Assembly (NCBI RefSeq): GCF_003044305.1
Contig: NZ_PZOX01000005.1
Coordinates: 387,493 to 451,492, forward strand
Direction of reading: 5' to 3'
Length of the DNA stretch: 64,000 nucleotides
Source of the DNA: Vitiosangium sp. GDMCC 1.1324
GTDB taxonomy: Bacteria; Myxococcota; Myxococcia; Myxococcales; Myxococcaceae
Positions within the stretch are counted from its first letter, which is position 1. Every line of letters starts with the position of its first letter. The position numbers were made by a program, and so were the translations under genes. This document shows, one piece after another, positions 1-64,000 of the stretch. The notes below the pieces were generated by a model. The model did no database searches. It was given only the letters and a program-made list of their open reading frames with translations, and was not told where the DNA came from.

Positions 1-378
1 CTTGTCCGGCAGCACCGTGGTGGCCGCGATGCGCGCCTTGCCCACGATCTGGGCCTCCTCGTAGGCCTTCTCGCTCCAGACGCCCGTCATCAGGTAGTCC
101 GCGCTGGCGCCCGGGGGCAGGAAGTTCATGGGCACCTGGGCGAACTGCTGCCCGGCCCCACCGGTGAGGAAGAGCACCTGGTGGGTGTCCGGGATGCCCA
201 GCAGCTCGGTGAGCAGGGAGATGGTCTCCGTGTGGACGGCGTCGTACTCCTTGCCCCGATGACTGTGCTCCATGATGGACATGCCCGAGCCCTGGAAATC
301 CAGCAGCTCGTCCCGCGCGCGCTCGAGGGCGGGCAGGGGCAGACCGGCGGGACCGGGGTTGAAGTTGATGACGCGCAT
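1..378 (-). CDS. serC: phosphoserine aminotransferase, N-terminal part (gene continues beyond window start)
   Basis: Minus-strand translation from the ATG at 378 gives [48 protein letters not shown]..., the typical SerC N-terminus. The rest of the 126..959 track ORF upstream of 378 is judged spurious. Confidence 0.8.
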
Positions 379-503
379 GGCTGTGTCCTCAGGAAAATGA
401 ACAACCGCGTGGCCATTCTGCCGCACACTCCTCCCAGGGGAAGCAGGAAGCGTGGCGTCCGTCCACCGGGTCGCGTGTGGCCGCTGTACCCCCAGGAGGG
501 TCT

Positions 504-1088
504 ATGACTCGGGTGGGTTCCTCGCGGGAGCTGACGGAATGGGTGGTGCGGGCGGCCCGGGGAGAAACGCCTGCATTCAGCGAGCTGTACCGGCGCACCC
601 GGCCCCTGGTGGCCCGGCTGACCTCCAGTTTCGCCCCGTTGGACCCGGATGAGGTGGAAGACGTGATCCAGGAGACCTACGTGCGCGCCTTCAAGGCGCT
701 CCCCCGGCTCAAAGAGCCGGCGGCCTTCGAGGCGTGGCTCCTGTCCATTGCCCGCAACCGCGCCCGCACCCGGCTGGAGCGCAAGGGCCAGACGCGCCGG
801 ATGGACGAGGAGCTCACCGAGCCCCAGCCCGAAACGGTCTCCGTGGTGCCCGAGGCCCTCCAGCTCGAGCGAGACATCTCCGTGGTGCGCCAGCTCATCG
901 ACGAGCTGCCCGAGGGCGAGGAGAAGAAGACCGTCTACCTCTTCTATGTGGAAGGCCAACTGTCCGCCCGGGAGATCGCCGAGAAGCTCGGGGTGGGAAA
1001 GAGCGCCGTGACCATGCGCCTGGAGCGTTTCCGGGCCCGAATCAAGCAGGAGCTGCTCCGGCGCGTGCTCGCCGGACGGTGGGAGTGA
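504..1088 (+). CDS. ECF-family RNA polymerase sigma-70 factor
   Basis: Sigma-70 region 2 and 4 motifs are present (DVIQETYVRAFKALPRL; YLFYVEGQLSAREIAEKLGVGKSAVTMRLERFRARI). An AGGAGGG Shine-Dalgarno sequence lies 3 nt before the ATG at 504. Confidence 0.85.
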   Translation: MTRVGSSRELTEWVVRAARGETPAFSELYRRTRPLVARLTSSFAPLDPDEVEDVIQETYVRAFKALPRLKEPAAFEAWLLSIARNRARTRLERKGQTRRMDEELTEPQPETVSVVPEALQLERDISVVRQLIDELPEGEEKKTVYLFYVEGQLSAREIAEKLGVGKSAVTMRLERFRARIKQELLRRVLAGRWE

Positions 1089-1093
1089 GCCAC

Positions 1094-1900
1094 ATGAAAC
1101 ACCTGGATGCCGAAGCCCTGCGAGCCCTCTCGGCCCATGAGCCCGAGGCGGTGGCGTACTTCCGCGAGCACCTCGCCCACCCGTGCGAGGAGTGCATGGA
1201 CTTCCTCGCGAAGGTCCCCGGTCCCGGGCTGCTCGACGGCCAGGTGGATGCCCTCCTGCTCCAGCTCGCGCCGGCCCGGCAGGAGGAACCCAGGCTGGAC
1301 GAGGTGGGTTTTGCCCGCGTCCGCCGTGGCATGAGGGGCCCCACGCGGCCCTGGCTCAAGGTGGGGGCAGCCGTGGCCCTGGCGGCCGGCCTCGCGGGGC
1401 TCATGCTCCTCCCCCGCGCCCAGCATCCGACCGGACGGGAGACGGGTGCGTGGAATGGGGTGAAGGGCGTGGGCCGGCTCGCCCTGGAGATGTCCGTGGT
1501 GGCCCGCGAGCCAGACGGAGACCTGCGCCGGATGGATCCGGGAGCCATCGCCTCGGAAGACGATGTGCTGGTGCTGCGCTACCACGCCACCGAGGCCGGT
1601 GAGGCCCTCCTCTTCCAGCAGCGCGACGGCGCCGCTCCCGAGCTGCTCGGCCGCTTCCCCCTCGAGGCCGGGACACACGAGCTGGAAGGCCCCCAGGGCC
1701 TGGTGGGCATCAGTCTGGAGGGCGAGTCCGGGCCGCTCGCCTTGTGGTTGGTGGGTTTCCCCTCGGGGCAGGTTCCCCCACCCGACGAGGTGCGCGATGC
1801 ACTCACTCGTGGCGACATGGAGGAGAGCGCTGCCCTGGCGATCAACCGGTTCGAGCTCCAAGTTGGCGACCACGCAGGGCAGAATCCCCGCCCACGGTGA
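1094..1900 (+). CDS. anti-sigma factor (zf-HC2-like, membrane-spanning)
   Basis: Starts 6 nt after the ECF sigma stop. It has an HPCEECMDFLA zinc-finger-like motif, a central hydrophobic helix (AAVALAAGLAGLMLL) and a C-terminal periplasmic part. Confidence 0.7.
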   Translation: MKHLDAEALRALSAHEPEAVAYFREHLAHPCEECMDFLAKVPGPGLLDGQVDALLLQLAPARQEEPRLDEVGFARVRRGMRGPTRPWLKVGAAVALAAGLAGLMLLPRAQHPTGRETGAWNGVKGVGRLALEMSVVAREPDGDLRRMDPGAIASEDDVLVLRYHATEAGEALLFQQRDGAAPELLGRFPLEAGTHELEGPQGLVGISLEGESGPLALWLVGFPSGQVPPPDEVRDALTRGDMEESAALAINRFELQVGDHAGQNPRPR

Positions 1901-1914
1901 GATGCCTCGTCTTC

Positions 1915-3546
1915 ATGCTGCTGGGGGTGCTCGCGGCCTGCGCGAGCCCGGGGTCGCTCGAGAAGGGCGACAAGGGCGGACTCGTGTCCGTGAAGGTGGA
2001 TGAGACCGCGCTCTCGGAGGCCTATGCGCCCCGGAGGCTGGCCCTGCTGGTGGGCGTGTCGCAGTTCCAGGACGCGCAGTGGAGAGACCTGCGCTACTCC
2101 TCCAAGGACGCGGAGGACCTGGCCGCGGCGCTGAGGGATCCGGCGCGCGGCCACTTCGACCAGGTGCGCGTCCTCACCCGCCCCGAGGAGACGACCCGGG
2201 CCGCCATCCTCGGCGCGCTCCGCCAGTTGAAGCAGGAGGCCTCGCGGCCGGATGACGTGGTGGTGGTGTACTTCTCCGCGCACGGGACGCTGGCCCGCGA
2301 TAGCAAGGGCGAGCTCAAGCGCTACCTGGTGACCGCCGACGCCGCGTACCGCGCCATTCCCCAGACAGCGCTGTCCATGGACGTGCTGAAGGCCGAGTTC
2401 GACCAACTCCCCTCGCGCCGCCGGCTGATGGTGCTGGCCACCTGTCACAGCGGCAGTGGCAAGTCGCTGCTGCCCCGCGAGCTGGAGGCCGAGCTGGCGG
2501 GGATCAAGGCCGGCTTCTACGCGCGGCCCATCGAGGAGTCGAGCCGGGCCTCCATGGTGTTCGCCGCCTGCGACTGGGGCGAGACGGCCCGAGAGGACGA
2601 GGGACTGAAGAACGACATCTACACCCACTTCCTCATCGACGGGCTGAACGGCGCCGCGGATCGCAACATCGACGGGGCCGTCACGGCCACCGAGGCCCAT
2701 GACTACGCGCGCCGCCGCACCTACGCCTTCACCGAGGGGCGGCAGCGGCCCTCGGCGGAGATCCTGGAGGTGGGCGCGGATCCGGTGGTGCTCTCGGGCC
2801 GGATCGACCGGACGGGCCGCCCGGAGCTCTTCTCGTACAACCCCCGGCTGGACGGCTTCACGCTGAAGGTGGACGGAGAGACGCGCACGGAGCTGCCCGG
2901 AGGCGCCGCCGTGACGCCCGGCCGCCGCACCGTGGAGCTCACCAAGGGGGATGACATCCTCATCCGTGAGGTGGTGGACATCTCCGCGGGCGAGCGGCTG
3001 CCGCTGGAGCGCCTGCTGACCCAGGCCTTCCCCCACCGCTCGCTGGCGCTCATGGGCGGCATGTTCTCCTTCGTGGACGCGCGCAGCCGCAACGAGCTGC
3101 TGCCCGCCGCACCGGAGCTGGCGGTGGTGCTGCGGCTGGAGGAGCGCCCGCTGCCGGACCTGAGCCTCCTCTTCGACGTGAGCGGGAGCCGGGGCCATCG
3201 GAGCCTCCAGCTGACACCTGGCAACAGCGTGCCCTTCATCTACACCTCGCTGTCGCTGGGGGCCGCGGTGCCCTACACGTGGCGGTGGCAGCGCCTGTCG
3301 CTCTACGCGGGCCCACGTGTGGCCGCTCTGCTCCTCCAGCGGTCCTTCCAGACAGAGGCCTTTACCGGGGCACAGCAGTACTTCACCGTCAGCCCGGGCG
3401 TGGTGGGAGGTGTGGTGTGGCGGCTGAACGAGCGGCTGGAGCTGACATCGCAGCTGCAGATGATGGTGACGTACGTGGTGGTGGACGGGCGGGGGCAGGC
3501 CGTGGGTTTCACCGGCGGATGGGCCGGCATGGGGTACCGCTTCTGA
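1915..3546 (+). CDS. caspase-family (peptidase C14) lipoprotein
   Basis: Signal plus lipobox (LLGVLAAC). The caspase-like domain spans LLVGVSQFQD...VVVVYFSAHG...MVLATCHSGSG with a His/Cys dyad context. The C-terminus ends ...GMGYRF, beta-barrel-like. The start codon is uncertain. Confidence 0.7.
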   Translation: MLLGVLAACASPGSLEKGDKGGLVSVKVDETALSEAYAPRRLALLVGVSQFQDAQWRDLRYSSKDAEDLAAALRDPARGHFDQVRVLTRPEETTRAAILGALRQLKQEASRPDDVVVVYFSAHGTLARDSKGELKRYLVTADAAYRAIPQTALSMDVLKAEFDQLPSRRRLMVLATCHSGSGKSLLPRELEAELAGIKAGFYARPIEESSRASMVFAACDWGETAREDEGLKNDIYTHFLIDGLNGAADRNIDGAVTATEAHDYARRRTYAFTEGRQRPSAEILEVGADPVVLSGRIDRTGRPELFSYNPRLDGFTLKVDGETRTELPGGAAVTPGRRTVELTKGDDILIREVVDISAGERLPLERLLTQAFPHRSLALMGGMFSFVDARSRNELLPAAPELAVVLRLEERPLPDLSLLFDVSGSRGHRSLQLTPGNSVPFIYTSLSLGAAVPYTWRWQRLSLYAGPRVAALLLQRSFQTEAFTGAQQYFTVSPGVVGGVVWRLNERLELTSQLQMMVTYVVVDGRGQAVGFTGGWAGMGYRF

Positions 3547-4391
3547 TGCGCCAGATCGGCTACAGCGTGCTGATGGGACTCGCCTTCGCGGCGGGGGCGT
3601 GCGGGGGGTTCGACAACACCCCCTTCCGCACGGGGACCGTGCGCGGCCACATCACGGAGGCCGACCCGGCGGTCGCCCTCGTGTCGCTGGTGGGCAACCC
3701 GGACATCCGCGGCACCGTGAACGCGGACGGAAGCTTCCTGGTGGAGCGCGTTCCAGCCGGCCCGGGGGAGCTCTTCATCGTGGCCTCCGCGAACAAGGCG
3801 TTGCGCCTGCCGGTGGTGGTGCCCGGGGGAGGCTCGGCGCGACTGGAGGACGTCAAGCCGCGCGCCGCCGGCTTCCTGGAGCTGAAGGTGAGGGCCCCCG
3901 GACACCAGCGGGTGGGCAACGGGCAGGTGTCCGTGACGGGCACGCCCTTCCAGGGGTTGCAGCTCGAGGAGAATGGGAAACGGCAGGTGGGTCCGCTCCC
4001 TGAGGGTTGCTATACCCTGGAGACGTCCGTCCCCGGCTTCCCGGTGAAGACGACGGACGCGTGCGTGGGAGAGGACGAGCACAAGGAAGTGAAGATCGAT
4101 CTCCCCGAGCCGGACGAGGACTTCGCCAGCCGTGGTTGCAGCGTCAACGGCTGTGAGAGCGGCAGCCACTGCGCAGCGGATGGCCGGTGCCTGGAGTGCG
4201 TCTCGGATGACCAGTGCGCCCCAGGCCTTTCCTGCCAGAGCGAGCGCTGCAGGGCCCCTGGCGAGCCGTGTAAGCCCTGTGATGAGAATGAGGACGAGGG
4301 GTGCCCGTCCGACGGCCAGGGCCAGGGCTGCGAGGAGTTGCGCGAGGGCGTCTCGGCCTGCATGGCGCGGTGTGACAACCAGATCTGGTGA
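3546..4391 (+). CDS. lipoprotein with CarbopepD_reg-like domain and C-terminal Myxococcus-type cysteine-rich repeats
   Basis: Its ATG overlaps the upstream stop (TGATG). Lipobox LAFAAGAC. The C-terminus has about 20 Cys in C-x-G-x-C / C-x-D-x-x-C repeats, like the Myxococcus cysteine-rich repeat family. Confidence 0.65.
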   Translation: MRQIGYSVLMGLAFAAGACGGFDNTPFRTGTVRGHITEADPAVALVSLVGNPDIRGTVNADGSFLVERVPAGPGELFIVASANKALRLPVVVPGGGSARLEDVKPRAAGFLELKVRAPGHQRVGNGQVSVTGTPFQGLQLEENGKRQVGPLPEGCYTLETSVPGFPVKTTDACVGEDEHKEVKIDLPEPDEDFASRGCSVNGCESGSHCAADGRCLECVSDDQCAPGLSCQSERCRAPGEPCKPCDENEDEGCPSDGQGQGCEELREGVSACMARCDNQIW

Positions 4392-4720
4392 GGCCGGGTC
4401 ACTCTGCGGGTGGGCACCTTCCGTGACAGCGACGGGCACTACCGCGCTCGAGGGATGACGCAGAAACCGTGCGTCGAGGGCACCTGCACCTACCACTGCG
4501 CCACGGGCGCGGCCCGGCTGCCCGCGTGGCGAGCGACTCGGAAGTACTCACCGGGCTCCCCACGCCAGGGGTGATCCATTCGTGAGAATTCAGGAAACCT
4601 CGCGTCCTCGCCCTCCCGGCTGCGATCCCGTTTCAAGCTTGCGGTGCGGATGAAGACACGGCCGGGCAACCACATGAACCCCCAAGCCAGACGTCAGAAA
4701 TGGCGGTACGCTAGAGGCCT

Positions 4721-7171
4721 ATGTGGAAGAAAACCTGGCTACTCGGCATCCTGATGGCAGCGACCGCGCTGTCTGGCTGTTCCTCCTGCGGCGACAAGCC
4801 CGGTGGGGGCGGTAATACGGTGGATGGCGGAGATGGCGGCGGCGGCTCACAAAACGATGGAGGCGGCGGCTCTACCGACGGCGGCGGCGGCTCTACCGAC
4901 GGCGGCGGCGGCGGTTCTACCGATGGCGGCGGCGGCGGTTCTACCGATGGCGGCTCCACTGACGGAGGAGGAGGCGGCAGCCCCACGCTGGGCTCCCTGA
5001 CGATTTCTCCCACCAACCCGACCCTCGCTGTCACGGGCAGCACAGGCGTCCTCCAGGCCTTCACGGTGAGGGGGACCTTCACCGACGGGCACACGGAGGA
5101 CATGACGAGCCGGTCCAGCTTCAGCATCGACGATACGCGGCTGGGCACCTTCGGCGGAGCGAGCTTCACCTCGAGCACCACCGTCGGCGGCGCCAGCACC
5201 GTGCGTGCCCGGGTGGGCACCATGTCCGTCTCCACCCCCATCACGGTGCGGCTCGACCAGAAGGTGTCGGACACGCCTCCGGCCGGCAGCACGAGCACCA
5301 CGCCCGTGCCCGCCGATCCGGGCTCGAAGTTCGGCGGCACGGTGGACACCTCGTACAAACCGCAGATCGTCTACCCCAACAATGGCGTCCTGGTGCCGCC
5401 CAACCTCGGGCAGTTGGAGATCCACTTCCTGCCGAACAACGCCTCCACCTCGCTGTTCGAGCTCGCCTTCTCCAACAGCATCACCAACGTGCGCGTGTAC
5501 ATGCGCTGCTACCTGCCGTCGGGCTTCACCCTGCCCTCGGGAGTGAGCCGCGGTTGCATCTACACGCCCGAGGACAAGGTGTGGAAGTTCCTGGCCGAGA
5601 GCAACCGTGGCGGCCAGCCGGTGAAGGTCACCGTGCGCTCCACGGACGACTCGGGTTCTGGCACGGTGGGCGTGTCCGATCCCATCGCCATCCAGTTCGC
5701 CCGCGCCGAAATCAAGGGCGCGCTCTACTACTGGACCACCTCGGGTGGCACCGGCGTGATGCGCTACGACTTCGCCGGCGGCACGGGCACGCAGACGGCC
5801 TCGCCCGTACTGAGGGCCAGCAACATCAGCACCAGCGTGAGCTGCGTGGGCTGCCACGCGCTGAGCCGCAACGGCAAGAAGCTGGTGGCCGAGGTCAATG
5901 GCCAGAACGACGGCCGGCTCGCCCTGGTGGACCTGTCCACCTTCAAGAGCACCGACAAGATCCCCCTGTCGCAGGGTGGCGTGAAGCTGAGCAACTTCGA
6001 GTCGTGGAACCCGGACGGCACCAAGTTCGTCGGCGTCTACGCCGATAGCGGCACCTCCCGCTACTCCCTGCAGATCTTCAACGGCGACACGGCGGCCTTC
6101 GAGTCGGAGATCCCCAACAGCGGCGACTCCACCAACCCCGCCAACCACCCGGACTGGAGCCCGGATGGCCAGACGATCGCCTACATGTCCATGAGCAACA
6201 TCGGCTCGAGGACGAACCAGCGCAGCTGGATGGGCACCATCAAGATGGTGACGGCGAAGACGGGCGGCGGCTGGAACGCCCCGGTGACGGTGGTGGCTCC
6301 CGAGACCTACAAGAACCGGTACTACCCGGCCATCGCGCCCGACAACTCCTTCCTCGTCTACAACGAGTCCCTCTGCGTCACCGCCGATACGGACAAGAAC
6401 TGCAACGGCGATACGGACCCGTCCGCCCGGCTGTGGGCCGCGAAGCTGCAAGCCGGCGCCCAGCGGGTGGAGCTGGCCAAGGCCAACGAGGGCGGTGTGA
6501 TGGACAAGGGCGAGACGAAGCTGACCAACAGCTACCCGAAGTGGAGCCCCTTCGTGACGCGCGGCAACTCGGGCGACACCAGCCGGCTGATGTGGGTGAC
6601 GTTCTCCTCCTCGCGCAAGTACGGCCTGCGCGTGCCCATCACCACCGGAGGCGATGAGAACCCCAGCGGCACCCTGCTGTGGATGGCGGCGGTGGATCCC
6701 GACAAGGTGAGCGCGGGAGTGGATCCGTCCTACGCGTCCTTCGCCCTGCCCTTCCAGGACCTCAGCACCTCCAACCACATCGCCCAGTGGGCCCAGTACC
6801 TCGTGAGCAACGGGTGCTCCACGGTGGGCGAGGGGTGTAACTCGAGCGGTTCCACCTGCTGCAACGGCCTGCAGTGCGTGCAGACCAGCTACGATCCGCC
6901 CATCCCCTGCGACGTGGCCGGCGCCTGCGTGTGCCAGGCCATCCCGCAGTGCGCGCCGTCGTTCGAGAAGTGCTCGTCCGTCGCGCCCTGCTGCGACGGT
7001 CTGAGCTGCGTGGATGACTCCACCGGTGGCGCGTGCAGCGGCCCCAACTGCACCTGCAAGCCGCCGTGCTCCAACGTCAACCAGCCGTGCGGCGGCGCCT
7101 CGGCCTGCTGCGACGGTCTGCGGTGCACGGATACCTCGAGCGGCAGCGTCTGCCGGATCATCATCGAGTAG
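4721..7171 (+). CDS. large lipoprotein: Gly-rich STDGGGG repeats, Ig-like domain, TolB-like beta-propeller, C-terminal Cys-rich repeats
   Basis: Lipobox LSGCSSC. Has (GGGGSTD)n, a Big-like segment LTISPTNPTLAVTGS..., and WD40/TolB-like DWSPDGQTIAY / YPKWSP motifs. Three C-terminal CCNGLQC / CCDGLSC / CCDGLRC modules. Confidence 0.8.
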   Translation: MWKKTWLLGILMAATALSGCSSCGDKPGGGGNTVDGGDGGGGSQNDGGGGSTDGGGGSTDGGGGGSTDGGGGGSTDGGSTDGGGGGSPTLGSLTISPTNPTLAVTGSTGVLQAFTVRGTFTDGHTEDMTSRSSFSIDDTRLGTFGGASFTSSTTVGGASTVRARVGTMSVSTPITVRLDQKVSDTPPAGSTSTTPVPADPGSKFGGTVDTSYKPQIVYPNNGVLVPPNLGQLEIHFLPNNASTSLFELAFSNSITNVRVYMRCYLPSGFTLPSGVSRGCIYTPEDKVWKFLAESNRGGQPVKVTVRSTDDSGSGTVGVSDPIAIQFARAEIKGALYYWTTSGGTGVMRYDFAGGTGTQTASPVLRASNISTSVSCVGCHALSRNGKKLVAEVNGQNDGRLALVDLSTFKSTDKIPLSQGGVKLSNFESWNPDGTKFVGVYADSGTSRYSLQIFNGDTAAFESEIPNSGDSTNPANHPDWSPDGQTIAYMSMSNIGSRTNQRSWMGTIKMVTAKTGGGWNAPVTVVAPETYKNRYYPAIAPDNSFLVYNESLCVTADTDKNCNGDTDPSARLWAAKLQAGAQRVELAKANEGGVMDKGETKLTNSYPKWSPFVTRGNSGDTSRLMWVTFSSSRKYGLRVPITTGGDENPSGTLLWMAAVDPDKVSAGVDPSYASFALPFQDLSTSNHIAQWAQYLVSNGCSTVGEGCNSSGSTCCNGLQCVQTSYDPPIPCDVAGACVCQAIPQCAPSFEKCSSVAPCCDGLSCVDDSTGGACSGPNCTCKPPCSNVNQPCGGASACCDGLRCTDTSSGSVCRIIIE
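4855..4966 (+). repeat. in-frame tandem nucleotide repeat (21-24 bp units) encoding (G4-5 S T D)n
   Basis: ggcggcggcggctctaccgac occurs twice, ggcggcggcggcggttctaccgat twice, plus degenerate copies. Confidence 0.8.
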
Positions 7172-7187
7172 CCGCACCCGCCGCGGC

Positions 7188-7209
7188 GGCTCCGGTCCAC
7201 GCCGGAGCC
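7188..7209. terminator. GC hairpin between convergent genes (ggctccgg-tccacg-ccggagcc)
   Basis: 8-bp perfect stem located 17 nt after the TAG of the 4721..7171 gene. No clear U-tract. Confidence 0.35.
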
Positions 7210-7222
7210 GCCCGGTGAAGTC

Positions 7223-7942
7223 TCAAGGCGACAGGACGAGGCCGTCCGCCACGCACGACTCCACCGCGGCGCGGATGTCCGCCTCGGCCACGCTGGTCGC
7301 CTCCGCCACCTGAGGCGGCGTCAGTCCCTCCACCGCCATCTTCAACGCCAGCAGCGAACGATCGTTCGCTGACAGGTACATCGTCACCAGCCGCTCGGGG
7401 TGCCGCCACAGCAGCGCCATCTCCTGCCCCGGCTCCGGTCGCGCCCTCCGCTCCTTCGCCCGTACGTACGCGCAGAGCTGGAAGGGGTGCTCCAACACCA
7501 CCAGCGTCGGGTTCACCGTCAGCCGCTCCACCTTCTCCGGCACCGGCTCCATCGACGTGTACACGGCGAAGTCCGCCCACTCGAAGCGAGCCAGCGAGGG
7601 CAGGAAGTCCGGCAGGCCGCGCCGCTCCGCCTCGTCCGCGAGGAAGCCCGGAAAGCCCTCGCCCAGGTGGTTCATCTCGTAGGGACGCGAGGGCCTGGAC
7701 GCCTCGTAGGCCCGCCCCAGTTCCGCCCACAACGCCTCGTCCACGCACGCACGCGTCAGCGGGTAGAGCTTGTCCAGCGTGGACCTGCCGTGGTGGGCCA
7801 CCATCCGGCCGTAGAGCTCCACGCGCGAGCGCGGTGCGTCCCAGCCCGGGTGCGCCGCGTACAGCCGTTCCAGTGCGTCCGGGCCCGGGGTGAGGAAGAA
7901 CTCCGTCATCGAATCGAAGAAGCCGCGCAGCCCGGGTTTCAT
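7223..7942 (-). CDS. DUF2063 domain protein, MNIO partner subunit (BufC/MbnC-like)
   Basis: LERLYAAHPGWDAPRSRVELYGRMVAHH...PYEMNHLGEGFPGFL...LPDFLPSLARFEWADF matches the DUF2063 signature. The start ATG overlaps the DUF692 stop (ATGA). Confidence 0.8.
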   Translation of the reverse strand: MKPGLRGFFDSMTEFFLTPGPDALERLYAAHPGWDAPRSRVELYGRMVAHHGRSTLDKLYPLTRACVDEALWAELGRAYEASRPSRPYEMNHLGEGFPGFLADEAERRGLPDFLPSLARFEWADFAVYTSMEPVPEKVERLTVNPTLVVLEHPFQLCAYVRAKERRARPEPGQEMALLWRHPERLVTMYLSANDRSLLALKMAVEGLTPPQVAEATSVAEADIRAAVESCVADGLVLSP

Positions 7943-8787
7943 CGCGACTCCACCTCCGCCAGCACCGCGCGAGCCCGGTCCGCCTCGTCCAGCACGGCCT
8001 CCAACGAGGGAATGTCCTGATCCCATTCGATGAGCGTCGACACCGGCCCCGTGCGCTCCAGCACGTAGCGGTACAGCGACCACACGTCGTCGCAAACCGC
8101 CGCCCCGTGCGTGTCGATGATGACGTCCGGCAGGCGCTCGTGCCCCGCCAGGTGGATCTGCACCACCCGCTCCAGCGGCAGCGCGTCCACGAAGGCCCGC
8201 GGGTCATACCCGTGGTTCTGCGAGTTCACGTACACGTTGTTCACGTCCAGCAGCAGGCCACAGTCCGCCTGCTCCGCCACGTGCCGCAGGAAGTCCGCCT
8301 CGTGCAGGGTGCCCCCCGGCATGCGCGCGTAGTAGCTCGGGTTCTCCAGCAGGAAGGGCCGGCCCACCCGCTCCTTCACCTCGCGCACCCGCGCCACCAC
8401 GTGCTCCACCGCCTCCTCCGAGAAGGGCAGCGGCAGCAGATCATAGAGGTACGCCCCGCCCAACCGCGTGTAGCACAGGTGGTCCGAGAAGAAGGGCGCG
8501 TCCACCCGCTCCACCAACGCCTTCAGCCGCGAGAGGTAGTCCTCGTCCAGCGGCTCGGGCCCGCCGATGTTCAGCGCCACCCCATGGGGCAACACCGGCC
8601 AGCGCTCCACGCACGCATCCAGCGCGCGCTGGGGACGGCCTCCGAGCGTGAGGAAGTTCTCCGGGATGATCTCCACCCAGTCCAGCGCACGGGAGGTCTC
8701 CGGGAGCTGCGCGTAGAACTCGCGCCGCAACCCGATGCCCGCTCCGAGCGGCTTCAATCCATGTCTGCGCGCGTAGCTCACTGACAC
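7939..8787 (-). CDS. DUF692/UPF0276 multinuclear non-heme iron oxidase (MNIO; MbnB/TglH/BufB family)
   Basis: LKPLGAGIGLRREFYAQL...WVEIIPENF...HGVALNIGG...FFSDHLCYTRLGG...FLLENPSYY...VQIHLAGH...DTHGAAV are TIM-barrel DUF692 hallmarks. GTG start at 8787 with a GAGGTG SD 5 nt upstream. Confidence 0.85.
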   Translation of the reverse strand: MSVSYARRHGLKPLGAGIGLRREFYAQLPETSRALDWVEIIPENFLTLGGRPQRALDACVERWPVLPHGVALNIGGPEPLDEDYLSRLKALVERVDAPFFSDHLCYTRLGGAYLYDLLPLPFSEEAVEHVVARVREVKERVGRPFLLENPSYYARMPGGTLHEADFLRHVAEQADCGLLLDVNNVYVNSQNHGYDPRAFVDALPLERVVQIHLAGHERLPDVIIDTHGAAVCDDVWSLYRYVLERTGPVSTLIEWDQDIPSLEAVLDEADRARAVLAEVESR

Positions 8788-8873
8788 GTCGGCACCTCGG
8801 GAAAAGACACGGGCGGCGGGAAGAGGCTCCCCACCGCCCGAAAGAGAACCCCGGGGATTCCGGGGGCTATCCC

Positions 8874-9128
8874 TTACTGCGGCTTGGCGGCGCCACAGCC
8901 GTCCTTGCCACAGCCGTGCTCGCTGCCCTTCTCGGAGGTGGAGGCGGCCTTGCCGCTGCACTTGGCCTCGCCGCCCTTCTCCTGGGTGGCCTCGGCGCCA
9001 CCCTTGCAGGACGCCTCGGTGCCCTTCGCCTCGGAGGTGGCGGCCGCGGGCTTCGCGGTCGCACAGCCGGTGGCCAGAGAGCCGAGGGACAGGGTACCGA
9101 CGATGGCTGCCATGGTCTTGACGTTCAT
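8874..9128 (-). CDS. small secreted Cys-containing peptide, candidate MNIO (bufferin-like) RiPP precursor
   Basis: 84 aa: MNVKTMAAIVGTLSLGSLATGCATAKPAAATSEAKGTEASCKGGAEATQEKGGEAKCSGKAASTSEKGSEHGCGKDGCGAAKPQ. Sec/lipoprotein-type signal (LATGC), then a K/E/G/A/S-rich core with three repeats carrying Cys (EASCKGG, EAKCSGK, EHGCGKDGCG). An AGGAAA SD lies 4 nt before the ATG. It sits immediately upstream of, and co-directional with, the MNIO. Confidence 0.6.
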   Translation of the reverse strand: MNVKTMAAIVGTLSLGSLATGCATAKPAAATSEAKGTEASCKGGAEATQEKGGEAKCSGKAASTSEKGSEHGCGKDGCGAAKPQ

Positions 9129-9139
9129 GGTGTTTCCTT

Positions 9140-10669
9140 TCACTGCGTGAGGGGTGGCAACTGCACGTGGCGAGGACTCCCATCGCGAGAGACGAAGGGG
9201 TCGCGGTCAGACATACGCGCTCCGAATTTCGCGGTTACAGGGCCTCGGCGCGCTCCTTCCAGGGCTTCCCGCACCTGGCTGTCACGCGCGGCACCGAGCC
9301 TCACTCCGTCCGGCCCGGGCTCCACGCCCAGCGCTTGTAACAGAGGCTCCACCCCGGCAAAAGCAGGCTGGGACAGGTGGCGCTCGAGCAACTCGTGGAA
9401 GAGCGACCGACCCGCGACGGCATCCACCGCCGCACCAAACTCGTCGAAAGTTGCGGTAGGGCCGGAACTGGCGAGCCGCTCGAGCACCTCGTCCAGGCTC
9501 CGCGTGTTGCCAGTAGCGCGGCGCAACTCCACGTCCACGAGCAGGGCGAAGAGAGCCCCCGTCCAATAGATGCCCTGGAAGGAGGCGCCGTGAGTCATGA
9601 CGTCCTCCATCGTCCGGGTGCCCACGGCGGCGCGCCCACGGGAGAAACCGGAGACCAGCTCCGCCCAGGCCTGCTCCGGCGTCTGCCTGCCTGAGCGCGC
9701 TCGCGCCAGCTCCGTGTAGTAGGTGGCCAGCCCCTCGGACAGCCAGGCGATGTGCGGCACGAAGGTGGGGTGCGCCAGGTGGAGGAGCTCGTGCACGGCC
9801 ACCCAGTCCCGCGGGAAGAACTCGGGCCCCGCCTCCTGGCCCACCAGCACGGAGACGCTCGGCGGCGAGCTCCACAGCACCATGCCGAAGACGGCGGGTG
9901 CCTGGCGTCCCGGCACTGGGATGACGCGCACGGTGATGCGTGGGTACGGGAAGTGGCGCCGCACCGTGAGCACCTCGCTCGCGGCCTGGTGGAGCCACGC
10001 GCAGAGGCCGGCGTCATCCATGCGCGACATGTGGCCGAGCACCGCCACTTCCATCACCGCGTCCGGTAGCCGCACCGTGCACCGCCGTCCGCCGAAGGCA
10101 TGGAAACCCGAGTCCACCAGATCTCCACCCTCCAGCCGGTAGACGCCGCTCGCATCCGGTTCCCACGGCAGCAGCGCGTCCACGCCCTCCACCACGAGCT
10201 CCGCGCGAAGCGAGGGCGATACCACGCGAGGGCGCAACAACCAGGCCCGGCCCGCCACATGCCACGAGTCCCCTTCGCCCATGCCGGAGGAGAAGTCCGG
10301 GCGCGCCCCCCGGACGCGAGCCTCCAAGGGATAGCGGTAACGCAACAGGCGCGTGTCCCGCGGGACGAGGACGCGGCCCTCCGGAGACACGGACAGCTCG
10401 TGGCCGGAACCTTCCGGGCCGAAGACACGCACCCGGTCGACTCCGCCAGGTTGGGTGAAGAGGAAGTCCCGGGGGGCATTCTCACCAACGAGGACGAGCT
10501 CCACGTCCAGCGCATGCACCGGCTCGCGGACATAGGTGACGCGGTAGCGCAGCGCCGTCGGATCCTCGCCCGGCCGAAGCGGAAGCGTCCGAGCCGGCTG
10601 GCACGCCCCCAACACCAACAGCAGGGACACCCGTACCGCGAAGGAGAGGACCGGCCTGGATGAAGGCAT
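9140..10669 (-). CDS. HExxH zinc metalloprotease lipoprotein (MA-clan, M61/aminopeptidase-like)
   Basis: Lipobox LLLVLGAC and HELLHLAHP...EGLATYY (HExxH + downstream Glu). Its stop is 11 nt upstream of the precursor ORF. The start coordinate follows the ORF-track frame. Confidence 0.65.
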   Translation of the reverse strand: MPSSRPVLSFAVRVSLLLVLGACQPARTLPLRPGEDPTALRYRVTYVREPVHALDVELVLVGENAPRDFLFTQPGGVDRVRVFGPEGSGHELSVSPEGRVLVPRDTRLLRYRYPLEARVRGARPDFSSGMGEGDSWHVAGRAWLLRPRVVSPSLRAELVVEGVDALLPWEPDASGVYRLEGGDLVDSGFHAFGGRRCTVRLPDAVMEVAVLGHMSRMDDAGLCAWLHQAASEVLTVRRHFPYPRITVRVIPVPGRQAPAVFGMVLWSSPPSVSVLVGQEAGPEFFPRDWVAVHELLHLAHPTFVPHIAWLSEGLATYYTELARARSGRQTPEQAWAELVSGFSRGRAAVGTRTMEDVMTHGASFQGIYWTGALFALLVDVELRRATGNTRSLDEVLERLASSGPTATFDEFGAAVDAVAGRSLFHELLERHLSQPAFAGVEPLLQALGVEPGPDGVRLGAARDSQVREALEGARRGPVTAKFGARMSDRDPFVSRDGSPRHVQLPPLTQ

Positions 10670-11106
10670 CACGCACCCCGCTGCCCGCAGAAACCCGGAC
10701 ACTCTATCGGCGCACTCATGGTGTGGCCGGGAGACGAATCGTGAGGTCACTCCCCTGCCCCCAGACCGGCAAGGCCACCGATCACCTTCCGGGTCTCTCC
10801 TCAACGGACTCGCCGCCCCCCGATTCCCCACCCCGTTGCTGGTAAACCGTAGCGGTAAAACTTTGACAGACCTTCTAGGGCATGGCCCGACAGGTCGCAG
10901 AGCTGTCCACCAAGCATTGTGAAATCAAACGGTTAGCCACTTCAGGACGGGTGGGGACGATCACCAGGCCCTCCCTCCGTTCCGTTGAGGACAGGGGCGG
11001 TTGCGCTCGAAAACGTTTATTGCAAATCGGTAAATGCCTCCGCACAGTGGCGTGTCGGAGGGGCCGGGTACTGGGGTAGAGGACCCCCCATCCAGGAAGC
11101 GCGGAG

Positions 11107-12669
11107 ATGAACGAGAACGCACTCAACGCGAACGTGGGCCTGAAGCTGCGCAGCCTGAGACTCGCGCGGAACATCAAGCAGACGGACGCGGCCAAGGACC
11201 TGGGAGTCTCCCCGGCGTACCTGAACCTCATCGAGAAGGGCAAGCGGGTCATGCCCTTCCCGCTGCTGTGGAAGGCCCTGCGCTACTTCGACCAGGACCC
11301 CGAGCAGTTCATGTCCACGCTGGGCGAGGGCCGGGTGGACGAGGCGCTCGCGAAGCTGCTGGACGAGCCGCTGCTCAAGAGCCTCGACATCGATCCGGAG
11401 TCGCTGCAGAGCCTGTCGGCGGAGCCGAAGCTGGCGGGCACGGTGGCGGCGCTCTTCAACCTCTACAAGAACACGCGCACGCAACTGGAGAACGTGCTGG
11501 CGCAGCTCAACGCCGAGGAGCGGGCGCGCACGCAGTCGGTGCCGGGCAGCTCGGCGGGGCCGGGCCTGCGCTTCGACTACTCGCCCTTCGACGAGGTGAG
11601 TGACTTCCTGCAGTCGCACCACAACTACTTCCCCGAGCTGGAGGAGCAGGCCGAGGCGCTGCGGCGCGACTTCAAGCTGGGGCGCCTGCTCACCAGCCCG
11701 CAGTTGGTGCCGCTGCTGGAGGAGCGCTTCGGCTACCGCGTGCGCTTCGAGTCCGCGGTCAGCGGCTCCTCGGTGGTGCGCCGGTTCGATCCCGAGTCCC
11801 AGGAGCTCATCCTCTCGCCGGACCTGATGGAGCAGCCGCTCAAGTTCCAGCTCGCGACGTCCATCGGCCTGCTGGTGCTGGACCGGGAGAAGCTGGTGGA
11901 GCGCATCGTCGGTGCGGCGCGCACGCGGCACGCGGAGACGCTGCGCCTCATCAAGGTGAACCTGGCCAACTACTTCGCCGGCGCGCTGATGCTGCCCTAC
12001 GGGGACTTCTTCAAGGAGGTGGAGCGCACGCGCTACGACGTGGAGCTGCTCTCCAACCTCTTCGGCACCACGTACGAGACGGTGGCCCACCGGCTGTGCA
12101 ACCTGTCGGACCCCAAGCGCAAGGGCCTGCCCTTCCACTTCCTGCGCTCGGACATCGCCGGCAACATCTCCAAGCGCTACAGCGGCACCGGCATCAAGTT
12201 CGCCACGGGCGGCGGCTCATGCGGCAAGTGGGCCGTGCACCTGGCCTTCCTCAACCCGTCCCAGCTCACCCGGCAGTATTCGATGATGCCGGACGGCACC
12301 TCGTACTTCTGCTTCGCGAAGGTGCAGCTGCAGCCGATTGAAGGCTCCATCGTGCGCGGCACGGCGTACTCCATCGGCCTGGGCACGCACGCGGAGAACG
12401 CCAAGTACCTGGCGTACGGCCTGCCCACCACGGATCTGCGCAAGGACGCGGTGCCCAGCGGCATCTCCTGCCGCTTCTGCGAGCGCACCGACTGCAACCA
12501 GCGCGCGGCCGCCAGCTACCGCTTCGCCTTCTCCTTCGACGAGTACACCAAGAAGGATTGCTTCTTCTCGCCCCTGCTCGTCCACGAGGCCGGCCGGGGT
12601 GGCGATCACCTGCGTGCGGATTCGCTGGACAAGCAGCCGCGCCGACGCAACAAGGGCGAGGAACACTGA
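11107..12669 (+). CDS. XRE-family transcriptional regulator, COG3800-type (HTH + ImmA/IrrE-like + DUF2083)
   Basis: N-terminal HTH (LRSLRLARNIKQTDAAKDLGVSPAYLNLIEKGKR) and a C-terminal region with CxxC...CxxC (CGKW...CRFCERTDC). Confidence 0.8.
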   Translation: MNENALNANVGLKLRSLRLARNIKQTDAAKDLGVSPAYLNLIEKGKRVMPFPLLWKALRYFDQDPEQFMSTLGEGRVDEALAKLLDEPLLKSLDIDPESLQSLSAEPKLAGTVAALFNLYKNTRTQLENVLAQLNAEERARTQSVPGSSAGPGLRFDYSPFDEVSDFLQSHHNYFPELEEQAEALRRDFKLGRLLTSPQLVPLLEERFGYRVRFESAVSGSSVVRRFDPESQELILSPDLMEQPLKFQLATSIGLLVLDREKLVERIVGAARTRHAETLRLIKVNLANYFAGALMLPYGDFFKEVERTRYDVELLSNLFGTTYETVAHRLCNLSDPKRKGLPFHFLRSDIAGNISKRYSGTGIKFATGGGSCGKWAVHLAFLNPSQLTRQYSMMPDGTSYFCFAKVQLQPIEGSIVRGTAYSIGLGTHAENAKYLAYGLPTTDLRKDAVPSGISCRFCERTDCNQRAAASYRFAFSFDEYTKKDCFFSPLLVHEAGRGGDHLRADSLDKQPRRRNKGEEH

Positions 12670-12682
12670 GCCCCATCCCCCC

Positions 12683-13552
12683 ATGAGCATCTCCGACACC
12701 GAACGCGCCCATATCCTCGAAGCCCTGCAGAACCAGCGCAACGCGCTCGCCACGACGCGCATCACCGGTGAGCCCGGGGAGATCGGCCGGGGGCTCGTGC
12801 ACCTGGCCGAGCTGCACGGCATGCTTGAGGACCACGCCGAGAGCCGCCGTCACTACGAGGAGGCGCTGGGCTTCTTCCAGACGGCCGGGGACAAGCACGG
12901 CCAGGCGCAGGTGTACTTCGGCCTGGGCGTGGCACGCGCCAACTTCGAGGACCACCGGGGCGCCATCGAGCAGATCGCCAAGGCCGCCATGCTCTTCAAC
13001 GAGCTGAAGGACCAGGAGAACGAGGCGCTGTGCCGCGCGGCCGTCGGCGAGTCGCTGCGCTCGCTCGGTCAGGCCAAGGCCGCCGAGGAGAAGTACCAGG
13101 AGGCGCTGCTGCTCTACCGGCAGTCGAAGAACGGGCCGCGCATCGCCCAGCTGCTGCTGGACATCGGCGACATCCGCATGGAGGCGGGCGAGTACGAGGC
13201 GGCGCGCAAGCGCTTCGCCGAGGCGATGCCGCTGCTGGAGAAGGAGGGAGACCCGGAGCCGCTGGCGCTGTGCCGGTTGCTGCTGGGTGAGGCCGAGGGC
13301 CTGCTGGGCAACCACAACTCGGCGCGACCGTTGCTCCAGGCGGCGGTGGACCTCTACGAGGAACTGCACGATCACGTGTACGAGGCGCGAGCCCGGTGGG
13401 ACCTGAGCATCGCGTACACCTTCGCCCAGGAGTGGAAGGCCGCGCGCGAGCAGCTCGAGGCGGTGATTCCGCTCTTCGAGGAGCAGGGACGCCAGGACGA
13501 CGTGGCGAAGGCCCGCAAGGTCCTGGCGCACTTCGACGCGCGCGGGGTGTGA
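12683..13552 (+). CDS. tetratricopeptide repeat protein
   Basis: Multiple TPR-like A/L/E-rich helices (EALGFFQTAGDKHGQAQVYFGLGVA...). Starts 14 nt after the regulator. Confidence 0.7.
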   Translation: MSISDTERAHILEALQNQRNALATTRITGEPGEIGRGLVHLAELHGMLEDHAESRRHYEEALGFFQTAGDKHGQAQVYFGLGVARANFEDHRGAIEQIAKAAMLFNELKDQENEALCRAAVGESLRSLGQAKAAEEKYQEALLLYRQSKNGPRIAQLLLDIGDIRMEAGEYEAARKRFAEAMPLLEKEGDPEPLALCRLLLGEAEGLLGNHNSARPLLQAAVDLYEELHDHVYEARARWDLSIAYTFAQEWKAAREQLEAVIPLFEEQGRQDDVAKARKVLAHFDARGV

Positions 13553-13553
13553 G

Positions 13554-13964
13554 TCAGGCGTGGAGCCCCGCGCCCACCGCCAGCGCGAGCAGCCCCAGCA
13601 CACCGGCCGCGTAGAGCGCGTACTTCCACTCGCCGCGGATGCCCAGCGTGGTGCCAGCCACCACCAGCCGCACCACGGGCGTCACCAGCAGGGCCGACGC
13701 CGCCCCCTTGCGCAGCACGTCGATGACCACGTGCACGTTCTCGGACCTGGGAAGGGCCTCCAGCGCCAGTGAGGTCAGGAAGAGCGCTCCGCTGCACATG
13801 GCCCCGCCCCGGAGGAGCCGGGAGATCCACAGCTCCCCCGCCTCGGCGCGCGCCACCTGCGCGGGGGTGGCTGCTGTCGCGGGCGCCTCGGGGGCGTCGT
13901 GGGTCCCCTCCTGAGCATGGGCCCCTTCGGGCAGTCCCTCCTGGACGGCCTGCGTCAGGTCCAT
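13554..13964 (-). CDS. hypothetical small membrane protein
   Basis: The C-terminal 90 aa have 2-3 hydrophobic helices. The start was chosen at MDLTQ. The upstream part of the 319-aa track ORF is Ala/Gly low-complexity and overlaps tauE in another frame. Confidence 0.3.
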   Translation of the reverse strand: MDLTQAVQEGLPEGAHAQEGTHDAPEAPATAATPAQVARAEAGELWISRLLRGGAMCSGALFLTSLALEALPRSENVHVVIDVLRKGAASALLVTPVVRLVVAGTTLGIRGEWKYALYAAGVLGLLALAVGAGLHA

Positions 13965-14026
13965 GTGGGCCGGGTTCTTCAAATCCACCGGAATGGCCCT
14001 CGTCAGCACCTCGGGCCCCCCCCTCG

Positions 14027-14827
14027 TCAGTTCGGCAGACTCGGCCACAGTCCCTCCCCTCCCTTCCACAGCATCTGGGCCGCCACCAGCAGCAGCACCA
14101 GAGCGAACAGCCGCCGCAGCACCGCCGTGGGCAGGCGCGGCATCAGCCGGCTCCCCACGGACGCACCGGCCAGCACCCCCACCACCAGCGGAGCCACCAG
14201 CGCGAGCTTCACGTGCCCGCGCCACGCGTAGGCGGCCACGCTCGCCGCCCCCGTCACGCCGATCATCAGGTTGCTGGTGGCGCTGGCCACCTTGAAGGGC
14301 ACTCGCATGCCGTAGCTCATCAACGGCACCTTGAGTGGGCCCCCGCCCACCCCCAGCAGGGCCGACAGTCCCCCGGCCACGAAGGAGCCGGAGATGCCCA
14401 GCGGGTAGTTGGTGGGAACGTAGTCCTCGACACGCTGCTCCGGCGGCGCGCGCATCAGCAGCATCTGCGCCGACACGTACAGGGTGAAGAGCCCGAAGAC
14501 GAGCGCCACCCACGCCGGAGCCAGCAGGCTCGCCACCAGCCCTCCGACGATGGCGCCCAGCACCGTGGCCAGCTCCAGCGTCAATCCCAGACGGATGTCA
14601 CTGAGCCGACGCTCCACGTAGCTGGCCGCCGCGCCGCAGGAGCTGGCCACCACGCACATGAGGCTCGCGGGGACCGCTTCCTCCAGCGGAACCTTGAAGC
14701 CCAGGACCAGCGTGGGAACCAGGATGACCCCTCCTCCTACACCCAGCAGCGCACCGGTTGCACCCGCGAGGACACCGGCTGAGATGAGCAGGAGAAGCGT
14801 CATACCCACGAAGAGGATAGGGGTCAC
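14027..14827 (-). CDS. TauE/SafE family sulfite/anion exporter (DUF81)
   Basis: Two repeated halves, each with LLGVGGG(V/P)L motifs, and eight predicted TM helices. Confidence 0.8.
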   Translation of the reverse strand: MTPILFVGMTLLLLISAGVLAGATGALLGVGGGVILVPTLVLGFKVPLEEAVPASLMCVVASSCGAAASYVERRLSDIRLGLTLELATVLGAIVGGLVASLLAPAWVALVFGLFTLYVSAQMLLMRAPPEQRVEDYVPTNYPLGISGSFVAGGLSALLGVGGGPLKVPLMSYGMRVPFKVASATSNLMIGVTGAASVAAYAWRGHVKLALVAPLVVGVLAGASVGSRLMPRLPTAVLRRLFALVLLLVAAQMLWKGGEGLWPSLPN

Positions 14828-14904
14828 CTTGCCGATCGGATAGCGGCATTCCCCTTGACCTCCGGTGCTCGACTGGCCGGCTGCTCCTCACCCGGCTCGA
14901 GCAC

Positions 14905-15795
14905 CTAGGCGGCGTATGCACCGATGGTGCCCTCGGGGAACTCCTCGAGGAAACGCGCGCGAGCACGCGGAGTGAAGATGCCGCGTGCCATGTACGCCAG
15001 CAGACGCCGCAAGACGGCGCGCGTCTGATCCACCGCGTGCTCCACCTCGGCGGCGAAGTCGAAGGCGTCGTTGCGGTACAGCTCCTGGAAGCTGAGCTGG
15101 GACCAGGCAGGCAGGGCCTGCATCCGCCCCATGGGGCTGGAGAGATACAACCCCGCCAGGTACAGGCCTCGCACCCACCCATCCACCTGGGCCTTGGTGG
15201 GCGCCTGCTGCAGCGTCTCCTGCGAGGCCAGCCGCACCAGCTCGTAGATGCCCCGGCCGATGCCCTTCACCGGCAAGCCGGCGCTCTTGGTCACCTCGAA
15301 CTTCGAGCGCAGGCGCGGGCTGCCGACCAGGTCCACCCCGTGCAGCTCCCGCAGGTAGAAGAGCGTCTGCGTCCATTCAATCTTCCGGTGCGCGGCGAGC
15401 GCGTGCTCACCCCGGCGCCGGTGGCGCACCACCAGCCTGTCCACGTGCGGATGGAGGGCCCGATCCAGGGACAGGTGGGTGAAGTAGCCGGCCAGCAGCG
15501 CGAGCCCGGCCTCGGTGCCCACCAGCGCTCCGGCGGCCACCAGCTCGGCCATCTTCAGGCCCAGGCCCACTGGCGCCCGCTCGTGGTACAGCCGCGCGAA
15601 GTGGGGCCAGTCCCGCCCACCATGGCAGGAGTGGAGTGCGCGAATCCCCTCGCACAGGGGGAGATCCGGCAACGCCGCGCCGAAGCGCGCGTAGGCCAGG
15701 TCCTCGGTCAGCGCGCGCACGAAGTCCTCGGGGAGCGCTCCCGGGTTGGCGGCCAGTCGCTCGATGGCCGTGAGATGCAGCAGCAACGAGGGCAT
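14905..15795 (-). CDS. zinc-dependent phospholipase C-like family protein
   Basis: N-terminal MPSLLLHLTAIERL... with conserved His residues (HSCHGG, HLSLDRALHPHVD). Start chosen at MPSLL; longer alternatives would overlap the pepA promoter. Confidence 0.5.
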   Translation of the reverse strand: MPSLLLHLTAIERLAANPGALPEDFVRALTEDLAYARFGAALPDLPLCEGIRALHSCHGGRDWPHFARLYHERAPVGLGLKMAELVAAGALVGTEAGLALLAGYFTHLSLDRALHPHVDRLVVRHRRRGEHALAAHRKIEWTQTLFYLRELHGVDLVGSPRLRSKFEVTKSAGLPVKGIGRGIYELVRLASQETLQQAPTKAQVDGWVRGLYLAGLYLSSPMGRMQALPAWSQLSFQELYRNDAFDFAAEVEHAVDQTRAVLRRLLAYMARGIFTPRARARFLEEFPEGTIGAYAA

Positions 15796-15912
15796 GTGTC
15801 GGACGTAGCCAGCACGGCGTGTCATTGCAACGACGGAAAGCTCGACCGTTCTTGCCTGAAACATTCGCGGCGCTACAGTCGCCAACCCCATTTCCAGGAG
15901 CCCGTTTTCCGT

Positions 15913-17496
<1,584 letters not shown>

Positions 17497-17505
17497 GGCC
17501 CCTGC

Positions 17506-18114
17506 TCAGGTCTGCTCGGGCGCGACGGGCAGCGGACGGACGCTCTCGAAGAGGGCGTTCACCGTCTTGGGCACCTCGTCCGGAGCGGTCGTGGGCCAGG
17601 TGGCGAGCATCATGAAGACGTGGCCGGGGCTGCCGTCGCGCACCACCACCCGGCCGCGCACGTTGTCACCCACGGCGAAGTCGAAGCCCACGGCGCTGTC
17701 GGACATGGACAGTGGCACGGGGTCCGAGGTGACGAAGCCCGGCTGGCTGCGCAGGCCCACCGTCAACCGCTCGGCGAACTGGGCGGGCGTGGCCACCGCC
17801 GGCGCCACCTGCAGCACGACCTGGGCACCGCTCGAGCGGTGGCGCAGGACGACGGGAATGGCGAGCCCCTCGGGGGTCTTCTCATCCGTCTGATCCAGGA
17901 TCCACTCACCCCCGGGCTGGATGAGCTCGAAGCCGAGGGCCTCGTCCACATACCGTCGGGAACCAGACTGCTCGGAGTCCAGAGACTGGGAGCGGGCCAC
18001 CGCGCCGGAGCCTCCGGTGCCCGGGTCGGACGGCTCCCTCACCGCCTGCTTCGCCCCACTGCATGCCGTGCAGAGAGCGACCAGGCCCCACCCCAACAAC
18101 CGCCTTGCGTCCAT
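17506..18114 (-). CDS. hypothetical lipoprotein
   Basis: MDARRLLGWGLVALCTACSG is a signal plus lipobox. Convergent with pepA. Confidence 0.55.
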   Translation of the reverse strand: MDARRLLGWGLVALCTACSGAKQAVREPSDPGTGGSGAVARSQSLDSEQSGSRRYVDEALGFELIQPGGEWILDQTDEKTPEGLAIPVVLRHRSSGAQVVLQVAPAVATPAQFAERLTVGLRSQPGFVTSDPVPLSMSDSAVGFDFAVGDNVRGRVVVRDGSPGHVFMMLATWPTTAPDEVPKTVNALFESVRPLPVAPEQT

Positions 18115-18208
18115 GAGTTCTCCCCCAGCCAGATGGCCTTGGGGGCACAAAGTGGGTACGGAGCACAAGGGCGGCCAGGGGTCCTCGTGCGCGAGCCCGA
18201 GAGCGCTG

Positions 18209-18934
18209 TCAGGCGGTGGAAACTTCGTCGGCGATGGCACGCGCGGCGGCCAGCGGCTCCGCGGCGGTGTGGATGGGGCGGCCCACCACCAGCAGATCCG
18301 CTCCCGCGCGCACCGCGAAGGCCGGGGTCTCCGCGCGGCTCTGGTCTCCCTTGGCCGAGCCCGCGGGGCGGATGCCGGGCGTGCACAGGAAGGGCGTGGG
18401 GCCGAGCTCGCGGCGGAAGGCCTCGGCCTCGCGAGGCGAGCACACCAGCCCGTCCACGCCGGCGCGCACGGCCAGCTTCGCCAGCCGCAGCGCCGCCTCC
18501 TCCGGGGCGCCGGAGAGGCCCACCGAGGCCACGTCCTCGGCGGACATGGAGGTGAGCACCGTCACCGCGAGCACCTTCGGAGCCTCATGCCCCTTGGAGC
18601 GGGCACCCTCGCGCGCGCCCTTCACGGCGGCCTTCAGCATGGCCTCGCCCCCAGCAGCGTGAACGGTGAGCAGCGACGCCCCGAGCGCTCCGGCGCGTGC
18701 GGCCGCCAACTCCACGGTGTTGGGGATGTCATGGAGCTTCAGATCGAGAAACACCTTCGCGCCCAGCTTCAGGAAGGCGACCACGGCGGCCGGGCCGTGC
18801 TCGACGAAGAGCGAGAGACCCACCTTCGCGTAGGCCACGTGGGGAGCCACCTGCTGGTAGAGGCGCAGACCCTCCTCCAGCGGCAGATCCGCGGCGAGCG
18901 CGAGCCGCGCCCGCGCCTGGGAAGCATCCGTCAC
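18209..18934 (-). CDS. pyrF: orotidine 5'-phosphate decarboxylase
   Basis: KVGLSLF...[13 protein letters not shown]...VGRPI are conserved PyrF motifs. Confidence 0.85.
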
Positions 18935-20193
18935 GAGAGTCCCTCCTGGAGATCGCGATAGCTGCGGTAGAGCCGCTCGGACATCTCGCCCGGCAGCACG
19001 TTGCGCGCGGAGAAGAGCGCGTAGGAGACGAAGCCGTCGAGCGCCTCGAGCGTCATGGCGCGCGCCAACGCCTCGTCTCCACCAGAGACGTTCTGGCGGA
19101 TGCGCGCCACGTCCACCCGGCCATCCGGGCCGAGCGTCACCCCCTCATAGGCCGTCTCCAGGCCGGGCTGGGGCGACTCGAGGAAGCCGCGCAGCAGATC
19201 CGGGTTGGCGCCCGCGAGGCGGATGGCGGTGTGGATCTGCGCGAGCAGCGCGTTGAAGCGCTCCTCGGGGCTGAGGGGAGCCACGGGAGGCGGAGGCACC
19301 GCCATGAAGGTGCCAGAGGCGCGCCGGGGCAGGGGCGGCGTGGAGGCCTTCTGCTGAAGGACGAGCGCACCATCCCGAGAGCGCTCCTCCACCCACGTCA
19401 GGAAGGAGAAGAGGCTGCCCTCCCAGAGGGAGCGCAGCGCGCCCAGCGTGGTCCCGGCGGCGGCCCTGGCGAAGAGGGCCTCCTCACCCGGGGGTGGAGA
19501 CTCCGGGCCGGCCAGCACGGGCGTGTCATCCGGGAAGTGCTTGCGCAGCCGGGCCACCAGCTCGCCGCGCTTCATCCCCTGGAGGACGAGGTCCTTGGTG
19601 CGCTCCTGGAGCTTCACCGAGTCGCCCTCGGGAGGACGGCCCTCGAGGAAGAGGAAGCTGCCCTCGGACATCTCGAAGAGGTTGAGCACCACCTCGCGCA
19701 CCAGGTACGTCATGGCGCTGTAGAGGTTGGCTTCCGAGAGGAAGCCCTCGCGGGTGAGCACGGCGCCGATGCGCAGGGTGGGCGTCACCTTGCCGAGCGC
19801 ATGATGGAGCTGCTCGGGAGTGACGAGCCCCAGCTGCACCACCACGGCGCCGAGCCGCTCATGGTGCACGCTGGAGACGGCGAAGATGGGCTGCCCGTCG
19901 CGGAAGCTGACGGTGCGCTGCACCAGGCCGTGCTGGAAGATGAGCTGGCCGCTGCGAACGCCCGAGAGGACGTGGCCGAGCACCTCTTCCACGGCCAGCG
20001 AGCTCAAGCTGCCAGCGAAGAAACCGGTGAGGGCGGCGGGCTCCCGCAACAGCACCATCCCCTCGGGCGAATGGAAGTGCGCCACGAGAGGATGGCCGGG
20101 AGAGAGGCTGGTGGCGAGCGGGCGCTCCAACTCGAGCGCGGCCGGCTCACCACTCAGCCCCAGGCGAGGCGTAGCCTTGGGGCGTGTCGCCAC
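18931..20193 (-). CDS. DUF4388 domain protein
   Basis: N-terminal [27 protein letters not shown]...IFAVS fits DUF4388. A 4-nt overlap with pyrF suggests an operon. Confidence 0.65.
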
Positions 20194-20206
20194 GCGCGCA
20201 GGCTCC

Positions 20207-21295
20207 TTACTTCTTCGCCTGCAGCTCGGAGTCGATGACGCTCTTGAACTCGTCGAAGGGCTGAGCGCCGGAGAGCAGGATGCCGTTGATGAAGAAGGCC
20301 GGGGTGCCGTTGACGCCCACCTTCTGACCGTCGGCCATGTCGGCCTGCACGGTGGCGGCCTTCTCGCCGGAGTCCAGGCACTTGTCGAACTTCGCCGAGT
20401 CCACGCCCACCTTCTTGGCGTACTCCTTCAGCTTGGGAACCTCGAGCTCCTTCTGGTTGGCGAAGAGCGTGTCGTGCATCTCCCAGAACTTGCCCTGGTC
20501 ATTGGCGCACAGCGCGGCCTCGGCGGCCTTGGGCGCCTGCTTGTGGAACTCCAGCGGGAACTGGCGGAACACCAGGCGCACCTGGTTGGGGTAGGCCTTG
20601 AGGACCTCCTCCACGGTGCCGATGGCGCGGCTGCAGAACGGGCACTGGAAGTCGCTGAACTCCACGATGGTGACGGGCGCGCCCTCGGGACCCTTGGCCG
20701 GGCCGGTGGCGGCCACCTGCTTGCGCTCCACCGGCGGCTTCGGCGGCTCGGGCAGGGTGATCTGCACGTTGGCGTTCTTCTTCAGCTCGTTGAAGTACTC
20801 GCGAGCGCGCTCCTGCTTCTTGGAGCCGTTGAGGAAGTCGACGATCTGCGGCTTCACCTGCTCGTAGGTGGTGCCCGGGGGCAGACGCTCCTTGGCCTCG
20901 TCATACAGCTTCTTGATCTCCGCCTCGGGCGGCGCCGGAATCTTGTCGTCGACCTCGGCCTTGACCAGCTGCTCCTCGGTCATGTTGCGCTTCTTGGCCT
21001 CGGCCTGCACCAGCTTCTCCACCACGAAGCCATCCAGGCCCTGCTTGCGCAGCTGGAACTTCTGCTTGTCCAGGTTGGCCAGCGGCTCCTTGATGCGATC
21101 GTTGAGCTCACCGAAGGTGATCTTCTGACCATCGCCGAAGGTGGCCACGACCGTGTCCGGAGTGGGCTCCGCCGGGTTGGCGGCGGTGGGAGACGGAGTG
21201 GGGGCGGTCGCCGGGGCCTTCTCCTTGTTGCAACCGGAGAAGAGGGAAGCCGCCAGCAGCGCGGCCATCAGGGTGGAAGTAGAGCGCATAAGCAT
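20207..21295 (-). CDS. DsbA-family thiol:disulfide oxidoreductase lipoprotein
   Basis: Lipobox LFSGC and a thioredoxin fold with a CPFC active site (IVEFSDFQCPFCSRA). Confidence 0.8.
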   Translation of the reverse strand: MLMRSTSTLMAALLAASLFSGCNKEKAPATAPTPSPTAANPAEPTPDTVVATFGDGQKITFGELNDRIKEPLANLDKQKFQLRKQGLDGFVVEKLVQAEAKKRNMTEEQLVKAEVDDKIPAPPEAEIKKLYDEAKERLPPGTTYEQVKPQIVDFLNGSKKQERAREYFNELKKNANVQITLPEPPKPPVERKQVAATGPAKGPEGAPVTIVEFSDFQCPFCSRAIGTVEEVLKAYPNQVRLVFRQFPLEFHKQAPKAAEAALCANDQGKFWEMHDTLFANQKELEVPKLKEYAKKVGVDSAKFDKCLDSGEKAATVQADMADGQKVGVNGTPAFFINGILLSGAQPFDEFKSVIDSELQAKK

Positions 21296-21344
21296 GGGAA
21301 AGGGGTGCTTAGTCGAGAAAACCCCGGACCCGCAAAGAAATTTC

Positions 21345-22274
21345 TCACGCCACCAGGGGCTCGAGCCCGAGCTCCGGCAGGCGCAGCTCCGGCAGTTCCA
21401 GGTGCTTGCGCGCCGGGACGATCTCGTAGCTGCTCGGGTCGGCGAGGACGGCCTTCACCAGCTTCTGGTTGAGCGCGTGACCCGTCTTGAAGGCCTTGAG
21501 GTGGCCCACCACGGGACGGCCGAACAGGGAGATGTCCCCGATGGCGTCCAGGATCTTGTGACGCACGAACTCGTCGGGGAAGCGCAGGCCATCCGGGTTG
21601 AGGATGGAGAACTCGTCCACCACGATGGCGTTGTCCAGCGAACCACCGCGCGCCAAGCCCATCTTCTTGAGCATCTCCACGTCGCGCAGGAAGCCGAAGG
21701 TGCGCGCGCGGGAAATCTCCTTGGCGAAGCAGCGGTCGGAGAACTCCAGCTCGAAGGCCTGCTCGGTGATGAGCGGGTGCTTGAAGTCGATGGTGCAGGA
21801 GATGCGGAAGCGGCTGGCGGGAGAGAAGCTCGCCTCCTTGTCGCCGTCCACCACGGAGACCGTCTTCTTGATGACGAGCAGGCGGCGGGGCTCCTCCTGC
21901 TCGCGCACGCCGGCCTCGGCGATCAGCGCGGCGAAGGGCGCGGCGCTGCCATCCATGATGGGCACCTCGGGGCCGTCCAGCTCCACCCGCACGTTGTCCA
22001 GCCCCATGCCGGCCAGGGCCGACATCAGGTGCTCCACCGTGCCCACCTTGACGCCTTCCTTGCCCAGGGTGGTGGCCAGCGAGGTGTCCACCACGAACTC
22101 CGTCAGCGCGGGGATGGCCACCGGGCGGGGCGTGTCCGTGCGCACGAAGACGATGCCGTGGTTCACCGGCGCGGGCAGCAGCGAGAGGTTCACCGGCGCT
22201 CCGGAGTGGAGCCCTACCCCCTGGCAACGGACGGGCTGGGTGAGGGTGCGCTGGTTGTAGGAGGTGTGAGCCAT
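21345..22274 (-). CDS. lpxC: UDP-3-O-acyl-N-acetylglucosamine deacetylase
   Basis: MAHTSYNQRTLTQPVRCQGVGLHSG...HLKAFKTGHALNQKL are LpxC signatures. Confidence 0.9.
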   Translation of the reverse strand: MAHTSYNQRTLTQPVRCQGVGLHSGAPVNLSLLPAPVNHGIVFVRTDTPRPVAIPALTEFVVDTSLATTLGKEGVKVGTVEHLMSALAGMGLDNVRVELDGPEVPIMDGSAAPFAALIAEAGVREQEEPRRLLVIKKTVSVVDGDKEASFSPASRFRISCTIDFKHPLITEQAFELEFSDRCFAKEISRARTFGFLRDVEMLKKMGLARGGSLDNAIVVDEFSILNPDGLRFPDEFVRHKILDAIGDISLFGRPVVGHLKAFKTGHALNQKLVKAVLADPSSYEIVPARKHLELPELRLPELGLEPLVA

Positions 22275-22506
22275 GGTTCGGTGTCGCCTCTTCGATGCGG
22301 GTGCTTCACTGTTCACTGCCCATCTGACGCGCCGCGTATCGATGCAAACCACACGCCATTGGGCCCACACCCGGAAGGGGGAAACCGGGCCTCTCTGAGC
22401 GTCCCAAGTATTGGGAATCACTGGAGTTTCTGGCTGGTTTGCCAGGACCACCGAAGCCTCCGGCGCCCTGCCCCCCTCGACTCGCTGTGCACCTACCCCG
22501 TCACCG

Positions 22507-22556
22507 TGACAAATGTGTCAGGACTTCCACTCGCTGACCGCCCTATGACGCGTCAT
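22507..22556. promoter_or_regulatory. lpxC upstream leader with two inverted repeats (TGACA-AATG-TGTCA at 22507..22520; perfect 12-bp palindrome ATGACGCGTCAT at 22545..22556)
   Basis: Seen directly in the 385-bp lower-GC intergenic region upstream of lpxC. Function unknown. Confidence 0.25.
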
Positions 22557-22659
22557 GGCGCGACCCAATAACGCAAGCGGATGCCCGGAATCAAACGGTT
22601 GACAAACGAATCCGTGACGTAAGGAGGACTTACGATGACGGACTCCTGACAACCGCGCC

Positions 22660-24150
22660 TCACCGGGTGGCGGCAAGGAAACGGTCCCGGAGCAGCTCGG
22701 CCTCGGCCCGGTCGAAGTTGAAGCCCCGGAGCTGCGCGCGCCGGCTGACGGCGGCGAAGGTGTTCTCCAGCACCATGGAGAAGGCGCGCAGATCCTCGAT
22801 GAGGCGGGTGCGCACGGCGGGGCCCTCGGGCGGCCAGGGGAGCTCGGTGAGCAGCGCGCTGAAGCGATCGAAGGCCTCGTAGTCCACGTAGCGCAGCAGC
22901 TGGTAGCTGCCGTCCTGGAAGTAGCCGAGGAAGGCCACGATGCTGGAGATGACGGACTCGGCGGACGGCACGTCGTCGTTGCGCAGGTGCCCCTCCGCGG
23001 CGCGGCACAACTGGGAGAAGACCCACAGGTCCTTGCGCAGCCGCTCGGCAGCCTCCATGGAGGAGGCGAGCTGCTCGAAGGGGGCCTCGCCGGAAGCGGA
23101 GCCCGGAGCGAGCGCCTCGGTGAGGGTCACCACCTGCGTCTGGAAGAGCTGGGTGAAGGCGTAGGAGGCGCGGGCGGCGGCGGCGCGGTCCCGGTCCAGC
23201 TCCACGAGGATGTCGCGGGCGATGCGCTCCGTCTCGCGGGCGATGTCGCGGGCGACGCGCAGACACGCGGCCTGGAGGGGCTTGGGACCCGCCTTGGGAG
23301 CGAGCTCGTTCTTCAGGTAGCCCACGAGGCTGAGCGCCTCGCTGCGCACCAGCGCGAGCAGCACGCGCACGCGGCGGGGAATGGGGCCCTGGGCGTCCTG
23401 GCTCACGTAGGCCAGGTAGTGCAGGAGGCGGAACATGCCCAGGTAGGCGGTGGTGAAGAGGGGCCGGGTCTCCGCCGGCACCGTGGAGAGCAGCGACAGC
23501 AGGCGCACCGAGCGCAGCCGGTCGTACTCCAGGCGGAACTCGTTGAGGCGGCAGGGCCGGAAGTAGCGGTTGAGGACGATCTCCCGCAGGACGAGGTTGC
23601 CCACGTCATTGAAGAGGCTCAGCCCGCACACCGGCAGTTGCAGCAGGTGATCGATGAGGTTGCGCAGCGACTCGAAGGACTGGCGCAGGACGAAGAGGCT
23701 CTCCTGGGGCGTCTCCTGATCCTGCTCGCCTTCGATCCGCGAGCGGCGCATCCGGTCGTCGGAGAGCTGCGTCTCCACGTAGCGGCGGAACTGGAGCTTC
23801 TGGGTGGAGTCCGGATCCAACAGGTGCCGCGCGAGGCGGATGGCCTGGCTCAGGGTGGCGCGGACGTCCTTGAGCTCCTCGCGGAAGTCACGGGTGACGA
23901 GCGGCTGATCCTGGGGATCGATGACGCCGTTGTCGTGCAGGTGGACGTAGCGCTCCACGCCACGCAGGAGCATCTCGAACTCGAAGAGGAGCTCCTCGCG
24001 GGCCTCCACGGGCAGGGCGCGCAGCCAGCGCTCGCGCTCGGCGAGGAAACCACCCCGGTTGCCCTGGGAGGTCCGGACGAGGTCCTCATAGAAGTCGCGA
24101 GGAACGCGCGACATGCGAGGCGGCTGGACGACGGTCGCGGTGGTGCTCAC
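22660..24150 (-). CDS. conserved hypothetical protein
   Basis: 496-aa ORF with coding-like composition. Its start overlaps the ruvB stop. Confidence 0.55.
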
Positions 24151-25193
24151 CAGAGTGTCCCCTGCGCCGTGGGGGGCGCCTTCTTGTTGAAATAGGTGTA
24201 CGCGAGGTGCGTGGCCACGCGGCCCCGCGGCGTGCGCTGGAGGAAGCCTTCCTGGAGAAGGAACGGCTCGTACACGTCCTCGATGGTATCGCGCTGCTCG
24301 CCCACGCTGGCGGCGATCGTCTCCACGCCCACCGGGCCCCCGCCGAACTTGTCGAGGATGGTGAGCAGGATCTTCCGGTCCATCGCGTCCAGGCCGGAGG
24401 CGTCCACGCCCAGACGGGTGAGCGCCTGCGAGGCCAGCTCCTGGGTGATGCGGCCATCCCCCTCCACCTGGGCGAAGTCGCGCAGCCGGCGCAGCAGCCG
24501 GTTGGCGATACGGGGCGTGCCCCGGGCGCGGGTGGAGATCTCCTTCGCCCCATCGCGCTCCAGCTTCACCCCGAGGATGCGCGCCGAGCGGTTGAGGATC
24601 ATCTCCAGGTGCTTGGGCTCGTAGTACTCGAGCCGCTCCTGGATCTGGAAGCGGTCGCGCAGCGGCGAGGTGAGCAGACCCGTGCGCGTGGTGGCGCCGA
24701 TCAGGGTGAAGGGCGGCAGGTCGATCTTCATCGCCCGGGCGGCGGGGCCGGTGTCGATGGTGATGTCCAGCCGGAAGTCCTCCATGGCCGGGTAGAGGTA
24801 CTCCTCGATGGCGGCGTTGAGGCGGTGGACCTCGTCGATGAAGAGGATGTCGCGCTCGTTGAGGTTGGTGAGCAGTCCGGCCAGATCGCCCTTGCGCTCG
24901 AGCGCGGGGCCGCTGGTGACGTGGATGCCCACGCCCAGCTCGGTGGCCATGAGGTAGGCGAGAGACGTCTTGCCCAGACCCGGAGGCCCGGAGAAGAGAC
25001 AGTGGTCCAGCGCCTCCCCGCGGCTCCTGGCGGCCTGGACGTACACCTTGAGCTTCTCGACGACGGCGCTCTGGCCCACGTACTCGTCGAAGGTGCGCGG
25101 ACGCAACGAGGCCTCGACCCGGACCTCGTCGTTGAGCGCCTCTCCCGAGAGCGTGTCGTCGGACTTCCGCTTCGACTTCGCCATACCAGTCAA
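24147..25193 (-). CDS. ruvB: Holliday junction branch migration helicase RuvB
   Basis: Walker A ([11 protein letters not shown]) and Walker B (LFIDEVHRL) motifs, and the RuvB C-terminal winged helix. Confidence 0.9.
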
Positions 25194-25301
25194 CCCTCTG
25201 CCGTCACCCTACCAGAACGGCTCTGTGTCGCGGGCCCTCTCGCGGCGGTAGACTCCCGGAGTGCCCGCCGTCAGGCCGCTTGCCCAGGGAGCCAGCCCGT
25301 C

Positions 25302-25988
25302 GTGAAGGGACTCATCTTCGAACTCTCCATCCCCAAGTACGTCCTCGCCAAGGGGATTGGAGGCATGTACCCGAAGTTGCACTACGGGCGCGGGAGCTGT
25401 CTCTCCCTGCGTGAGCTGGCCTCCCCCACCCTGCCCGGCCCGGACTGGGTGCGGCTGCGCCCGCTGGCGGTCAACCCGCTGTTGCCCTGCCGCCTGCGGG
25501 GCATCCAGCCGCCCTGCAAGCCGTGCGCGTCCGGCCAGGAGAACGGCTGCGAGAACACGGCCGAGGGCTGCCTCGCTCCCGGGCAGATGCTCGGCTTCCA
25601 AAAGGACCTGCCGGGGGGCATGAGCACGGAGATGGTGGCGCACCCCTCGCAGCTCCACCCCCTGCCACAAGGTGTGGGTGACAAGGCGGGCGTGCTGGTG
25701 GGAGCGGCGGGCCTCCTCGAGCGCGTGGACTGGACGACAGTGTGGCGCAACGAACTGACGCTGCTCGGCGCCTACGTGTACGGGCCGGAGCGCTTCCGCG
25801 ACGGGCGTAAGCACACCTTCGACCTGGTGCTCGAGCTGCTCGCCCGCCGGGAGGGCCCGGATCCGAGCATGCTGGTGACGACACATACCTTTCCGCTCGC
25901 GCGTTACCAGGAGGCCATCGAGGCCAACCTGGCGCGTGGCCGCCACCAGTCCGTGAAGACCGTCTTCGACCTCAGGGAGAACCCATGA
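25302..25988 (+). CDS. MDR/zinc-alcohol-dehydrogenase-like protein lacking the Rossmann NAD(P)-binding core
   Basis: Only 228 aa. The GroES-like N-domain (with CxxC...C) joins directly to the C-terminal MDR segment (ELTLLGAY...THTFPL). No GxGxxG motif. GTG start. Confidence 0.45.
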   Translation: MKGLIFELSIPKYVLAKGIGGMYPKLHYGRGSCLSLRELASPTLPGPDWVRLRPLAVNPLLPCRLRGIQPPCKPCASGQENGCENTAEGCLAPGQMLGFQKDLPGGMSTEMVAHPSQLHPLPQGVGDKAGVLVGAAGLLERVDWTTVWRNELTLLGAYVYGPERFRDGRKHTFDLVLELLARREGPDPSMLVTTHTFPLARYQEAIEANLARGRHQSVKTVFDLRENP

Positions 25989-27058
25989 ACGCCTCGTTCC
26001 GTCCCCTTCCCTTCCTCGCCGAGGCCCGCGCCGAGCCCGTATCCGCGCTGCGCCTGCAGAAGCTCCGACGGGCGGCGCAGGAGGCGCGCGATGCCTTCAC
26101 GGCTGGAGGCCCCGTGGCGGCGGTGACCACGTGCGACCTCGTCACGTTCCCCTACCCGTCGCAGTTCGCCTTCAGCGGAGGAGCGCTGTCTCCGGCGCCC
26201 TACGTGATGATGACGAACCGGATGCAGGTGGTGCAGTACCAGGAGGACGGGGTGACGCGCACCCTGCTCTTCAACCCGAGCGACTACGAGCGCGGCCAGG
26301 CGGCCCCCTTCTTCAAGTCCCTGCGCGAGAAGTATGGCGACTTCATCTCGGACAAGGTGATGAGCCGGAGAATCGCCACGGTGCAGAGCCACCTGGCCGC
26401 GCTGGGGCTGCATCCGGAGGACGTGGACTACATCGCGTTCGACCACCTGCACGTGCAGGACGTGAGGCGGTGGCTGGGTGGAGACGGAGAGCCGGCGTAT
26501 TTCCCGAGGGCGAAGCTGCTGGTACAGCGGACCGAGTGGGAATCGGTGAAGAACCTGCACCCGCTGGAGAAGGTCTGGTACGTGCCGGGCGGGACGGACG
26601 GCGTGCCGGAGGAGCGCGTGGTGCTGCTGGACGGAGACGTGTGGCTGGGCCGGGGCGCCGCCATCCTGTCGACGCCGGGACACACGATGGGGAACATGTC
26701 GCTCGCGGTGGCGTCGGACAAGGAGGTGTTCGTGGTGAGCGAGAACGGCGTGGCAACGGAGAGCTATACGCCGCTGCAGTCGGGCATCCCCGGAGTGCGC
26801 GCCTGGGCCGAGCACATGGGCTGGGAGGTGGTGCTCAATGGCAACACCCGCGAGAGCTCTCTGGAGCAGTACTCGTCCATGATTGTCGAGAAGGTGTTCG
26901 CGGGCCCGTCGCGAGTGGAGGGAGCGTTCGTGAACTTCCACCCGTCCTCGCTGCTGACGAGCTCGCTGGTGGCGCCGGGCCTGTCACCCACCATCATCCT
27001 GCCGGCGCCGAACCACGGAGACATCCGCCCGACCACGGCCGCCCGCCGCGCGGCCTGA
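25985..27058 (+). CDS. putative MBL-fold-like hydrolase (weak)
   Basis: AFDHLHVQD and STPGHTMGN are His-containing motifs. ATGA overlap with the upstream gene. Confidence 0.4.
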   Translation: MNASFRPLPFLAEARAEPVSALRLQKLRRAAQEARDAFTAGGPVAAVTTCDLVTFPYPSQFAFSGGALSPAPYVMMTNRMQVVQYQEDGVTRTLLFNPSDYERGQAAPFFKSLREKYGDFISDKVMSRRIATVQSHLAALGLHPEDVDYIAFDHLHVQDVRRWLGGDGEPAYFPRAKLLVQRTEWESVKNLHPLEKVWYVPGGTDGVPEERVVLLDGDVWLGRGAAILSTPGHTMGNMSLAVASDKEVFVVSENGVATESYTPLQSGIPGVRAWAEHMGWEVVLNGNTRESSLEQYSSMIVEKVFAGPSRVEGAFVNFHPSSLLTSSLVAPGLSPTIILPAPNHGDIRPTTAARRAA

Positions 27059-27083
27059 GACGCACTGACGGGCCATCGGGCAA

Positions 27084-27101
27084 AGGAGCGGAAGCGCTCC
27101 T
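27084..27101. terminator. short hairpin between convergent genes (aggagcg-gaag-cgctcct)
   Basis: 7-bp stem with no U-tract. Confidence 0.25.
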
Positions 27102-27124
27102 CTGCCCAGGCCTGACCGCTCTGC

Positions 27125-29971
27125 TCAATTGATGACGACCTTGTCGACAGTGATTGTCGCCCGCTTGTAGAAGTAAACCCTGTACTCCAGGGGGTGGTTG
27201 ATCGTCGTCTGAGTGAAGCTCAGGCTGAAGTCCTGGTACTGGTTGATGGCGGTGAACTGTTGCGCCGTCACCTCCATGCTCGTGAGAACCGTGCCCGTGG
27301 TGCCGTCCCTCACATCGATGCTCGCGAGGCTCTGGGCACCCAGAGAGTTGTTGTCGGTCTTCAGCCGGAAGGTGACCTTCCGGGTGCCGACCGGCACATT
27401 GGCGTCATAAGGTCCGTAGAGCATGTGATCGGCTGCGTCGAGGGAAGGCGAAGCCTGCCAGCCGTCCCCGCTCACACGTCCGACGCGATGCGCCTGCACA
27501 GCGCCTTCCGCTTCGTATTGTCCGATGCGGGTCGTCGTCGTGACCTTGTCGATGTTGATGGCCGCCGTGTCCTTGAAGTTGGCCCTGAACTCGAGCTGAT
27601 GCCCGGCGACGTTGTTGTAGGTCAGGCTGAAGTCCTGATAGAGGCCATTGGCCTTGAACTGATTGCGGTAGACATCGAACGCCGTCAACACGCTTCCCGT
27701 GGTGGCGTCCCTGACATCGAGCGTCACGACGTTGTCATTGTTCCCGGTGATGACGTCTATCTTCATCTTGAACGTCGTGGTCAGCTGCCCGGCCGGGAAG
27801 GTCGTCACATAGGGGCCATAGAGCATCATTCCCGCGTCGTCCTGTGTGACGTTCGCCGACCAGCCATTGTCGTTCGAGCGGCCGACCGTGTGCGAGAACG
27901 GCGATGCGGCGTAGCTCGTCGTCTCCGCCTCATAGGTCTTCACGACGGTGGACGGGTCCGTGGGCAGGTTGTTGTATTCCCGCATCAACTGGAAGTAGTT
28001 GTCCGGCCTCACGAAGACGATGTTGCCGTTGCCGCTGAAGTTGTTCACCACGTTGATGAAGCTTTGATAGCTGTTGCCCTCCCAGGGATTGGCCTGGATG
28101 CTGACGAACCGGGGCGCCGAGCCGCTCCACCCCGAGATGGCGCGGTTGATCTCGGAGATCATGGAGCTCTCCGTCGGACAGTACGTGGCGTTGAGCCCCT
28201 GGCTCGGCAGGACGTTGTTGTACACCGAGATGCCGCCTCCCGCGTTCTGCGCGGTCAAGCCCAACAAGGACGGCGCGTTGTACGCGAAGCTGTTTCCCAC
28301 GTTCACGTTCGTGGCGCCGTCGATCTTGTTCCACACGGTGACGACCTTGAACCCCGCGCGGTTCATGTAGTCGTTGCTCAGCGACACATAGTTGTCCAGG
28401 AGGGACTGGCTCGCCCAGTAATTGGGGTAGGTGTAGCCAAGTCCCGTCGGGCCCGAGATGAGCGCGTCGTTGGGAGTGGCCGTGTTGTAGAAGTAGTTCA
28501 ACACCCCGGGCATGGCGTCCAGCATCGCCGGAGAGAGCGTCCACCCCAGGGGAACCTGCCCTCGGGAGGGGCTGTCCCACAGCTTCTTGAAGAGATGCTC
28601 CACGTACTGCAGGTTGTCCCCGTCGCTCAGAATCAACGTGATGTAGATCTTGTTGCTCAACGTGGGCTTGTTGGGGACCGGTTTGACGTTGACGACTCTC
28701 GACGTTCCGCCGAGCACCGTCAGGTTCGACGCGAAATCGCTGGCGACGGTGGAGATGCCGTATTCGGATACCCGCTGAACGCCCGAGGCCTCTTCCGGCC
28801 ACCATCCCATGTAGATGCCGCCGTTTCCATAAGGCATCTCCACCAGGAACTTCCGCAGCAACGAGTCCTCATCGGCCACCCTCGGGTCGAGCCACACGAC
28901 GGCCGCCCGGACCGCCACGGCGTAATCCCGCAAGTTGCCTTTGACGCCGGGTGAGAGACCGACCAGCAACTTGTGCGTCACCTGGGACCAGTAATGATCG
29001 TACAGATACTGGTAGGCCTGGAGCTTCGTTGTGAAGGCGCCGCGCAGGTCCATCAGGATGGGCAGACTGTACGGTGCGGCCGTCAGCCTGGCCGCGAGTG
29101 AAGGAGAAGCAACGATGCCCCCCTGCAGACCCGCGATCGTCGTCGCCACGTTCAGCGTATCGGGCAGCGCGCTGTCATAGATGACGATGCCGCTGATCTC
29201 GCTCCTGTATCTGGTCAGGAGGCTCCAGTTGTCGGCGACCCCCGTGTACTGGAGACCCAGGGAGTCGAGCCAGCCGGACCTCCCATCCTGGTTCTGCATG
29301 GTTCTGTCATACGTGAAGATACGGGGCTGGGTCCTGTTCACGACCCCTTTCAGGGTCGTGAAGAGCGTCGTCTCTTCATCGCTGACTGGAGCCCTGGCCC
29401 CTACGCTGTCCACCTTGATGTAGGCTCTTCCGTACCAGTAGACCCTGAACTCGAGTCCGTGCCCGGCCACCGGATTGTTGAACGGGAGGTCGAAGCCAAT
29501 GAACGTGGATGGGCTCTTGAATTCCGTCCGGGTGATGTCCCGCTGTGCCAGAACGGTTCCCGTCGTGTTGTCTCGAACATCCACGGTCACCATGACATCG
29601 TTGTTGGCCGTGTTGTTGTCGATGAGCAGATTGAAGAAGGCCGTGTTGTTGCCCGTGGGAATGTTGGTGGCATAGGGGCCGTAGACCAGGAATTGATTGG
29701 GTGTATCAATCGAGGTCTGCGCGAGCCAGCCGTTGCCATCCAGATGCCCGGTCCCGTGTCTGACCTGTGTGCCTTCAGCCTCGTACCTGTACTCGACGGC
29801 AGTCAAATCCATCAAGTCCAGCGTCGGCGCGGGCGCGGAGAAGGAAGGGAGCACCTGTCCTGAAGGCCATGTGAGTCCGGCGGCCGAAGCCGCCTGAGGG
29901 TGAGCCATCCCCGCCGCGGCGCATGTGACAGCGGATGCAAGCGCCAGATGAATCCATCGATTTCTGTTCAT
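27125..29971 (-). CDS. secreted GxGYxYP-domain protein (putative glycoside hydrolase-like) flanked by four repeated ~150-aa beta-sandwich modules
   Basis: Signal peptide MNRNRWIHLALASAVTCAAAGMA. GLGYTYP motif. Four repeats of YEAEG...(H/Q)xVGR..GW...MLYGPY...VTLDVRD.TTG.VL...QF...YQDFSL...H.LEFR. Gene GC ~57% versus ~70% for neighbours. Confidence 0.75.
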   Translation of the reverse strand: MNRNRWIHLALASAVTCAAAGMAHPQAASAAGLTWPSGQVLPSFSAPAPTLDLMDLTAVEYRYEAEGTQVRHGTGHLDGNGWLAQTSIDTPNQFLVYGPYATNIPTGNNTAFFNLLIDNNTANNDVMVTVDVRDNTTGTVLAQRDITRTEFKSPSTFIGFDLPFNNPVAGHGLEFRVYWYGRAYIKVDSVGARAPVSDEETTLFTTLKGVVNRTQPRIFTYDRTMQNQDGRSGWLDSLGLQYTGVADNWSLLTRYRSEISGIVIYDSALPDTLNVATTIAGLQGGIVASPSLAARLTAAPYSLPILMDLRGAFTTKLQAYQYLYDHYWSQVTHKLLVGLSPGVKGNLRDYAVAVRAAVVWLDPRVADEDSLLRKFLVEMPYGNGGIYMGWWPEEASGVQRVSEYGISTVASDFASNLTVLGGTSRVVNVKPVPNKPTLSNKIYITLILSDGDNLQYVEHLFKKLWDSPSRGQVPLGWTLSPAMLDAMPGVLNYFYNTATPNDALISGPTGLGYTYPNYWASQSLLDNYVSLSNDYMNRAGFKVVTVWNKIDGATNVNVGNSFAYNAPSLLGLTAQNAGGGISVYNNVLPSQGLNATYCPTESSMISEINRAISGWSGSAPRFVSIQANPWEGNSYQSFINVVNNFSGNGNIVFVRPDNYFQLMREYNNLPTDPSTVVKTYEAETTSYAASPFSHTVGRSNDNGWSANVTQDDAGMMLYGPYVTTFPAGQLTTTFKMKIDVITGNNDNVVTLDVRDATTGSVLTAFDVYRNQFKANGLYQDFSLTYNNVAGHQLEFRANFKDTAAINIDKVTTTTRIGQYEAEGAVQAHRVGRVSGDGWQASPSLDAADHMLYGPYDANVPVGTRKVTFRLKTDNNSLGAQSLASIDVRDGTTGTVLTSMEVTAQQFTAINQYQDFSLSFTQTTINHPLEYRVYFYKRATITVDKVVIN

Positions 29972-30275
29972 GGGCAGCAATCTCCTTCCCTTTGATACAC
30001 CCTCGAATCCCATGAAATCAAGATTATCGAGCACAACCAACAAGACCCGTAGAAACGCGCTGGGTTTATTCTCGACAAAGTGTTCTCGGGCCCATCGCGA
30101 GTCGCGGATGAGTCCGTAAACTTCCGCCCGTCGTTGAAAACCGTGTCCACTCCGCCGGGCATATCACCGCCAGAGTGCACACCCCCCCCATCGAAGCCAC
30201 GAGAGCACGCCTCGGTCTTCGATTGAGCAGTGATTGGTGTTACAACGGTACAACCCCACCACGGGAGAACCTGCA

Positions 30276-30839
30276 ATGACTCGACGTATTCTCGTGTTCC
30301 CCATGATGCTGCCCCTGCTCTTCACAGCGGCGTGTGGCCGTGTCGACGCCAACTCCGAGGAGGCCGTCAAGGAAGACTCGATGGACCAGGGTGCTGACTC
30401 GGCCGGCAGATGCACCCTGGCGGGTTGCTCATCCGGCTTCGAGCTGCGTGTTCCCATCCACGTGAGCCTCGAGAAGCTGCGAACGAGCACCGTGTCCGTG
30501 TGCCACAACACGCTCTGCTACACGAGCGGCCTCGAAACGCTCGGGAAGACGAACAACACCATCCACTTCCCCGATCTTTCGAAGCGCGACGCCGAGCACA
30601 CTCCGCTGATTGTCGTCGCGGTCGACCAGCCCACGAATAGCGGGCTCCAGCTCCAACTCTCCTATGACACCTGGTCACTGAAGGATGTGCAGGACGGAGA
30701 CGCATACGACGTGACCCTCACGGACGAGCACGGTGAAAAGTTCGTCGAGGTACACGAGACGGTCTCGTACCAGACCCTCCAGCCCAACGGCCCGCAGTGC
30801 GCCCCCACGTGCTGGCGCGCCACGATCGACAAGACCTGA
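30276..30839 (+). CDS. hypothetical lipoprotein
   Basis: MTRRILVFPMMLPLLFTAACG lipobox. Lower GC than the bulk. Confidence 0.5.
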   Translation: MTRRILVFPMMLPLLFTAACGRVDANSEEAVKEDSMDQGADSAGRCTLAGCSSGFELRVPIHVSLEKLRTSTVSVCHNTLCYTSGLETLGKTNNTIHFPDLSKRDAEHTPLIVVAVDQPTNSGLQLQLSYDTWSLKDVQDGDAYDVTLTDEHGEKFVEVHETVSYQTLQPNGPQCAPTCWRATIDKT

Positions 30840-30857
30840 TCGTGAGTTCCGGACTCC

Positions 30858-39739: not shown

Positions 39740-40876
39740 TCAGGCCGCCCGGGAGGGGCCCGCGGACTCGAAGGCCTCGGAGAAGGGCTCCTCCTCGTCC
39801 CCGGAGTCCAGCACCGGCTCGAAGAACGGGGGGATGGACTGGGGCACCGGCTCGTGCTCGGCGATGAGGTTGGCCGGCACCAGCACTCCCTGGGCGTAGA
39901 GATACGTCACCACCTCCAGGGTCGTGACCTCCGGCAGGCCGCACTCCAGGAGGACGACGTGCACGGTGCGCTGGCCATCGAAGAGCCGGATGACCTGGCC
40001 CACGTCGTCGGGCAGGGACTTGAGCATGTCCGCCAGCCGCTTGAAGTCCACCACGAGGCGGGCGGACAGGGGGATGCCCAGGGTGCACAGGGCCGCGAAG
40101 CGCTCGGCGGCCGGCAGGAGCAGCGAGGCGTAGATCTTCAGGTTGAGGAAGAGCTTGCCCTCGGCGAGCGCCTCCGCGAACGAGACGGCGTAGGCGCCCG
40201 AGCCGAAGAGCAGCAGGCGGCGGATGGCGGTGAGACCGCGCTCGCCCTCGAAGGAGGCGTCCACCACGTGGCCCTGGCGGAAGGAGAGCCAACCCGTGTT
40301 GTCGCGCAGCTCGATGCGGCCGGCGCGCGAGCCGCACAGCAGCGCATGGAGCACCTGGGCCAGGGGCATGCGAGCGGTATGGGCCTCGTAGGCGGGGGCG
40401 AAGGCGCTGCGGCCGGCCTTCAGACGGGCGAGCGACACCACGACCTGCGGGGGCACGGGCTGGAGCAGGTAGTCGTCGGCGCGGACGGCGTCGGCGCGCT
40501 CGCGGTGGTGGGGCGCCTCGTGGTGCGAGAGCAGGTACACCGGGAGGTGCTCGGTGCGAGCGTCGGCGCGCAGCCGCTCGCAGAAGGTGAAGCCGTCCAT
40601 GCCGTCCCCGGTGGCCTCGACGGGGGCGAGGACGAGGTGTGGCAAGGGGCGGCCCTCGCCCAGCTCCCCGAGGATGTCCTCGATGGCCGGGGCGGCGATC
40701 ACCTCGAAGCCGGCACCGACCAGACCCAGGGCGAGCGAAGCGCGGACGTCCTTGTCGGACTCGACGAGCAGGACGCGGGGGCGGAACCGGTGGGAGCGCC
40801 GCCGGGGGCTGACGTCGGCGGAGGCGGAGGTAGGGGCGGGCTCGAGGACGGTGGCTCGGGACGTGCTGTCGGCCAT
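39740..40876 (-). CDS. response regulator receiver domain fused to DUF4388
   Basis: REC domain (RVLLVESDKDVRASLALGLVGAGFEV...) followed by a C-terminal DUF4388-like segment. Confidence 0.7.
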   Translation of the reverse strand: MADSTSRATVLEPAPTSASADVSPRRRSHRFRPRVLLVESDKDVRASLALGLVGAGFEVIAAPAIEDILGELGEGRPLPHLVLAPVEATGDGMDGFTFCERLRADARTEHLPVYLLSHHEAPHHRERADAVRADDYLLQPVPPQVVVSLARLKAGRSAFAPAYEAHTARMPLAQVLHALLCGSRAGRIELRDNTGWLSFRQGHVVDASFEGERGLTAIRRLLLFGSGAYAVSFAEALAEGKLFLNLKIYASLLLPAAERFAALCTLGIPLSARLVVDFKRLADMLKSLPDDVGQVIRLFDGQRTVHVVLLECGLPEVTTLEVVTYLYAQGVLVPANLIAEHEPVPQSIPPFFEPVLDSGDEEEPFSEAFESAGPSRAA

Positions 40877-41104
40877 GGGAACCTCCTGGAGCGCCGGTCC
40901 TGGGGTGAGACCGGACCTCACTGTCAGTGAAAAACTATAAGATTCCGGGAAAAAAGACTACCGGGAAACGTATGTACGCCCAGATATAGCCGAGAGGAGG
41001 GCCACGTCGAAAGCCAAACACCTGAAATTGTTGGGTAACGGGCAAGCGAGAGGGCAAGGAAACGCTCGACGGGCGAGGGGGCGAGGCGACAAAGTGGGCG
41101 GCCT

Positions 41105-41791
41105 ATGACGCGACTGATGCTGGTGTGGGCGCTCATGCCGCTCGCGGCGGTGGCGCAGGAGACGAAGGCGCAGCAGGCCCCGACGTCCGAGGCGGTGAGG
41201 CAGGAAGCGAAGCGGGAGAACTTCGGGGCGGTGGTGGCGCCGGCGGCGCTGCCGGACGGGGCGACGGCGATCTCCGGGTGGGTGGGAGTGCCGGAGGTAG
41301 GGGTGGCGTATCGCCAGGGGACGGCGGGCTGGGAGATTGGGGCGAGGGCGCGCTTCGACTATCTGCGGCTGGCGGTGACGGCGGAGGCGGTGGCGAGGCA
41401 CCAGGTGTGGACGGACACGGAGAAGTGGACGGTGGCGGCGGAGCTGGGACTCGGGGTGACGGGGAACACGGGGAGCCGGTACTTCGACGAGAAGAACCTG
41501 GAGGGATGGTTCCTGAGGCTGAACCCGGCACTGGTCGCGAGCTGGAAGGCGGCGGAGACGGTGACGGCGGTGGGGCTGGTGGAGGTGCCGTACGACCTGG
41601 GACTGAGCCCGAGCGGGACGTGGCGGGTGAAGCCGATGGCGGGAGGAGGGGCGGAGATCTACCTGGGCGAAGACCTGTCGCTGTCCGCGGTGGGCGAGCT
41701 GGGAGTGGACGTGTTCAAGGAACTGCGAGGGGTGACCCAGACGCGACTCGGTTACGGGGTGCGCCTGGGCCTGGGACTGCGTCTCTTCTGA
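41105..41791 (+). CDS. outer-membrane beta-barrel protein
   Basis: Signal peptide (LMPLAAVAQE), alternating amphipathic strands, and a C-terminal ...LGLGLRLF. Confidence 0.6.
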   Translation: MTRLMLVWALMPLAAVAQETKAQQAPTSEAVRQEAKRENFGAVVAPAALPDGATAISGWVGVPEVGVAYRQGTAGWEIGARARFDYLRLAVTAEAVARHQVWTDTEKWTVAAELGLGVTGNTGSRYFDEKNLEGWFLRLNPALVASWKAAETVTAVGLVEVPYDLGLSPSGTWRVKPMAGGGAEIYLGEDLSLSAVGELGVDVFKELRGVTQTRLGYGVRLGLGLRLF

Positions 41792-41804
41792 GTCGAGCCC
41801 GAGC

Positions 41805-42041
41805 TCACCACTCCGGAATGGGAGTGACACGAGGAGTGCCCAGGAGCTCCAAAGTGCGCAAAGCGACCTGAATCAGCGTCTGGGCACAAGGCTCACACCC
41901 GCCGCCACAACAGCGGGGCCAATGACCCTCGGGGTTGCGCAGGAGGGGCCTGACACAGGCCTCGTAGTACGAGGGGAAGGACAGCTCCTCGCTGGCGCGG
42001 CGGAGTGCGGAATCCATCTGCTCTTCGGTGAAGTCAGCCAC
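41805..42041 (-). CDS. small oxidoreductase-like (Oxidored-like) Cys-motif protein
   Basis: CCGGGCEPCAQ resembles the CCGSGCxxC motif of the Oxidored-like N-terminal family. Confidence 0.4.
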   Translation of the reverse strand: MADFTEEQMDSALRRASEELSFPSYYEACVRPLLRNPEGHWPRCCGGGCEPCAQTLIQVALRTLELLGTPRVTPIPEW

Positions 42042-42159
42042 GATCCTATTTTAATCATACCGGGGCTCGCCGCTCGACAGGGCCATTCCCCTCGAAGGAG
42101 TTCTTGCCCTGAAACCTGCGCGCGGCTAATTGCGCTGTGCGTTCGCGAAGAGAGCGAGG

Positions 42160-43569
<1,410 letters not shown>

Positions 43570-43577
43570 CAGCGATT

Positions 43578-43607
43578 CCCCCCTCCAGAGTGGTTTCTGG
43601 AGGGGGG
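43578..43607. terminator. bidirectional intrinsic terminator-like hairpin between asnS and the M24 peptidase
   Basis: Perfect 12-bp stem cccccctccaga/tctggagggggg with a 6-nt loop, 9 nt after the asnS stop. Confidence 0.6.
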
Positions 43608-43642
43608 TCATCCGTTGTAGCCGTCGCCGACTCCCGCGCGAC

Positions 43643-44845
43643 CTAATCGAGCTCGAAAATCTTCTGCGGGAACTTGTGGAGCTTCTCGGCCACCCCCTTC
43701 TCACCGACCAGGAAGTTGTCACATACCCAGGTGTATGTGCTCGCCGTGGCGTAGGTGGGATGGACGACGATGTTCATGCTCTTCTGGATGGGCATGGTTT
43801 CATCGAACCGGATGAGGGGCCGTTCCACCATGTCGTAGCCCTGTCCATGACAGTGCAACCGCTTTTCCTCGGGCCTGCCATTCTTGCGCATGAACGCGTT
43901 GTAGGACTCGAATATCTCCTTGCACGAAGCACCGGGCTTGAGCTGATTGAGAACGACCTTCTGCGCTTCCAGGACGAAGGCAAATTCGTCCTTCATTTCC
44001 TGGGAGGCCTTGCCCAATACACAGGTCCGGCCCAACTCGGTGTAGAGCCCGCCGGGTCCGTTGTTCTCTATCAGCAGGGTGAACTGGTCCCCCTTCTGGA
44101 TCACCCGGTTCTGCAGGTGGCGGCTGCCAAACACCGCTGACACCCCGACCGGAGCCGACGAACTCAGGAACAACCCCTGCTCGCTGCCCAGGCTGTGTCC
44201 GACCTGTTCGGCGATGGCGGCCACTTCCAGGTCTCGCATTCCGGGCTTGATCGCCTTGAACACGGCTTCCATGGCCACGTCCTGCATGGCGGCGGTGCGT
44301 CGAATGAGCGTCAGCTCCTCTTCGCTCTTGATCGACTTGATCCGATCGACCATGTCGGAGGCATCCACGAACTTCGCCTTGGAGAGCTTGCCTCGCTTGA
44401 GGTAGTCCACCAGGGCAAAAGACATGGCGGCCGTTCCCAGGAGGCCCACCGTCGCTCCGGCGAAACGCCCGAGCGCCTCTTCCGCGAGCGCTGCATCGTA
44501 TTCAGCGGTGTAATACGCGGAAGCGTAGCTCGGCGAGCCCAGGAATCGTGCGGTGCCACGACGCAGACCATCCCCTTCCGGAGGCAGTTCCCGCACCAGG
44601 CCAAACGCGCCCTGTGCGACCACCGTCATCCGATCGTCCTTCGGGAAGATCACGGTCACCGGGTAGCCGTTGGCCGCCGGCACATCGGTGAAGTATTTGA
44701 CGTACCCCCCCATGAAGTCGTTGTTGGCCTGCATCAACAGCACGTCGATGCGGTGTTCGGCCATCGCGGCCCGCACGGCCGCCCAGCGCCGCTCCAACTC
44801 CGCCGTGGAGATGGCTGTGTTTATCCGCTCAGACATGTCAACCAT
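43643..44845 (-). CDS. M24-family metallopeptidase (Xaa-Pro aminopeptidase/creatinase-like)
   Basis: Creatinase_N-like N-domain plus a pita-bread C-domain with metal ligands (HCHGQGYD, EN..). Lies 34 nt downstream of the NRPS TE gene on the same strand. GC ~56%. Confidence 0.8.
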   Translation of the reverse strand: MVDMSERINTAISTAELERRWAAVRAAMAEHRIDVLLMQANNDFMGGYVKYFTDVPAANGYPVTVIFPKDDRMTVVAQGAFGLVRELPPEGDGLRRGTARFLGSPSYASAYYTAEYDAALAEEALGRFAGATVGLLGTAAMSFALVDYLKRGKLSKAKFVDASDMVDRIKSIKSEEELTLIRRTAAMQDVAMEAVFKAIKPGMRDLEVAAIAEQVGHSLGSEQGLFLSSSAPVGVSAVFGSRHLQNRVIQKGDQFTLLIENNGPGGLYTELGRTCVLGKASQEMKDEFAFVLEAQKVVLNQLKPGASCKEIFESYNAFMRKNGRPEEKRLHCHGQGYDMVERPLIRFDETMPIQKSMNIVVHPTYATASTYTWVCDNFLVGEKGVAEKLHKFPQKIFELD

Positions 44846-44878
44846 CGGTTGTCTCCGTTTCCAGTTCAGGAGCCCTAC

Positions 44879-47800
44879 CTATCCCCTGGCCTGCTCCGCA
44901 CTCCGCGCGGCTCCGGTACTGTCCAGGACCGACTGCAAGCGATCCACGAGCTCTCCCAGGTGGGGCTCCCGCAACATCGTGGAATGCGAACCCGAAACCT
45001 CGATGCTCTCGAAAGGCCCCTGCACGAGCCGCTCCCACGCCGGTTGCAACCCGGCGACGGAAGAGGACGCCGCGGGGAGCCCGGACAAGAGCTCTTCGCG
45101 CGCCCGTAGCGTGGTCATCTTCAGGGAACACGGTTTCGGCGCGTAGCCCAGGATGGCTCGTGCGTTGCGCTCGAAATCGCCGAACATCCGCGAGAACGCG
45201 GTGAGGTCGAGATCCTTCTCACCCGCCGCTCGCGCCTGCTCGTGGACGTGCCGCAGCCTGTCCTCCGGCGTCATCTCCTCCAGGAGCAATCGATCCAGGC
45301 GCGCCACCAGCTCGGCACCGCCCACGTCGGCCGCGAACCACAAGAGGATGCCAACGTCGTCGGAGCAATAGTGGTAGGCCTCTGGCGTCCAGCTGTCGAT
45401 CAGGATCAGGTGCTCGACGCTCTCCCCGCTCTCACGCAACTGGCGCGCCATCTCGTAGGCGAAGATTCCTCCCGTGGACCAGCCTCCGAGCAGATAGGGC
45501 CCCCGCTCCTGGACGGAGCGGATCTGCTCGATGTACTTCGCCACCCTCTTCTCGAGGGTCTCGGTGTCACTGTCGCCGAGGCCCGCGGCACGCAGCGCAT
45601 AGATCGGGCGGCCCTCCCCGAGGCGGTTTGCCAGGGGGACGTAGCAGTTCACGTCGCCACCGGTCGGGTGCATCAAGAAGAGAGGCGCCGCGCTTCCCCC
45701 TTCCCGGAGCGCAATGAGCGGCGTCTGCGGCGCGGCGGGGGGCCGGCCCTCACCCAGGACCATGGCCAGACTCTCAATCGTATCCCCGGTCAGGAGGCTC
45801 GAGATGTGGAAGTCCTGTGCGAATTCCTTGCGGATGCGCGCCATCAACCGGACCGCCAGCAAGGAGTGGCCGCCGAGATCGAAGAAGCTGTCCTGAACAC
45901 CAATGGGACGCCTCTGCAACAACTCCTCCCATATCCGCGTCAGGCGTACCTCGGTCGGAGTACGGGGCGCCACATACTTCGAGGTCGTGCTCTGGAGATT
46001 CTCCAGCGCCGGCAACGCTGCCCGGTTCACCTTCCCGTTCGCGGTCCTCGGGAATTCGTCGAGCAGGACGAACGCAGAGGGAATCATGGGGGAAGGGAGC
46101 CGCTTCTTGAGGAACGCGGCAATCTCCTCGGAAGAAGGCCGCACCTTGCCCGGCACCGTGGACGTCATGTAGGCGATGAGACGCTTGTCACCCGAATCGT
46201 CATCCCGGGCGACCACGACGGCATCCTGAATGCTTTCGTGCTCGGTCAGGTTCCGCTCGATCTCCTCGGCTTCGATCCGGTGGCCACGAATCTTCAGTTG
46301 CTGATCGGCGCGCCCGAAGAACTTGACGTCGCCGTTCGGCAGGAAGCACGCCTGGTCTCCGGTGCGGTACATGCGCGCCCCTGGATGAGTGCTGAAGGAA
46401 TCCGGGAGGAAGCGCTCCGAGGTCAGGGTCGGCCGGTTGTGGTAGCCGCGGGCCACGCCCTCACCACCAATGTAGAGCTCTCCGGTGACTCCGGCCGGTA
46501 CGAGCTGGCGGTTCGAGTCGAGGATATAGAACTGCGTGTTGGCAATCGGCTTGCCGATCGTGATCGCGGCGTCGCTCTCCACGCGGGCGGTGGACGACCA
46601 GATGGTCGTCTCCGTTGGACCGTACATGTTGTGGATCTCGCACGGCAGCGAGGAGAGATCCTTCACCAGGGCGGGCGGCAGCGCCTCACCCCCCAGCATC
46701 AGCATCCGCAGGCCATGGAGTGCCTCGAAGGTCTCGGAATCCATCGCCAGCATCCGAGCCATCGACGGCGTGCACTGGAGGTGGGTGACGCGGTGGCGCC
46801 GGATCTGCTCGGCGATCGAATCGCCTGCCTCGCTCGGCTCATTGCTGAGCTCCCGCAGCCGATTCAAGTACGTGAGGTTGGCCAGGACATCCCGGGTATC
46901 GACGCCGAAGTCGATCAGGCAGGCAACCTCATCGACCCCGATGGCCTTCAGGCGGTCGATAATAGGGAGACACGACTCGGGCGTCCCGAAGAGGCCGATG
47001 TTCCCGAAGAAGCGATCCACGGCCTTGGACAGCAGGAAGTCCATATCCTCCTTGGACAGGCTTTCGAACGAGGTCGTCCCCGCGAGTTGCCCCAGAGCGG
47101 CTTTCATCAGGTCCGCGGAGCACCTCAGGTACTCGGCGAGCGGACCGGGGACCTTGCGCCGCACGTAGTCTTCGTCGTGAGCGACGAAGGTGTGCATCAT
47201 CAACGCGATGTGGCCCTGGCCCGGGTGGCCCGCCTCCGCCCACGCCTCGCGGTAGAGCTTCAGGTTCTTCTCCAGCCCCTCGATGTCCTGTCCGAGGAGG
47301 TGGGTCAGAAGCCCGGCGCCGCGCTGCCCCGCCAGCCGGTAGGTCTCCGGGTTGCCCGCCGCGGTGAGGAAATACGGCAGCTCCGCCTGAATGGGACGGG
47401 GCAAGGTCCTGACCTTCGCCTCCTGCCCCGCGCCGCCCGGGAAGTCGAGCGTCTCCCCGCGCCAGAGCCTGCGCACGGTGTCGATCCCCTCGAGCAGGAG
47501 CCGTCTCCGCTCCGCGTAGTTCTGCGGCATGAGCGCGAAGTCGTTCGCGTGCCAGCCGGACGCGAAGGAGAGCGCGACCCTGCCGTTCGAGAGGTTGTCG
47601 ACGATCGACCACTCCTCGGCCACCCGGATGGGGTTATGCAGCGGAATGACGACGCTTCCGGCCCGGAGCTGGATCCGCTTCGTGGCCATGGCGATCGCCG
47701 CGCTCACGACGGACGGGTTGGGGTACGGGCCACCGAAGTCATGGAAGTGCCGCTCCGGCGTCCACACGGCCGTGAAGTCGTTCTGATCGGCGAACCTGGC

Positions 47801-50800
47801 TCCCTCCATCAGGATCTCATAGGAGTTGTCACCGCCGGCGGCGCTCGCGAAATAGAACAGGCTGAAGTCGATGCCTCTGTCGGCCTGTCCGCTGGCCTTC
47901 GGGGCCCGGGACCGGGAAACCGTCGGCGCGAGCTGCCTCGTGTTCTGGATCACGACCCGGAAGCCCCGAGCGAGCGTCCAGAACAGTTCGAGCACGGAGA
48001 TGTCGAACGAGATGCTCGTGACGGCGAGCCAGGTTCCCACGTCGCCGCCGAGGCGCTCGTCCATCCCGGCGAAGAAATTCACGACGTTGCGGTGGGAGAC
48101 CTCGGTGCCCTTCGGTTTCCCGGTGGAGCCCGAGGTGTACAGGATGTAGGCAAGGTGGTTGCTGCGAACGCCCGAGACAGGGTTCGCGATCGACTCTCGT
48201 GCGAGCGACTCCCGGTCCGAGTCGAGGCGAATCCTCTTCACGGGTGCTGCCGCCAGCGTCCGAGGGGCTCCCTCGCCCATGACGAGGACCTTCGCGCCCG
48301 AATCCTCGAGCATGAACGCCAGCCGGTCCTCAGGGTAGCCCGGATCCAACGGGACGTACGCCCCACCCGCCTTGAGGATGCCGAGCAGTCCCACCATCAT
48401 GTCGATGGAGCGATCGATGCAGATGGCGACGAGGACCTCCGGCCCCACCCCCAGCGATTTCAGGCGGTGCGCGAGCTGGTTCGCGCGAGCATTGAGCTCC
48501 GCGTATGTGAGCTGCTCCTTCTGGAAGATCAGCGCCACGGCGTCCGGGGTCCGCTTCACCTGCGCCTCGAACAACTCGTGAACGCACGTGCCCCGCGCAT
48601 ACTCCACCGCGGTGTCGTTCCACTCCACCATGAGCTGGTGTCGCTCCTCGGCGCTCAAGAGCGAAATCTCCGAGACCCGGAGCTTGGACACATCGACGAG
48701 CGGGCGCGCCGGATCACCTTCGAGCTTCTCGAGAATCGCGGTGAAGTACCGCACGTAGCGCTCGATCGTCTCCTGCTTCCACAGCGCTCCGCTGTACATG
48801 AAGAGGAACTCCAACTCTCCACCGGCCTCGGTGACCTCCAGGTTGAGGTCGTACGGCGTGGCCCTGCGCATCATCGGGCGTTCGGTCAACGTGAGCCCGG
48901 GCAGCTGGATCGCCCCCCGCTCCTCCGCCTGCTCGTAGGAGAACATGACGTCGAAGAACGGGTTGTACCCATGGCCGCCCCCCTTCAGACGCTGGAGGAT
49001 GACGCCCAACGGGAAGTCCTGGTGCTCGTTCGCCTCGAGGCAACGCCGCTTCACCTCGGCGAGGAGCTCGGCGAATGTGGCGTCAGCGGAGACCGCGACC
49101 CGCACCGGGAGCGCGTTGACGAACATTCCCACAGCATCCTCGAAGCCCCCACGCTGGCGCCCGTTCTGTGCCGTGCCAATGGTGATGTCGTGCTGCCCCG
49201 TGAGCCGCTGCAACAGCGTGTGGCAGGCCGAGAAGAGGAGCATGTAGAGCGACACGCCATGCTCGCGTGCCCGCTTCCGCAGGAGCCGCGCCGAGCGGCG
49301 CACGCGAACCTCTCCGCCCTCGAAGCACTGCACCGCGGGCCGCGGGAAGTCGAGCCCCAGCTCGAGGCGCGGCACCTCATCCGATAGGCGGTCACGCCAG
49401 TAGCGTTCCTGTGCCGCGGAGGCCTCGCTGAGCAGGAACTCCCGCTCCCACGTGGCATGCTCGCGGCCCTGCTTGACCACGGGAGGGAGTGCCTCGCCTT
49501 TGTACAGCGCCACGAGCTCCCGGACCACGATCGAGCCCGTGGTGCCGTCAGAGGTGATGTGGTGCAGGTCGATGGCCAGCACGTGCCGCTCTTCCGCCAC
49601 CCGGAGCAGTCCTGCTCGGAAGAGAGGGGCGCTCGAGAGGGTGAAGGGCCGGATGAACTGCTGAAGCCATCCGTCGATGTCCCCGTCCACGGCGCGTTCG
49701 AGCTCGAATGGGACCGTCGGATGGACGCGCTGGACGAGCCGACCGTCGTCGCACAGCACGAAAGAGCTGCGCAGGGCTTCGTGCCGCCGGATGATCTCCC
49801 GGAAGCACGCCTCCAGGCGGACGTTATCCAGCGCGCCGTGGATCTCCCAGGCACCGTAGAGGTGATAGGCCAACTCCCCGTCCGGGAACTGGCACTGGAA
49901 GTAGAGCCCCCGTTGGATGGAGGACGTCGGGTATTCCACCACCGCGGTCAGGTCGTTCGCCGCCGAGGGCGTCGAAGCGGCGGTCGGGGCCACGTCACCA
50001 GAGCCGAGCCGCGGTGAAGGCGGCGGCGCGAATCCGGCCGCCATCATCTCGTCGATGCACTCCTTCAGCGCCGTGACGAACAGACGGATGTCGTCATCCG
50101 TGTGGGCAGTGGAGAGATAGAGGTTTCGGCCCTCCCACACATAGACGCCCTTGCACAGGAGCCGGTGATAGAGGAGCTCCCAGTCGCCCTTGAGCTCGAT
50201 GCGGAACAGCGAGCCGAAGTGCACGAAGCGCACGGGCGCGCCGACCCGCTCGCAATGCTCGTTGAGCTCCCGCACGATCGCGGCCGTCCGCTCGTTGAGC
50301 CGCTCCTGCAGCCCGGCCCCCTCGCTCCGGAGGTGCCGCAACACCGCGCCCGCCGCTGCCAGCGATAGCGGATGGTGGCAGAAGGTTCCAGCGACGAAGG
50401 TGTTCTGCACCTTGGGATACGAGTCGTCGCCAAAGCGCCAGGCGCCACCGTCCACGGCATCCATGAACCGCTGAGTACCGGCCACGATGCCGATCGGCAG
50501 CCCGCCTCCGATGATCTTGCCGTAGGTGACGAGATCCGCGTGGACGCCGAAGTGCGCCTGGGCGCCTCCCGGGCCAATGCGGAAGCCGGTGATGACCTCG
50601 TCGAAGATCAGGGCCGCCCCCGCATCCGCGGTGATACGGCGCAGCTCGTGGAGGAAGCTCCGAGGCTGGAGATCGGGACGTCGGCTCTGCACGGGCTCCA
50701 CCAGCACCGCCGCGAGCTCCGAGGCGCATCCGCGAATCGCCTCGAGCGAGGCAGGATTGCCGTACTCGAGCACCAGGATGTCGGAGACCGTGCCTCGGGT

Positions 50801-53800
50801 CGTACCAGGTGCCAGCGGGGCACCCTGCGCGGTGCCTTCGGAGTCGGCCACCGCCAGAACCCCGTCGAAGGTCCCGTGATACGAGCCGCTGAATATCACC
50901 ACCTTCGAGCGACCCGTGATGGCGCGTGCCAGGCGCAGCGCCACCATCACCGCTTCGGTGCCGGTGTTGTAGAAGGCAACCCGCTCGACCCCGGTGGCCT
51001 CGACGATCATCTTCGCCACTTCACCCGGCAGCGGTGTCATGGGTCCGAGCGGTGCGCCGCGGCCCAACTCCTCGACGACCGCGTCGGCGATGAACGCCGG
51101 GCGGTGCCCGAAGAGATACACTCCGAAGCCCATCGTCACGTCGACGTATGCGTTGCCATCGACATCCCAGACCCTGCCTCCTTCCGCGCGGACGACCTGG
51201 AGCGGATAGGTGATCTCCTTCCAGGAGGGCCGGAACCCGGCGACTGCACGGTTGTTGGCGACCGTCGCCCGGGTCTCCTCGGTGAGGCGCTTCGAGCCCG
51301 GCGTGCGAGCCGTGTAGTCCCGGATGAGCGTCTTCAGGAACTCGCCCTGTCGGGCCTGCAGTTCGGGATCACGCTTCGTGTTGATTCTCCGGTACGGCAC
51401 GAAGGCCGCCGGAGCCCCGGCGCGAGCCACGGGCGCGCTCACCTTTTCCCTGGCGGCGAGCACCGGAGCAGGCCGCACCGCGGGCTCCTTCCCGGCCAGC
51501 GGTGCGGGCGCGCGTGTCCCCGAGGCGTCGTCGCCACGAGCCCGCCGCAGCAGCGCGAGTTGTTCCGTGACGATCCGCTCGACACGTTCCCGAGAGCTGG
51601 CCCCGTCGCTGGGGTGACGCAACAACGCGAGCTGATCCACGACGATCCGCTCGAGCGTCCCCTGCGAGTCGGCGCCGTTCACCGCCGACTCCGCCACCAC
51701 CGGCGCGGTCACCTCCAGCGCGAGCGACGGTTCCTGCGCGGGCTCGGGCGGCAGTTCCCTGTCCAGGAACGACGCGATCTTCCTGACCGTCGACAACTCC
51801 TCGTGGAAGGAATTGACGGGGATCAGCACTCCGAAACGCTTCTCGATGACCTTCCGGAGGCCGAACAGCGCGAGCGAGTCCACCCCGAGCTGGAACAGAT
51901 CATTGTCGACGGGGATCTCGGAGGGCGGGTCGCCCGTGAACCCTCCAACCATCTCGCAGAGCTCGACGAGGATCCTGGCGTCCCGAGCTGCCGTCCCCGA
52001 AGACGCGGGGCCTCTGGACTCAACGGGCGGATGCCGTGGAACGGTCGGTGCCGCGAGCGGCGCGGCCTCCGGGGCCTGGGCCGGGGCCTCCGGTGCGAGC
52101 AACGGGCGCCTGGTGGCCGGAGCCTCGAGCCAATACCGCTCCCGCTGCCAGGGATACGCCGGGAGCGGCACCCGCCGCCCACCCGCGGGGAAGACACGCG
52201 ACCAGTCGATCCGCGCCCCCGTGGACCAGAGGCTTCCCAGCGCCTCGAGCACGCTCACCGGTTCCTCACGGCCAGCGCGCAGCGACACGATCAGCGCCGG
52301 CTCCGCGTCCGGCAGGCAGGCCGTCACCAGGCCGAGCAGCGTCGACTTCGGGCCCACCTCGACGAACGTTCCCGCTCCGGCTTCGTGCAGCGCTTTCACC
52401 CCGTCCGCGAAGCGAACCGCCTCACGCACGTGGCGCACCCAGTAGCCCGGCGTACTCACCTCGTCCGAGACCCGCTTCCCACTCAGGTTGCTGACCAGCG
52501 AAAGCGACGGTCGCCGGTAGGTGACCGACTCGGCCACGCGCTCGAACGCTTCCAGCATCGGCCCCATGAGTGGCGAGTGGAATGCGTGAGACACGCGCAA
52601 CTGCCGGGTACGCACCCCACGTGCGGCGAATGATGCGGCAATCGCGTGCACGGATTCCGCGACGCCCGCGATCACCACCTGCTCCGGCCCGTTGATCGCG
52701 GCGATCGACACCGAGGCCACATGCGATGCCAGTGCGGCGGCAACCTCGGACTCCGGAGCGGAGATGGACACCATCGCTCCACCAGCCGGCAGCGCCTGCA
52801 TGAGCCGGCCGCGAGCCGCCACCAACCGCACCGCGTCTTCGAGTGAAAACACACCTGCCACACAGGCGGCCACCAGCTCGCCGATGCTGTGACCCGCCAC
52901 CAGCTCCGGTTCCACGCCCCACGAGCGCCACAGCGCCGCGAGCGCGTACTCCAGCGCGAACAACGCCGGCTGGGTGTACGCCGTCTGGTCCAGCAACGCG
53001 GCCTCGGCGCTGCCCGGCTCGGACCACATAACCTCGCGCAACGGCCGTTCGAGCTCCCGATCGAACAGTGCAATGCACGAGTCGAGCGCCTCACGGAACG
53101 CAGGCCACGCCGCGGAGAGCCCACGACCCATTCCCGGAACCTGTGCGCCCTGCCCCGTGAACAGGAAGGCGAGCTTGCCGCGCGAGGCGTTGGCGGTGCC
53201 GCGCACCGCGCCCTGAGGGAGCTGTCCCTGCGCCGCGGCCTCCAACGCCGCCCGAAGTGTCTCGCGCGAGGTCGTCATGACCGCGAGCCGATGCTCCATG
53301 GGACTGCGTGTCGTCGCCAGGCTGAAGGCAACATCACCGAGGCCCAGCTCCGGGTGCGCATCCACGTGGTCCCGCAGCCGTGCCGCCGCGGCGCCCAGGG
53401 CCTCCGCGCTCCTGGCCGACAGCACCAGAAGCTCCGCCGGCCGCTCGGGCGCAGCGGGCGCGAGCTCCGCCGCTGGCGCTTCCTCCAGCACCACATGTGC
53501 GTTGGTGCCACTCAACCCGAAGGAGCTCACTCCCGCGAGACGCGGCCTGTCCGTCCGCGGCCAGGATACCGGCTCCGTCGCCAGGGAGAGCGCGGACCCT
53601 TCGATCTCGATGTGCGCGTTGAGCGTGCGGAAATTGAGGTTCTTCGGAATGCGCTCCTGCTTGAGCGCGAGCGCCGCCTTGATCAAGCCCGCGACACCCG
53701 CGGCGGCCTCGAGATGGCCGATGTTGGTCTTCACCGCGCCCAGCACACAGCTCGAACGATCGGGCCGCGCCGCCCCCAGCACCGCCCGGAGCGCCTCGAC

Positions 53801-54853
53801 CTCGATGGGGTCACCCAACGAGGTTCCCGTCCCGTGGGTCTCGACATAACCAATGGCCCCGGCTTCGACACGTGCGCGCTGCAAGGCCTCGCGCAGCAGC
53901 GCCTCCTGGGCCAGCACGTTGGGCGTCGTGAGCCCCGTCGACCGGCCATCCTGGTTGATGGCCGAACCGCGAATCAGCGCCCAGATCCGGTTTCCATCCC
54001 GCCGCGCGTCGCTCAATCTCTTGAGCGCGATCAGACCGCAGCCCTCCCCCCGAACAAAACCATTGGCCGAGGCATCGAAGGTCCGGCAACGACCATCGGG
54101 CGAAAGCGCCTGGGTATGCGCCAGGCCTTCCATCGTGTCGGGGGAGAGAAGCATGTTCACGCCTCCCGCCAACACCAGATCACTCTCCCGGGTGCGCAGA
54201 CTGCGACAGGCGAGATGAATGGCCACCAACGACGACGAACACGCCGTATCGACAGTCAGGCAGGGCCCCTGCAACCCCAGGGTGTAGGACAGCCGTCCGG
54301 CGGCAATGCTGAGCAGGTTGCCGGTGGTGCTGTACGCGTCCTGCTCGTCATGCGGCTGACGCGCGACGGTGTCGGCGTAGTCGCTGGAGCAGGCGCCGAC
54401 GAACACGCCGGTGCGGCTCCCTTCGAGCGACCCCGGCGGAACACCAGCGTCCTCGAGCGTTTCCCAGGCGACTTCCAGCAGCAGGCGATGCTGCGGGTCG
54501 AGCGACCGGGCCTCTCGGGGAGCAATGCCGAAAAACGCGGCGTCGAAGTGGTCCACGGCCTCGGTGAGCAGCCCCGCCCAGCGAGGCACATCCTCGCCAG
54601 GTCGGGCGCCCACCAGCGCCCAGCGCGGCTCGAGAGGCTGGACCGCGTCCCGGCCCTCCTCGAGCAACTTCCAGAACGTCTCCGGACTGTCGGCGCCGCC
54701 AGGAAAGCGACAGCCAATGCCTACGATGGCGAGCGGCTCGGTCTGCTCCTGTTCCACCTGTTCGAGAGAAGCAAGCCGCTCCTCCAGCCGCCGGATGATG
54801 ATGGCTGCCTTCTTCAACCGATCCTGCTGCGAGCTAGAGCTGGAGTTATTCAT
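44879..54853 (-). CDS. hybrid PKS/NRPS: KS-AT(malonyl)-ACP-aminotransferase-C-A[monooxygenase insert]-PCP-TE
   Basis: Domain motifs seen in the translation: KS (DTACSSS, HGTGT), AT (GHSIGE, HAFH), ACP (GVDSL), class-III PLP aminotransferase, C (HHITSDG), A core motifs A3 (YTSGSTGKPKG) to A10 (NGKVNR) with an LLM-class flavin monooxygenase between A4 and A5, PCP (GGHSL), TE (GWSTGG). ATGA overlap with the upstream PKS gene. Confidence 0.9.
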   Translation of the reverse strand: MNNSSSSSQQDRLKKAAIIIRRLEERLASLEQVEQEQTEPLAIVGIGCRFPGGADSPETFWKLLEEGRDAVQPLEPRWALVGARPGEDVPRWAGLLTEAVDHFDAAFFGIAPREARSLDPQHRLLLEVAWETLEDAGVPPGSLEGSRTGVFVGACSSDYADTVARQPHDEQDAYSTTGNLLSIAAGRLSYTLGLQGPCLTVDTACSSSLVAIHLACRSLRTRESDLVLAGGVNMLLSPDTMEGLAHTQALSPDGRCRTFDASANGFVRGEGCGLIALKRLSDARRDGNRIWALIRGSAINQDGRSTGLTTPNVLAQEALLREALQRARVEAGAIGYVETHGTGTSLGDPIEVEALRAVLGAARPDRSSCVLGAVKTNIGHLEAAAGVAGLIKAALALKQERIPKNLNFRTLNAHIEIEGSALSLATEPVSWPRTDRPRLAGVSSFGLSGTNAHVVLEEAPAAELAPAAPERPAELLVLSARSAEALGAAAARLRDHVDAHPELGLGDVAFSLATTRSPMEHRLAVMTTSRETLRAALEAAAQGQLPQGAVRGTANASRGKLAFLFTGQGAQVPGMGRGLSAAWPAFREALDSCIALFDRELERPLREVMWSEPGSAEAALLDQTAYTQPALFALEYALAALWRSWGVEPELVAGHSIGELVAACVAGVFSLEDAVRLVAARGRLMQALPAGGAMVSISAPESEVAAALASHVASVSIAAINGPEQVVIAGVAESVHAIAASFAARGVRTRQLRVSHAFHSPLMGPMLEAFERVAESVTYRRPSLSLVSNLSGKRVSDEVSTPGYWVRHVREAVRFADGVKALHEAGAGTFVEVGPKSTLLGLVTACLPDAEPALIVSLRAGREEPVSVLEALGSLWSTGARIDWSRVFPAGGRRVPLPAYPWQRERYWLEAPATRRPLLAPEAPAQAPEAAPLAAPTVPRHPPVESRGPASSGTAARDARILVELCEMVGGFTGDPPSEIPVDNDLFQLGVDSLALFGLRKVIEKRFGVLIPVNSFHEELSTVRKIASFLDRELPPEPAQEPSLALEVTAPVVAESAVNGADSQGTLERIVVDQLALLRHPSDGASSRERVERIVTEQLALLRRARGDDASGTRAPAPLAGKEPAVRPAPVLAAREKVSAPVARAGAPAAFVPYRRINTKRDPELQARQGEFLKTLIRDYTARTPGSKRLTEETRATVANNRAVAGFRPSWKEITYPLQVVRAEGGRVWDVDGNAYVDVTMGFGVYLFGHRPAFIADAVVEELGRGAPLGPMTPLPGEVAKMIVEATGVERVAFYNTGTEAVMVALRLARAITGRSKVVIFSGSYHGTFDGVLAVADSEGTAQGAPLAPGTTRGTVSDILVLEYGNPASLEAIRGCASELAAVLVEPVQSRRPDLQPRSFLHELRRITADAGAALIFDEVITGFRIGPGGAQAHFGVHADLVTYGKIIGGGLPIGIVAGTQRFMDAVDGGAWRFGDDSYPKVQNTFVAGTFCHHPLSLAAAGAVLRHLRSEGAGLQERLNERTAAIVRELNEHCERVGAPVRFVHFGSLFRIELKGDWELLYHRLLCKGVYVWEGRNLYLSTAHTDDDIRLFVTALKECIDEMMAAGFAPPPSPRLGSGDVAPTAASTPSAANDLTAVVEYPTSSIQRGLYFQCQFPDGELAYHLYGAWEIHGALDNVRLEACFREIIRRHEALRSSFVLCDDGRLVQRVHPTVPFELERAVDGDIDGWLQQFIRPFTLSSAPLFRAGLLRVAEERHVLAIDLHHITSDGTTGSIVVRELVALYKGEALPPVVKQGREHATWEREFLLSEASAAQERYWRDRLSDEVPRLELGLDFPRPAVQCFEGGEVRVRRSARLLRKRAREHGVSLYMLLFSACHTLLQRLTGQHDITIGTAQNGRQRGGFEDAVGMFVNALPVRVAVSADATFAELLAEVKRRCLEANEHQDFPLGVILQRLKGGGHGYNPFFDVMFSYEQAEERGAIQLPGLTLTERPMMRRATPYDLNLEVTEAGGELEFLFMYSGALWKQETIERYVRYFTAILEKLEGDPARPLVDVSKLRVSEISLLSAEERHQLMVEWNDTAVEYARGTCVHELFEAQVKRTPDAVALIFQKEQLTYAELNARANQLAHRLKSLGVGPEVLVAICIDRSIDMMVGLLGILKAGGAYVPLDPGYPEDRLAFMLEDSGAKVLVMGEGAPRTLAAAPVKRIRLDSDRESLARESIANPVSGVRSNHLAYILYTSGSTGKPKGTEVSHRNVVNFFAGMDERLGGDVGTWLAVTSISFDISVLELFWTLARGFRVVIQNTRQLAPTVSRSRAPKASGQADRGIDFSLFYFASAAGGDNSYEILMEGARFADQNDFTAVWTPERHFHDFGGPYPNPSVVSAAIAMATKRIQLRAGSVVIPLHNPIRVAEEWSIVDNLSNGRVALSFASGWHANDFALMPQNYAERRRLLLEGIDTVRRLWRGETLDFPGGAGQEAKVRTLPRPIQAELPYFLTAAGNPETYRLAGQRGAGLLTHLLGQDIEGLEKNLKLYREAWAEAGHPGQGHIALMMHTFVAHDEDYVRRKVPGPLAEYLRCSADLMKAALGQLAGTTSFESLSKEDMDFLLSKAVDRFFGNIGLFGTPESCLPIIDRLKAIGVDEVACLIDFGVDTRDVLANLTYLNRLRELSNEPSEAGDSIAEQIRRHRVTHLQCTPSMARMLAMDSETFEALHGLRMLMLGGEALPPALVKDLSSLPCEIHNMYGPTETTIWSSTARVESDAAITIGKPIANTQFYILDSNRQLVPAGVTGELYIGGEGVARGYHNRPTLTSERFLPDSFSTHPGARMYRTGDQACFLPNGDVKFFGRADQQLKIRGHRIEAEEIERNLTEHESIQDAVVVARDDDSGDKRLIAYMTSTVPGKVRPSSEEIAAFLKKRLPSPMIPSAFVLLDEFPRTANGKVNRAALPALENLQSTTSKYVAPRTPTEVRLTRIWEELLQRRPIGVQDSFFDLGGHSLLAVRLMARIRKEFAQDFHISSLLTGDTIESLAMVLGEGRPPAAPQTPLIALREGGSAAPLFLMHPTGGDVNCYVPLANRLGEGRPIYALRAAGLGDSDTETLEKRVAKYIEQIRSVQERGPYLLGGWSTGGIFAYEMARQLRESGESVEHLILIDSWTPEAYHYCSDDVGILLWFAADVGGAELVARLDRLLLEEMTPEDRLRHVHEQARAAGEKDLDLTAFSRMFGDFERNARAILGYAPKPCSLKMTTLRAREELLSGLPAASSSVAGLQPAWERLVQGPFESIEVSGSHSTMLREPHLGELVDRLQSVLDSTGAARSAEQARG
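44954..45706 (-). other. thioesterase domain (approx.)
   Basis: GWSTGG within an alpha/beta-hydrolase context. Confidence 0.7.
45749..45961 (-). other. PCP (approx.)
   Basis: FFDLGGHSLLAVRL. Confidence 0.65.
45974..48571 (-). other. NRPS adenylation domain interrupted by LLM-class flavin monooxygenase (MOx ~46889..47881) (approx.)
   Basis: A3 YTSGSTGKPKG and A4 FDISVLE lie upstream. The insert FSLFYFASAAGG...IDFG is luciferase-like. A5 NMYGPTE, A6 GELYIGG, A7 YRTGD and A8 GRADQQLKIRGHRIE lie downstream. Confidence 0.75.
48659..49936 (-). other. NRPS condensation domain (approx.)
   Basis: HHITSDGTTGS. Confidence 0.7.
50039..51376 (-). other. PLP-dependent class III aminotransferase (AMT) domain (approx.)
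   Basis: GSE-aminotransferase-like motifs (DVTMGFGVYLFGH; FDEVITGFRIG; TYGKIIGGG, the Lys region). Arrangement is like MycA/McyE AMT domains. Confidence 0.7.
51749..51976 (-). other. ACP (approx.)
   Basis: LFQLGVDSLALFGL. Confidence 0.6.
52214..53161 (-). other. AT domain, malonyl-type (approx.)
   Basis: GHSIGELVAACVAG; HAFHSPLM. Confidence 0.7.
53474..54742 (-). other. KS domain (approx.)
   Basis: GIGCRFPGG...DTACSSSLVA...ETHGTGTSLGD...NIGH. Confidence 0.7.
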
Positions 54854-57800
54854 GCGAGCACCTCGAACTTCTCGTCGATCAGTCGCGCCAACTCCGCCTG
54901 CGACATGTCCTCGACCTCATTGGAAGAATCAGTGTGGGTCGGCGATGACTTCGCGGGGGGTTCCTCGCGTACTCCACGAGCCAGGTGCCCGCTCAGTGCC
55001 ACCACGGTGGGGTAGGTCCACAAGAGGCTCGCCGGTGCGCGAATGCCCAGCGCGGCCTCGATACGGTTGCGCAACTCCAGACCCATCAGCGAGTCCATGC
55101 CCAGGCTGGAGAGAGGAGCCGCGACGTCGATCTTCCCTTCGGGGATGCGCAGCACCTGCGAGACCTGCCCCCGGAGGAATTCCTGGAACAGCAACGCTCT
55201 CGCGCCCGGCTCGGCAGCGGCAATCCGTTCGAGCAGGTTCCTGTCCCCGACGGGCCGTCCGGCCCGCTGCTCGGCCATCAGCCGCGACAACATCCGCGAG
55301 GACGCCGCCGCCTGGTTGAACCCCACCCACTGCCGCAGATCAAGCGGCACCACTCCCACCTGCGCACGGTCGCTGTCCAGCAGGCGCGCCAGCACGGACA
55401 GGCCCTCGGCGGGGGTGAGACTCTTCATTCCACGAGAGGCCAGCCGCGCACCGCGGCCATCCTGCGCGGCGGCCAGACCCACCTCCGAGAACGCGCTCCA
55501 GTCGATGCTCAGCGCCGACAGGCCCTGCGCCCTTCGGTGGTGAGCCAGCGCATCCATGAAGGCATTGGCGGCGGCGTAGTTGCCCTGACCCGCCGAGCCC
55601 ATGAGGCCCGCCACCGAGGCGTGCATCACGAAGAAGTCCAGCGGCGCCTCCCGGGTGAGCTCGTGCAGGTGCAAGGAGCCCTGGACCTTGGGCGCCATGA
55701 CCTTGCGCAAGCGCGTCGGGTCCTGTTGCTGCAACATTCCGTCGTCCAACAGCCCCGCGGCGTGGACGACCCCGCGCAGCGGCATCCCCGACGCGACCAC
55801 CTCGTCGAGAACCCGCACGAGCTGCGCCCGATCGGCGACGTCGGCTTTCGCCACCGTCACACGGACGCCCCGGGCGGAGAGCGCGTCGACAGCGGTCTTC
55901 TGCTCCGGGCTCGCGGCCCCCGACCGGCCCATCAGCACGAGGTGGCCGGCCCCCTGCTCCGCCAACCACCCGGCCACGCTCAGACCGAGTCCGCCCAGAC
56001 CGCCGGTCACGAGGTAGGAGCTGTCGCGGCGAATCGTGGCGCGGGACTCCGCCGGCACGCGGACCCGGACCTCCGGATCCTCCAACATGAGCACGAGCTT
56101 CCCGAGATGCTGCGCCTGCGCCATCTTCCGGAACGCATCGGCGACCTGGGAGATCGGCAGGGTCGCGATGGGCGGAGGAGTGAACGCACCCGCGGAGATC
56201 AGGCCGAGCATTTCCTCGAAGAGCGCACGGACCCGCGCCGGCTGCTTGAGCATCATTCCCCGCAGGTCCACCAGCGAGAACGACAGGTTGCGCAGGAACG
56301 GCTGCAGACCAAGCCGGTTGTTCGCGTAGTAGTCGCGCTTGCCCAACTCCACGAAGCGACCGTGGTCGCGCAGGAGATTGAAGCTCTTGTTGATGAACTC
56401 GCCCGAAAGCGAGTTGAGCACGACATCCACCCCCTCGCCGCCCGTCCACTCGCGCACATCCGCGACGAACCGGTCCGAGCGGGAATCGCTCACGTACCGC
56501 ACCCCCAACGACTCCAGGTAGGCACGCTTCTCGGGCGTACCGGCCGTCGCGTAGACCTCGGCCCCTACGTGCCGCGCCCACTGCACCGCGGCCAGGCCGA
56601 CACCGCCGGTCGCCGCGTGGATCAGCACCCGCTCCCCAGGCTGCAGGCGGGCCACTCTGTCCAGGGCATACCACGCCGTCAGATACGCGATCGGCATCGC
56701 GGCCGCATCGGTCGCCGAGAGCCCCGAAGGCCGTGGCAGCACCAGCGTGGCCGACGTGGTGACGTGAGAAGCAAAGGCTCCTCCCGCCAGAGCGATCACC
56801 GGTTGGCCCACCGCGAGACCGCTCACGCCCTCGCCCACGGCGACGATACGCCCGGCGCACTCGCCCCCGAGCACCAGCGGTGCGTTGGGCTCCCCCGCCG
56901 TGTCATGAGGCATCACGCCCAGCGCCAGCAGGACGTCGAGGAAGTTGAGTCCCGCCGCCTCGACGGCGATCTGCACCTCGCCCCGACCCGGAGCGCGCCG
57001 CTCCGCGACACGGAGCGCCAGGTGATCGAGCACGCCCGGCTTGTCGATCTCCAGCCGGAAGGGCCTGTCACCCGGGGGCTCGAGCTTCTCCCGGCGCTCG
57101 GTCTCGGGCAGCCGGCGGACGAGCCGGGCCACGAGCCGCTCACCCCCACGCAACGCGACCTCCTCTTCGGCGTCGTCTCCGAGCAACTCCGCCAGCAGGG
57201 CGCCGACCTCGCCTTCCGGACGAGCCGGATCCAGGTCGACGCGACCACACCGCAGCTCCGCGTGCTCCAGGGCGATGACGCGACCCAGTCCCAGAAGCGC
57301 GGCCTGCCCCACGGAGACATCGCCGGCACCAGCGGCCTGAGCGCCGCGGGTCAACAGCCACAGACGCGGCGCATCTCTCCACCCCATACCGGCCAGGGCC
57401 TGCACCGTGTAGAGCACGCTGTCACAACCGCGAGCCAGTGCCGTCTCGATGGCGCCGGAGTCGAGCTCACGTCCCCCATCAAGGCTGCCGAGGTGCACGA
57501 CGGCCGTCGGAGCCTGTCCGCCGAAAGCATCGGCCAGGAGGGCTCGTACGCCAACGGTGCTCGTATCGTTCCCGGTCGCATGGACGACGGCATGGCCAGC
57601 CGCCTCCAGCGCCGAGCGCAACGAGTGGCCGAGTCCATCGCCCCCGCCCAGCAGCAGCCACCGACCCGCTTTGACTCTGGCGGTGGCCGGGGCCGCGGGC
57701 TCCCAGGTGAGATCCAGGAACCAGTCGTCTTCTTCCTTCCGACGCGAGCCGCCTTCCAGTCGCTGCACCACGAGCCCGGAAATCTCGGCGACCCGAGCCC

Positions 57801-60800
57801 CCGTGCTGTCGACCAGCCAGAAGTCGGCACTCCGCCGCTCGGGTGCCTGTTGCCCGGCGCTCACGCTCCGCACATGGCACCACAGCTCCCCCGAAGGCCG
57901 CTGGAACAGCCGCAGCGAGCCCAGCTCCACGGGCACCCACGGCGTCGTCTCTCCGCTGTCGGCGAGCGCGACGGCCATCACATGGAAGCACGCATCCAGC
58001 AGCGCCGGATGCAGCCGGTACGCCGCCGAGGAGCCGGCGAGCTCGGGCAGCCGCACCCGTCCCAGCGCCTCACCCTCACCTCGCCACAGCTCGGCAAGCC
58101 CCTGGAACGCCGGCCCGTACTCGAGCCCCATCCCGGTCAGTGCCGAATAGGCCGCCGCGGCGGGCACACTGGCTCCCAACCGGGCGCGCAGCGCCGCCAG
58201 ATCCAACCCCACAGGGGCCTCGGCGTGCTCCGCCCGACGCAACGTGCCGCGGGCATGGACTCGCCAGGACGCACGGCCGGCGTCCGACATCCGGCTCGCG
58301 ACCTGGAAGTGCAGCCGTCCCGGTTGTTCCTCGGTCGTCACCATCTGCACCGGCACCGCCGCATCACCCGCGAAGGCCAGCGCCTGCGCCAGCACCACGT
58401 CGGTGATCTGGAGCGGGCCATCACCCAGGTCCTCGGCCCCGGACGACAGCGCCATCTCCAGGTACGCCGCTCCCGGAAACACGACCGCCCCCTGCACCCG
58501 GTGATCACCGAGCCACGGCAGCCGCTTGAGATCCAGCGTCGTCTCCCACAGGCGCGTGCTCGTCTCGGTTGAAAGCGTCTGGGACTCACCCAGGAGCGGG
58601 TGGCCTCCTGAATGAGCGCGACGCTTGGAACCCGAGGCGCGCTCGGCCGGCACTTCGAGCCAGTACCGATCCCACTGCCAGGGATAGGTCGGCAGCGGCA
58701 CACTCTGGCCTCCCGCGGGGAACAACCGCTCCCAGGTCACCGGATAGCCCTGCACCCACAGCGCGCCCAGTGCCTCCAGCATCGACGGGCGCTCGTCCTG
58801 CCCACGCCGCAGCGAGCCCACCGCGGCCCCCTCGCGCTCCGACGCCCGCCGGATCTCCTCGACCGAAATCGTCAGGATCGGATGCGGGCTCATTTCCACG
58901 AAGAGCCCATGACCGTCGTCCAGCAGCGCTTGTACCGCTTCGGCGAAGCGCACCGGCTGTCGAAGGTTGTCCGCCCAGTAGCTCGCCCGCAGTTCCGGAC
59001 CCTCCACGGTCGCACCCGTCACCGTCGAGCGCATCGACACCGCCGCTTCCAGCGGCTCGAGCCCGCCGAGCGCGGCCAGGAGCTCCTCACGCAACGGGTC
59101 CACCTGCGGGCTGTGGCTGGCGACGTCCACCTTCACCCGTCGGCAGAACACGCCCTTCGCCTCCAGCGCCGACAGCACCTCCGAAAGCGCCGCCGGATTG
59201 CCCGACAGCACCGTCGAGCGGGGACTGTTGCTCACCGCCACGCCCAGCCGGTCTTCGTAGCCCCGGAGCGCGACCTCGGCCTCGGCCAGCGACAGCTCGA
59301 CGAGCGCCATCTCGCCCTGACCACTGATCCGCCGCAACAGGAGGCTGCGCCGGCAGATGATCGCCACGGCATCCTCGAGCGACAAGGCACCGGCCACATG
59401 CGCGGCCGCGACCTCGCCCATGCTGTGTCCCACCACCGCGTCCGGCTCCACCCCCCACGAGCGCCACAGCGCCGCGAGCGCGACCTCCAGGGCGAACAGC
59501 ACCGGCTGCACCACGTCGATGTGGTCGAGGCGCGAAACGGTCTCATCGGCGGCGAGCTCCGAGAGGAGCGACCAACCCGCTTCGGCCTGAATGGCCCGGT
59601 CGCATGCCTCCAGCGCGGCGCGGAAGACGGGCTCCTGGGCCAGGAGTTGCCGACCCATCCCCACCCACTGCGAGCCCTGGCCAGGGAATACGAAGACCAC
59701 CTTCGGCACACCGCCGGCGGAGGTGCGACCCCGCACGGCCCCCGGCGGAATCTGGCCCTGTGCCGCCGCATCGAGCGCCGCGTGCAACGCCTCGCGGGAG
59801 TTCGCCGCCACCGCGAGCCGGTGCTCCATCGGGCTACGCGTGGTCGCCAGGCTGAACGCCACTTCCCCCAGCCCCAGTTCCGGGTGCGCATCCAGGTGCG
59901 CCGCGAGCCGCCCCGCCACACCATCCAACGCCGTCGAGCTCCGGGCCGACAGCACCACGAGCTCGGACGGACGCGCGAGCAACACCGGCGCGAGCACCTC
60001 CTTCGGCGCTTCTTCCAACACCACGTGGGCGTTGGTACCGCTCAGGCCGAACGAGCTCACGCCCGCCCGCCGAGGCGAATTCCACTCCGGCCATGGCATG
60101 CTCGTGCGCGTCACGGACAACGGCAGTTCGCCCCACGAGAGCCGGGGGTTCAGTGTCTGCGCGTGGAGGTGCGCGGGGAGCCGCCCTTCCCGAAGGGACA
60201 GGACGACCTTCAGGAGCCCGGCGATTCCCGCCGCATACTCGAGATGGCCAATGTTCGTCTTCACCGACCCGAGCAGCAACGGCTCGGCGGAGGTCCGCCC
60301 GGGGCCATACACCACGTTCAGGGCTTCGGCTTCGATGGGATCGCCCAGGGGCGTACCCGTGCCATGCGCTTCGATATAACCCACCGACGACGGGGCGCAG
60401 CCCGCATCCTCCAGGGCTCGCCTCAGCACGGCTTCTTGCGCACTTCCATTCGGCACGGTCAGACCACTGCTCGCGCCGTCATGGTTGATCGCCGATCCTC
60501 GAATCAGGGCCAATACCCGGTTGCCGTCCGCACGGGCCTGACTGAGTCGCTTGAGAACAACGACAGCACACCCCTCGCCGCGCCCGTAGCCATCTGCGTC
60601 CGCCGAGAACGTCTTGCAGCGTCCATCCGTCGCCAGCGCGCGGCTCTTCGAGAGCCACACGAAGGTGCTCGGCGACAGCATCAGCGACACTCCGCCGGCC
60701 AGGGCCATGGTGCACTCCCCGGAGCGCAAACTCTGGCAGGCCTGATGAATGGCCACGAGGGAGGACGAACAGGCCGTATCCACCGCGAAGCAGGGCCCTT

Positions 60801-63800
60801 GCAGCCCCAGGACGTACGAGATTCGGCCAACGCCGACGCTGGGCATCGTTCCCAACCCGGTGTAGGCGTCGATTCCAACGGAGGCCACCGCCTGAGGCCG
60901 GGCGGCCTCATACTCGGACGGGCCGATCCCGACGAAGAGCCCCGTTTCGGTCCCGACGAGTCCCTTCGGAGGAACCGCCGCGTTTTCCAATGCCTCCCAG
61001 CACACCTCCAGCAGGAGTCGGTGCGAGGGATCCATCCGCAAGGCTTCGCGGGGCGAAATACCGAAGAAGGCGGGATCGAAGCTGGCCACATCCTTCAGGA
61101 ACGAACCGCGCGTCACGGACGTTTTTCCCGGGGCATCGGGGTCGGAATCGAGCCACCCCGACACATCCCACCGGTCCGCGGGGAATTCGCCGACGGTGTC
61201 CTTCGCGCTGTCGAGGAGCGTCCAAAGCCCCTCCAGGTCGACGACACCACCCGGCAACCGGCAACCCACTCCGACAATCGCGATTGGCTCCTCGGCGGCG
61301 TCCCCGGCGGGACGGTTCGCCACGAGCGGAGCGGACTCTCCCTTCGTCTCGAGCGAAAGCGCTTCGAGCACGAAGCGCGCGAGCGCCTCGATGTTGGGAC
61401 GCGAGAAGGTGATGGTATCCGAGACCTGCTGCTGAATCCGGTTCGACAGTGCACGCGCCAGCGCCACCGAACGGAGCGAGTCGAACCCGAGCTCCATCAA
61501 TCCCTTGCGATCCGCGTCCTCGCCGATCTCCCTGCCCAGCAGTTCCGCGACCTCGGCCCGGACCAGCCGCCGCACCTCCCGGAACCGCCCGGAAGAGGGC
61601 AACTCCTCCAGGCGTCGCCCCCATGCGGAGGCGTTCGACGAAGCAGCCGTTCGAACGACGGCCAGTCTGCCGTCGCGACCACTCTCCGAGCTCGCGCCGG
61701 TCATCGACCGCCCGTCCTGCGCCAGGAGACACATGGTCCGATGCGGTTGGGGAAACGCGAATCTCCTCCAGTCGATGTCGATGCCCTGCGCATGGAGCGC
61801 CCCGAGGCATGCGAGCAGCGAAGGCCAGTTGTCGCGCTGTCCATTCAACGACGGCGCGCACACGGCAGGACCTTCACCCAGACACTGAACCACCAGGTTC
61901 GTCAGTGTCGCACCGGGCCCGATCTCCACATAGGCGGAGACACCTCGGCTCTGGAGGGTTTCAATGGCCGCCATGAACCGCACCGGCTCCAGCATGTGGC
62001 GAACCCAGTATTCCGGATTCGTCACATCCCCCTCGCGCCCCCCATCCACCGTACTGACGAAAGGAATCTGCGGGGCCGAATAGCCAACCGACCCACATAC
62101 CGCCCGGAACGCGGCCTCCGCGGGCAACATCAGCGGCGAATGGAACGCATGCGCGGTCTGAAGTGGCGTCGTCCGGATCCCCTGGGCCGCGAGCTCCCGA
62201 GACAGGGCCTCCAGCTCACCTGTCTCGCCTGCGAGCACCAGGCTCTCCAGCGCATTGAAGGCGGAGATGACGACTCGTCCAGCACGGCTCGAGAGATACG
62301 GAGTGAGCTGATCGACGCTCGCTCGCACGGCGCACATGGAGCCCGGAATCGCGTGATCCCTCATCGCCTGAGCGCGACCCACGACCAGCCGGATGGCGTC
62401 ACGCAGCGAAAAAGCCCCTGCGACACAAGCGGCCGCGAACTCGCCGAGACTGTGCCCCACAAGCACGTTCGGATGCACGCCCCATGACCGCCACAGGTGA
62501 ACCAAGGAATACTGAAGCGCGAAAAGGGCGACCTGCGCCTCGACACCATCTTCGATCGGCTGGTCCGCATCCCGACACAAGACATCGACGAGCGACCCTC
62601 CGATCAACTCATCCGAGATCCGTGCGCATTGTTCGATCCCGGCACGGAAGACGGGGCTGGTCTCGAACAGCTCTCGTCCCATTCCGGTTCGTGCGGAGCC
62701 CTGGCCGGTGAACACGAACGCCACCACGGGACGCCTGTCGACGACGCGCCGCGCGCCGAGCGCTGGAACGCGTCCCTGGGCCGCGGTCCGCAGGCCCTGC
62801 GCCAGAGAGGCCGCGTCGGCTGCGACAAGAGCGAGCCGGTGCGAGCCTGCGCCGGCATTCACGACGGCCTGGATGTCGCCTGGCGACGATCCTTCTCGAG
62901 ACTCTTGCTCGATGAACCCACCCAATTGCTCCGCGCCACGCCGAAGCTCCTCATCACTCTCGGCGACGAGCGTGCAAAGAGAGACAGGGCGACGGAACGC
63001 CTCGGGCTCCGCGGCCGTTCGGAGGTCGTCGATCCACGCGGGGACCGCGAGGAAGGAACGCGCCACATGGCGATACCGGACGTGGAAGCTATGTCGCGTG
63101 TAGGGGATACCGCGCTCGTCGCCAAGGCTGGCGATCGCGGCCCGAAGCTCGGCATCGAACCGCTCTCGATCGGCCGGGGGGATGACCGAATAGTGTGCCT
63201 CCGAGCGAATCTGCCAGGCCCAATGAGCTTCCAGGGTGTCGTAATGCGCCGTCGTCTCTTCCGTGATCGTCAGCCCGGAGGACTCGAAACCGGAGAACAG
63301 ACCATCGACGATATTTCGATCGAACGCGGCCATCATCGACGCCGCGCGCAGGCGCGTCTCCAGATCGACATATCTGGAGAGGACCTCGGCCGTCTTCCGT
63401 GAGAATTCTCGCCCGGTGTTCAAGCCGATGAACCACATGTCGAGCTCGCCGTCTTCCTTCAGGACACGACGGATTTCGGCGGCGCCTCGCCTGGGATCAT
63501 TGGACCAATGAAATGCCCAGATACTGTACAGATAGTCCACCGAGGCGTCCGCGAGCGGCAGGTCCTCGAACCGACCCTCCCGAAGTTCGACCGAGGCGTT
63601 CCCCGCGTTGCGCTGCTGCGCGAAGAGACGCATCTGCTCGGAGGGCTCAACCCCGATGAACTTCGTGGAAGCAGGCGCGCGACCCTGCAGATGGTGCAGA
63701 GCACCTCCGGTCCCGCACCCGACATCGACGATGACACGATACTGGGGCTTGAGGACAAAGGCCTCGTACGAGCCGCGGGCGTGCTCGCCCCAGAATGAAT

Positions 63801-63870
63801 TTTCGTTCGACTGCGTGTCGTACTTGTCAGCGACTTTCGAATAGCTGGCGGCGGGAATGTTCGAGATCAT
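54850..63870 (-). CDS. type I PKS: N-terminal SAM-methyltransferase-like domain, AT(malonyl)-ACP loading region, then KS-AT(methylmalonyl-like)-DH-ER-KR-ACP
   Basis: MT motif I [13 protein letters not shown]1 GHSLGE/HAFH. ACP LGFDSL. KS DTACSSS/HGTGT. AT2 [12 protein letters not shown] HPLLG...[48 protein letters not shown]. C-terminal docking helix. ATG at 63870 (the ORF track gives a TTG at 63876). Confidence 0.9.
   Translation of the reverse strand: [3006 protein letters not shown]
54982..55209 (-). other. ACP (approx.)
   Basis: [14 protein letters not shown]. Confidence 0.65.
55477..56019 (-). other. KR (approx.)
   Basis: [18 protein letters not shown]; LDD motif; YAAANAF. Confidence 0.7.
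56083..57009 (-). other. ER (approx.)
   Basis: [29 protein letters not shown]. Confidence 0.7.
57757..58605 (-). other. DH (approx.)
   Basis: HPLLGESQ...[17 protein letters not shown]. Confidence 0.65.
58747..59694 (-). other. AT, methylmalonyl-like (VASH) (approx.)
   Basis: [23 protein letters not shown]. Confidence 0.6.
60007..61290 (-). other. KS (approx.)
   Basis: [31 protein letters not shown]. Confidence 0.7.
61357..61599 (-). other. ACP (loading) (approx.)
   Basis: [14 protein letters not shown]. Confidence 0.6.
61777..62724 (-). other. loading AT, malonyl-type (approx.)
   Basis: [22 protein letters not shown]. Confidence 0.65.
63007..63870 (-). other. N-terminal class I SAM-dependent methyltransferase-like domain (approx.)
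   Basis: [18 protein letters not shown]...[12 protein letters not shown]. Confidence 0.6.
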
Positions 63871-63882
63871 CGTCAAGGCTCC

Positions 63883-64000
63883 TCACTGAGCTACTTTCGC
63901 ATTCAGCCAAACCGCGATGTCGGCAATCACTCGCTCGGTTCCAGGCTCGTCCACAATCCAGTGGGCGTTGTTGGCATATTCCAGGTAATCGCCGACGCGC
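63883..64000 (-). CDS. C-terminal fragment of an upstream gene (unknown function; likely part of the same biosynthetic operon)
   Basis: In-frame translation ...RVGDYLEYANNAHWIVDEPGTERVIADIAVWLNAKVAQ*. Its stop is 13 nt before the PKS start. The gene continues beyond the window. Confidence 0.3.
   Translation of the reverse strand, partial: RVGDYLEYANNAHWIVDEPGTERVIADIAVWLNAKVAQ

Follow-up and report, generated by a model that had tools for sequence, protein, structure and literature searches.

In the captophorins and bufferins, exemplified by BufABC of Caulobacter, HvfABC of H. influenzae (oxazolin) and FonABC (fontiphorin), an MNIO (DUF692) enzyme and a DUF2063/PME1 partner are encoded with a Cys-rich precursor bearing a Sec signal (PMC11626156, PMC11252979, PMC13097082), in the A-B-C order that is typical for bufferin clusters (PMC12452194). 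Every MNIO-PME1 pair that has been characterised makes 5-thiooxazoles, and the products bind copper (PMC13097082, PMC11626156); the EGKCG repeats of fontiphorin and oxazolin have been shown to become such rings (PMC13097082). In the DAG-RiPPs, which are RiPP-lipoprotein hybrids (DybA and NedA), the MNIO-modified precursor carries a lipobox signal peptide; its lipidation was shown experimentally, and the housekeeping lipoprotein pathway is predicted to act after cytoplasmic modification (PMC13056109). Methanobactin MbnABC also employs an MNIO and a partner, which convert Cys of a ribosomal peptide into a copper-binding heterocycle with a sulfur ligand.

The locus described here lies in a 64,000-nucleotide window (the whole stretch of DNA analysed) and shares with the captophorins and bufferins the same three components in the same order, a 3BWW-like MNIO, a 3DEE-like partner and a Cys motif of five-residue period (x-G-x-C-G); with the DAG-RiPPs it shares the lipobox signal and, by prediction, the route of lipidation. 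Unlike the captophorins and bufferins, its precursor lacks DUF2282, the six-Cys Buf2 pattern and the exact EGKCG repeat, having instead an EGSCG consensus in merely two or three C-terminal repeats, and carries a lipoprotein signal. The locus also lacks a DoxX gene and a sigma/anti-sigma pair, includes an apparently dedicated M61-like peptidase (and in relatives a YceI-like protein), and belongs to a member of the Myxococcota rather than the Pseudomonadota. We think it reasonably likely that this is a captophorin/bufferin-type RiPP cluster making a lipid-anchored peptide metallophore, with the M61-like peptidase as a dedicated accessory.

MNIO precursors that combine a lipoprotein signal and a CxxxxC motif had already been flagged bioinformatically, as an uncharacterised group, in papers of 2025-26. 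‘Cluster X’ (PMC13056109), with a lipoprotein signal and conserved CxxxxC, matches our precursor family by description, and the ‘CxxxxC’ family of Antoine et al. 2025 (PMC12452194) likewise combines a signal peptide and CxxxxC with adjoining MNIO and DUF2063 genes; the latter comprises 76 proteins whose clusters contain DoxX and, in 54%, a Lactamase_B_2 gene, neither of which is found here. The earlier description of the locus as probably uncharacterised holds in that the literature searched contained no characterised member of this lipobox C-x4-C family, but the precursor type itself had been noted before. The MNIO that makes DybA is of ChrH type and its chemistry is different, and NedA has canonical EGKCG repeats, unlike the precursor here (PMC13056109). 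A published genome table lists three MNIOs and one DUF2063 protein in Stigmatella aurantiaca with no Buf1, Buf2 or Buf_EGKCG (PMC12452194), indicating that these three published profiles find no precursor there, in a table without a CxxxxC column.

Layout of the locus

All four minus-strand genes of the earlier note are present where it placed them (Table 1). Its core reading is upheld: an MNIO/DUF2063 modifying pair, preceded directly by the gene of a Cys-containing precursor and linked to an HExxH peptidase. The precursor, MNIO and partner genes follow the A-B-C order, and the MNIO and partner genes are translationally coupled via an ATGA overlap of stop and start, as had been noted. Gaps of at most 11 nt had also been claimed, which is true between the peptidase and precursor genes, but 86 nt separate the precursor stop (8874) from the MNIO start (8787). 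As stated earlier for DoxX, neither that gene nor a copper-resistance gene or sigma/anti-sigma pair is present in the Vitiosangium operon.

Table 1. Features of the MNIO locus, in window coordinates
Feature	Position	Strand	Evidence
M61-like gluzincin lipoprotein peptidase gene, HExxH, 509 aa	9140..10669	-	Pfam, PDB, AF2, Foldseek
Peptidase-precursor spacer, 11 nt	9129..9139	-	read from sequence; contains AAGGA ribosome-binding site of precursor gene
Precursor peptide gene, 84 aa, Cys-containing	8874..9128	-	homologues, alignment, synonymous variation
Candidate modification sites of precursor	C41 9006-9008; C57 8958-8960; C73 8910-8912; C78 8895-8897	-	
C-terminal CGKDGC (C-x4-C) core of precursor	8895..8912	-	alignment and family count
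Terminator-like/attenuator hairpin between precursor and MNIO genes	8800..8840	-	terminator scan, folding, conservation
MNIO (DUF692) enzyme gene, BufB/HvfB-type, 282 aa	7939..8787	-	PF05114, NCBIfam, PDB
DUF2063/PME1-type partner gene, 239 aa	7223..7942	-	PF09836, AF2, Foldseek

In the 86-nt spacer, a terminator scan identified a G+C-rich hairpin with a 14-bp stem (8810-8840) followed by TGTCTTTTCC, a T-rich tail, and a second small hairpin is present at 8849-8865. The spacer has a folding energy of -50.5 kcal/mol (z=-2.6). A GGGCGG…GCCGCCC hairpin recurs in 42 of 45 related loci, mostly with a T-rich tail after it, and its consensus structure comprises 12 pairs, three of them with compensatory changes. 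The hairpin probably allows more precursor transcript than enzyme transcript to build up.

The M61-like peptidase and its linkage to MNIO genes

The HExxH lipoprotein peptidase of the earlier note has a signal peptide with a lipobox-like VLGAC ending at Cys23 (codon 10601-10603) and a zinc site formed by HELLH (residues 293-297; 9779-9793) and E312 as third ligand (9734-9736). H293, E294, H297 and E312 are invariant in 24 orthologues, among which conservation of C23 is 90% or more. The match to Pfam Peptidase_M61 is below the cut-off (E=0.003). Its PDB sequence match is the M61 structure 8j9c, over the WLSEGLATYY helix, and Foldseek searches with the AF2 model (pLDDT 84) rank M61 structures best (7xyo, E=1e-19; 8j9c; 4fgm), the M1 family coming next. 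The peptidase has the two-domain gluzincin fold and HExxH…E zinc site of the M61 glycyl aminopeptidases (7XYO, 8J9C), although its identity to M61 structures is only 15-20%. In contrast to those enzymes it lacks a PDZ domain and is predicted to be a lipoprotein in its own right.

The M61 family consists of aminopeptidases, whereas a lipopeptide that is N-acylated offers no free N-terminus, which counts against processing of the anchored peptide. In M1 enzymes the Glu of GxMEN binds that terminus; an invariant FGMxxWS strand occupies this place in the peptidase (by spacing only) and lacks the Glu, suggesting that the protein may not be an aminopeptidase. AplP, an M1-family RiPP leader peptidase of class III lanthipeptides with both endo- and aminopeptidase activity, offers a precedent for RiPP processing by a zinc peptidase of M1 type. 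A fairly unlikely alternative is that the peptidase is functionally linked to the cluster but takes no part in maturation. It might instead degrade unmodified, excess or metal-loaded lipopeptide, for turnover or quality control, or help to handle zinc or copper without being a protease for the peptide. The typical M61/M1 enzyme is an exopeptidase, which fits degradation, bufferins need no dedicated protease as Sec and signal peptidase are enough (PMC11626156), and copper-loaded EGKCG peptides aggregate (PMC13097082), so that clearance could be useful. However, a conserved EKG-x-E segment immediately N-terminal of the C-x4-C core would suit a defined cleavage site, which is suggestive only.

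What ties the peptidase to the MNIO genes is comparative evidence, which the earlier note, made from the one sequence, could not draw on, and not its spacing. The protein is extended at its C-terminus by 36 disordered residues (474-509) seen only here and in A. violaceum, and because the 11-nt spacing arises from this extension it is lineage-specific; the corresponding spacer in other genera measures 53-214 nt, or ~730-830 nt where a YceI-like gene intervenes. In the Myxococcaceae/Archangiaceae, 42 loci had enough flanking sequence to judge, and all show the order peptidase, (YceI), peptide, MNIO, partner, the YceI-like gene being added in 20. Gene order in the Myxococcaceae is broadly syntenic, with a RamB-like regulator also kept nearby, so conservation within the family is by itself no proof of a link. 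We therefore considered whether the peptidase is a mere syntenic neighbour of a peptide-MNIO-partner cassette, its M61-like lipoprotein product performing unrelated periplasmic proteolysis. Consistent with this are the syntenic surroundings, in which a TPR protein and the unrelated RamB-like regulator also take part, the lineage-specific spacing, the roughly two-thirds of more distant M61-like relatives that have no MNIO within 6 kb, and a paralogue of the peptide-MNIO-partner cassette in A. violaceum (L081) with no neighbouring peptidase. Three observations nevertheless make it unlikely. The same four genes occur in a different order (peptide, MNIO, partner, M61-like peptidase) in five Sandaracinaceae-type loci, three of which have a YceI-like gene after the set (L061, L065, L074); four more loci in divergent MAGs pair the peptidase with lipoprotein precursors of other Cys motifs; and a lipobox is present in each of the 56 precursors that adjoin such a peptidase, that of Vitiosangium included, compared with only ~16% of Buf2 bufferins (PMC12452194). 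This link to lipoprotein MNIO precursors looks unreported. The DAG-RiPP paper mentions no M61 peptidase, and a prolyl oligopeptidase in one Spirosoma cluster only (PMC13056109).

The precursor and its predicted modifying enzymes

The precursor, identical to an 84-aa protein that NCBI annotates for Vitiosangium sp. GDMCC 1.1324, begins with a signal peptide (residues 1-21) and the lipobox LATGC (…SLATG-C22; Cys22 codon 9063-9065). The earlier designation as a secreted Cys-peptide was right as to signal and Cys but said too little, as the signal is that of a lipoprotein. It contains three ~16-residue repeats, each with (E/Q/A)KGxE-x-x-C, and a C-terminal C-x4-C motif (CGKDGCG). We found 47 homologous proteins, for several of which UniProt gives the name ‘Lipoprotein’, and 47 related loci in genomes; in every case the precursor ORF directly precedes the MNIO gene, which answers an earlier question about conservation of the small ORF. 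The protein is low-complexity, and some sources label homologues ‘uncharacterized low-complexity protein’. Twelve of 13 invariant alignment columns fall in residues 1-23; the signal peptide is nearly invariant and the lipobox fully so, whereas the repeat region is variable. C73, G74 and C78 are nearly invariant, and a terminal C-x4-C, present in 47/47 full-length members, is the sole Cys motif kept across the whole family. Codons vary synonymously over invariant residues, indicating selection on the reading frame at the protein level. The MNIO most probably acts on the CGKDGC core, whose five-residue period is that of the fontiphorin and oxazolin EGKCG repeats. The family consensus EGSCG, found around the Cys as G-(G/A)-(E/A)-G-S-C-G, differs from EGKCG by one residue, and in one orthologue (L029) EGKCG itself occurs three times. 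No Pfam or NCBIfam model matched the precursor, including DUF2282 as claimed earlier, and neither did curated bufferin or oxazolin precursor models.

The MNIO gene has a GTG start with GAGG ahead of it. Its product matches PF05114 (E=9e-107), the DUF692 assignment that the earlier note had wanted checked, and passes the NCBIfam BufB equivalog cut-off (331 bits against 310), while remaining below that of HvfB (304 against 360). The closest PDB match is the HvfB-type structure 3BWW (E=3e-62), with which the motifs HG, SDHL, EN, DVNN, HLAGH, DTHG and EWD align, and the catalytic Asp is retained. We assign the locus to the captophorin/bufferin class because the MNIO passes the BufB cut-off and is nearest to 3BWW, and the earlier term ‘divergent’ does not apply. 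The partner matches PF09836 (43.8 bits, cut-off 27.2), as expected earlier for DUF2063, and NCBIfam HvfC below cut-off (E=3e-14); its homologues carry the name ‘HvfC/BufC N-terminal domain-containing protein’. The missed HvfB and HvfC cut-offs, like the lack of a curated model for the precursor, count against the class assignment. Foldseek with the AF2 model of the partner (pLDDT 90) ranked N. gonorrhoeae PME1 first (3dee; E=7e-7, TM 0.60/0.70) and then TglI (8hci_A), and the C-terminal domain is an RRE-like winged helix. The locus differs from MbnABC, as the earlier note had held for the precursor, which has a Sec/lipoprotein signal rather than a cleaved leader; the MNIO fails MbnB membership (57.7 bits against 325), the partner resembles PME1 and TglI and not MbnC, and no MbnT, MbnE or MbnN transport or tailoring genes are present. 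The data presented here establish what the genes are, how their products fold, which motifs are conserved and which genes are linked.

Arg-Arg stands at the positions of FonB R15/R16, Arg16 being the proposed partner of the Glu at repeat position 1 (PMC13097082), and Asp-Gln at those of D249/F250, all conserved in the clade. Gln at the FonB-Phe250 selectivity site, neither Phe nor Asp, suggests that substrate handling may differ in the clade. It also leaves some room for a modification other than 5-thiooxazole, or for a product role other than copper (another metal, redox buffering, predation), as do the many reactions catalysed by MNIOs (PMC12452194, PMC13056109), a Ser or Gly in front of the Cys where EGKCG has Lys, an operon without copper-resistance, DoxX or sigma/anti-sigma genes, and type VI secretion genes adjoining one paralogous locus. 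We regard this as improbable given the BufB cut-off passed, the single tight similarity cluster formed by Buf1-, Buf2- and EGKCG-linked MNIOs (PMC12452194), the 5-thiooxazoles made by all characterised members and the several non-Lys 5-mers tolerated by FonBC (PMC13097082). That the small ORF is an ordinary unmodified Cys-rich lipoprotein or no gene at all, with the MNIO substrate elsewhere, would agree with its low complexity and lack of a family model, but is highly improbable in view of its 47 homologues, its place directly upstream of MNIO in 47 loci, protein-level selection, the invariant C-x4-C and the absence of any other conserved Cys-containing small ORF in the cluster.

Proposed maturation of a probable lipid-anchored metallophore

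For the captophorin/bufferin-type cluster that we favour, we infer the chemistry, lipidation, metal and peptidase substrate by homology. Cys is probably converted to 5-thiooxazole on a lipid-anchored peptide; of the two products named earlier, oxazolone-thioamide or thiooxazole, only the 5-thiooxazole is now expected, because the structure of oxazolin has been revised (PMC13097082). In the cytoplasm, the MNIO-PME1 (DUF2063) complex would bind the 84-aa precursor and oxidise Cys residues to 5-thiooxazoles (-4 Da each), at least both of those in CGKDGCG and probably C41 and C57 too. The modified peptide would leave via Sec, after which Lgt, LspA and Lnt would lipidate Cys22 and remove the signal peptide, giving a ~62-residue flexible lipopeptide on a periplasm-facing membrane. 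Tethered there, it would bind Cu(I)/Cu(II) or another soft metal. The peptidase would most likely cleave the tethered Gly/Ala-rich peptide, either releasing or trimming its thiooxazole-containing C-terminal part or turning it over. A putatively lipid-anchored precursor with its own zinc peptidase bears on whether such copper-binding peptides are cut smaller.

Enzymes of the cluster and their genomic setting

Re-reading of the ORFs placed the four minus-strand genes exactly where the earlier note had positioned them (see table), and the overlap of the MNIO stop with the partner start as ATGA was likewise read from the sequence. The claim that all of the genes lie 11 nt or less apart is in error for the peptide-MNIO gap, which is 86 nt; this one spacing error aside, the interpretation was right in essence. 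The window has a G+C content of ~70% and matches Vitiosangium sp. GDMCC 1.1324 (Myxococcota), NCBI entries of 100% identity being found for the peptide (84 aa) as well as the peptidase (509 aa). The cluster is flanked by a convergent 816-aa gene on one side and a divergent RamB/ScfR-like regulator gene on the other. The 816-aa product is a predicted lipoprotein (LSGC) that has GGGGSTD repeats in its N-terminal part, a weak match to a PD40/TolB-like propeller and, in its C-terminal part, three modules rich in Cys (…CCNGLQC…, …CCDGLSC… and …CCDGLRC…), and synteny of its gene is restricted to Archangium-type loci (L001-L008 of the related loci compared). The regulator (NCBIfam RamB E=2e-89, under the cut-off) combines HTH_3, Peptidase_M78/IrrE and ScfRs domains. 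Nearly all Myxococcaceae/Archangiaceae loci keep its gene 5' of that for the peptidase, either adjacent or ~3 kb off; for the operon it is at most a candidate regulator. The partner gene and the convergent 816-aa gene end on either side of a G+C-rich inverted repeat, GGGCGGCTCCGG…CCGGAGCCGCC, which lacks a T-tract and might terminate transcription from both directions. A sigma-70 promoter scan of positions 7000-11300, which is weakly informative for a myxobacterium, found none.

Coordinates of the cluster, its flanking features and selected features of related loci
Feature	Source	Position	Strand	Remarks
816-aa gene	window	4721-7171	+	convergent with cluster
Inverted repeat	window	7185-7213		putative terminator
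DUF2063 partner, 239 aa	window	7223-7942	minus	PF09836 43.8 bits (cut-off 27.2)
MNIO, 282 aa	window	7939-8787	minus	PF05114 E=9e-107; NCBIfam BufB 331 bits (cut-off 310)
Hairpin stem	window	8810-8840		14 bp, then TGTCTTTTCC
Precursor peptide, 84 aa	window	8874-9128	minus	AAGGA in front; 11 nt past peptidase stop
Precursor signal-peptide codons	window	9063-9128	minus
M61-like peptidase, 509 aa	window	9140-10669	minus	HELLH 293-297, E312; N-terminal …VLGA-C23
Peptidase tail	window	9140-9247	minus	residues 474-509
RamB/ScfR-like regulator	window	11107-12669	+	divergent from cluster
YceI-like gene	L014	7426-8061
YceI-like gene	L022	7497-8129
YceI-like gene	L074	7230-7910
Distant precursor	L078	5234-5566
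Distant precursor	L080	4326-4598
Distant precursor	L053	6640-6882
Distant precursor	L054	2845-3057
Paralogous cassette locus, Archangium violaceum	L081 (CP069338.1)	7768211-7780495

The proposed DUF692 and DUF2063 identities of the MNIO and its partner were both borne out by Pfam. Against the other NCBIfam models the MNIO scores 304 bits for HvfB (cut-off 360) and 57.7 for MbnB (325). Its best PDB match, and the structure closest to it, is the HvfB-type 3BWW of Histophilus somni (E=3e-62), with the HG, SDHL, EN, DVNN, HLAGH, DTHG and EWD motifs all aligning. The partner reaches 53.5 bits for NCBIfam HvfC, under the equivalog cut-off of 142, and its AF2 model (pLDDT 90) comprises a helical N-terminal domain and a C-terminal RRE-like domain of three strands and three helices. 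The best structural match of this model is N. gonorrhoeae PME1 (3DEE; E=7e-7, TM 0.60/0.70) followed by TglI, MbnC being weak (E=0.38). A methanobactin-like reading can therefore be dismissed on both the MbnB score and the fold of the partner.

At the sites of Arg15/Arg16 and Asp249/Phe250 in the fontiphorin MNIO, FonB, the window enzyme has Arg-Arg and Asp-Gln respectively, combinations shared by 47 and 50 of 54 MNIOs of related loci. FonB Arg16 is the proposed partner of the Glu at position 1 of the substrate repeat (Gadgil et al., PMC13097082), and the Phe250 site is occupied by Phe in Lys-Cys enzymes and by Asp in Cys-Lys enzymes (PMC13097082). The window MNIO retains the catalytic Asp, and its selectivity-site Gln is neither of these residues. 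Together, the two pairs suit a substrate that has Glu at position 1 and whose Cys is preceded by Ser/Gly rather than Lys. The MNIOs of two distant loci, L078 and L080, have Arg-Thr and Asp-Ala at the same sites.

The peptidase scores under the gathering cut-off for Pfam Peptidase_M61 (E=0.003, 18.3 bits against 22). A PDB profile search with the peptidase alignment aligned the third-zinc-ligand helix only, the match to 8J9C being confined to the WLSEGLATYY helix. The AF2 model (pLDDT 84, pTM 0.79) finds its best structural matches in M61 enzymes, namely the Myxococcus fulvus structure 7XYO (E=1e-19) followed by 8J9C and 4FGM; M1 aminopeptidases rank next. The protein has the HExxH with downstream Glu, thermolysin-like domain and N-terminal beta domain of the M61 fold; its zinc-site residues (H293, E294, H297, E312) do not vary among orthologues, at least 90% of which retain the lipobox Cys. 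A C-terminal PDZ domain is commonly described in M61 enzymes; none was found in this protein, whose model stops past the helical domain. Because of the sub-threshold Pfam score and the absent PDZ domain, the peptidase is best called M61-like. An invariant FGMxxWS strand lies ~30 residues before HExxH, with the Glu of the M1 GxMEN motif missing, and may stand in for that exopeptidase motif, judged by spacing alone. M61 and M1 enzymes are mostly aminopeptidases, and action on a peptide whose N-terminus is blocked by lipid would require either endopeptidase activity or a prior cut.

The last 36 residues of the peptidase form a disordered tail (pLDDT <50) that is confined to Vitiosangium and a single A. 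violaceum orthologue, and the 11-nt peptidase-peptide junction is therefore a local feature. Elsewhere this spacer measures 53-214 nt, or ~730-830 nt where an extra gene sits inside it. At L001, DNA matching the tail is present in a different frame, which suggests that a recent stop-codon shift closed the spacer to 11 nt in the window.

A lipoprotein precursor with a C-terminal C-x4-C motif

The precursor, MNVKTMAAIVGTLSLGSLATG-C22-ATAKPAAATSEAKGTEASCKGGAEATQEKGGEAKCSGKAASTSEKGSEHGCGKDGCGAAKPQ, is built of three parts: a lipoprotein-type signal peptide, a low-complexity middle and a C-terminal C-x4-C. Its placement outside DUF2282 was confirmed, with no family found in Pfam or NCBIfam at E values up to 10, and its signal peptide in place of a leader sets it apart from the methanobactin type, as the earlier note had held. 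A match to entericidin B was rejected as chance similarity of signal peptides. The family is narrow, since a search with its profile recovered 31 representative clusters among 1.84 billion.

Conservation is concentrated in the signal peptide, with 12 of 13 invariant alignment columns among 27 homologues falling in residues 1-23, including L18, A19, G21 and C22 of the lipobox (…S-L-A-T-G-C22). The small ORF proved to be conserved in related genomes: across 47 coding sequences Cys22 is invariant and signal-peptide residues are fixed while their codons vary synonymously (four codons each at Ala7 and Ala8; three each at Gly11, Leu15 and Gly21), and selection therefore acts at the protein level. 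In contrast, the signal peptide of the peptidase is poorly conserved. Several precursor homologues carry the UniProt name "Lipoprotein". The near-invariant signal peptide may be a leader recognised by the PME1 partner, or a translation-initiation feature. Its codons in the window and 46 related loci are rich in the A/T-ending GCT, CTT, GTT, TGT and GGT, standing in a genome of 70% G+C.

The middle region consists of repeats of ~16 residues with the form (E/Q/A)KG-x-E-x-x-C, which vary in number; they are visible at the protein level only, Tandem Repeats Finder having detected no DNA-level repeat in the peptide gene. Non-lipobox Cys number four in the window peptide and two to five across the family. 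All 47 full-length members end in C-x4-C (C73-x4-C78 in the window), extended to C-x4-C-x4-C in 18. The context of all 170 non-lipobox Cys gives the consensus G-(G/A)-(E/A)-G-S-C-G-(A/G)-G, in which EGSCG is, as far as sequence goes, a one-residue variant of the oxazolin/fontiphorin EGKCG repeat with the same five-residue period. Exact EGKCG is absent from the window peptide; an orthologue (locus L029) reads EGKCGEGKCGEGKCG and has it three times.

The 86-nt peptide-MNIO spacer folds at -50.5 kcal/mol (z=-2.6). It holds a GGGCGG…GCCGCCC hairpin that recurs in 42 of the 45 related loci, mostly followed by a T-rich tail. The consensus fold has 12 pairs, three of them with compensatory changes and a fourth switching between U-G and C-G. 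This conservation and the compensatory changes, albeit with a small covariation term (-0.35), speak against an artefact of G+C content, a reading that was rejected. The hairpin may act as a partial terminator or stabiliser that would lift the precursor transcript over that of the enzymes. Precursor transcript in excess over enzyme transcript is a common arrangement of RiPP operons.

Linkage of peptidase, lipobox and MNIO across related loci

Related loci were collected by a peptidase-profile scan with one genome per species, 80 loci being kept, and their six-frame ORFs were searched with the four window proteins. All 42 Myxococcaceae/Archangiaceae loci with enough downstream sequence encode peptidase, peptide, MNIO and partner in this order on one strand; they include Archangium, Myxococcus (including M. 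xanthus), Corallococcus, Pyxidicoccus, Hyalangium and Citreicoccus. In 20 loci of these families a secreted ~210-aa YceI-like protein (PF04264, E=5e-19) is encoded between peptidase and peptide; the 64-kb window contains neither such a gene nor a second MNIO locus. Proteins of the YceI family bind lipids or isoprenoids, a property that could be relevant to a lipidated peptide.

The peptidase might be no more than a syntenic neighbour of a three-gene peptide-MNIO-partner cassette. The RamB-like regulator and a TPR gene are also conserved near these loci, so the linkage of the peptidase within these families could be mere synteny. Outside them, five Sandaracinaceae-type loci (L056, L061, L065, L068 and L074) have the order lipoprotein peptide, MNIO, DUF2063 and M61-like peptidase, followed in three (L061, L065 and L074) by a YceI-like gene; their precursors end in …SCGGAGGCGG, …SSCGAGSCGG, …EASCGAGSCGG or …EGSCGENSCS. 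Four further loci (L053, L054, L078 and L080) combine an M61-like peptidase, a lipoprotein peptide and an MNIO with other Cys motifs: four copies of GSCGGKD, three copies of EQKCPG or, at L078 and L080, the Buf2-like CKGQNxCKGQGxCK. All 56 precursors beside an M61-like/MNIO pair (the window and 55 related loci) have a lipobox, a feature of ~16% of Buf2 bufferins (PMC12452194). In a neighbour-joining tree the MNIO-linked peptidases fall on three branches, and relatives of the peptidase in Polyangium and in beta- and gamma-proteobacteria have no MNIO nearby.

The link between peptidase and MNIO cassette is one-way, because a paralogous cassette of lipoprotein peptide, MNIO and HvfC_N in Archangium violaceum (L081) has no M61-like gene. 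Its 94-aa peptide ends in …GGCGENSCAGGR and is separated from the MNIO gene by 20 nt. Immediately upstream of this cassette are type VI secretion genes (TssF, TssG, VgrG, DUF4280), together with genes for a ricin-lectin protein and for a 279-aa protein that has no annotation.

Relation to known systems and a proposed route of maturation

With captophorin/bufferin clusters the window shares a BufB/HvfB-group MNIO, a DUF2063/RRE-like PME1 partner, the A-B-C gene order and a Cys-rich peptide with a Sec-type signal encoded directly upstream of the MNIO gene, and by analogy its product is predicted to form 5-thiooxazoles and bind copper. The precursor differs from Buf1 (DUF2282, four conserved Cys, folded domain) in having no Pfam match, and from Buf2 (six or twelve Cys, Cys-Lys motifs such as CKGxNxCKGxGxC) in lacking that motif and in its fewer Cys. 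Membership of the EGKCG/oxazolin group appears borderline by sequence, the Arg-Arg pair being typical of Lys-Cys-group MNIOs, whereas the HvfB score is below cut-off and the Phe250 site holds Gln. The lipobox with invariant Cys is a feature in common with the RiPP-lipoprotein hybrids known as DAG-RiPPs, and diacylglyceryl and N-acyl groups are predicted on Cys22 by analogy. Two published groups share with the window a signal peptide and CxxxxC beside an MNIO: the uncharacterised Cluster X, with a lipoprotein signal and conserved CxxxxC (PMC13056109), and the "CxxxxC" clusters, which differ in carrying DoxX and Lactamase_B_2 genes (PMC12452194). As both the MNIO-PME1 class and the lipoprotein/CxxxxC type of precursor are already known, and the MNIO passes the BufB cut-off, the "divergent" system of the earlier note is instead a variant of a well-populated class. 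Stigmatella aurantiaca has been reported to encode three MNIOs and one DUF2063 protein with no match to the Buf1, Buf2 or Buf_EGKCG profiles (PMC12452194, Table S2), and its genome encodes an orthologue of the window partner, which suggests that these published profiles miss the window precursor family. In the literature searched, M61 was never paired with MNIO, DUF692 or bufferin, and the M. xanthus orthologues of the cluster were not covered.

We propose that the MNIO-PME1 pair would convert Cys into 5-thiooxazole in the cytoplasm, after which the peptide would be exported by Sec, lipidated at Cys22 and freed of its signal peptide by LspA, and the tethered product would bind Cu or another soft metal. 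These steps are drawn from homology to characterised systems, comprising bufferins (PMC11626156), fontiphorin, gonophorin and the revised oxazolin structure (PMC13097082), and lipidated NedA and DybA (PMC13056109). In a final step the co-localised lipoprotein peptidase would process the tethered peptide, as gene linkage and the lipobox correlation hint. We place high confidence in the RiPP identity of the locus and on balance favour the model as a whole, with the role of the peptidase within it roughly evenly poised. It is rather doubtful that the M61-like peptidase, joined in many relatives by the YceI-like lipid-binding protein, represents an undescribed maturation branch for thiooxazole metallophores. 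In such a branch, modification would precede anchoring through the housekeeping lipoprotein pathway, and cleavage by the dedicated peptidase would follow at one defined position, for which the conserved EKG-x-E segment is plausible. The outcome would be a bis-thiooxazole peptide, small and diffusible, that is either set free or shed into the medium or into vesicles. If true, this would answer whether EGKCG-type products act whole or as proteolytic fragments.

With >24,000 known loci, MNIO-PME1 clusters rank with the most frequent RiPP pathways, and they are tied to copper and oxidative stress. Whether the EGKCG (repeat-type) products are proteolytically digested is a stated open question (PMC13097082); the benefit of lipid anchoring is open too (PMC13056109). 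Three things give the locus its value: a peptidase that is conserved (accompanied by YceI in relatives), the strict pairing of this peptidase with lipobox precursors, and occurrence of the system in tractable Myxococcus xanthus. The myxobacterial family offers a compact natural test case for both questions, combining in such a host a short precursor of two to five target Cys, a lipobox that is obligatory and a zinc peptidase encoded within the cluster. Should the peptidase not process the peptide, the locus is simply a further bufferin-type cluster whose phylum-level setting is new. Should the anchored peptide be its substrate, the class would gain its first dedicated protease and an example of release of a membrane-tethered RiPP.

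Follow-up and report, generated by a model that had tools for sequence, protein, structure and literature searches.

A predicted lipid-anchored, oxazolin-like MNIO substrate encoded in a three-gene locus of Vitiosangium and related myxobacteria

Genes and features at the locus

The DNA analysed here, a 64-kb stretch called the window throughout, comes from Vitiosangium, a member of the Archangiaceae (Myxococcota), and carries on its minus strand a short precursor gene together with two enzyme genes. The precursor gene occupies positions 8874..9128, with an ATG start codon at 9128 and a TAA stop codon at 8876..8874, and encodes a product of 84 aa, MNVKTMAAIVGTLSLGSLATGCATAKPAAATSEAKGTEASCKGGAEATQEKGGEAKCSGKAASTSEKGSEHGCGKDGCGAAKPQ, that reads as a lipoprotein-type, oxazolin-like (captophorin-like) predicted substrate of an MNIO. 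Its five Cys are found at residues 22 (in the lipobox), 41, 57, 73, and 78. Reading of the sequence places a Shine–Dalgarno-like AAGGAAA (9133..9139, minus strand) 5 nt 5′ of the ATG, which bears out the good ribosome-binding site claimed in a preliminary description of this DNA. The same description called the ORF unannotated; this is wrong, as NCBI and UniRef list the same 84-aa sequence under the name 'hypothetical protein [Vitiosangium sp. GDMCC 1.1324]'. The AAGGAAA is immediately preceded by the TGA stop codon (9142..9140) of a co-oriented upstream gene, whose product is a predicted metallopeptidase of 508 aa with a weak Peptidase_M61 match. Co-transcription of the precursor with this gene is possible, and no sigma-70-like promoter was found in 7000..11200. 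The M61-like peptidase was considered as a core component of the system and rejected, since it is absent from Melittangium, from loci L005 and L047, and from all T6SS-adjacent paralogues. On the downstream side, an 816-aa gene lies in convergent orientation.

The N terminus of the product has the features of a lipoprotein signal peptide (residues 1 to 21), which together with the predicted lipidation residue Cys22 is encoded at 9063..9128 on the minus strand. A Lys (K4) stands in the n-region, positions 11 to 21 are free of charge, and the lipobox L18-A19-T20-G21-C22 (9077..9063, minus strand) ends at the Cys. The core that follows contains three KG-x-E-xx-C units, which begin at residues 35, 51, and 67 with a period of exactly 16 residues, an arrangement reached by none of 200,000 shuffles of the core. 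The first two units were located by regular expression and are variable in the family: K35-G-T-E-A-S-C41 (9006..9026, minus strand) has a Lys after its Cys, and K51-G-G-E-A-K-C57 (8958..8978, minus strand) has a Ser. The third unit runs into a terminal pair of Cys, K67-G-S-E-H-G-C73-G-K-D-G-C78-G79 (8892..8930, minus strand), and this conserved segment is predicted to be where the MNIO chiefly acts and where Cu(I) is chiefly bound.

The MNIO (DUF692) maturase gene, of the BufB/HvfB type, lies at 7939..8787 on the minus strand and encodes 282 aa. Its product matches Pfam PF05114 at 356.6 bits, the NCBIfam model NF050167 (MNIO_BufB) at 331 bits, above the cutoff of 310, and the PDB entry 3BWW at 213.6 bits. 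The NCBIfam HvfB model gives 303.8 bits, below its cutoff of 360, and scores against the NCBIfam MbnB, ApyH, and ChrH models are far under their cutoffs. The enzyme belongs to the BufB/HvfB group of MNIOs and retains an Arg-Arg pair that has been proposed as the binding site for the Glu at position −3. Its catalytic Asp is followed by Gln (EWDQ), a residue shared by 34 of the 35 clade members; elsewhere, this position is Phe in the HvfB-like 3BWW (ERDF) and in Lys-Cys-type enzymes, and Asp in Cys-Lys types. The third gene (7223..7942, minus strand) encodes a DUF2063 partner, a BufC/HvfC-like protein of the substrate-binding kind, and its ATG overlaps the stop codon of the MNIO gene (ATGA). This protein matches Pfam PF09836 at 43.8 bits (against 27.2) and the NCBIfam HvfC model at 53.5 bits, under the cutoff of 142; a PDB sequence search with it gave no match at E ≤ 0.01.

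The window therefore holds the A-B-C order of precursor, MNIO, and DUF2063 genes, all on the minus strand. Because Archangium and Cystobacter have a T6SS-adjacent paralogue, a second copy of the system was sought by tblastn across the 64 kb; there is none, and the window has one peptide, one MNIO gene, and one DUF2063 gene. The list of ORFs in the window contains no other candidate substrate ahead of the MNIO gene. There is no DoxX gene near the locus, and buf2-type clusters likewise have none. No copper-responsive regulator or other copper gene was found among the Pfam-scanned neighbours, either in the window or in the homologous neighbourhoods that were fetched.

Between the precursor and MNIO genes, two tandem terminator-like hairpins, each with a T-rich tail, occupy 8800..8865 on the minus strand. 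Hairpin 1 (8865..8849) has a 6 bp stem and hairpin 2 (8840..8810) a stem of 14 bp; the region has a fold energy of −50.2 kcal/mol (z = −3.3), and an Rfam scan of 7000..11200 returned no match to either. None of the 35 primary-type loci examined, among them the window, lacks hairpin 2 (CGGGCGG...CCGCCCG followed by GTGTYKTTT); these loci give 33 distinct sequences, and some of the changes in the upper stem are compensatory. The T6SS-adjacent paralogues have a spacer of 0 to 20 nt without a hairpin. We infer that the hairpins serve as an attenuator that raises the precursor transcript over the enzyme transcript.

Conservation across myxobacteria

A protein search with the peptide returned 47 relatives, consisting of the identical NCBI entry and 46 homologues, and the closest non-identical protein in a database of 5.8 billion sequences has 84% identity. 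A genome scan gave 39 loci, all in Myxococcota (Archangium, Hyalangium, Citreicoccus, Pyxidicoccus, Corallococcus, Myxococcus, and Cystobacter), and Melittangium was added to the locus set by contig look-ups. The preliminary description had taken the ORF to be the precursor for the adjacent MNIO (DUF692), and the comparison supports this. Forty of the 43 distinct loci with enough downstream sequence have the order peptide, MNIO, DUF2063, and they come from Archangium, Hyalangium, Melittangium, Cystobacter, Citreicoccus, Pyxidicoccus, Corallococcus, and Myxococcus; wherever the sequence extends far enough, a DUF2063 gene follows the MNIO gene. This linkage is found in two genomic contexts, one with a ScfRs regulator, TPR, and TauE genes (the window type) and the other being the T6SS-adjacent paralogue. 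Only one syntenic locus, L006, is without both enzyme genes, and its peptide, whose tail has degenerated, is the only member without C-x4-C. This joint loss, although a single case, links the motif to the enzymes.

Two further loci, the orphans L023 and L024, encode intact paralogues without an adjacent MNIO, and these peptides may be modified in trans. By reading of ORF translations only, the next gene after L023 encodes a Ser/Thr kinase, and ExbB/TonB-like genes come after L024.

Within the peptide, the only family-wide elements are the lipobox and the C-terminal CG-x3-C pair. The candidate lipobox LATGC that had been proposed for the window peptide is confirmed by the family, in which L-A-[TAQS]-G-C is found in 45 of 45 members. 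In the alignment of 47 sequences, M1, N2, K4, G11, L13, S14, L15, L18, G21, C22, and A23 are invariant, and these 11 positions, kept across at least eight genera, make the signal peptide the most conserved part of the protein; the core evolves fast. At the other end, C73, G74, and C78 are at least 90% conserved in the homologue alignment, and a C-x4-C (nearly always CG-x3-C) falls within the last 25 residues of 44 of the 45 members, L006 being the exception. The units upstream of this pair are variable, with 0 to 5 KG-x-E-xx-C-like units per peptide across the family. The triple Cys repeat emphasized in the preliminary description is thus real in the window peptide but is not a conserved core, and alignment with other myxobacteria, which it had suggested, shows conservation of the C-terminal Cys motif and not of the units before it. 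In some members the tail approaches the canonical EGKCGEGKCG form while the signal peptide stays the same (L033; Cluster III of the preprint PMC12636315), and the tail can be fully canonical, as in EGKCGEGKCGEGKCG (L033).

Proposed maturation and alternative readings

We consider it likely that the ORF is the 'A' gene of a three-gene RiPP operon of the bufferin/oxazolin (captophorin) type, with a product that is lipid-anchored, carries 5-thiooxazoles, and binds Cu(I). Within this picture, we are surer that the peptide is an MNIO substrate bearing a lipoprotein signal than we are of the precise chemistry or of a role with copper. For the window peptide, we infer the chemistry, the lipidation, and the metal binding as follows. 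The two terminator-like hairpins that separate the precursor gene from the enzyme genes suggest that the 84-aa precursor would be translated in excess over the enzymes. Homology points to a cytoplasmic step in which the core would be bound by the MNIO together with its DUF2063 partner and its Cys oxidised to 5-thiooxazole, each conversion removing 4 Da. The surest targets would be Cys73 and Cys78 in the conserved E-x-x-C-G-x3-C-G tail; Cys41 and Cys57, both of which have a Glu at −3, would be possible ones, and Cys22 would have to stay free of MNIO modification. The substrate rules of FonBC, which needs two repeats and a small residue after the Cys and does not process Cys-Lys, would make modification confident at Cys73 and Cys78 (both Cys-Gly), plausible at Cys57 (Cys-Ser), and doubtful at Cys41 (Cys-Lys). 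This context of Cys41, together with the Gln in the MNIO, makes the number of modified Cys uncertain. After Sec export, Lgt would add diacylglycerol to Cys22, signal peptidase II (LspA) would cut at G21|C22, and Lnt would N-acylate the new terminus, giving a triacylated peptide of 63 residues that is membrane-tethered on the periplasmic or outer side; this step is suggested by the precedent of NedA and by the lipobox, which never varies in the family. The thiooxazole pair would then chelate Cu(I), at approximately one Cu per pair, and buffer copper at the envelope, by analogy with HvfA, the bufferins, and fontiphorin.

This proposal presupposes a translated gene. Many frames stay open in GC-rich DNA, and an ORF that is merely an artefact of such composition in an untranslated region must be considered. 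Owing to this composition, two antisense frames out of three contain no stop codon over the span of the ORF, one in 41 and the other in 38 of 44 homologues. The GC3 of the precursor ORF is 0.91, which is weak evidence of coding and does not discriminate, since a plus-strand ORF at 8884..9150 has third codon positions that coincide with those of the peptide ORF. As proof of coding, GC3 was partly rejected for these two reasons, and synonymous and nonsynonymous counts were used instead. When all six frames are compared across 16 orthologues, the sense frame has the largest synonymous fraction (0.53 vs. ≤0.37 in the other five). The reading frame is kept in all 45 family members despite many changes in length, every one of which is frame-preserving, and the lipoprotein signal is kept at the protein level despite synonymous changes in the DNA: signal-peptide codons have more synonymous than nonsynonymous changes (for example, 8 vs. 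2 against L010), the opposite of the core. With a Shine–Dalgarno site ahead of the ATG and an NCBI annotation as well, the small ORF is a real gene, and the probability that the region is untranslated is close to nil. A translated gene could still encode an ordinary small lipoprotein that is no substrate of the neighbouring MNIO, its linkage being inherited synteny. The homologues all come from one order, so shared ancestry could explain the adjacency, and two intact copies have no MNIO beside them. However, the adjacency recurs in two independent contexts (ScfRs/TauE and T6SS), motif and enzymes are lost together in L006, no other candidate substrate ORF lies ahead of the MNIO gene, and the tail resembles those of known MNIO substrates, all of which makes this reading very improbable.

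Two other readings accept the peptide as an MNIO substrate and differ on what becomes of it. Instead of lipidation, SPase I could cut the precursor at ATA|K26 after modification by the same MNIO, releasing a soluble periplasmic peptide like HvfA or BufA in which Cys22 had been just a part of the signal or an extra modification site. We think this quite unlikely. The site, listed in the preliminary description as an alternative to the lipobox, obeys the AxA rule (A23-T24-A25|K26), and the characterised HvfA and BufA1 use SPase I, but it is not conserved, other members having AST|K, ASN|K, ATS|S, or ATT|H, whereas L-A-x-G-C is invariant in 45 of 45 and the signal follows the lipobox rules. In addition, several homologues carry the UniRef name 'Lipoprotein', and the family is among the SPII substrates of the preprint PMC12636315, whose sequence table was pre-filtered by SignalP 6.0 for SPII signals. 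The peptide could also be both lipidated and MNIO-modified, with the chemistry or function being different: another Cys-derived modification, another metal, or a role in predation or in outer-membrane vesicles. MNIOs catalyse diverse reactions, and the Gln at the selectivity site in 34 of 35 clade members is unlike both characterised types. The absence of copper genes from the window and the fetched neighbourhoods points the same way, as do the T6SS genes that adjoin the paralogous clusters and the ExbB/TonB genes that adjoin one orphan. We nevertheless regard a different chemistry or function as unlikely, given that the MNIO passes the BufB equivalog cutoff, that Gadgil et al. argue for broad installation of 5-thiooxazoles by PME1-partnered MNIOs, and that the CG-x3-CG motif with its Glu at −3 matches known substrates.

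In the preferred reading of a lipid-anchored, thiooxazole-bearing peptide, conservation is much stronger in the signal peptide than in the core, so that a second function for it, in recognition or in sorting, is conceivable. It could act as a leader recognised by the DUF2063 partner, or it could direct sorting to the cell surface or to outer-membrane vesicles; we give this idea a small chance. If true, this would set the clade apart as a branch with a function of its own, such as copper handling at the predator–prey interface, going beyond periplasmic copper buffering. The Gln of the MNIO, the E-x-x-C units with their 16-residue period, and the attenuator hairpin would fit such a branch.

Conceptually, the locus adds little that is new, as bufferins, oxazolins, captophorins, and lipidated DAG-RiPPs were described from 2024 to 2026. 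Its value is confirmatory and lies in a clean comparative case from a myxobacterial clade, in which the lipobox never varies, a single CG-x3-C pair is conserved, motif and enzymes are missing together from one locus, and an intergenic hairpin is conserved. The clade also offers a minimal natural substrate, with one predicted thiooxazole pair on a lipid anchor, which could help test how many thiooxazoles are needed for Cu(I) binding and how lipopeptides are sorted.

Comparison with known systems

Searches with family models do not assign the peptide to a described precursor family. It has no Pfam match at E ≤ 1, and hence no DUF2282 domain, and it matches none of the NCBIfam precursor models; the HvfA model NF050188 and NF050137 'KCGExKCG_twice' give no hit even at E ≤ 10. 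In the absence of such matches, the peptide is not assignable to HvfA or to DUF2282. A canonical oxazolin used as a control for the HvfA models gave 103.9 and 98.9 bits, and myxobacterial relatives reach 14.2 and 18.3 bits with the HvfA-repeat model, just under its cutoff of 19.5.

The best-characterised oxazolin is HvfA of Haemophilus influenzae, which contains three AEGKCGEGKCG motifs. HvfB and HvfC modify all six Cys, with a change of −4 Da each; the modified HvfA binds Cu(I), interpreted by its authors as approximately one Cu(I) per modification pair, and modification does not require its signal peptide (PMC11252979). Later work reassigned the modified residue as 5-thiooxazole, and bufferins, oxazolin, and fontiphorin have been named captophorins as a class (PMC13097082; bioRxiv 10.64898/2026.07.17.739211). 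Gadgil et al. propose that MNIOs with DUF2063-type (PME1) partners broadly install 5-thiooxazoles (PMC13097082). The window peptide has the Sec-type signal and the conserved Cys motifs expected of a captophorin precursor of the bufferin/oxazolin kind. It shares with HvfA the C-G-x3-C-G spacing and the Glu at −3 of the first Cys (AEGKCGEGKCG vs. SEHGCGKDGCG), and its locus shares with the HvfA-HvfB-HvfC system an MNIO close to HvfB, a DUF2063 partner, and an N-terminal Sec-type signal on the precursor. However, HvfA is soluble, is cleaved by SPase I, and has three tandem double motifs with Lys at −1, whereas the window peptide fails both HvfA models. The MNIO likewise differs from HvfB, falling below the HvfB cutoff and having Gln instead of Phe after the catalytic Asp.

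Several features recall the bufferins (PMC11626156, PMC12452194). The MNIO passes the BufB cutoff, the genes follow the bufABC order, the precursor has a signal peptide, and, as in buf2, there is no DoxX. The core itself is predicted to be low-complexity and unstructured, whereas bufferins are small folded proteins with four or six conserved Cys. The DUF2282 domain with four conserved Cys that defines a Buf1 bufferin is not found in the peptide, and Buf2 membership (BUF_6/12Cys, with 6 or 12 conserved Cys in a small folded domain) is argued against by a core with only four Cys in low-complexity sequence. The 'CxxxxC' precursors of Antoine et al. 2025 and the lipoprotein Cluster X (PMC13056109) have in common with the window peptide a signal peptide, a conserved C-x4-C, and a neighbourhood of MNIO, DUF2063, and related genes. 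C73-GKDG-C78 fits the CxxxxC motif, the comparison with this family being by motif and description only. Among CxxxxC clusters, 54% carry Lactamase_B_2 and many carry DoxX, both of which are absent from the window locus, and in the portion of the Antoine et al. 2025 supplement that was consulted, no genus name of the myxobacterial clade was seen alongside the CxxxxC family. As for Cluster X, the preprint PMC12636315 places the sequence elsewhere, in Cluster III.

A membrane-anchored product, which the preliminary description had thought unusual for the class, has clear precedents. Approximately 16% of Buf2 bufferins have predicted lipoprotein signals (Antoine et al., PMC12452194), and the van der Donk laboratory has shown that DybA and the oxazolin-like NedA are triacylated via the lipoprotein pathway after MNIO modification, introducing the term DAG-RiPPs (PMC13056109). 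S-diacylglyceryl and N-acyl groups on the N-terminal Cys have been demonstrated in these two products alone. NedA, from Neisseria dentiae, has a lipobox and three canonical EGKCG motifs and was isolated in a triacylated form that is 12 Da lighter (PMC13056109). An SPII signal and a lipobox Cys N-terminal to a RiPP core in a RiPP cluster, the mark of a DAG-RiPP, are likewise predicted for the window peptide from K4, the uncharged h-region, and L-A-T-G-C22. The window locus and NedA/NedBC (PMC13056109; preprint PMC12636315) have in common this signal and its lipobox Cys and a low-complexity core containing Cys-Gly; in both, the genes directly downstream are those for an MNIO and then a DUF2063 protein. 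The window peptide differs in that it has a single CG-x3-CG tail and two non-canonical E-x-x-C units, and in being myxobacterial and not from Pseudomonadota.

Lipidated MNIO peptides, and apparently this very sequence, have already been catalogued at the level of prediction. An entry under Cluster III 'Oxazolin-like' in supplement 1 of PMC12636315, MNVKTLMAIVGTLSLGSALATGCATAKPAAATSEAKGTEASCKGGAEATQEKGGAEKCSGKAASTSEKGSEHGCGKDGCGAAKPQ, given there as a predicted MNIO-modified RiPP-lipoprotein, agrees with the window peptide in 80 of 85 aligned positions. Neighbouring rows of the supplement (P0043/L007 and the P0045 group) differ in the same manner from the retrieved proteins, and the next protein is only 84% identical, so the mismatches are read as errors in machine reading of the PDF and the window sequence is regarded as already catalogued. 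On its sequence, the window peptide is accurately labelled 'oxazolin-like'.

Signal peptide and hairpin of the precursor gene

The 84-aa precursor, a predicted lipoprotein-type MNIO substrate, is encoded at window 8874-9128 (minus strand). The codons of its signal peptide (window 9063-9128) specify 11 residues that are invariant across 47 homologues. These codons show more synonymous than nonsynonymous changes, and the mature core is far less conserved. Signal peptides are not usually conserved above the core in this way, a hint that this segment could have an extra role, such as recognition or sorting. Two long antisense ORFs (window 8884-9150 and 8916-9569, plus strand) also overlap the gene. 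Antisense frames without stops run across the peptide gene in 41 of 44 homologues, with a lower synonymous fraction than the sense frame. As genes, these ORFs were rejected as artefacts of GC-rich composition.

The spacer between the precursor and MNIO genes contains a strong hairpin, CGGGCGG...CCGCCCG, followed by GTGTYKTTT (window 8800-8865, minus strand). Intergenic regions were entered from the homologous myxobacterial loci L001, L003, L005, L007-L022, L025, L027-L036 and L040-L047, plus the window. The hairpin is kept in all 35 primary-type loci examined (window included; 33 distinct sequences). The base of the stem is invariant and the upper stem has some compensatory changes, including one pair in 6 sequences. 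A search of Rfam returned no family matching the hairpin, whose probable function is attenuation, fixing the ratio of precursor to enzyme.

Genes flanking the cluster

Upstream of the precursor gene is a gene for a 508-aa predicted lipoprotein metallopeptidase (window 9140-10666, minus strand), with 12 nt between its end and the precursor ATG. Its product has an N terminus reading ...LLVLGAC, a HELLH motif and a weak match to Peptidase_M61 (18.3 bits against a cutoff of 22). Homologues lie 5' of the peptide gene in most primary-type loci and are absent upstream in Melittangium (L003), L005, L047 and every T6SS-adjacent paralogue. In Corallococcus coralloides (L031), a YceI-like gene (positions 2805-3437; Pfam, 86 bits) sits between the M61-like and peptide genes, and a YceI gene has also been reported from a Legionella bufferin cluster (Antoine et al.). 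Other Myxococcaceae and Hyalangium loci have a gap of about 800 nt, similar to the YceI-bearing one in L031.

Convergent to the cluster is a gene for an 816-aa predicted lipoprotein with a PD40/beta-propeller match (window 4721-7171, plus strand); L001, L003 and L005 conserve this gene 3' of their clusters. The protein has a low-complexity region, GGGGSTDGGGG, at its N terminus and Cys-rich modules of about 35 aa each toward its C terminus; one homologue has a faint Toxin_12 match.

Paralogous clusters and loci without adjacent enzymes

A second peptide-MNIO-DUF2063 cluster adjoins TssF, TssG, VgrG and DUF4280 genes in Archangium violaceum (L002) and Cystobacter ferrugineus (L004). T6SS adjacency was read at these two loci; L018, L026 and L030 were grouped with them by a common LAAGC lipobox, GGR tail and spacer of 0-20 nt, in which the hairpin is lacking. 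The peptides of all five are longer, with 6-10 core Cys within GEASCGEGSCSG repeats. No paralogous cluster of this type was found within the 64-kb window.

Peptide genes can also occur without adjacent enzymes. For example, L006 (5001-5204; ENA metagenome contig k141_776106) is syntenic, retaining the ScfRs regulator, TPR and TauE genes, and lacks the MNIO and DUF2063 genes. Its peptide retains the lipoprotein signal and has lost the C-terminal Cys pair, in what looks like a natural co-loss of motif and enzymes. L023 (3501-3815) and L024 (3501-3785) encode intact peptides with full Cys motifs and no adjacent MNIO. Next to the peptide gene on its 3' side, L023 has a Ser/Thr kinase gene, and L024 (Hyalangium versicolor) has ExbB/TolQ-like and TonB-like genes, assigned from ORF translations. 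Since the latter genome also has a complete cluster (L019), modification of the L024 peptide in trans is possible.

The MNIO and its DUF2063 partner compared with known systems

Residues 254-258 of the MNIO (window 7939-8787, minus strand) carry EWDQ, with Gln right after the putative catalytic Asp. This Gln is found in 34 of 35 myxobacterial MNIO orthologues, whereas the HvfB-like structure 3BWW has Phe (ERDF), and Asp has been reported at the same position in Cys-Lys-type MNIOs. The Gln may be a clade-specific feature of substrate selectivity. The DUF2063 partner (window 7223-7942, minus strand) matches the N-terminal region (profile positions 2-172) of TIGR04082, the NCBIfam model for SbtM, a thio(seleno)oxazole radical-SAM maturase. 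The score of 70 bits exceeds the 53.5 bits obtained with the HvfC model, which suggests that two thiooxazole-related pathways share a substrate-binding domain.

Follow-up and report, generated by a model that had tools for sequence, protein, structure and literature searches.

A predicted M61-like lipoprotein metalloprotease and its linkage to MNIO clusters with lipobox-bearing precursors in Myxococcota

Bufferins and oxazolins form a very large class of RiPPs. In a 64,000-nt stretch of DNA from Vitiosangium sp. GDMCC 1.1324, here called the window, a gene for a putative zinc metalloprotease stands directly ahead of a small cysteine-containing precursor peptide, an MNIO-type maturase and a DUF2063 protein (Table 1). 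This arrangement raises the question of whether the protease belongs to the peptide cluster or merely adjoins it and, if it does belong there, what it may do to the peptide.

Table 1. Features of the protease and MNIO block in the window
Feature	Position (nt)	Strand	Basis or remark
M61-like gluzincin lipoprotein, 509 aa	9140..10669	(-)	ATG at 10669
Protease lipobox L-G-A-C (LLVLGAC), Cys23	10601..10612	(-)	Motif inspection; lipidation predicted
Zinc-binding signature HELLH (293-297) ... WLSEG (E312)	9734..9793	(-)	Sequence and conservation
Y368, candidate catalytic tyrosine	9566..9568	(-)	Kept in 79/81 family members
Non-conserved C-terminal extension of the protease, ~30 aa	9143..9238	(-)	pLDDT, alignment, DNA comparison
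Promoter-like element TGTAACC-N17-GTATGT	~9240..9208	(-)	DNA alignment; conserved leader/RBS also present
Precursor peptide, 84 aa	8874..9128	(-)	Sequence; orthologues in 46 loci
Precursor lipobox L-A-T-G-C (SLATGC), Cys22	9063..9077	(-)	Motif inspection; lipidation predicted
Cys-containing core, probable MNIO target sites	8895..9008	(-)	Sequence
Pair of terminator-like hairpins, immediately behind the precursor stop	8865..8849 and 8840..8810	(-)	Pattern match only
MNIO (BufB-type) peptide maturase, 282 aa, GTG start	7939..8787	(-)	Pfam PF05114, E=3e-106
DUF2063 partner (BufC/HvfC-like)	7223..7942	(-)	Pfam PF09836, 43.2 bits (cut-off 27.2)

The minus-strand open reading frame of the protease covers 9140..10831 in the ORF listing of the window, and its 509-aa product, read from the start codon given in Table 1, is identical over its full length to NCBI protein P0001 of Vitiosangium sp. 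GDMCC 1.1324. The N-terminus, MPSSRPVLSFAVRVSLLLVLGAC, contains the lipobox LGAC, whose cysteine is nearly invariant in the alignment of homologues (A1), and motif inspection found a lipobox in most Myxococcota homologues of the protease. The HELLH motif (nt 9793..9779, minus strand) is followed by E312 of WLSEGLATY (nt 9736..9734, minus strand), the predicted third zinc ligand, which aligns with the W(L/F)xEG motif of M61 structures in sequence and profile alignments, while Y368 aligns with their YY/Y position in HMMER alignments. Eight residues (H293, E294, H297, W309, E312, G313, W369 and D379) are invariant in 81/81 family members. Judged by these residues, the gluzincin catalytic signature is intact, and the HExxH...E zincin with a lipobox that had been proposed in a first-pass annotation of this DNA is present in all its parts.

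The MNIO protein scores 329.2 bits against the NCBIfam BufB model NF050167, above the cut-off of 310, and 302 bits against the HvfB model, below the cut-off of 360; its partner matches the NCBIfam HvfC model with E=5e-14, which is under the cut-off of that model, and the ATG of the DUF2063 gene overlaps the MNIO stop codon as ATGA (7942-7939). Elsewhere in the window, a GC-skew anomaly at 40-42 kb corresponds to ordinary genes.

The precursor consists of a lipoprotein signal peptide, a tether rich in Ala, Glu, Thr and Lys, and four cysteines (41, 57, 73 and 78) that sit in ExxC(G/K/S) contexts. Cys22 and the hydrophobic region before it are conserved, the cysteine being invariant in the orthologues of the 46 loci, and the motif EKGxE(G/H)xCGxxxCG is kept across the orthologues. 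By analogy with EGKCG oxazolins, the core cysteines are probable targets of the MNIO enzyme (PMC12452194, PMC13056109). No Pfam or NCBIfam match was obtained for the window precursor, including Buf1 (DUF2282), Buf2 and Buf_EGKCG/HvfA; the precursor of locus L028 reaches E=0.026 with the HvfA KCGExKCG model, below cut-off, and that of L070 reaches E=7e-11 with the BufA2 model, at 42 bits against a cut-off of 60. The precursor's own lipobox did not figure in the first-pass annotation, and it is exactly this feature that the protease tracks. The N-terminal region had been described there as a low-complexity part of a secreted core; it is indeed of low complexity, but, since the precursor is itself a predicted lipoprotein, it would be a lipid-anchored tether and not part of a free secreted core. 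A conserved cleavage motif was sought in the tethers across clades, and none was evident. The region holds four terminator-like sites, where shuffled sequence would give 1.9.

The family to which the protease belongs can be approached through both profile and structure. Against the Pfam M61 family (PF05299) the protease scores 18.1-18.3 bits, under the gathering cut-off of 22, and weak matches to the same family (E<0.01) occur in 24 of 34 diverse relatives, the best at 1.4e-6; because the score stays below the cut-off and the matches in relatives are weak, the proteins form, by sequence, a divergent sister group of M61. The AF2 model (pLDDT 80.7, pTM 0.77) gave 130 matches with E<=0.001 in a Foldseek search of the PDB, and the best 50 of these 130 are all M61 or M1 enzymes, with the M61 structures 7xyo (E=1e-19), 8j9c and 4fgm ranked first and M1 structures next. 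The same three M61 entries are the only PDB sequence matches, and the match between the family profile and 7xyo (E=3.4e-14) spans both the N-terminal and the catalytic domains. The model thus displays the M1/M61 fold, in which a beta-sandwich domain precedes a thermolysin-like catalytic domain, and the protease is, by predicted fold and by profile, a divergent M61-like peptidase; this is the outcome of the family assignment that the first-pass annotation had called for. An alpha-KG-dependent HExxH oxygenase of the PflC/PosC, adjamnio-III type was also considered and was ruled out by the length of about 480 aa, the export signal and the M61/M1 fold, as the oxygenases of this kind found in RiPP clusters are cytoplasmic proteins of about 270-390 aa that adjoin MNIO or nitroreductase genes (PMC12452194, PMC12636437).

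The association between the protease and MNIO genes is more than adjacency. Across Myxococcota, the linkage is found in three separate clades of the protease, the gene order takes two forms, and the flanks vary. In clade I, all 44 loci with enough flank (L001-L044, leaving out three short contigs, and in addition L047 and L049) have the protease first, then an optional YceI gene, the precursor, MNIO and DUF2063, with the upstream regulator lying 0.35 to 5.7 kb away and downstream genes that vary. In L045 and L049 the linkage persists though the flanking genes are unrelated. Two further MNIO-linked protease clades are found in Polyangia and Sandaracinaceae, one with the clade I order and BufA2-like cores, and the other with the order precursor, MNIO, DUF2063 and protease. 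Upstream genes of distant homologues (products of about 300 and 245 aa) had been taken for an ABC ATPase and a permease, a candidate pair that Pfam replaced by MNIO and DUF2063. The linked cores are of two types, GSCG/oxazolin-like and BufA2-like, and every precursor recovered from linked loci, including the distant ones, carries a lipobox and a low-complexity tether. In relatives, too, the protease gene keeps its synteny with the MNIO pair, so that what is found is neither the mere adjacency nor the housekeeping aminopeptidase family with unrelated conserved neighbours that the first-pass annotation had allowed for.

A sample of 80 MNIO-centred metagenome loci, searched with an HMM of the protease family, contains the protease only in L087, L089, L109, L118 and L132. 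Among loci with adequate flanks, it accompanies lipobox precursors in 4/8 cases and ordinary signal-peptide precursors in 0/21 (Fisher p=0.003, a value that overstates independence because the positive metagenome loci are mutually related). The protease is not obligatory: of the lipobox-type MNIO loci that have good flanks, one half (L082, L085, L088 and L090) show no protease within about 8 kb. Nor is the family exclusively dedicated to RiPPs: among the 36 genome loci that are most distant, about 20, from Polyangium and from Beta- and Gammaproteobacteria, lack an MNIO gene in the vicinity. A shared context was sought among these MNIO-unlinked homologues and none was found, their neighbours being heterogeneous: an HMA P-type ATPase with an ECF sigma factor, a LolA-like protein, an AraC regulator, HAD/TerB, UvrD, and CbiM/DUF2214/amidase.

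Members of the latter kind, numerous in Polyangium and in Beta- and Gammaproteobacteria, would suit a peptidase or aminopeptidase with a general housekeeping role in the envelope, one that adjoins MNIO genes through inherited order or, at the most, through a common regulon and does not act on the peptide. Such a role would also fit the large size of the family, which comprises 1,527 clusters at E<=1e-10 (about 1,500 at 50% identity), the apparent promoter of the precursor itself, and the ScfR and TPR genes upstream, which are equally syntenic throughout Cystobacterineae, so that part of the conserved order is vertical inheritance. It is nevertheless regarded as unlikely: inherited order does not readily account for a linkage that recurs in three clades, two orders and differing flanks and that survives in L045 and L049, nor for the restriction of the protease to lipobox precursors in the MNIO-centred sample.

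The first-pass annotation had placed the end of the protease gene 11 nt before the precursor, and this holds in the window, where the stop codon TGA (9142..9140) is followed by aaggaaacacc and then by the precursor ATG at 9128. The spacing is, however, lineage-specific: DNA alignment of relatives restricts it to Vitiosangium and one Archangium lineage, while in most relatives the gap measures 50-200 nt or is filled by a YceI-like gene. The short gap is explained by the loss of an ancestral stop codon; residues 480-509 have a pLDDT of 26-28 in the AF2 model, the extension is missing in 14 of 17 aligned homologues, and DNA alignment shows that it runs through sequence that is intergenic in Archangium. 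The conserved promoter-like element suggests that the precursor in the window probably has its own promoter, which makes co-transcription of protease and precursor uncertain; a sigma-70 promoter scan of 7000-11300 gave no match and is uninformative for a myxobacterial host of 69% GC. The protease thus heads the MNIO block, as had been claimed, but its status as first gene of an operon is uncertain, because the gap arose by stop loss, the gaps of relatives are longer and a promoter-like element precedes the precursor.

As regards function, the reading held with moderate confidence is that the protease serves a lipoprotein-type bufferin/oxazolin-like RiPP cluster as its dedicated accessory, and that, as a lipid-anchored envelope endopeptidase, it would cleave the lipidated peptide in its tether and release the metal-binding core. 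The MNIO/DUF2063 pair, going by family membership, would modify the C-terminal cysteines of the precursor in the cytoplasm, after which Sec export and lipidation of Cys22 by the general lipoprotein pathway would follow, as the lipobox and the precedent of DAG-RiPPs suggest. The precursor held at the membrane would then present a small metal-binding head on a long acidic low-complexity tether, and the protease, anchored in the same compartment, may cut within the tether or beside the lipidated cysteine, a cut that would release or trim the metal-binding core. Trimming of the peptide, one of the roles raised in the first-pass annotation, is plausible on sequence grounds, and the immunity role raised with it found no support. 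Against this reading stand the absence of an evident shared cleavage motif in the tethers, the lipobox-type loci without the protease, the family members away from MNIO genes, the share of vertical inheritance in the conserved order and the probable separate promoter of the precursor. Canonical M61 enzymes, moreover, act as aminopeptidases, and the N-terminus of a triacylated lipoprotein is not free. In M1 enzymes, the Glu of the GxMEN motif binds the free amino terminus. The strand at this position in the protease reads FGMVLW, without Glu, in the alignment, in the AF2 model and in the conservation across 81 members, the equivalence being drawn from position and secondary structure only. Taken with the precedent of MfuP (PDB 7xyo), an M61 endopeptidase from a class II lanthipeptide cluster of Myxococcus fulvus that cuts the modified core (PMC10885120), this hints at endopeptidase rather than aminopeptidase action.

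The same co-occurrence could also be produced by a protease of turnover or recycling, which would degrade metal-loaded or damaged lipopeptide for copper recovery, disposal or clearance and would make no active form. Bufferins chelate copper stoichiometrically (PMC11626156), and the absence of the protease from half of the lipobox-type clusters fits an optional clearance function; the position of the gene ahead of the precursor and the tight conservation in clade I fit a biosynthetic step equally well, and turnover is given a low probability. Less probable still is an exopeptidase, in which an aminopeptidase of the M61 type would trim the tether after the cut of another enzyme, or would remove a diacylglyceryl-Cys that is not N-acylated and thereby free the whole peptide. 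This would fit the Gly- and Ala-rich composition of the tethers, the glycyl/alanyl aminopeptidase activity of canonical M61 enzymes (Pfam PF05299 description) and the example of AplP and similar M1 RiPP peptidases, in which endo- and aminopeptidase activity occur together (PMC10885120), but the FGMVLW strand lacks the Glu of GxMEN, the closest relative MfuP is an endopeptidase, and lipoproteins of Gram-negative bacteria are normally N-acylated (PMC13056109). A reversed relation, in which the chelating lipopeptide would serve the zincin as metallochaperone, guard against copper mis-metallation or inhibitor and not as substrate, is very improbable, for although both products are predicted lipoproteins of the same compartment and some unlinked Polyangium homologues have genes for an HMA P-type ATPase and an ECF sigma factor as neighbours, a hint of metal stress, it is purely speculative, has no precedent in the literature examined and leaves unexplained why two unrelated core types but only tethered, lipidated precursors are associated with the protease.

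Tether cleavage by an M61-like endopeptidase would allow a further and more doubtful proposal, offered tentatively, that the copper-binding peptide exists in myxobacteria in two states, a lipid form held at the membrane by its long acidic tether and a small diffusible chalkophore of methanobactin size, so that release of the RiPP would fall to a dedicated sheddase instead of depending on leader removal or on a transporter. A role in handling the lipidated remnant, or else the lipopeptide, could fall to the YceI-like lipid-binding protein, which is present intermittently. If the protease acts on the peptide, an extra processing step would decide between membrane retention and release of the metal-binding head, and this would bear on how bufferin/oxazolin-like peptides protect against copper or acquire it.

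The locus shares with the known bufferin and oxazolin clusters (BufABC(D), HvfABC) a BufB-type MNIO, a DUF2063 partner, an N-terminal export signal and ExxCG-like cysteine contexts. The published clusters consist of precursor, MNIO, DUF2063 and DoxX, with no mention of a protease (PMC12452194, PMC11626156), which agrees with the earlier statement that known operons do not usually encode a dedicated one; unlike them, the block in the window contains no DoxX gene and its precursor matches no bufferin or HvfA model. In the literature examined, maturation in this class is described as needing only general signal peptidases, and lipidated members, the DAG-RiPPs such as lipo-NedABC and lipo-DybAH (PMC13056109), have been recognised only recently. 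These resemble the present system in their lipobox precursor and in MNIO modification in the cytoplasm followed by the lipoprotein pathway (PMC13056109), both predicted here, but they were described without a conserved protease, whereas an M61-like lipoprotein recurs across Myxococcota; in one Spirosoma cluster, a secreted prolyl oligopeptidase (S9) has been suggested to cleave a lipidated ChrH-type peptide (PMC13056109). A conserved, cluster-encoded metalloprotease, predicted to be membrane-anchored and found in MNIO clusters only with precursors of the lipidated type, is undescribed for the bufferin/oxazolin class in the literature examined.

Among peptidases, the canonical M61 enzymes (PF05299; 8j9c, 4fgm) have the same N-terminal beta domain, thermolysin-like domain, HExxH motif, Glu of W(L/F)xEG and downstream Tyr, while the protease of the window scores under the Pfam cut-off, is shorter (about 470 aa when mature), carries a predicted lipid anchor, and has neither a detected PDZ domain nor an acidic residue at the presumed GxMEN-equivalent strand. 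The AplP-like M1 peptidases of class III/IV lanthipeptides process RiPPs and belong to the same gluzincin clan (PMC10885120), and M1 follows M61 in the fold search; they differ in being cytoplasmic and leader-removing, in combining endo- and aminopeptidase activity, and in having a large M1 C-terminal domain, of which none is predicted here. The nearest characterised relative is MfuP, the best match among solved structures in both fold and profile, which is likewise myxobacterial, zinc-dependent and encoded in a RiPP cluster, and whose own activity is that of an endopeptidase on a modified peptide, without leader removal (PMC10885120). Identity between the two is about 20%, and MfuP, whose lanthipeptide cluster includes a PCAT exporter, makes its cut within a lanthionine ring, whereas the protein described here is a predicted lipoprotein that has MNIO/DUF2063 and a lipid-anchored precursor as its partners. 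If tether cleavage is its true role, M61 endopeptidases that tailor RiPPs, of which MfuP is the one known case, would extend to a second, unrelated RiPP class.

The protease, precursor, MNIO and DUF2063 genes follow one another head to tail along the minus strand; no feature intervenes between the first two, and the precursor is followed by two hairpins. Over its 509 aa the protease matches an NCBI protein of Vitiosangium sp. GDMCC 1.1324 with 100% identity, and the MNIO protein scores 329 bits against the NCBI BufB cut-off of 310. The first-pass annotation had described the 509-aa gene correctly throughout, including its lipobox, the HELLH motif, the downstream Glu and the 11-nt spacing; the lipobox reads LLVLGAC and HELLH covers residues 293-297. 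A convergent gene encodes an 816-aa lipoprotein whose tether is made of Gly/Asp-rich repeats, with a weak match to a PD40/TolB-like beta-propeller and three Cys-rich CCxGLxC repeats at its C-terminus; only the loci of Archangium and Vitiosangium (L001-L007) have it beside the MNIO block. Upstream, a divergent ScfR/RamB-like regulator with HTH, M78/IrrE-like and ScfRs domains stands next to a TPR protein gene.

Features of the block and of related loci (window coordinates unless a genome locus, L, is named)
Feature	Position	Strand	Remarks
Protease, 509 aa	10669..9140	minus	ORF reading
Read-through stretch of protease ORF, ~30 codons	9143-9240	minus	intergenic in Archangium
Precursor peptide, 84 aa	9128..8874	minus	11 nt after protease
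Two terminator-like hairpins (8810-8865)	8865..8849 and 8840..8810	minus	between precursor stop and MNIO start
MNIO gene	8787..7939	minus	86 nt after precursor; passes NCBI BufB model
DUF2063 gene	7942..7223	minus	passes Pfam DUF2063; overlaps MNIO stop codon (ATGA)
816-aa lipoprotein	4721-7171	plus	convergent
ScfR/RamB-like regulator	11107-12669	plus	divergent
TPR protein	12659-13552	plus	next to regulator
YceI-like gene	L013 11426-12061		between protease and precursor; Pfam PF04264
YceI-like gene	L018, L020, L021, L023, L025, L026, L028, L031, L033, L035-L038, L040, L041, L043, L044		as in L013
YceI-like gene	L067 11302-11886		just after protease, in clade with other gene order
Tandem protease paralogues	L059 9554-12927; L066 4537-8050; L069 222-3654		Betaproteobacterial
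Protease homologue and divergent genes	L052 5556-10975		Polyangium
Complete block	L049 5001-8542		MAG labelled Planctomycetota

Judged by its sequence alone, the protease would pass for nearly an orphan, with a Pfam M61 match of 18 bits (cut-off 22), no match among NCBIfam models and, by phmmer of PDB sequences, a sole match to an M61 'putative glycyl aminopeptidase' (E=0.002). An AlphaFold2 model built on an alignment of 17 orthologues (pLDDT 80.7, pTM 0.77) predicts a beta domain at the N-terminus and a helical catalytic domain, with the last 30 residues disordered, and Foldseek against the PDB places M61 enzymes on top (7xyo at 1e-19, then 8j9c and 4fgm), followed by M1 aminopeptidases and LTA4 hydrolase. 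A family profile of 34 diverse relatives, 24 of which show a weak Pfam M61 match, hits 7xyo across both domains (E=3.4e-14). Since H293, E294, H297, W309, E312, G313, W369 and D379 are invariant in 81/81 family members and Y368 is kept in 79, the protease is an intact gluzincin. Its family is sizeable, comprising 1,527 clusters at E<=1e-10 when 1.84 billion cluster representatives were searched exhaustively, and has no dedicated model. The HExxH proteins reported in PMC12452194 are small cytoplasmic alpha-KG oxygenase-like enzymes with another fold.

Relatives were sampled by scanning one genome per species, giving 80 loci at 30-77% identity. The window gene belongs to a clade (clade I) spanning Archangium, Myxococcus, Corallococcus, Pyxidicoccus, Hyalangium, Citreicoccus and deeper MAGs (L045-L049), where all loci with enough flank keep the order protease, precursor, MNIO, DUF2063 on one strand. 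The ScfR-like regulator and TPR gene are also syntenic throughout Cystobacterineae and 82-96% conserved, far above the MNIO block, which alone would permit plain vertical inheritance of gene order; against this, the distance from protease to these genes ranges from 0.35 to 5.7 kb, the 816-aa lipoprotein is limited to two genera, and the flanks of L045 and L049 are quite different (H+-pyrophosphatase; DUF2079 and VgrG-like). A neighbour-joining tree holds two more MNIO-linked protease clades, in Polyangia and Sandaracinaceae, with either the clade I order (L070, L072, L077, L079) or the order precursor, MNIO, DUF2063, protease (L051, L058, L061, L067, L073, L075, L078). The co-occurrence that the first-pass annotation had proposed checking is thus found in three protease clades and two gene orders, and protease and MNIO cluster are probably linked functionally in some way. 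In other clades (Polyangium spp., Beta- and Gammaproteobacteria) no MNIO lies within 10 kb of the protease, neighbours are heterogeneous and some loci carry two tandem paralogues. A housekeeping role for the protease is judged unlikely.

Several of these loci deserve description. The Betaproteobacterial paralogues flank a DUF2214 membrane protein, with a CbiM-like protein and methionine synthase upstream, an amidase downstream and no MNIO nearby. In Polyangium L052, L054 and L064 the homologue is divergent from an HMA-domain P-type ATPase and an ECF sigma factor, which may be a metal-stress context even without MNIO. The L049 block combines a protease at 42% identity, MNIO and DUF2063 with a precursor bearing a lipobox and four GSCGGKD repeats; its flanking genes are unrelated, and the block was either acquired by horizontal transfer or misplaced in binning.

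Scanning metagenome contigs with an MNIO protein alignment gave 80 MNIO-centred loci, only five of which contain the protease (L087, L089, L109, L132, L118; family HMM on six-frame ORFs). Four combine a lipobox precursor with the order protease, precursor, MNIO, DUF2063; at L118 the precursor falls outside the contig and the protease comes after DUF2063. Where the flanks reach >=2 kb on the upstream side and >=2.5 kb on the downstream side, the protease accompanies 4/8 lipobox precursors and 0/21 ordinary signal-peptide precursors (Fisher exact p=0.003, indicative only since the positive loci are mutually related). The protease is not obligatory: four lipobox-precursor loci (L082, L085, L088, L090) have nothing from its family within about 8 kb.

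The precursor's own lipoprotein nature had been overlooked by the first-pass annotation: its segment MNVKTMAAIVGTLSLGSLATGC closes with a lipobox. The lipobox Cys does not vary among 46 orthologues, and beyond it come a variable stretch rich in Ala, Glu, Thr and Pro and, at the C-terminus, a conserved motif of the EKGxE(G/H)xCGxGxCG type. In the distant linked clades every recovered precursor combines a lipobox with a long, acidic tether of low complexity, and the core is either GEGSCGEGSCS or GSCGGKDGSCGG (L049, L051, L058, L061, L067, L073, L075, L078) or CKGxNxCKGxGxC (L070, L072, L077, L079; BufA2 model match at E=7e-11). Because both core kinds share lipobox and tether, the protease tracks the lipid-anchored tether and not one core.

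Whether the protease is the first gene of the MNIO operon, as originally claimed, is less clear. Aligned with Archangium DNA, the Vitiosangium ORF proves to have lost its ancestral stop, so that the 11-nt gap is lineage-specific, and the read-through stretch contains a conserved TGTAACC-N17-GTATGT element and then a conserved CACGCAGTGAAAGGAA leader, which resemble a promoter and leader belonging to the precursor itself, inside the protease ORF. The resulting extension of ~30 residues is disordered in the model and missing in 14/17 homologues. The claim is thus no more than possible. The hairpins, matched by pattern directly past the precursor stop, are G+C-rich with T-rich tails and look like attenuators that would hold precursor transcripts above enzyme transcripts; the layout points to an abundant transcript covering protease and precursor, or the precursor alone, with read-through into the MNIO gene attenuated.

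In 18 clade I loci, but not in the window, the interval between protease and precursor encodes a YceI-like secreted protein of ~210 aa (Pfam PF04264, E=5e-19). Proteins of the YceI type bind lipids and polyisoprenoids, and this one may therefore handle the lipid-bearing peptide or its remnant.

From family knowledge, MNIO and DUF2063 would act on precursor Cys residues in the cytoplasm, and Sec export and the Lgt/Lsp/Lnt pathway would then yield a triacylated lipopeptide of the kind demonstrated for lipo-NedABC and lipo-DybAH (PMC13056109). Because most Myxococcota proteases also carry a lipobox, enzyme and lipopeptide would meet on a membrane of the envelope, where a cut in the tether or beside the lipid anchor would free or shorten the metal-binding head. 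Tether-cutting is the most economical reading of the exclusive association with tethered precursors, and we give the protease an even chance of being the processing enzyme or sheddase of the lipidated peptide. The same meeting could serve turnover of spent peptide, which seems improbable. Trimming as an aminopeptidase after a first cut is rated lower still: where M1 enzymes carry the exopeptidase motif GxMEN, the protease strand reads FGMVLW, and the missing Glu hints at endopeptidase action, the equivalence being drawn only from position and secondary structure. That the relationship is reversed and the enzyme is served by the peptide is highly improbable.

Surveys of MNIO clusters describe bufferins and oxazolins as precursor, MNIO, DUF2063 and DoxX, with no mention of a protease or of Myxococcota-specific clusters (PMC12452194; PMC11626156), consistent with the earlier statement that known bufferin operons do not usually encode a dedicated protease. 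Lipidated oxazolins and bufferins are already known, and one Spirosoma cluster encodes a secreted prolyl oligopeptidase for which a similar release role has been proposed, so the tether-cutting idea has precedent with an unrelated enzyme (PMC13056109). 7xyo is MfuP, the M61 endopeptidase of a Myxococcus fulvus lanthipeptide cluster, which cleaves the modified core peptide and does not trim an N-terminus (review PMC10885120), a known case of an M61 endopeptidase tailoring a RiPP. What appears to be new is that, across Myxococcota, an M61-like lipoprotein peptidase is repeatedly paired with precursors that are lipidated and bufferin-like.

Follow-up and report, generated by a model that had tools for sequence, protein, structure and literature searches.

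Results

Gene organisation and domain content

At one end of the window, i.e. the entire stretch of 64,000 nucleotides of Vitiosangium sp. GDMCC 1.1324 DNA that was analysed, lie five cluster genes. They encode PKS1 and PKS2/NRPS, two hydrolases (one of the alpha/beta type, truncated by the edge, and one of the M24 family) and, in convergent orientation, a second asparaginyl-tRNA synthetase (AsnRS), asnS2 (Table 1). The two megasynthase genes overlap by ATGA at 54853..54850 (minus strand: ...GCATGAAT..., read as V-L-A-stop and M-N-N), in agreement with the translational coupling described in the initial annotation. The open reading frame of PKS1 (54850..63876, minus strand) has TTG as its first start codon, and the ATG at 63870, 8 nt after a GGAG, is the likely start of the gene. 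The TGA stop of the gene fragment upstream occupies 63885..63883, so that 12 nt separate it from this ATG; the 13 nt given earlier are correct as an offset.

Table 1. Features of the locus, by position in the window.
Feature	Position	Strand	Evidence or remarks
asnS2, second asparaginyl-tRNA synthetase, 466 aa	42169..43569	+	Motif 2 FGPAFRAE; altered motif 3
GC-rich hairpin with a perfect 12-bp stem, where M24 and asnS converge	43578..43607		dG -34.8 kcal/mol, z -6.8; likely bidirectional terminator
M24-family (creatinase/prolidase fold) hydrolase, 400 aa	43643..44845	-	Starts 33 nt past NRPS stop; own GGAG
PKS2/NRPS, 3324 aa, KS-AT-ACP-AMT / C-A(MOx)-PCP-TE	44879..54853	-	Pfam, motifs; 73% identical to C. 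terminator orthologue, 86% to metagenomic contig L012
PCP and TE (GWSTG)	44936..45946	-	Pfam PP-binding 2970-3030, Thioesterase 3057-3306; motifs
Adenylation domain, interrupted by MOx (46931..47827) after A4 and before A5	46031..48571	-	Pfam AMP-binding 2095-2304, AMP-binding_C 2864-2941
Condensation domain, aa 1640-2056	48686..49936	-	HHITSDG; Pfam, motifs
Class III aminotransferase (AMT)	50126..51205	-	Aminotran_3 aa 1217-1576, E 1.6e-50; PLP-lysine motif YGKIIGGG at 1444
KS2, AT2, ACP2; module without KR or DH	51764..54739	-	AT2 GHSIGE ... HAFH, malonyl type; Pfam, motifs
PKS1, 3006 aa, loading MT-AT-ACP and fully reducing KS-AT-DH-ER-KR-ACP	54850..63870	-	Pfam, motifs; 74% identical end to end to C. 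terminator orthologue
ACP1	54982..55179	-	Pfam, motifs
Reductive loop, DH, ER and KR	55486..58602	-	HxxxGxxxxP (DH), HAATGGVG (ER), LDD and YAAAN (KR); Pfam, motifs
AT1	58789..59697	-	GHSMGE ... VASH, Ser at discriminating position; Pfam, motifs
KS1	60160..61290	-	Cys-His-His intact; Pfam, motifs
Loading ACP	61369..61566	-	GFDSL; domain search, motifs
Loading AT, malonyl-type signature	61780..62718	-	GHSLGE ... R ... HAFH; domain search, motifs
Class I SAM methyltransferase domain (MT), N-terminal, aa 1-290	63001..63870	-	Pfam core aa 47-144
Alpha/beta-fold hydrolase, C-terminal 38 codons and stop, cut by window edge	63883..64000	-	Translation; ...AHWIVDEPG... His region

The Pfam matches of the megasynthases (E-values 1e-9 to 1e-152) yield the order MT-AT-ACP-KS-AT-DH-ER-KR-ACP in PKS1 and KS-AT-ACP-AMT-C-A-PCP-TE in PKS2/NRPS, with a luciferase-like monooxygenase (MOx) inserted in the A domain, and the catalytic motifs read as intact across both proteins. 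This confirms both the hybrid PKS/NRPS identity and the division into MT-AT-ACP / KS-AT-DH-ER-KR-ACP / KS-AT-ACP-AMT / C-A(MOx)-PCP-TE as previously stated. Since a loading module opens PKS1 and a TE closes PKS2, no part of the assembly line falls outside the window, and the view that module order and product are not deducible here finds no support. Coding does continue beyond 64000, and the cluster is incomplete in the window to the extent that one gene is cut; however, this gene encodes the hydrolase, and the assembly line itself is complete.

Predicted specificities

The malonyl signature of the loading AT includes the carboxylate-binding Arg, and neither KSQ nor GNAT was found in the loading module by Pfam and motif reading. 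In AT1, Ser at the discriminating position predicts an extender of the branched or methylmalonyl type, as judged from published AT motifs. The MOx of the NRPS module (Bac_luciferase aa 2343-2641, E 2e-50) is located between A4 (FDIS, 2283) and A5 (NMYGPTE, 2742). The specificity code of the surrounding A domain, read by hand against GrsA numbering, is DILQMGMIWK, which agrees with the glycine consensus DILQLGLIWK in 8 of the 10 residues. Those code residues that were checked are conserved among the three instances of the cluster described below, and the specificity is likely glycine-like.

The best named relatives of the MT domain are BioC proteins. Its best family match is BioC (TIGR02072, 57.3 bits, below the cut-off of 184.95), and PRK10258 scores 39.7 bits (cut-off 342). 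The MT-domain search returned stand-alone MTs and short metagenomic fragments only, i.e. no full-length PKS orthologues; an ACP fusion is present in one member of the family, and the contexts of the stand-alone MTs gave no clear functional hint. A role as C-methyltransferase of the AprA/SxtA/GphF type was rejected, as no GNAT decarboxylase follows the MT and no such PDB chains are among the matches. The carrier-protein setting for a BioC/Art28-type MT is present, i.e. a malonyl-type loading AT, ACP0 and no decarboxylative priming domain.

The hydrolase fragment is 78% identical to the C-terminus of a 287-aa hydrolase of Corallococcus terminator (L001:9124-9987), suggesting a full length of about 270-290 aa in the window strain. 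The C. terminator protein matches Abhydrolase_6, Hydrolase_4 and Abhydrolase_1, scores weakly against BioH (TIGR01738, 23.8 bits, below the cut-off of 206.95) and is, from these family matches, a generic alpha/beta-hydrolase.

The M24 gene had been overlooked. Its closest relatives are located in betaproteobacterial catabolic operons, and the gene stands beside the NRPS gene also in C. terminator and contig L012. Canonical M24B Xaa-Pro peptidases bind a dinuclear metal centre through Asp, Asp, His, Glu and Glu. Aligned to P. furiosus prolidase 1PV9, the protein has Glu, Glu, His, His and Asp at the five metal-ligand positions, and hence lacks this canonical set. The terminator reported downstream of the assembly line is a real hairpin that separates the M24 gene from asnS, which converges on it. 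It was spotted by reading the sequence, as a consensus terminator scan did not detect it owing to the lack of a T-run.

Related clusters in other genomes

The same five genes, flanked by IS elements on both sides, are present in C. terminator CA054A, the sole true relative in a scan of genome contigs, with megasynthases that are 73-74% identical. In this strain asnS2 sits at the hydrolase end of the cluster, making the gene order a circular permutation of that in the window, and beyond the hydrolase there are only asnS and IS elements. A third instance, metagenomic contig L012, is collinear over NRPS-M24-asnS with 87% nucleotide identity. Since the cut gene encodes a hydrolase and C. terminator has no further biosynthetic gene past its own, the collinear C. 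terminator cluster points approximately to the compact arrangement that the initial annotation had set against its reading of a truncated cluster. Our literature search found no characterised product and no cluster combining MT-AT-ACP, AMT and MOx.

A second asparaginyl-tRNA synthetase

The asnS gene at this locus had been regarded as housekeeping, which is not borne out, as it is a cluster-linked second copy. Both Vitiosangium sp. GDMCC 1.1324 and C. terminator possess two asnS genes, a canonical one elsewhere in the genome and a divergent one beside the cluster. In Vitiosangium, the canonical protein (P0383 / PTL76880.1), encoded on a separate 216.6-kb contig, is 97.6% identical to Archangium AsnRS and shares 89.5% identity with the window copy (P0241). 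The canonical protein of C. terminator (P0303; RAVZ01000271, contig 271, adjoining leuS) is 99.8% identical to that of other Corallococcus, whereas P0302, encoded on the cluster contig of the same assembly, is only 79% identical to P0303. Synteny gave no answer as to which copy is canonical, the asnS neighbours differing among Archangium violaceum, Corallococcus and the window.

The asnS2 reading frame is complete and encodes the anticodon-binding domain as well as every class II motif. At residues that are at least 95% conserved, the two linked copies deviate at 11 and 16 positions and the two canonical copies at none. Both linked copies carry FGPAFRAE as motif 2. This motif reads FGPTFRAE in 117 of 120 myxobacterial and all 80 metagenomic AsnRS, and the alanine variant occurs in a single protein (P0242) among 197 other AsnRS; P0242 was not recovered by the metagenome scan with asnS. 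The A-to-S change in motif 3 is a natural variant in distant AsnRS, and contig L012 keeps the wild-type residue. As the substitutions shared by the copies possibly stem from one ancestral event, they do not represent independent replicates. The dN/dS between the two linked copies is 0.13, indicating purifying selection. In neighbour-joining trees, calculated without bootstrap support, the C. terminator linked copy joins the Vitiosangium/Stigmatella branch and not Corallococcus, i.e. the asnS2 phylogeny appears incongruent with that of the host and suggestive of a horizontal origin. Cluster genes are absent from the surroundings of the 80 other asnS loci.

Discussion

Based on the domain content of the megasynthases, the conservation of the five-gene unit and the duplication of asnS, we propose that the locus is a compact orphan hybrid PKS/NRPS cluster, with an assembly line entirely within the window, an asnS2 that serves as target-duplicate resistance gene, and a product that is a candidate inhibitor of AsnRS. 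As a whole we consider this the best explanation, with a probability of roughly 0.6. Observed directly are the gene and domain anatomy, the conserved unit, the two asnS genes in both genomes and the rare motif-2 substitution; from sequence we infer the chemistry, the target and what the MT, hydrolase and M24 proteins do.

Assembly would begin with malonate placed on ACP0 by the loading AT. Most likely the free carboxylate is then converted to its methyl ester by the fused MT, in the way known from BioC and Art28, and with the malonyl unit present as methyl ester KS1 could be primed without a decarboxylase. Module 1 would then extend the chain by one fully reduced C2 unit, probably methyl-branched, and module 2 would add malonate, its AMT presumably turning the beta-keto group into a beta-amine. 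Next, the terminal C-A(MOx)-PCP-TE module would add glycine and hydroxylate its alpha-carbon through MOx, the adduct then collapsing to a primary amide, as proposed for MtaG/MelG. The methyl ester may later be cleaved by the hydrolase. The predicted core product, R-CH(NH2)-CH2-CONH2, is a small beta-amino primary amide that would correspond to asparagine with the alpha-carboxylate swapped for a short chain, the side-chain skeleton being the same.

As a second, active-site-altered asnS travels with the cluster, the product may be an asparagine-like inhibitor of AsnRS. asnS2, a duplicate that was co-inherited, apparently by horizontal transfer, and whose catalytic motif 2 is altered, would then act as target-duplicate resistance gene, and its most likely function is that of a product-insensitive AsnRS shielding the producer. 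In the most specific version of this proposal, bacterial AsnRS is inhibited by a very small mimic of asparagine, namely a 3-amino-alkanamide that perhaps bears a distal carboxylate freed from a cryptic methyl ester, and asnS2, with its motif-2 T-to-A change, is the dedicated resistant target. This version is tentative and falls well short of even odds.

Among the competing explanations, the one that survives best, although we regard it as unlikely, is that asnS2 is a passenger, duplicated or co-transferred only because it neighboured the cluster in the donor, and that the product hits another target. Adjacency by itself can account for co-transfer, shared substitutions can come from one ancestor, and the motif-3 change occurs naturally elsewhere. 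However, the linkage has outlasted a rearrangement by which asnS2 changed from one end of the cluster to the opposite one, and both linked copies have remained full length and under constraint. A passenger also leaves unaccounted for the near absence of the motif-2 change from other AsnRS, the retention of the canonical copy in both producers and the asparagine side-chain skeleton of the predicted product.

Rather unlikely as well, and ranked below the passenger explanation, is a pathway in which the starter unit is a substrate of neither the MT nor the hydrolase. KS1 would then decarboxylate malonyl-ACP0 to acetyl, the MT would methylate the amine or a carboxylate late, and the hydrolase (or the M24 protein) would either cleave the terminal amide, like MelJ/MelK, or serve as an editing thioesterase, giving a 3-amino-4-methylhexanoyl (beta-homoisoleucine-like) amide or ester.

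Very unlikely is a larger assembly line cut by the window, with further PKS/NRPS modules past 64000 and the visible part as its end: coding does run past the edge, and a spacer of 12 nt places the cut gene translationally close to PKS1, but that gene encodes an alpha/beta-hydrolase, no KS or C domain was found by Pfam at the N-terminus of PKS1, which opens with MT-AT-ACP, and the collinear cluster of C. terminator ends with its hydrolase, beyond which come asnS2 and IS elements. Least probable of all is a biosynthetic instead of protective asnS2, e.g. for carboxylate activation or Asn-tRNA supply; aaRS paralogues do act as biosynthetic enzymes, such as AgnA, a truncated AsnRS homologue in agrocin 84 biosynthesis (PMC4392301), but asnS2 retains full length, the anticodon-binding domain and the class II motifs, the cluster has no tRNA-dependent transferase, and amide formation is already explained by MOx in the assembly line.

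If the proposed reading is correct, this would be the first natural-product cluster known with an AsnRS resistance gene; our literature search found neither a cluster-encoded resistant AsnRS nor a natural product that inhibits AsnRS and for which a dedicated resistance gene is known. With its MT-AT-ACP loading module, the cluster would likewise extend methyl-ester priming of the BioC/Art28 type to a fused cis-AT architecture. Should the linkage be functional, the unit of about 22 kb is a lead for target-directed discovery, small enough to be cloned whole, with a predictable scaffold, a hypothesis for the target (AsnRS) and one for the resistance determinant (a single motif-2 residue). The asnS gene, dismissed as housekeeping, is the most informative gene of the locus.

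Comparison with known systems

The analogies to myxothiazol- and mycosubtilin-type loci drawn in the initial annotation fit. By domains and motifs, the terminal module resembles MtaG/MelG (myxothiazol, melithiazol) in the order C-A(MOx)-PCP-TE, the position of MOx between A4 and A5, the glycine-like code and the terminal TE. For MtaG/MelG, alpha-hydroxylation of glycine by MOx and collapse to a terminal primary amide have been proposed (PMC11411415), and by analogy primary-amide release is predicted here. However, in the present cluster it is preceded by a beta-aminating PKS module with a very short chain, and there are no thiazole-forming or methoxyacrylate modules. The preceding module is similar to MycA/ItuA (mycosubtilin, iturin; also McyE-like), i.e. 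KS-AT-ACP-AMT followed by C, without KR and with a class III aminotransferase that has the PLP lysine. Unlike these systems, it has neither a fatty-acyl-AMP ligase start nor a long lipid chain, and the beta-amino acid would be capped by a single glycine-derived amide instead of a peptide.

Methyl esterification of malonyl-ACP is used as a priming and protecting strategy by Art28/Art9 in aurantinin biosynthesis (PMC8302727). By sequence, the likeness to Art28/Art9 and BioC/BioH comprises a class I MT with BioC proteins as best named relatives, a malonyl-loading AT-ACP without decarboxylase and, in the operon, a gene for an alpha/beta-hydrolase. Here the MT forms part of a cis-AT loading module by fusion, whereas Art28 and its assayed homologues were handled as separate proteins (PMC8302727), and the MT and the hydrolase score far below the BioC and BioH family cut-offs.

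Finally, asnS2 can be compared to mupM/IleRS (mupirocin), borO/ThrRS (borrelidin) and agnB2/LeuRS (agrocin 84), in light of the published criteria for target-duplicate resistance aaRS (bioRxiv 10.1101/2020.06.01.128595; PMC4392301). It differs in that the enzyme is an AsnRS, that the duplicate has diverged by only about 10-20% from the canonical protein and that the resistance role is putative; it shares with them a second aaRS gene by the cluster, a canonical copy elsewhere, an incongruent phylogeny and changes in the active site.

A divergent asparaginyl-tRNA synthetase co-inherited with the cluster

The main interest of the cluster lies in a co-inherited second asparaginyl-tRNA synthetase (AsnRS) with an altered motif 2. 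A search with the AsnRS encoded in the window (asnS2) returned two proteins from the same Corallococcus terminator assembly: P0303, which is 99.8% identical to AsnRS from other Corallococcus species and whose gene adjoins leuS on contig 271, and P0302 from the cluster contig, which is just 79% identical to P0303 and forms a long branch close to the Vitiosangium/Stigmatella group. A second Vitiosangium AsnRS, P0383 (PTL76880.1), found by cluster membership, is encoded on a separate 216.6-kb contig; it shares 97.6% identity with the AsnRS of Archangium minus and 89.5% with the window copy. With canonical and divergent copies in both genomes, each producer thus keeps a canonical asnS plus a divergent one on the cluster side, and the gene initially annotated as housekeeping asnS is the duplicate, the canonical enzyme being P0383.

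Class II motif 2 reads FGPAFRAE in both linked enzymes. Of the top 120 matches among myxobacteria, 117 have FGPTFRAE, as do all 80 metagenomic AsnRS; P0242, a third FGPAFRAE enzyme, is the sole other exception among the AsnRS compared. The changed residue directly precedes the Phe-Arg that includes the invariant arginine of motif 2. Motif 3 PHSG is also common to both linked copies, but the copy on metagenomic contig L012 has the wild-type residue, and PHSG occurs naturally in distant AsnRS (14 of 75). Among residues conserved to at least 95%, the linked copies deviate at 11 and 16 positions; no deviation is seen in either canonical copy. The linked copies align without gaps and with a dN/dS of 0.13 between them, and are thus maintained. 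No cluster genes were found near asnS in 80 metagenomic asnS loci. A target-duplicate resistance gene is usually recognised by its duplication, its linkage and an incongruent phylogeny (bioRxiv 10.1101/2020.06.01.128595); asnS2 shows all three, together with an active-site change. We estimate the probability that the linkage is functional at roughly 0.6, and the co-inherited AsnRS with its altered motif 2 marks the cluster out as a specific candidate, open to testing, for the source of an AsnRS-directed metabolite.

Relatives and limits of the cluster

The window's M24 and AsnRS proteins match proteins of Vitiosangium sp. GDMCC 1.1324, encoded on a 719-kb contig, at 100% identity. The only close genomic relative found is in C. 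terminator CA054A (contig RAVZ01000004), where hydrolase, PKS1, PKS2 and M24 follow in the same order as in the window, with identities of 74% for PKS1 (collinear, 1-3006 versus 1-3007), 73% for PKS2 and 79% for M24. There, the divergent asnS lies upstream of the hydrolase, i.e. at the opposite cluster end, so that the genes are circularly permuted relative to the window. The metagenomic contig L012 is collinear with window positions 43302..50610 at 87% DNA identity and carries NRPS, M24 and convergent asnS. Judged from these loci, the conserved unit is five genes; no other flanking genes are common to the window and C. terminator loci. The 250-aa ORF upstream of asnS2 is missing from the C. 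terminator locus and thus probably lies outside the cluster.

In C. terminator, IS21, IS4 and DDE_5 transposase genes lie further upstream, beyond the divergent asnS, and an IS66 fragment and unrelated genes lie downstream of M24. These elements (IS21 IstA/IstB, IS4-type, DDE_5 and IS66; C. terminator loci L001, 2298..6869, and L008, 11979..12833) bracket the cluster including asnS2, a pattern compatible with its uptake as a mobile block. In the window (42169..44845), GC is 0.64 in asnS2, 0.61 in M24 and 0.62 in the intergenic region before asnS2, versus 0.67-0.73 in the left-hand neighbour genes; the lower GC at this cluster end fits a foreign origin.

Features of the window
Feature	Position	Strand	Remarks
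PKS1 ORF	54850..63876	-	very long ORF
PKS2/NRPS ORF	44879..54853	-	very long ORF
M24-family gene	44845..43643	-	400 aa; starts 33 nt after NRPS stop; own GGAG
Hairpin	43578..43607		perfect 12-bp; dG -34.8 kcal/mol; z -6.8
asnS2	42169..43569	+	AsnRS
250-aa ORF	41039..41791	+	directly upstream of asnS2; no family match; signal-peptide-like N-terminus
ruvC	38210..38815
Matrixin-type peptidase	33358..34764
MVP homologue	30858..33413	-	851 aa; Vault, Vault_2/3/4 repeats; MVP shoulder domain (E 2e-45)
GxGYxYP putative glycoside hydrolase	27125..30163	-	1012 aa
ruvB	24147..25208
M17 leucyl aminopeptidase ORF	14821..17496	+	~390-aa N-terminal extension without domain match
ScfR-type HTH/M78 regulator	11080..12669	+

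The initial annotation correctly described the two megasynthase genes as translationally coupled (ATGA, 54853..54850) and preceded, 13 nt before the PKS, by an upstream fragment, an ORF entering from beyond the window with its TGA at 63885..63883. The start of PKS1 is most likely ATG 63870, 8 nt after a GGAG; the alternative TTG 63876 leaves nearly no spacer. The domain string first proposed is identical to the Pfam result: MT, AT, ACP, KS, AT, DH, ER, KR and ACP in PKS1, and KS, AT, ACP, class III aminotransferase (AMT), C, A, PCP and TE in PKS2, with a luciferase-like monooxygenase interrupting the A domain. All catalytic motifs searched for in both proteins are intact (KS Cys-His-His, AT GHSxGE, DH HxxxGxxxxP, ER and KR nucleotide motifs, ACP/PCP serines, AMT lysine, C HHxxxDG, A4-A10 and TE GWSTG).

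The cluster had been regarded as only partly contained in the window. However, PKS1 begins with a loading module and has neither a KS nor a C domain before the first carrier protein, and the C-terminus of PKS2 is a TE, so that the assembly line is complete in the window from loading to release; very probably, it is compact and untruncated. The last 38 residues of the cut upstream gene (...NNAHWIVDEPGTERVIADIAVWLNAKVAQ) share 78% identity with the C-terminal end of a 287-aa C. terminator alpha/beta-hydrolase encoded before the orthologous PKS1, and we assign the gene as an alpha/beta-hydrolase, not a synthase. The five-gene unit and its permuted order in C. terminator argue against biosynthetic genes beyond the hydrolase, an argument based on relatives rather than on the window's own flank.

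M24-family protein and other observations

The M24-family gene was missed in the initial annotation; no terminator-like site was detected in the short NRPS-M24 spacer. The reported terminator is a real hairpin, flanked by M24 and asnS in convergent orientation. The M24 protein is a member of a family with very tight sequence conservation and shares 82-92% identity with proteins from metagenomes and betaproteobacteria, a cross-phylum identity that suggests recent horizontal transfer of a gene with a presumed catabolic function. Two contexts were examined (L009 and L010/L011, 82-85% identical); in both, the homologue lies in a conserved operon with acyl-CoA ligase, Amidohydro_2 protein, 2-hydroxyacid dehydrogenase and molybdopterin oxidoreductase. 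The five metal ligands of P. furiosus prolidase, Asp, Asp, His, Glu and Glu, align with Glu, Glu, His, His and Asp, and with such non-canonical ligands the protein is probably not an ordinary prolidase.

Elsewhere in the window, the eukaryotic vault shell protein has a bacterial homologue in the MVP-repeat protein. GC is 0.61-0.65 at 26000..32000 versus ~0.69 elsewhere, and ruvB and ruvC are ~13 kb apart, with the glycoside hydrolase, MVP and matrixin-type genes in between; hence, the stretch may be an inserted island. The true start of the M17 ORF may be internal.

Predicted product and comparison with known systems

The chemistry is predicted by the established logic of such domains. A malonyl signature (GHSLGE...R...HAFH), including the carboxylate-binding arginine, marks the loading AT, and neither a KSQ nor a GNAT decarboxylase is present. 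The fused MT is class I, with BioC proteins as nearest named relatives and BioC as best family match, far under the cut-off. Malonate would be loaded on the ACP and methyl-esterified by this MT; its relatedness, the loading AT without decarboxylase and the co-transcribed hydrolase point weakly to Art28/Art9- or BioC/BioH-like methyl-ester priming (PMC8302727). The large family to which the domain belongs consists of stand-alone MTs of ~270 aa, 40-45% identical to it, from soil metagenomes (L004, 1678..3482; L005, 7596..9937). One member carries an ACP (GTLDSM) fused at its N-terminus, with a GNAT gene coming next, and others precede a conserved 352-aa protein without Pfam match.

Module 1 (AT motif VASH, full reductive loop) would then add a saturated, probably methyl-branched unit, and module 2 (HAFH, no reduction, AMT) would give a beta-amino acyl chain, as in the KS-AT-ACP-AMT module of mycosubtilin MycA. 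The terminal A-domain code, DILQMGMIWK, is glycine-like when read by hand; glycine would be added, alpha-hydroxylated and collapsed to a primary amide. The predicted core, R-CH(NH2)-CH2-CONH2, equals asparagine with the alpha-carboxylate swapped for R, a likeness that fits the AsnRS link without being evidence for it. The detailed product, including methyl-ester priming, is a tentative proposal, somewhat less likely to be right than wrong. The cluster is an orphan hybrid PKS/NRPS assembled from known module types, and its terminal module is equal in architecture to MtaG/MelG, for which glycine alpha-hydroxylation followed by collapse to the primary amide has been proposed (PMC11411415).

Follow-up and report, generated by a model that had tools for sequence, protein, structure and literature searches.

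A MycA-type aminotransferase domain in a small myxobacterial assembly line that probably makes a beta-amino acid amide

We analysed a window of 64,000 nucleotides from Vitiosangium sp. GDMCC 1.1324 and observed a four-gene cassette, all on the minus strand, that encodes an alpha/beta hydrolase, two large synthases (genes A and B) and an M24-like hydrolase. The window edge truncates the first gene, of which the 3' end is present (63883-64000). Gene A (54850-63876) encodes a PKS of 3008 residues, with an MT-AT-ACP loading module (MT, methyltransferase) followed by KS-AT-DH-ER-KR-ACP. Gene B (44879-54853) encodes a hybrid PKS/NRPS of 3324 residues and gave a 100% match to a 'type I polyketide synthase' of the same strain. 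Directly downstream of gene B lies the gene for the M24-fold hydrolase (43643-44845), which is kept in 3/3 cassettes, and an asparagine--tRNA ligase gene (AsnRS; 42169-43569, plus strand) converges with it. The same cassette was found elsewhere only in Corallococcus terminator and in one metagenomic myxobacterium, making three genomes in total.

Gene B was resolved from its ORF and Pfam domain table as KS-AT-ACP-AMT-C-A(MOx)-PCP-TE, where AMT is a PLP aminotransferase domain and MOx a luciferase-like monooxygenase; the domains are encoded on the minus strand throughout. In module 2, the KS (53630-54739, Pfam residues 39-408) has its DTACSSS cysteine as well as HGTGT and NIGH, and the AT (52289-53167, Pfam residues 563-855) carries the signature QTAYTQ ... 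GHSIGE ... HAFHS. The motif rule for AT extender specificity is well established, and the signature marks this AT as malonyl-type. The ACP (51719-51961; GVDSL, Ser993) is the carrier on which transamination would occur. Since Pfam detected no KR, DH or ER anywhere in the protein, a beta-keto thioester is the substrate expected on the ACP. Downstream of the AMT follows the condensation (C) domain (48686-49936; Pfam residues 1640-2056, E = 2.8e-94; HHITSDG).

The initial annotation had placed an in-line aminotransferase domain at 50039-51376. These coordinates proved correct: on the minus strand they span residues 1160-1605 of the gene B product (446 residues), and the boundaries coincide almost exactly with those of a MycA-type AMT. 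Pfam Aminotran_3 (PF00202) matched residues 1217-1576 (E = 1.6e-50, 172.5 bits against a cut-off of 30.5), indicating homology to fold-type I, class-III aminotransferases. The crystallised AMT of mycosubtilin synthase MycA (PDB 6KFM/6KFR/6KFU) matched residues 9-444 of the AMT query, with 6KFM scoring 562 bits (E = 1.1e-167), a similarity far beyond chance. Bacillus MycA/ItuA-type proteins share 58% identity with the domain over ~440 residues, and a Cystobacter fuscus PKS/NRPS shares 69%. Together, the Pfam match and the 6KFM alignment bear out the assignment of a class-III PLP aminotransferase, similar to glutamate-1-semialdehyde 2,1-aminomutase (GSAM) and of the MycA type, between KS-AT-ACP and C. 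The motif that the annotation had cited, TYGKIIGGG, lies at residues 1443-1451 and is identical in MycA, with the Schiff-base lysine K1446 encoded at nt 50516-50518. Further PLP-binding and catalytic residues are D1418 (FDEV), Y1325 (YHG), E1386 (EPV) and GTEA (1298-1301), and these, like K1446, show no variation in both orthologues; the loss of such residues, which the annotation had named as the mark of an inactive domain, was not seen. Identity to the two orthologues is 88% and 80% for the AMT and 91% and 82% for the MOx, compared to 41-68% for the linkers. The AMT is among the best conserved domains across the three orthologues, above most of the protein, and this pattern indicates purifying selection on both AMT and MOx.

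The intact, invariant active site and the high conservation of the AMT relative to most of the gene B protein make it highly improbable that the domain has lost its activity as a relic, or has a structural role only, and that a beta-keto acyl chain passes to the C domain. Other PLP chemistry, such as a GSAM-like aminomutase reaction instead of keto-to-amine transamination, would agree with the top curated NCBIfam matches, which are GSAM models. However, these models score far below their cut-offs (276 bits versus 398), the MycA AMT match is ~370 bits stronger than any GSAM match (the best free-standing GSAM reached 192 bits), and the domain has an ACP and a C domain on either side in the same polypeptide. 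It also contains a 12-residue insertion (DGGAWRFGDDSYPKVQNTF) and an N-terminal extension of ~50 residues, both common to MycA and missing from 5HDM, 3K28 and 2E7U. Embedded AMT domains are reported to differ from GSAM by an insertion of ~12-14 residues and an N-terminal extension (PMC3870968), and we give very little credence to an aminomutase function. Conversion of the beta-keto to a beta-amino group on the ACP, as the initial annotation had predicted, is therefore the well-supported reading as far as the sequence can tell, given a MycA-type AMT in a module that lacks KR, DH and ER. The MycA AMT was shown to aminate an ACP-bound beta-keto thioester with glutamine as the donor (PMC3870968, citing Aron et al. 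2005).

The terminal module consists of an A domain (46031-48571; AMP-binding residues 2095-2304, resuming to 2941) that is split between motifs A4 and A5 by the MOx (46931-47827; Pfam Bac_luciferase, residues 2343-2641, E = 2.1e-50). The insertion lies between A4 (FDIS, D2284) and A5 (NMYGPTE, 2742), and it is followed by PCP and TE (44936-45946; PCP residues 2970-3030 with GGHSL, Thioesterase residues 3057-3306 with GWSTGG) for chain termination. Against NCBIfam TIGR04020, the MupA/Atu3671 family of LLMs, the MOx scored 447.8 bits (cut-off 244). The A-domain specificity code, DILQMGMIWK, is of the glycine type, for which the canonical code is DILQLGLIWK; all 22 of the 22 MOx-interrupted A domains retrieved have DILQxGxxWK in common. 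Amide release by a MOx within a glycine A domain has been described (PMC11342130, PMC13548996), its mechanism being presented as a proposal in PMC13548996. As judged from these descriptions, the module resembles those of MtaG and MelG of the myxothiazol and melithiazol pathways, which are likewise myxobacterial, terminal, glycine-activating C-A(MOx)-PCP-TE modules; there, however, the amide caps a bis-thiazole polyketide and the pathways have no AMT. The last module thus looks MtaG-like, in line with the MOx-amide module named by the initial annotation, and by analogy the chain is likely to be released as a primary amide.

Chain initiation was examined in gene A. Its loading AT carries an HAFH motif, the AT of module 1 is of the methylmalonyl type (VASH, IDVVQ), and neither a KSQ nor a GNAT decarboxylase is present in the loading module. 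The curated family closest to the MT is BioC (TIGR02072), but at 57.7 bits the match falls far under the cut-off of 184.95 and the PDB matches are generic class-I methyltransferases, so we did not assign the MT to the BioC/Art28 family. The translated 3' end of the adjacent alpha/beta hydrolase gene matches the C-termini of the hydrolases encoded ahead of the orthologous PKS genes in loci L001 and L002. This hydrolase has a conserved GHSMGG motif and did not match the BioH models; its resemblance to lipases and type II thioesterases is weak. O-methylation of malonyl-ACP is a PKS initiation strategy that operates with a partner esterase, with the ester being hydrolysed later (PMC8302727). Art28/Art9 of aurantinin and BioC/BioH would share with the present locus a SAM methyltransferase acting at a malonyl-loading ACP, the lack of KSQ or GNAT and a neighbouring alpha/beta hydrolase. 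They differ in that the MT here forms part of a cis-AT loading module and scores below the BioC cut-off, and in that the hydrolase has no BioH match. We hypothesize by analogy that the chain is initiated in an Art28/BioC-like manner; since the MT lies under the BioC cut-off and the hydrolase lacks a BioH match, the nature of the starter is the weakest step.

Aligned to the P. furiosus prolidase 1PV9, the M24-like protein has E260, E270, H333, H362 and C375 at the metal-ligand positions, and these are the same in the three orthologues. These replace the dinuclear ligand set D, D, H, E and E that is canonical for M24 metallopeptidases (prolidase/aminopeptidase P). The protein shows a weak relationship to ectoine hydrolase and creatinase, and the operons of its relatives contain amidohydrolases and carboxylate transporters.

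These data suggest, with a probability of about 0.75, that module 2 contains a functional MycA-type AMT and that the two genes form a four-module line leading to a beta-amino acid primary amide. The MT-AT-ACP module would prime with a malonyl-derived unit, possibly held by the MT as a methyl ester by analogy with Art28/BioC. Module 1 would add a methylmalonyl unit and reduce it fully, and module 2, with no reductive domains, would add malonate to give a beta-ketoacyl-S-ACP. The AMT is predicted to convert this to the beta-aminoacyl-S-ACP by PLP/PMP ping-pong, with glutamine as the probable amino donor, as for MycA. At the C domain, Gly-S-PCP would be acylated by the beta-aminoacyl chain; the MOx may then hydroxylate the glycine alpha-carbon, collapse of the N-C(alpha) bond would let the chain leave as a primary amide, and the TE would free the PCP of glyoxylate, in line with the proposal for MtaG/MelG. 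The expected product is a small 3-amino-4-methyl-alkanamide, R-CH2-CH(CH3)-CH(NH2)-CH2-CONH2, where retention of the starter carboxyl would make R either CH2-COOCH3 or CH2-COOH.

Two other outcomes accept a working AMT and concern the fate of the chain. The last module might act without primary-amide release, such that the (alpha-hydroxy)glycine is kept and the TE hydrolytically releases an N-acyl-glycine-type acid, or the MOx might hydroxylate a different position. In one relative (P0159, locus L083) an AMT is followed by a C-A(MOx)-PCP module, and the line then continues with KS-AT-KR-ACP and NRPS modules; because the MOx module there sits mid-line, a MOx-interrupted glycine A domain need not signal chain release, and MOx-modified glycine apparently can be passed on. 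The amide-release mechanism is, moreover, itself a proposal (PMC13548996). Here, however, the module is terminal with its own TE, which is the reported myxothiazol/melithiazol architecture (PMC11342130, PMC13548996), and the glycine code and MOx are both highly conserved, which leaves this outcome fairly unlikely. Alternatively, the C-3 amine may not stay free: with a malonyl methyl ester starter it would be delta to the ester carbonyl, and it could therefore close a six-membered lactam to give a (6-oxopiperidin-2-yl)acetamide. Closure would be spontaneous or helped by the alpha/beta hydrolase, and the M24-like hydrolase might open the ring later. This would suit an MT-AT-ACP loading module whose AT is malonyl-type and which lacks a KSQ or GNAT decarboxylase, BioC as the closest curated MT family, and an M24-like protein with weak similarity to enzymes (ectoine hydrolase and creatinase) whose substrates are small cyclic or amidine compounds. 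It would also suit the amidohydrolases and carboxylate transporters in the operons of relatives of the M24-like protein. The weak MT assignment (57.7 bits versus a cut-off of 185) argues against it, and we regard lactam formation as doubtful.

The AMT adds one more member to an established domain family. As in MycA and ItuA of Bacillus, it is preceded by the ACP of a PKS module that lacks a KR and followed by a C domain, with the same TYGKIIGGG, N-terminal extension and insertion relative to GSAM at 58% identity over 440 residues; McyE, also named by the initial annotation, is a further in-line example. The expected chemistry, beta-ketoacyl-S-ACP to beta-aminoacyl-S-ACP, equals that of MycA (PMC3870968). 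MycA, however, takes as its starter a long fatty acid that an acyl ligase activates, and it hands the chain to a heptapeptide NRPS to give a cyclic lipopeptide. The Vitiosangium line would instead build a short polyketide from a starter extended twice, with one amino acid module that is predicted to be cleaved off. Puwainaphycin/microginin-type modules also unite KS-AT-ACP-AMT and a TIGR04020-type monooxygenase in one protein, and the order AMT-MOx-C occurs in ~35 of the best 120 database relatives. In these the monooxygenase directly follows the AMT, outside any A domain, and such architectures are associated with alpha-hydroxy-beta-amino acids (PMC4219810). Gene B, with the order AMT-C-A(MOx), is not an AMT-LLM module of this kind; its MOx lies within the glycine A domain of the module that follows and should therefore catalyse a different reaction. 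The literature that we found reports no product for the cluster and, as the initial annotation had suspected, no characterised pathway that combines an AMT with MOx-amide release. The assembly line is a small, uncharacterised myxobacterial polyketide/peptide system, an orphan cluster of known parts in a new module combination.

The AsnRS adjoins the cassette in 2/3 lineages and is possibly linked to it. It scored 673.6 bits against the asnS equivalog model NF003037 (cut-off 414). Its motif 2 reads GPAFRAE in place of GPTFRAE: the threonine is present in 79/79 compared AsnRS homologues, and alanine occurs here and in the metagenomic orthologue. As a side observation, the predicted product has an asparagine-like H2N-CH-CH2-CONH2 motif, and the neighbouring AsnRS is the one with the motif-2 alanine.

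The window has a GC content of ~68% and carries two very long minus-strand open reading frames in its right-hand third, gene A (54850-63876, 3008 aa) and gene B (44879-54853, 3324 aa). The gene B protein is 100% identical to a Vitiosangium sp. GDMCC 1.1324 entry annotated as a type I polyketide synthase. Pfam resolved it into a KS (residues 39-408), a malonyl-type AT (563-855; QTAYTQ, HAFHS), an ACP (Ser993 in GVDSL), an Aminotran_3 domain (1217-1576, E 1.6e-50), a condensation domain (1640-2056), an AMP-binding domain split by a Bac_luciferase domain (2343-2641), a PCP (2970-3030) and a thioesterase (3057-3306), and detected no KR, DH or ER in the protein. The initial annotation had placed an in-line PLP aminotransferase domain (AMT) at 50039-51376, after KS-AT-ACP and before the C domain. 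Content, coordinates (gene B residues 1160-1605, minus strand) and domain order all proved correct.

To characterize the AMT, we searched it against all PDB sequences. The mycosubtilin synthase subunit A structures 6KFM, 6KFR and 6KFU matched query residues 9-444 (E 1.1e-167, 562 bits), while the best free-standing glutamate-1-semialdehyde aminomutase (GSAM) reached 192 bits. The domain is 58% identical to Bacillus MycA/ItuA-type proteins over 440 residues and 69% identical to a Cystobacter fuscus PKS/NRPS; a database search with the AMT alone as query gave proteins that were for the most part short or fragmentary, the best match being 61% identical. The NCBIfam HemL models scored 276 bits against a cut-off of 398, and such sub-cut-off scores are what the sequence of a diverged, embedded relative would be expected to give. 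The PLP-binding residues of the fold lie in GTEA (gene B residues 1298-1301), YHG (Tyr1325), EPV (Glu1386) and FDEV (Asp1418), and the Schiff-base lysine is Lys1446 (nt 50516-50518, minus strand) in TYGKIIGGG, a motif identical in MycA. The initial annotation had named loss of this lysine or of the PLP-binding residues as the mark of an inactive domain; the full set is present. Compared with three GSAM structures, the AMT has a 12-residue insertion and a ~50-residue N-terminal extension, both common to MycA, and an insertion of this kind has been reported as a typical feature of AMT domains in assembly lines (PMC3870968).

The AMT and the luciferase-like monooxygenase (MOx) inside the A domain are among the best-kept parts of gene B, with identities to two orthologues of 88% and 80% for the AMT and 91% and 82% for MOx; the linkers show 41-68% identity among the three proteins. 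None of the five key AMT residues varies in these orthologues, and together with the high identity of the domain this points to purifying selection on an active enzyme. As judged from its sequence, the AMT belongs to the MycA-type family, every defining feature that can be examined at that level being present. AMT domains are the standard beta-amino route of PKS/NRPS lines such as those of iturins and microcystins, and the domain itself is ordinary and well understood. The linker between ACP and AMT (window ~51540-51655, minus strand; residues 1067-1104) is poorly conserved apart from a tandem LERIVxxQLALLR pair, which all three orthologues keep; this pair, lying before the AMT, may serve in docking or dimerisation.

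Next to the ordinary domain stands an unusual architecture. Full-length gene B orthologues with the same Pfam set are found in a JGI metagenome (84% identity) and in Corallococcus terminator (72%). We derived the domain order of the best 120 relatives from a 5.8-billion-protein database by BLAST with individual domains. Among these, KS-AT-ACP-AMT-C-A(MOx)-PCP-TE was confined to the source protein and its two orthologues, and AMT-C-A(MOx)-PCP without a TE occurred in two others, P0159 and P0220. The monooxygenase directly follows the AMT (AMT-MOx-C) in ~35 of the 120, and many have AMT-C-A-PCP without a monooxygenase, which is also the order of the iturin family. In P0159 (metagenomic locus L083, 6928-18162), additional PKS and NRPS modules come after FAAL-KS-AT-ACP-AMT-C-A(MOx)-PCP. 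The initial annotation had recognized no characterized pathway that combines an AMT with MOx-mediated amide release; in agreement, full-text literature searches found no paper on a pathway in which an AMT and a MOx-interrupted A domain occur together, and no product assigned to the cluster in Vitiosangium or C. terminator. This is an orphan cluster in which known parts are recombined in an undescribed way.

The MOx sits between A4 (FDIS, Asp2284) and A5 (NMYGPTE, 2742) of the gene B A domain and falls in TIGR04020, the NCBIfam family of natural-product luciferase-like monooxygenases (448 bits, cut-off 244). At its ten specificity positions the A domain reads DILQMGMIWK, which differs by two conservative substitutions from DILQLGLIWK, the canonical code for glycine, and the pattern DILQxGxxWK is common to all 22 MOx-interrupted A domains retrieved. 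Multi-module NRPSs dominated the matches in a database search with the termination module. In myxothiazol and melithiazol synthesis, the terminal module carries a TE and has a monooxygenase inserted in its glycine A domain; hydroxylation of the glycine alpha-carbon is proposed to free the chain as a primary amide, leaving glyoxylate for the TE to remove (PMC11342130, PMC13548996). The terminal module of gene B has the architecture and specificity of these MtaG/MelG-type modules, a likeness drawn from published descriptions of those modules. The mid-line position of the module in P0159 indicates that a MOx-interrupted glycine A domain does not always release the chain. For this reason, and because the comparison with MtaG/MelG is an indirect one, we regard primary amide release by gene B, proposed by analogy, as likely, not certain.

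At the other end of the line, gene A encodes a class-I SAM methyltransferase (MT), a KS-AT-type linker, an AT and an ACP, followed by KS-AT-DH-ER-KR-ACP. Under the established signature rules for malonyl and methylmalonyl ATs, the loading AT carries a malonyl signature (GHSLGE...HAFHS) and the AT of the reducing module methylmalonyl signatures (IDVVQ, GHSMGE, VASH). No KSQ or GNAT to decarboxylate a malonyl starter was found in gene A. The fused MT that begins the loading module (63022-63876, minus strand) has as its closest curated family BioC, the malonyl-ACP O-methyltransferases, at 57.7 bits, far under the cut-off of 185. An alpha/beta hydrolase (GHSMGG) precedes gene A in all three cassettes, immediately upstream in both orthologous loci; its C-terminus, cut by the window edge, fills the last 118 bases (63883-64000, minus strand), and the rest of the gene was reconstructed from the orthologous loci. 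In the Art28/Art9 and BioC/BioH systems, the chain starts from malonyl-ACP in the form of its methyl ester, which is hydrolysed later (PMC8302727), a logic that the MT and adjacent hydrolase of the cassette only resemble. Assignment of the hydrolase as BioH was unsupported by NCBIfam and PDB searches. Since it matches no BioH model, we treat a malonyl-ACP methyl-ester start as a hypothesis, in which the line may, by analogy, be initiated as in aurantinin.

Taken along the line, these modules suggest a short assembly. A starter unit loaded by the MT-AT-ACP of gene A would be extended by one methylmalonyl unit, fully reduced, and one malonyl unit, which would remain a beta-keto thioester. The AMT would transaminate this thioester on the ACP, condensation with Gly-S-PCP would follow, and alpha-hydroxylation and collapse to the primary amide would yield R-CH2-CH(CH3)-CH(NH2)-CH2-CONH2. 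A methyl ester, if retained, would lie delta to the new amine and could cyclise to a six-membered lactam. On this prediction, the product would be a beta-amino amide, small and polar at roughly 145-200 Da and of a type missed by standard natural-product screens. The [M+H]+ values calculated for the inferred structures are 203.139 for the methyl ester amide (C9H18N2O3), 189.123 for the free acid (C8H16N2O3), 171.113 for the delta-lactam (C8H14N2O2) and, should the starter be acetate, 145.134 for 3-amino-4-methylhexanamide (C7H16N2O). The novelty lies in the setting, where one very short line joins an MT-bearing malonyl loading module, in-line transamination and monooxygenase-mediated amide release, three devices that are each uncommon but already known. 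The cluster spans ~21 kb, small enough for direct heterologous expression, so that the prediction can be tested cheaply. It is tiny and rare, and it predicts both an unusually small polar product and a testable target hypothesis.

That hypothesis concerns one of the genes downstream of gene B. Directly adjacent is an M24-fold protein ('Xaa-Pro peptidase family'; 43643-44845, minus strand), kept in all three cassettes at 79-93% identity. Aligned to Pyrococcus furiosus prolidase, it has E, E, H, H, C at the metal-ligand positions versus D, D, H, E, E, and these substitutions at four of five positions are invariant in the three orthologues. We considered whether the gene is specific to the cluster and rejected this, as no fewer than 80 metagenomic relatives with 65-87% identity (80 kept of 170 confirmed) lie in catabolic-looking operons. 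None of the 80 kept adjoins a PKS or asnS; those with long enough flanks lie beside acyl-CoA-ligase-like (AMP-binding), Amidohydro_2, D-2-hydroxyacid dehydrogenase, LLM and TctC genes. These surroundings suggest a widespread small-molecule hydrolase family that was recruited by the cassette.

Convergent with the M24-fold gene is an asparagine--tRNA ligase gene (asnS; 42169-43569, plus strand; asnS model 674 bits, cut-off 414), beyond which lie unrelated housekeeping genes (response regulator, YebC, RuvC). At the nucleotide level, the window and the metagenomic locus are alike through the M24-fold gene and asnS (2.8 kb, 87%) and no further. Two versions of the metagenomic genome differ again in the genes beyond asnS and keep asnS-M24-PKS together; in two lineages with otherwise unlike outer flanks, asnS stays beside the cassette. 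C. terminator has an IS66 transposase in its place. We compared the encoded AsnRS with 79 diverse AsnRS and observed a departure at only one of the 121 positions with a conservation of 95% or more, where the motif-2 Thr of GPTFRAE is Ala (GPAFRAE; nt 42862-42864, plus strand). This residue is Thr in all 79 and Ala in the window and the metagenomic orthologue; the same position is Thr or Ser in solved AsnRS and Ala or Ile in archaeal-type AspRS.

Asparagine and the predicted product have the motif H2N-CH-CH2-CONH2 in common, which makes a self-resistance role for this AsnRS conceivable. The AMT would supply the amine and the MOx module the carboxamide of an asparagine skeleton whose alpha-carboxylate is replaced by an alkyl or carboxyalkyl chain. 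We consider it unlikely that the cassette makes such a mimic, targeting asparaginyl-tRNA formation, with the adjacent AsnRS as the self-resistance copy. The Ala-bearing enzyme may be that copy or simply a lineage trait, the Ala being seen, among the AsnRS compared, in the window and the metagenomic orthologue. Serious caveats on a self-resistance role are that myxobacteria reportedly possess an AsnRS in any case (PMC4206432) and that the gene has a native-like GC3. If the mimic were real, a polyketide would become an amino-acid antimetabolite at the AMT step, and any link to the variant AsnRS would add a target hypothesis. Among the best 80 loci listed for asnS, the top matches are from Lysobacterales (70-75% identity) and none is from myxobacteria. 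A recent gain from Lysobacterales was considered and dropped, given a native-like GC3 of 0.92, matches that are listed only in part, and the AsnRS reported for Myxococcus xanthus and myxobacteria (PMC4206432).

The remainder of the window encodes several further proteins. An 830-aa bacterial homologue of the Major Vault Protein of eukaryotes (30858-33350, minus strand) has Vault repeats and an MVP shoulder domain (E 2e-45). A metalloprotease of the matrixin type (M10; 33358-34677, minus strand) carries a peptidoglycan-binding domain, and close to it are encoded a DksA/TraR zinc-finger protein (35654-36313) and, at 36300-37364, a RimK-like ATP-grasp protein. On the plus strand, we observed a caspase-domain (Peptidase_C14) protein (1744-3546) and an M17 leucyl aminopeptidase (15037-17496) that is extended at its N-terminus by ~320 residues.
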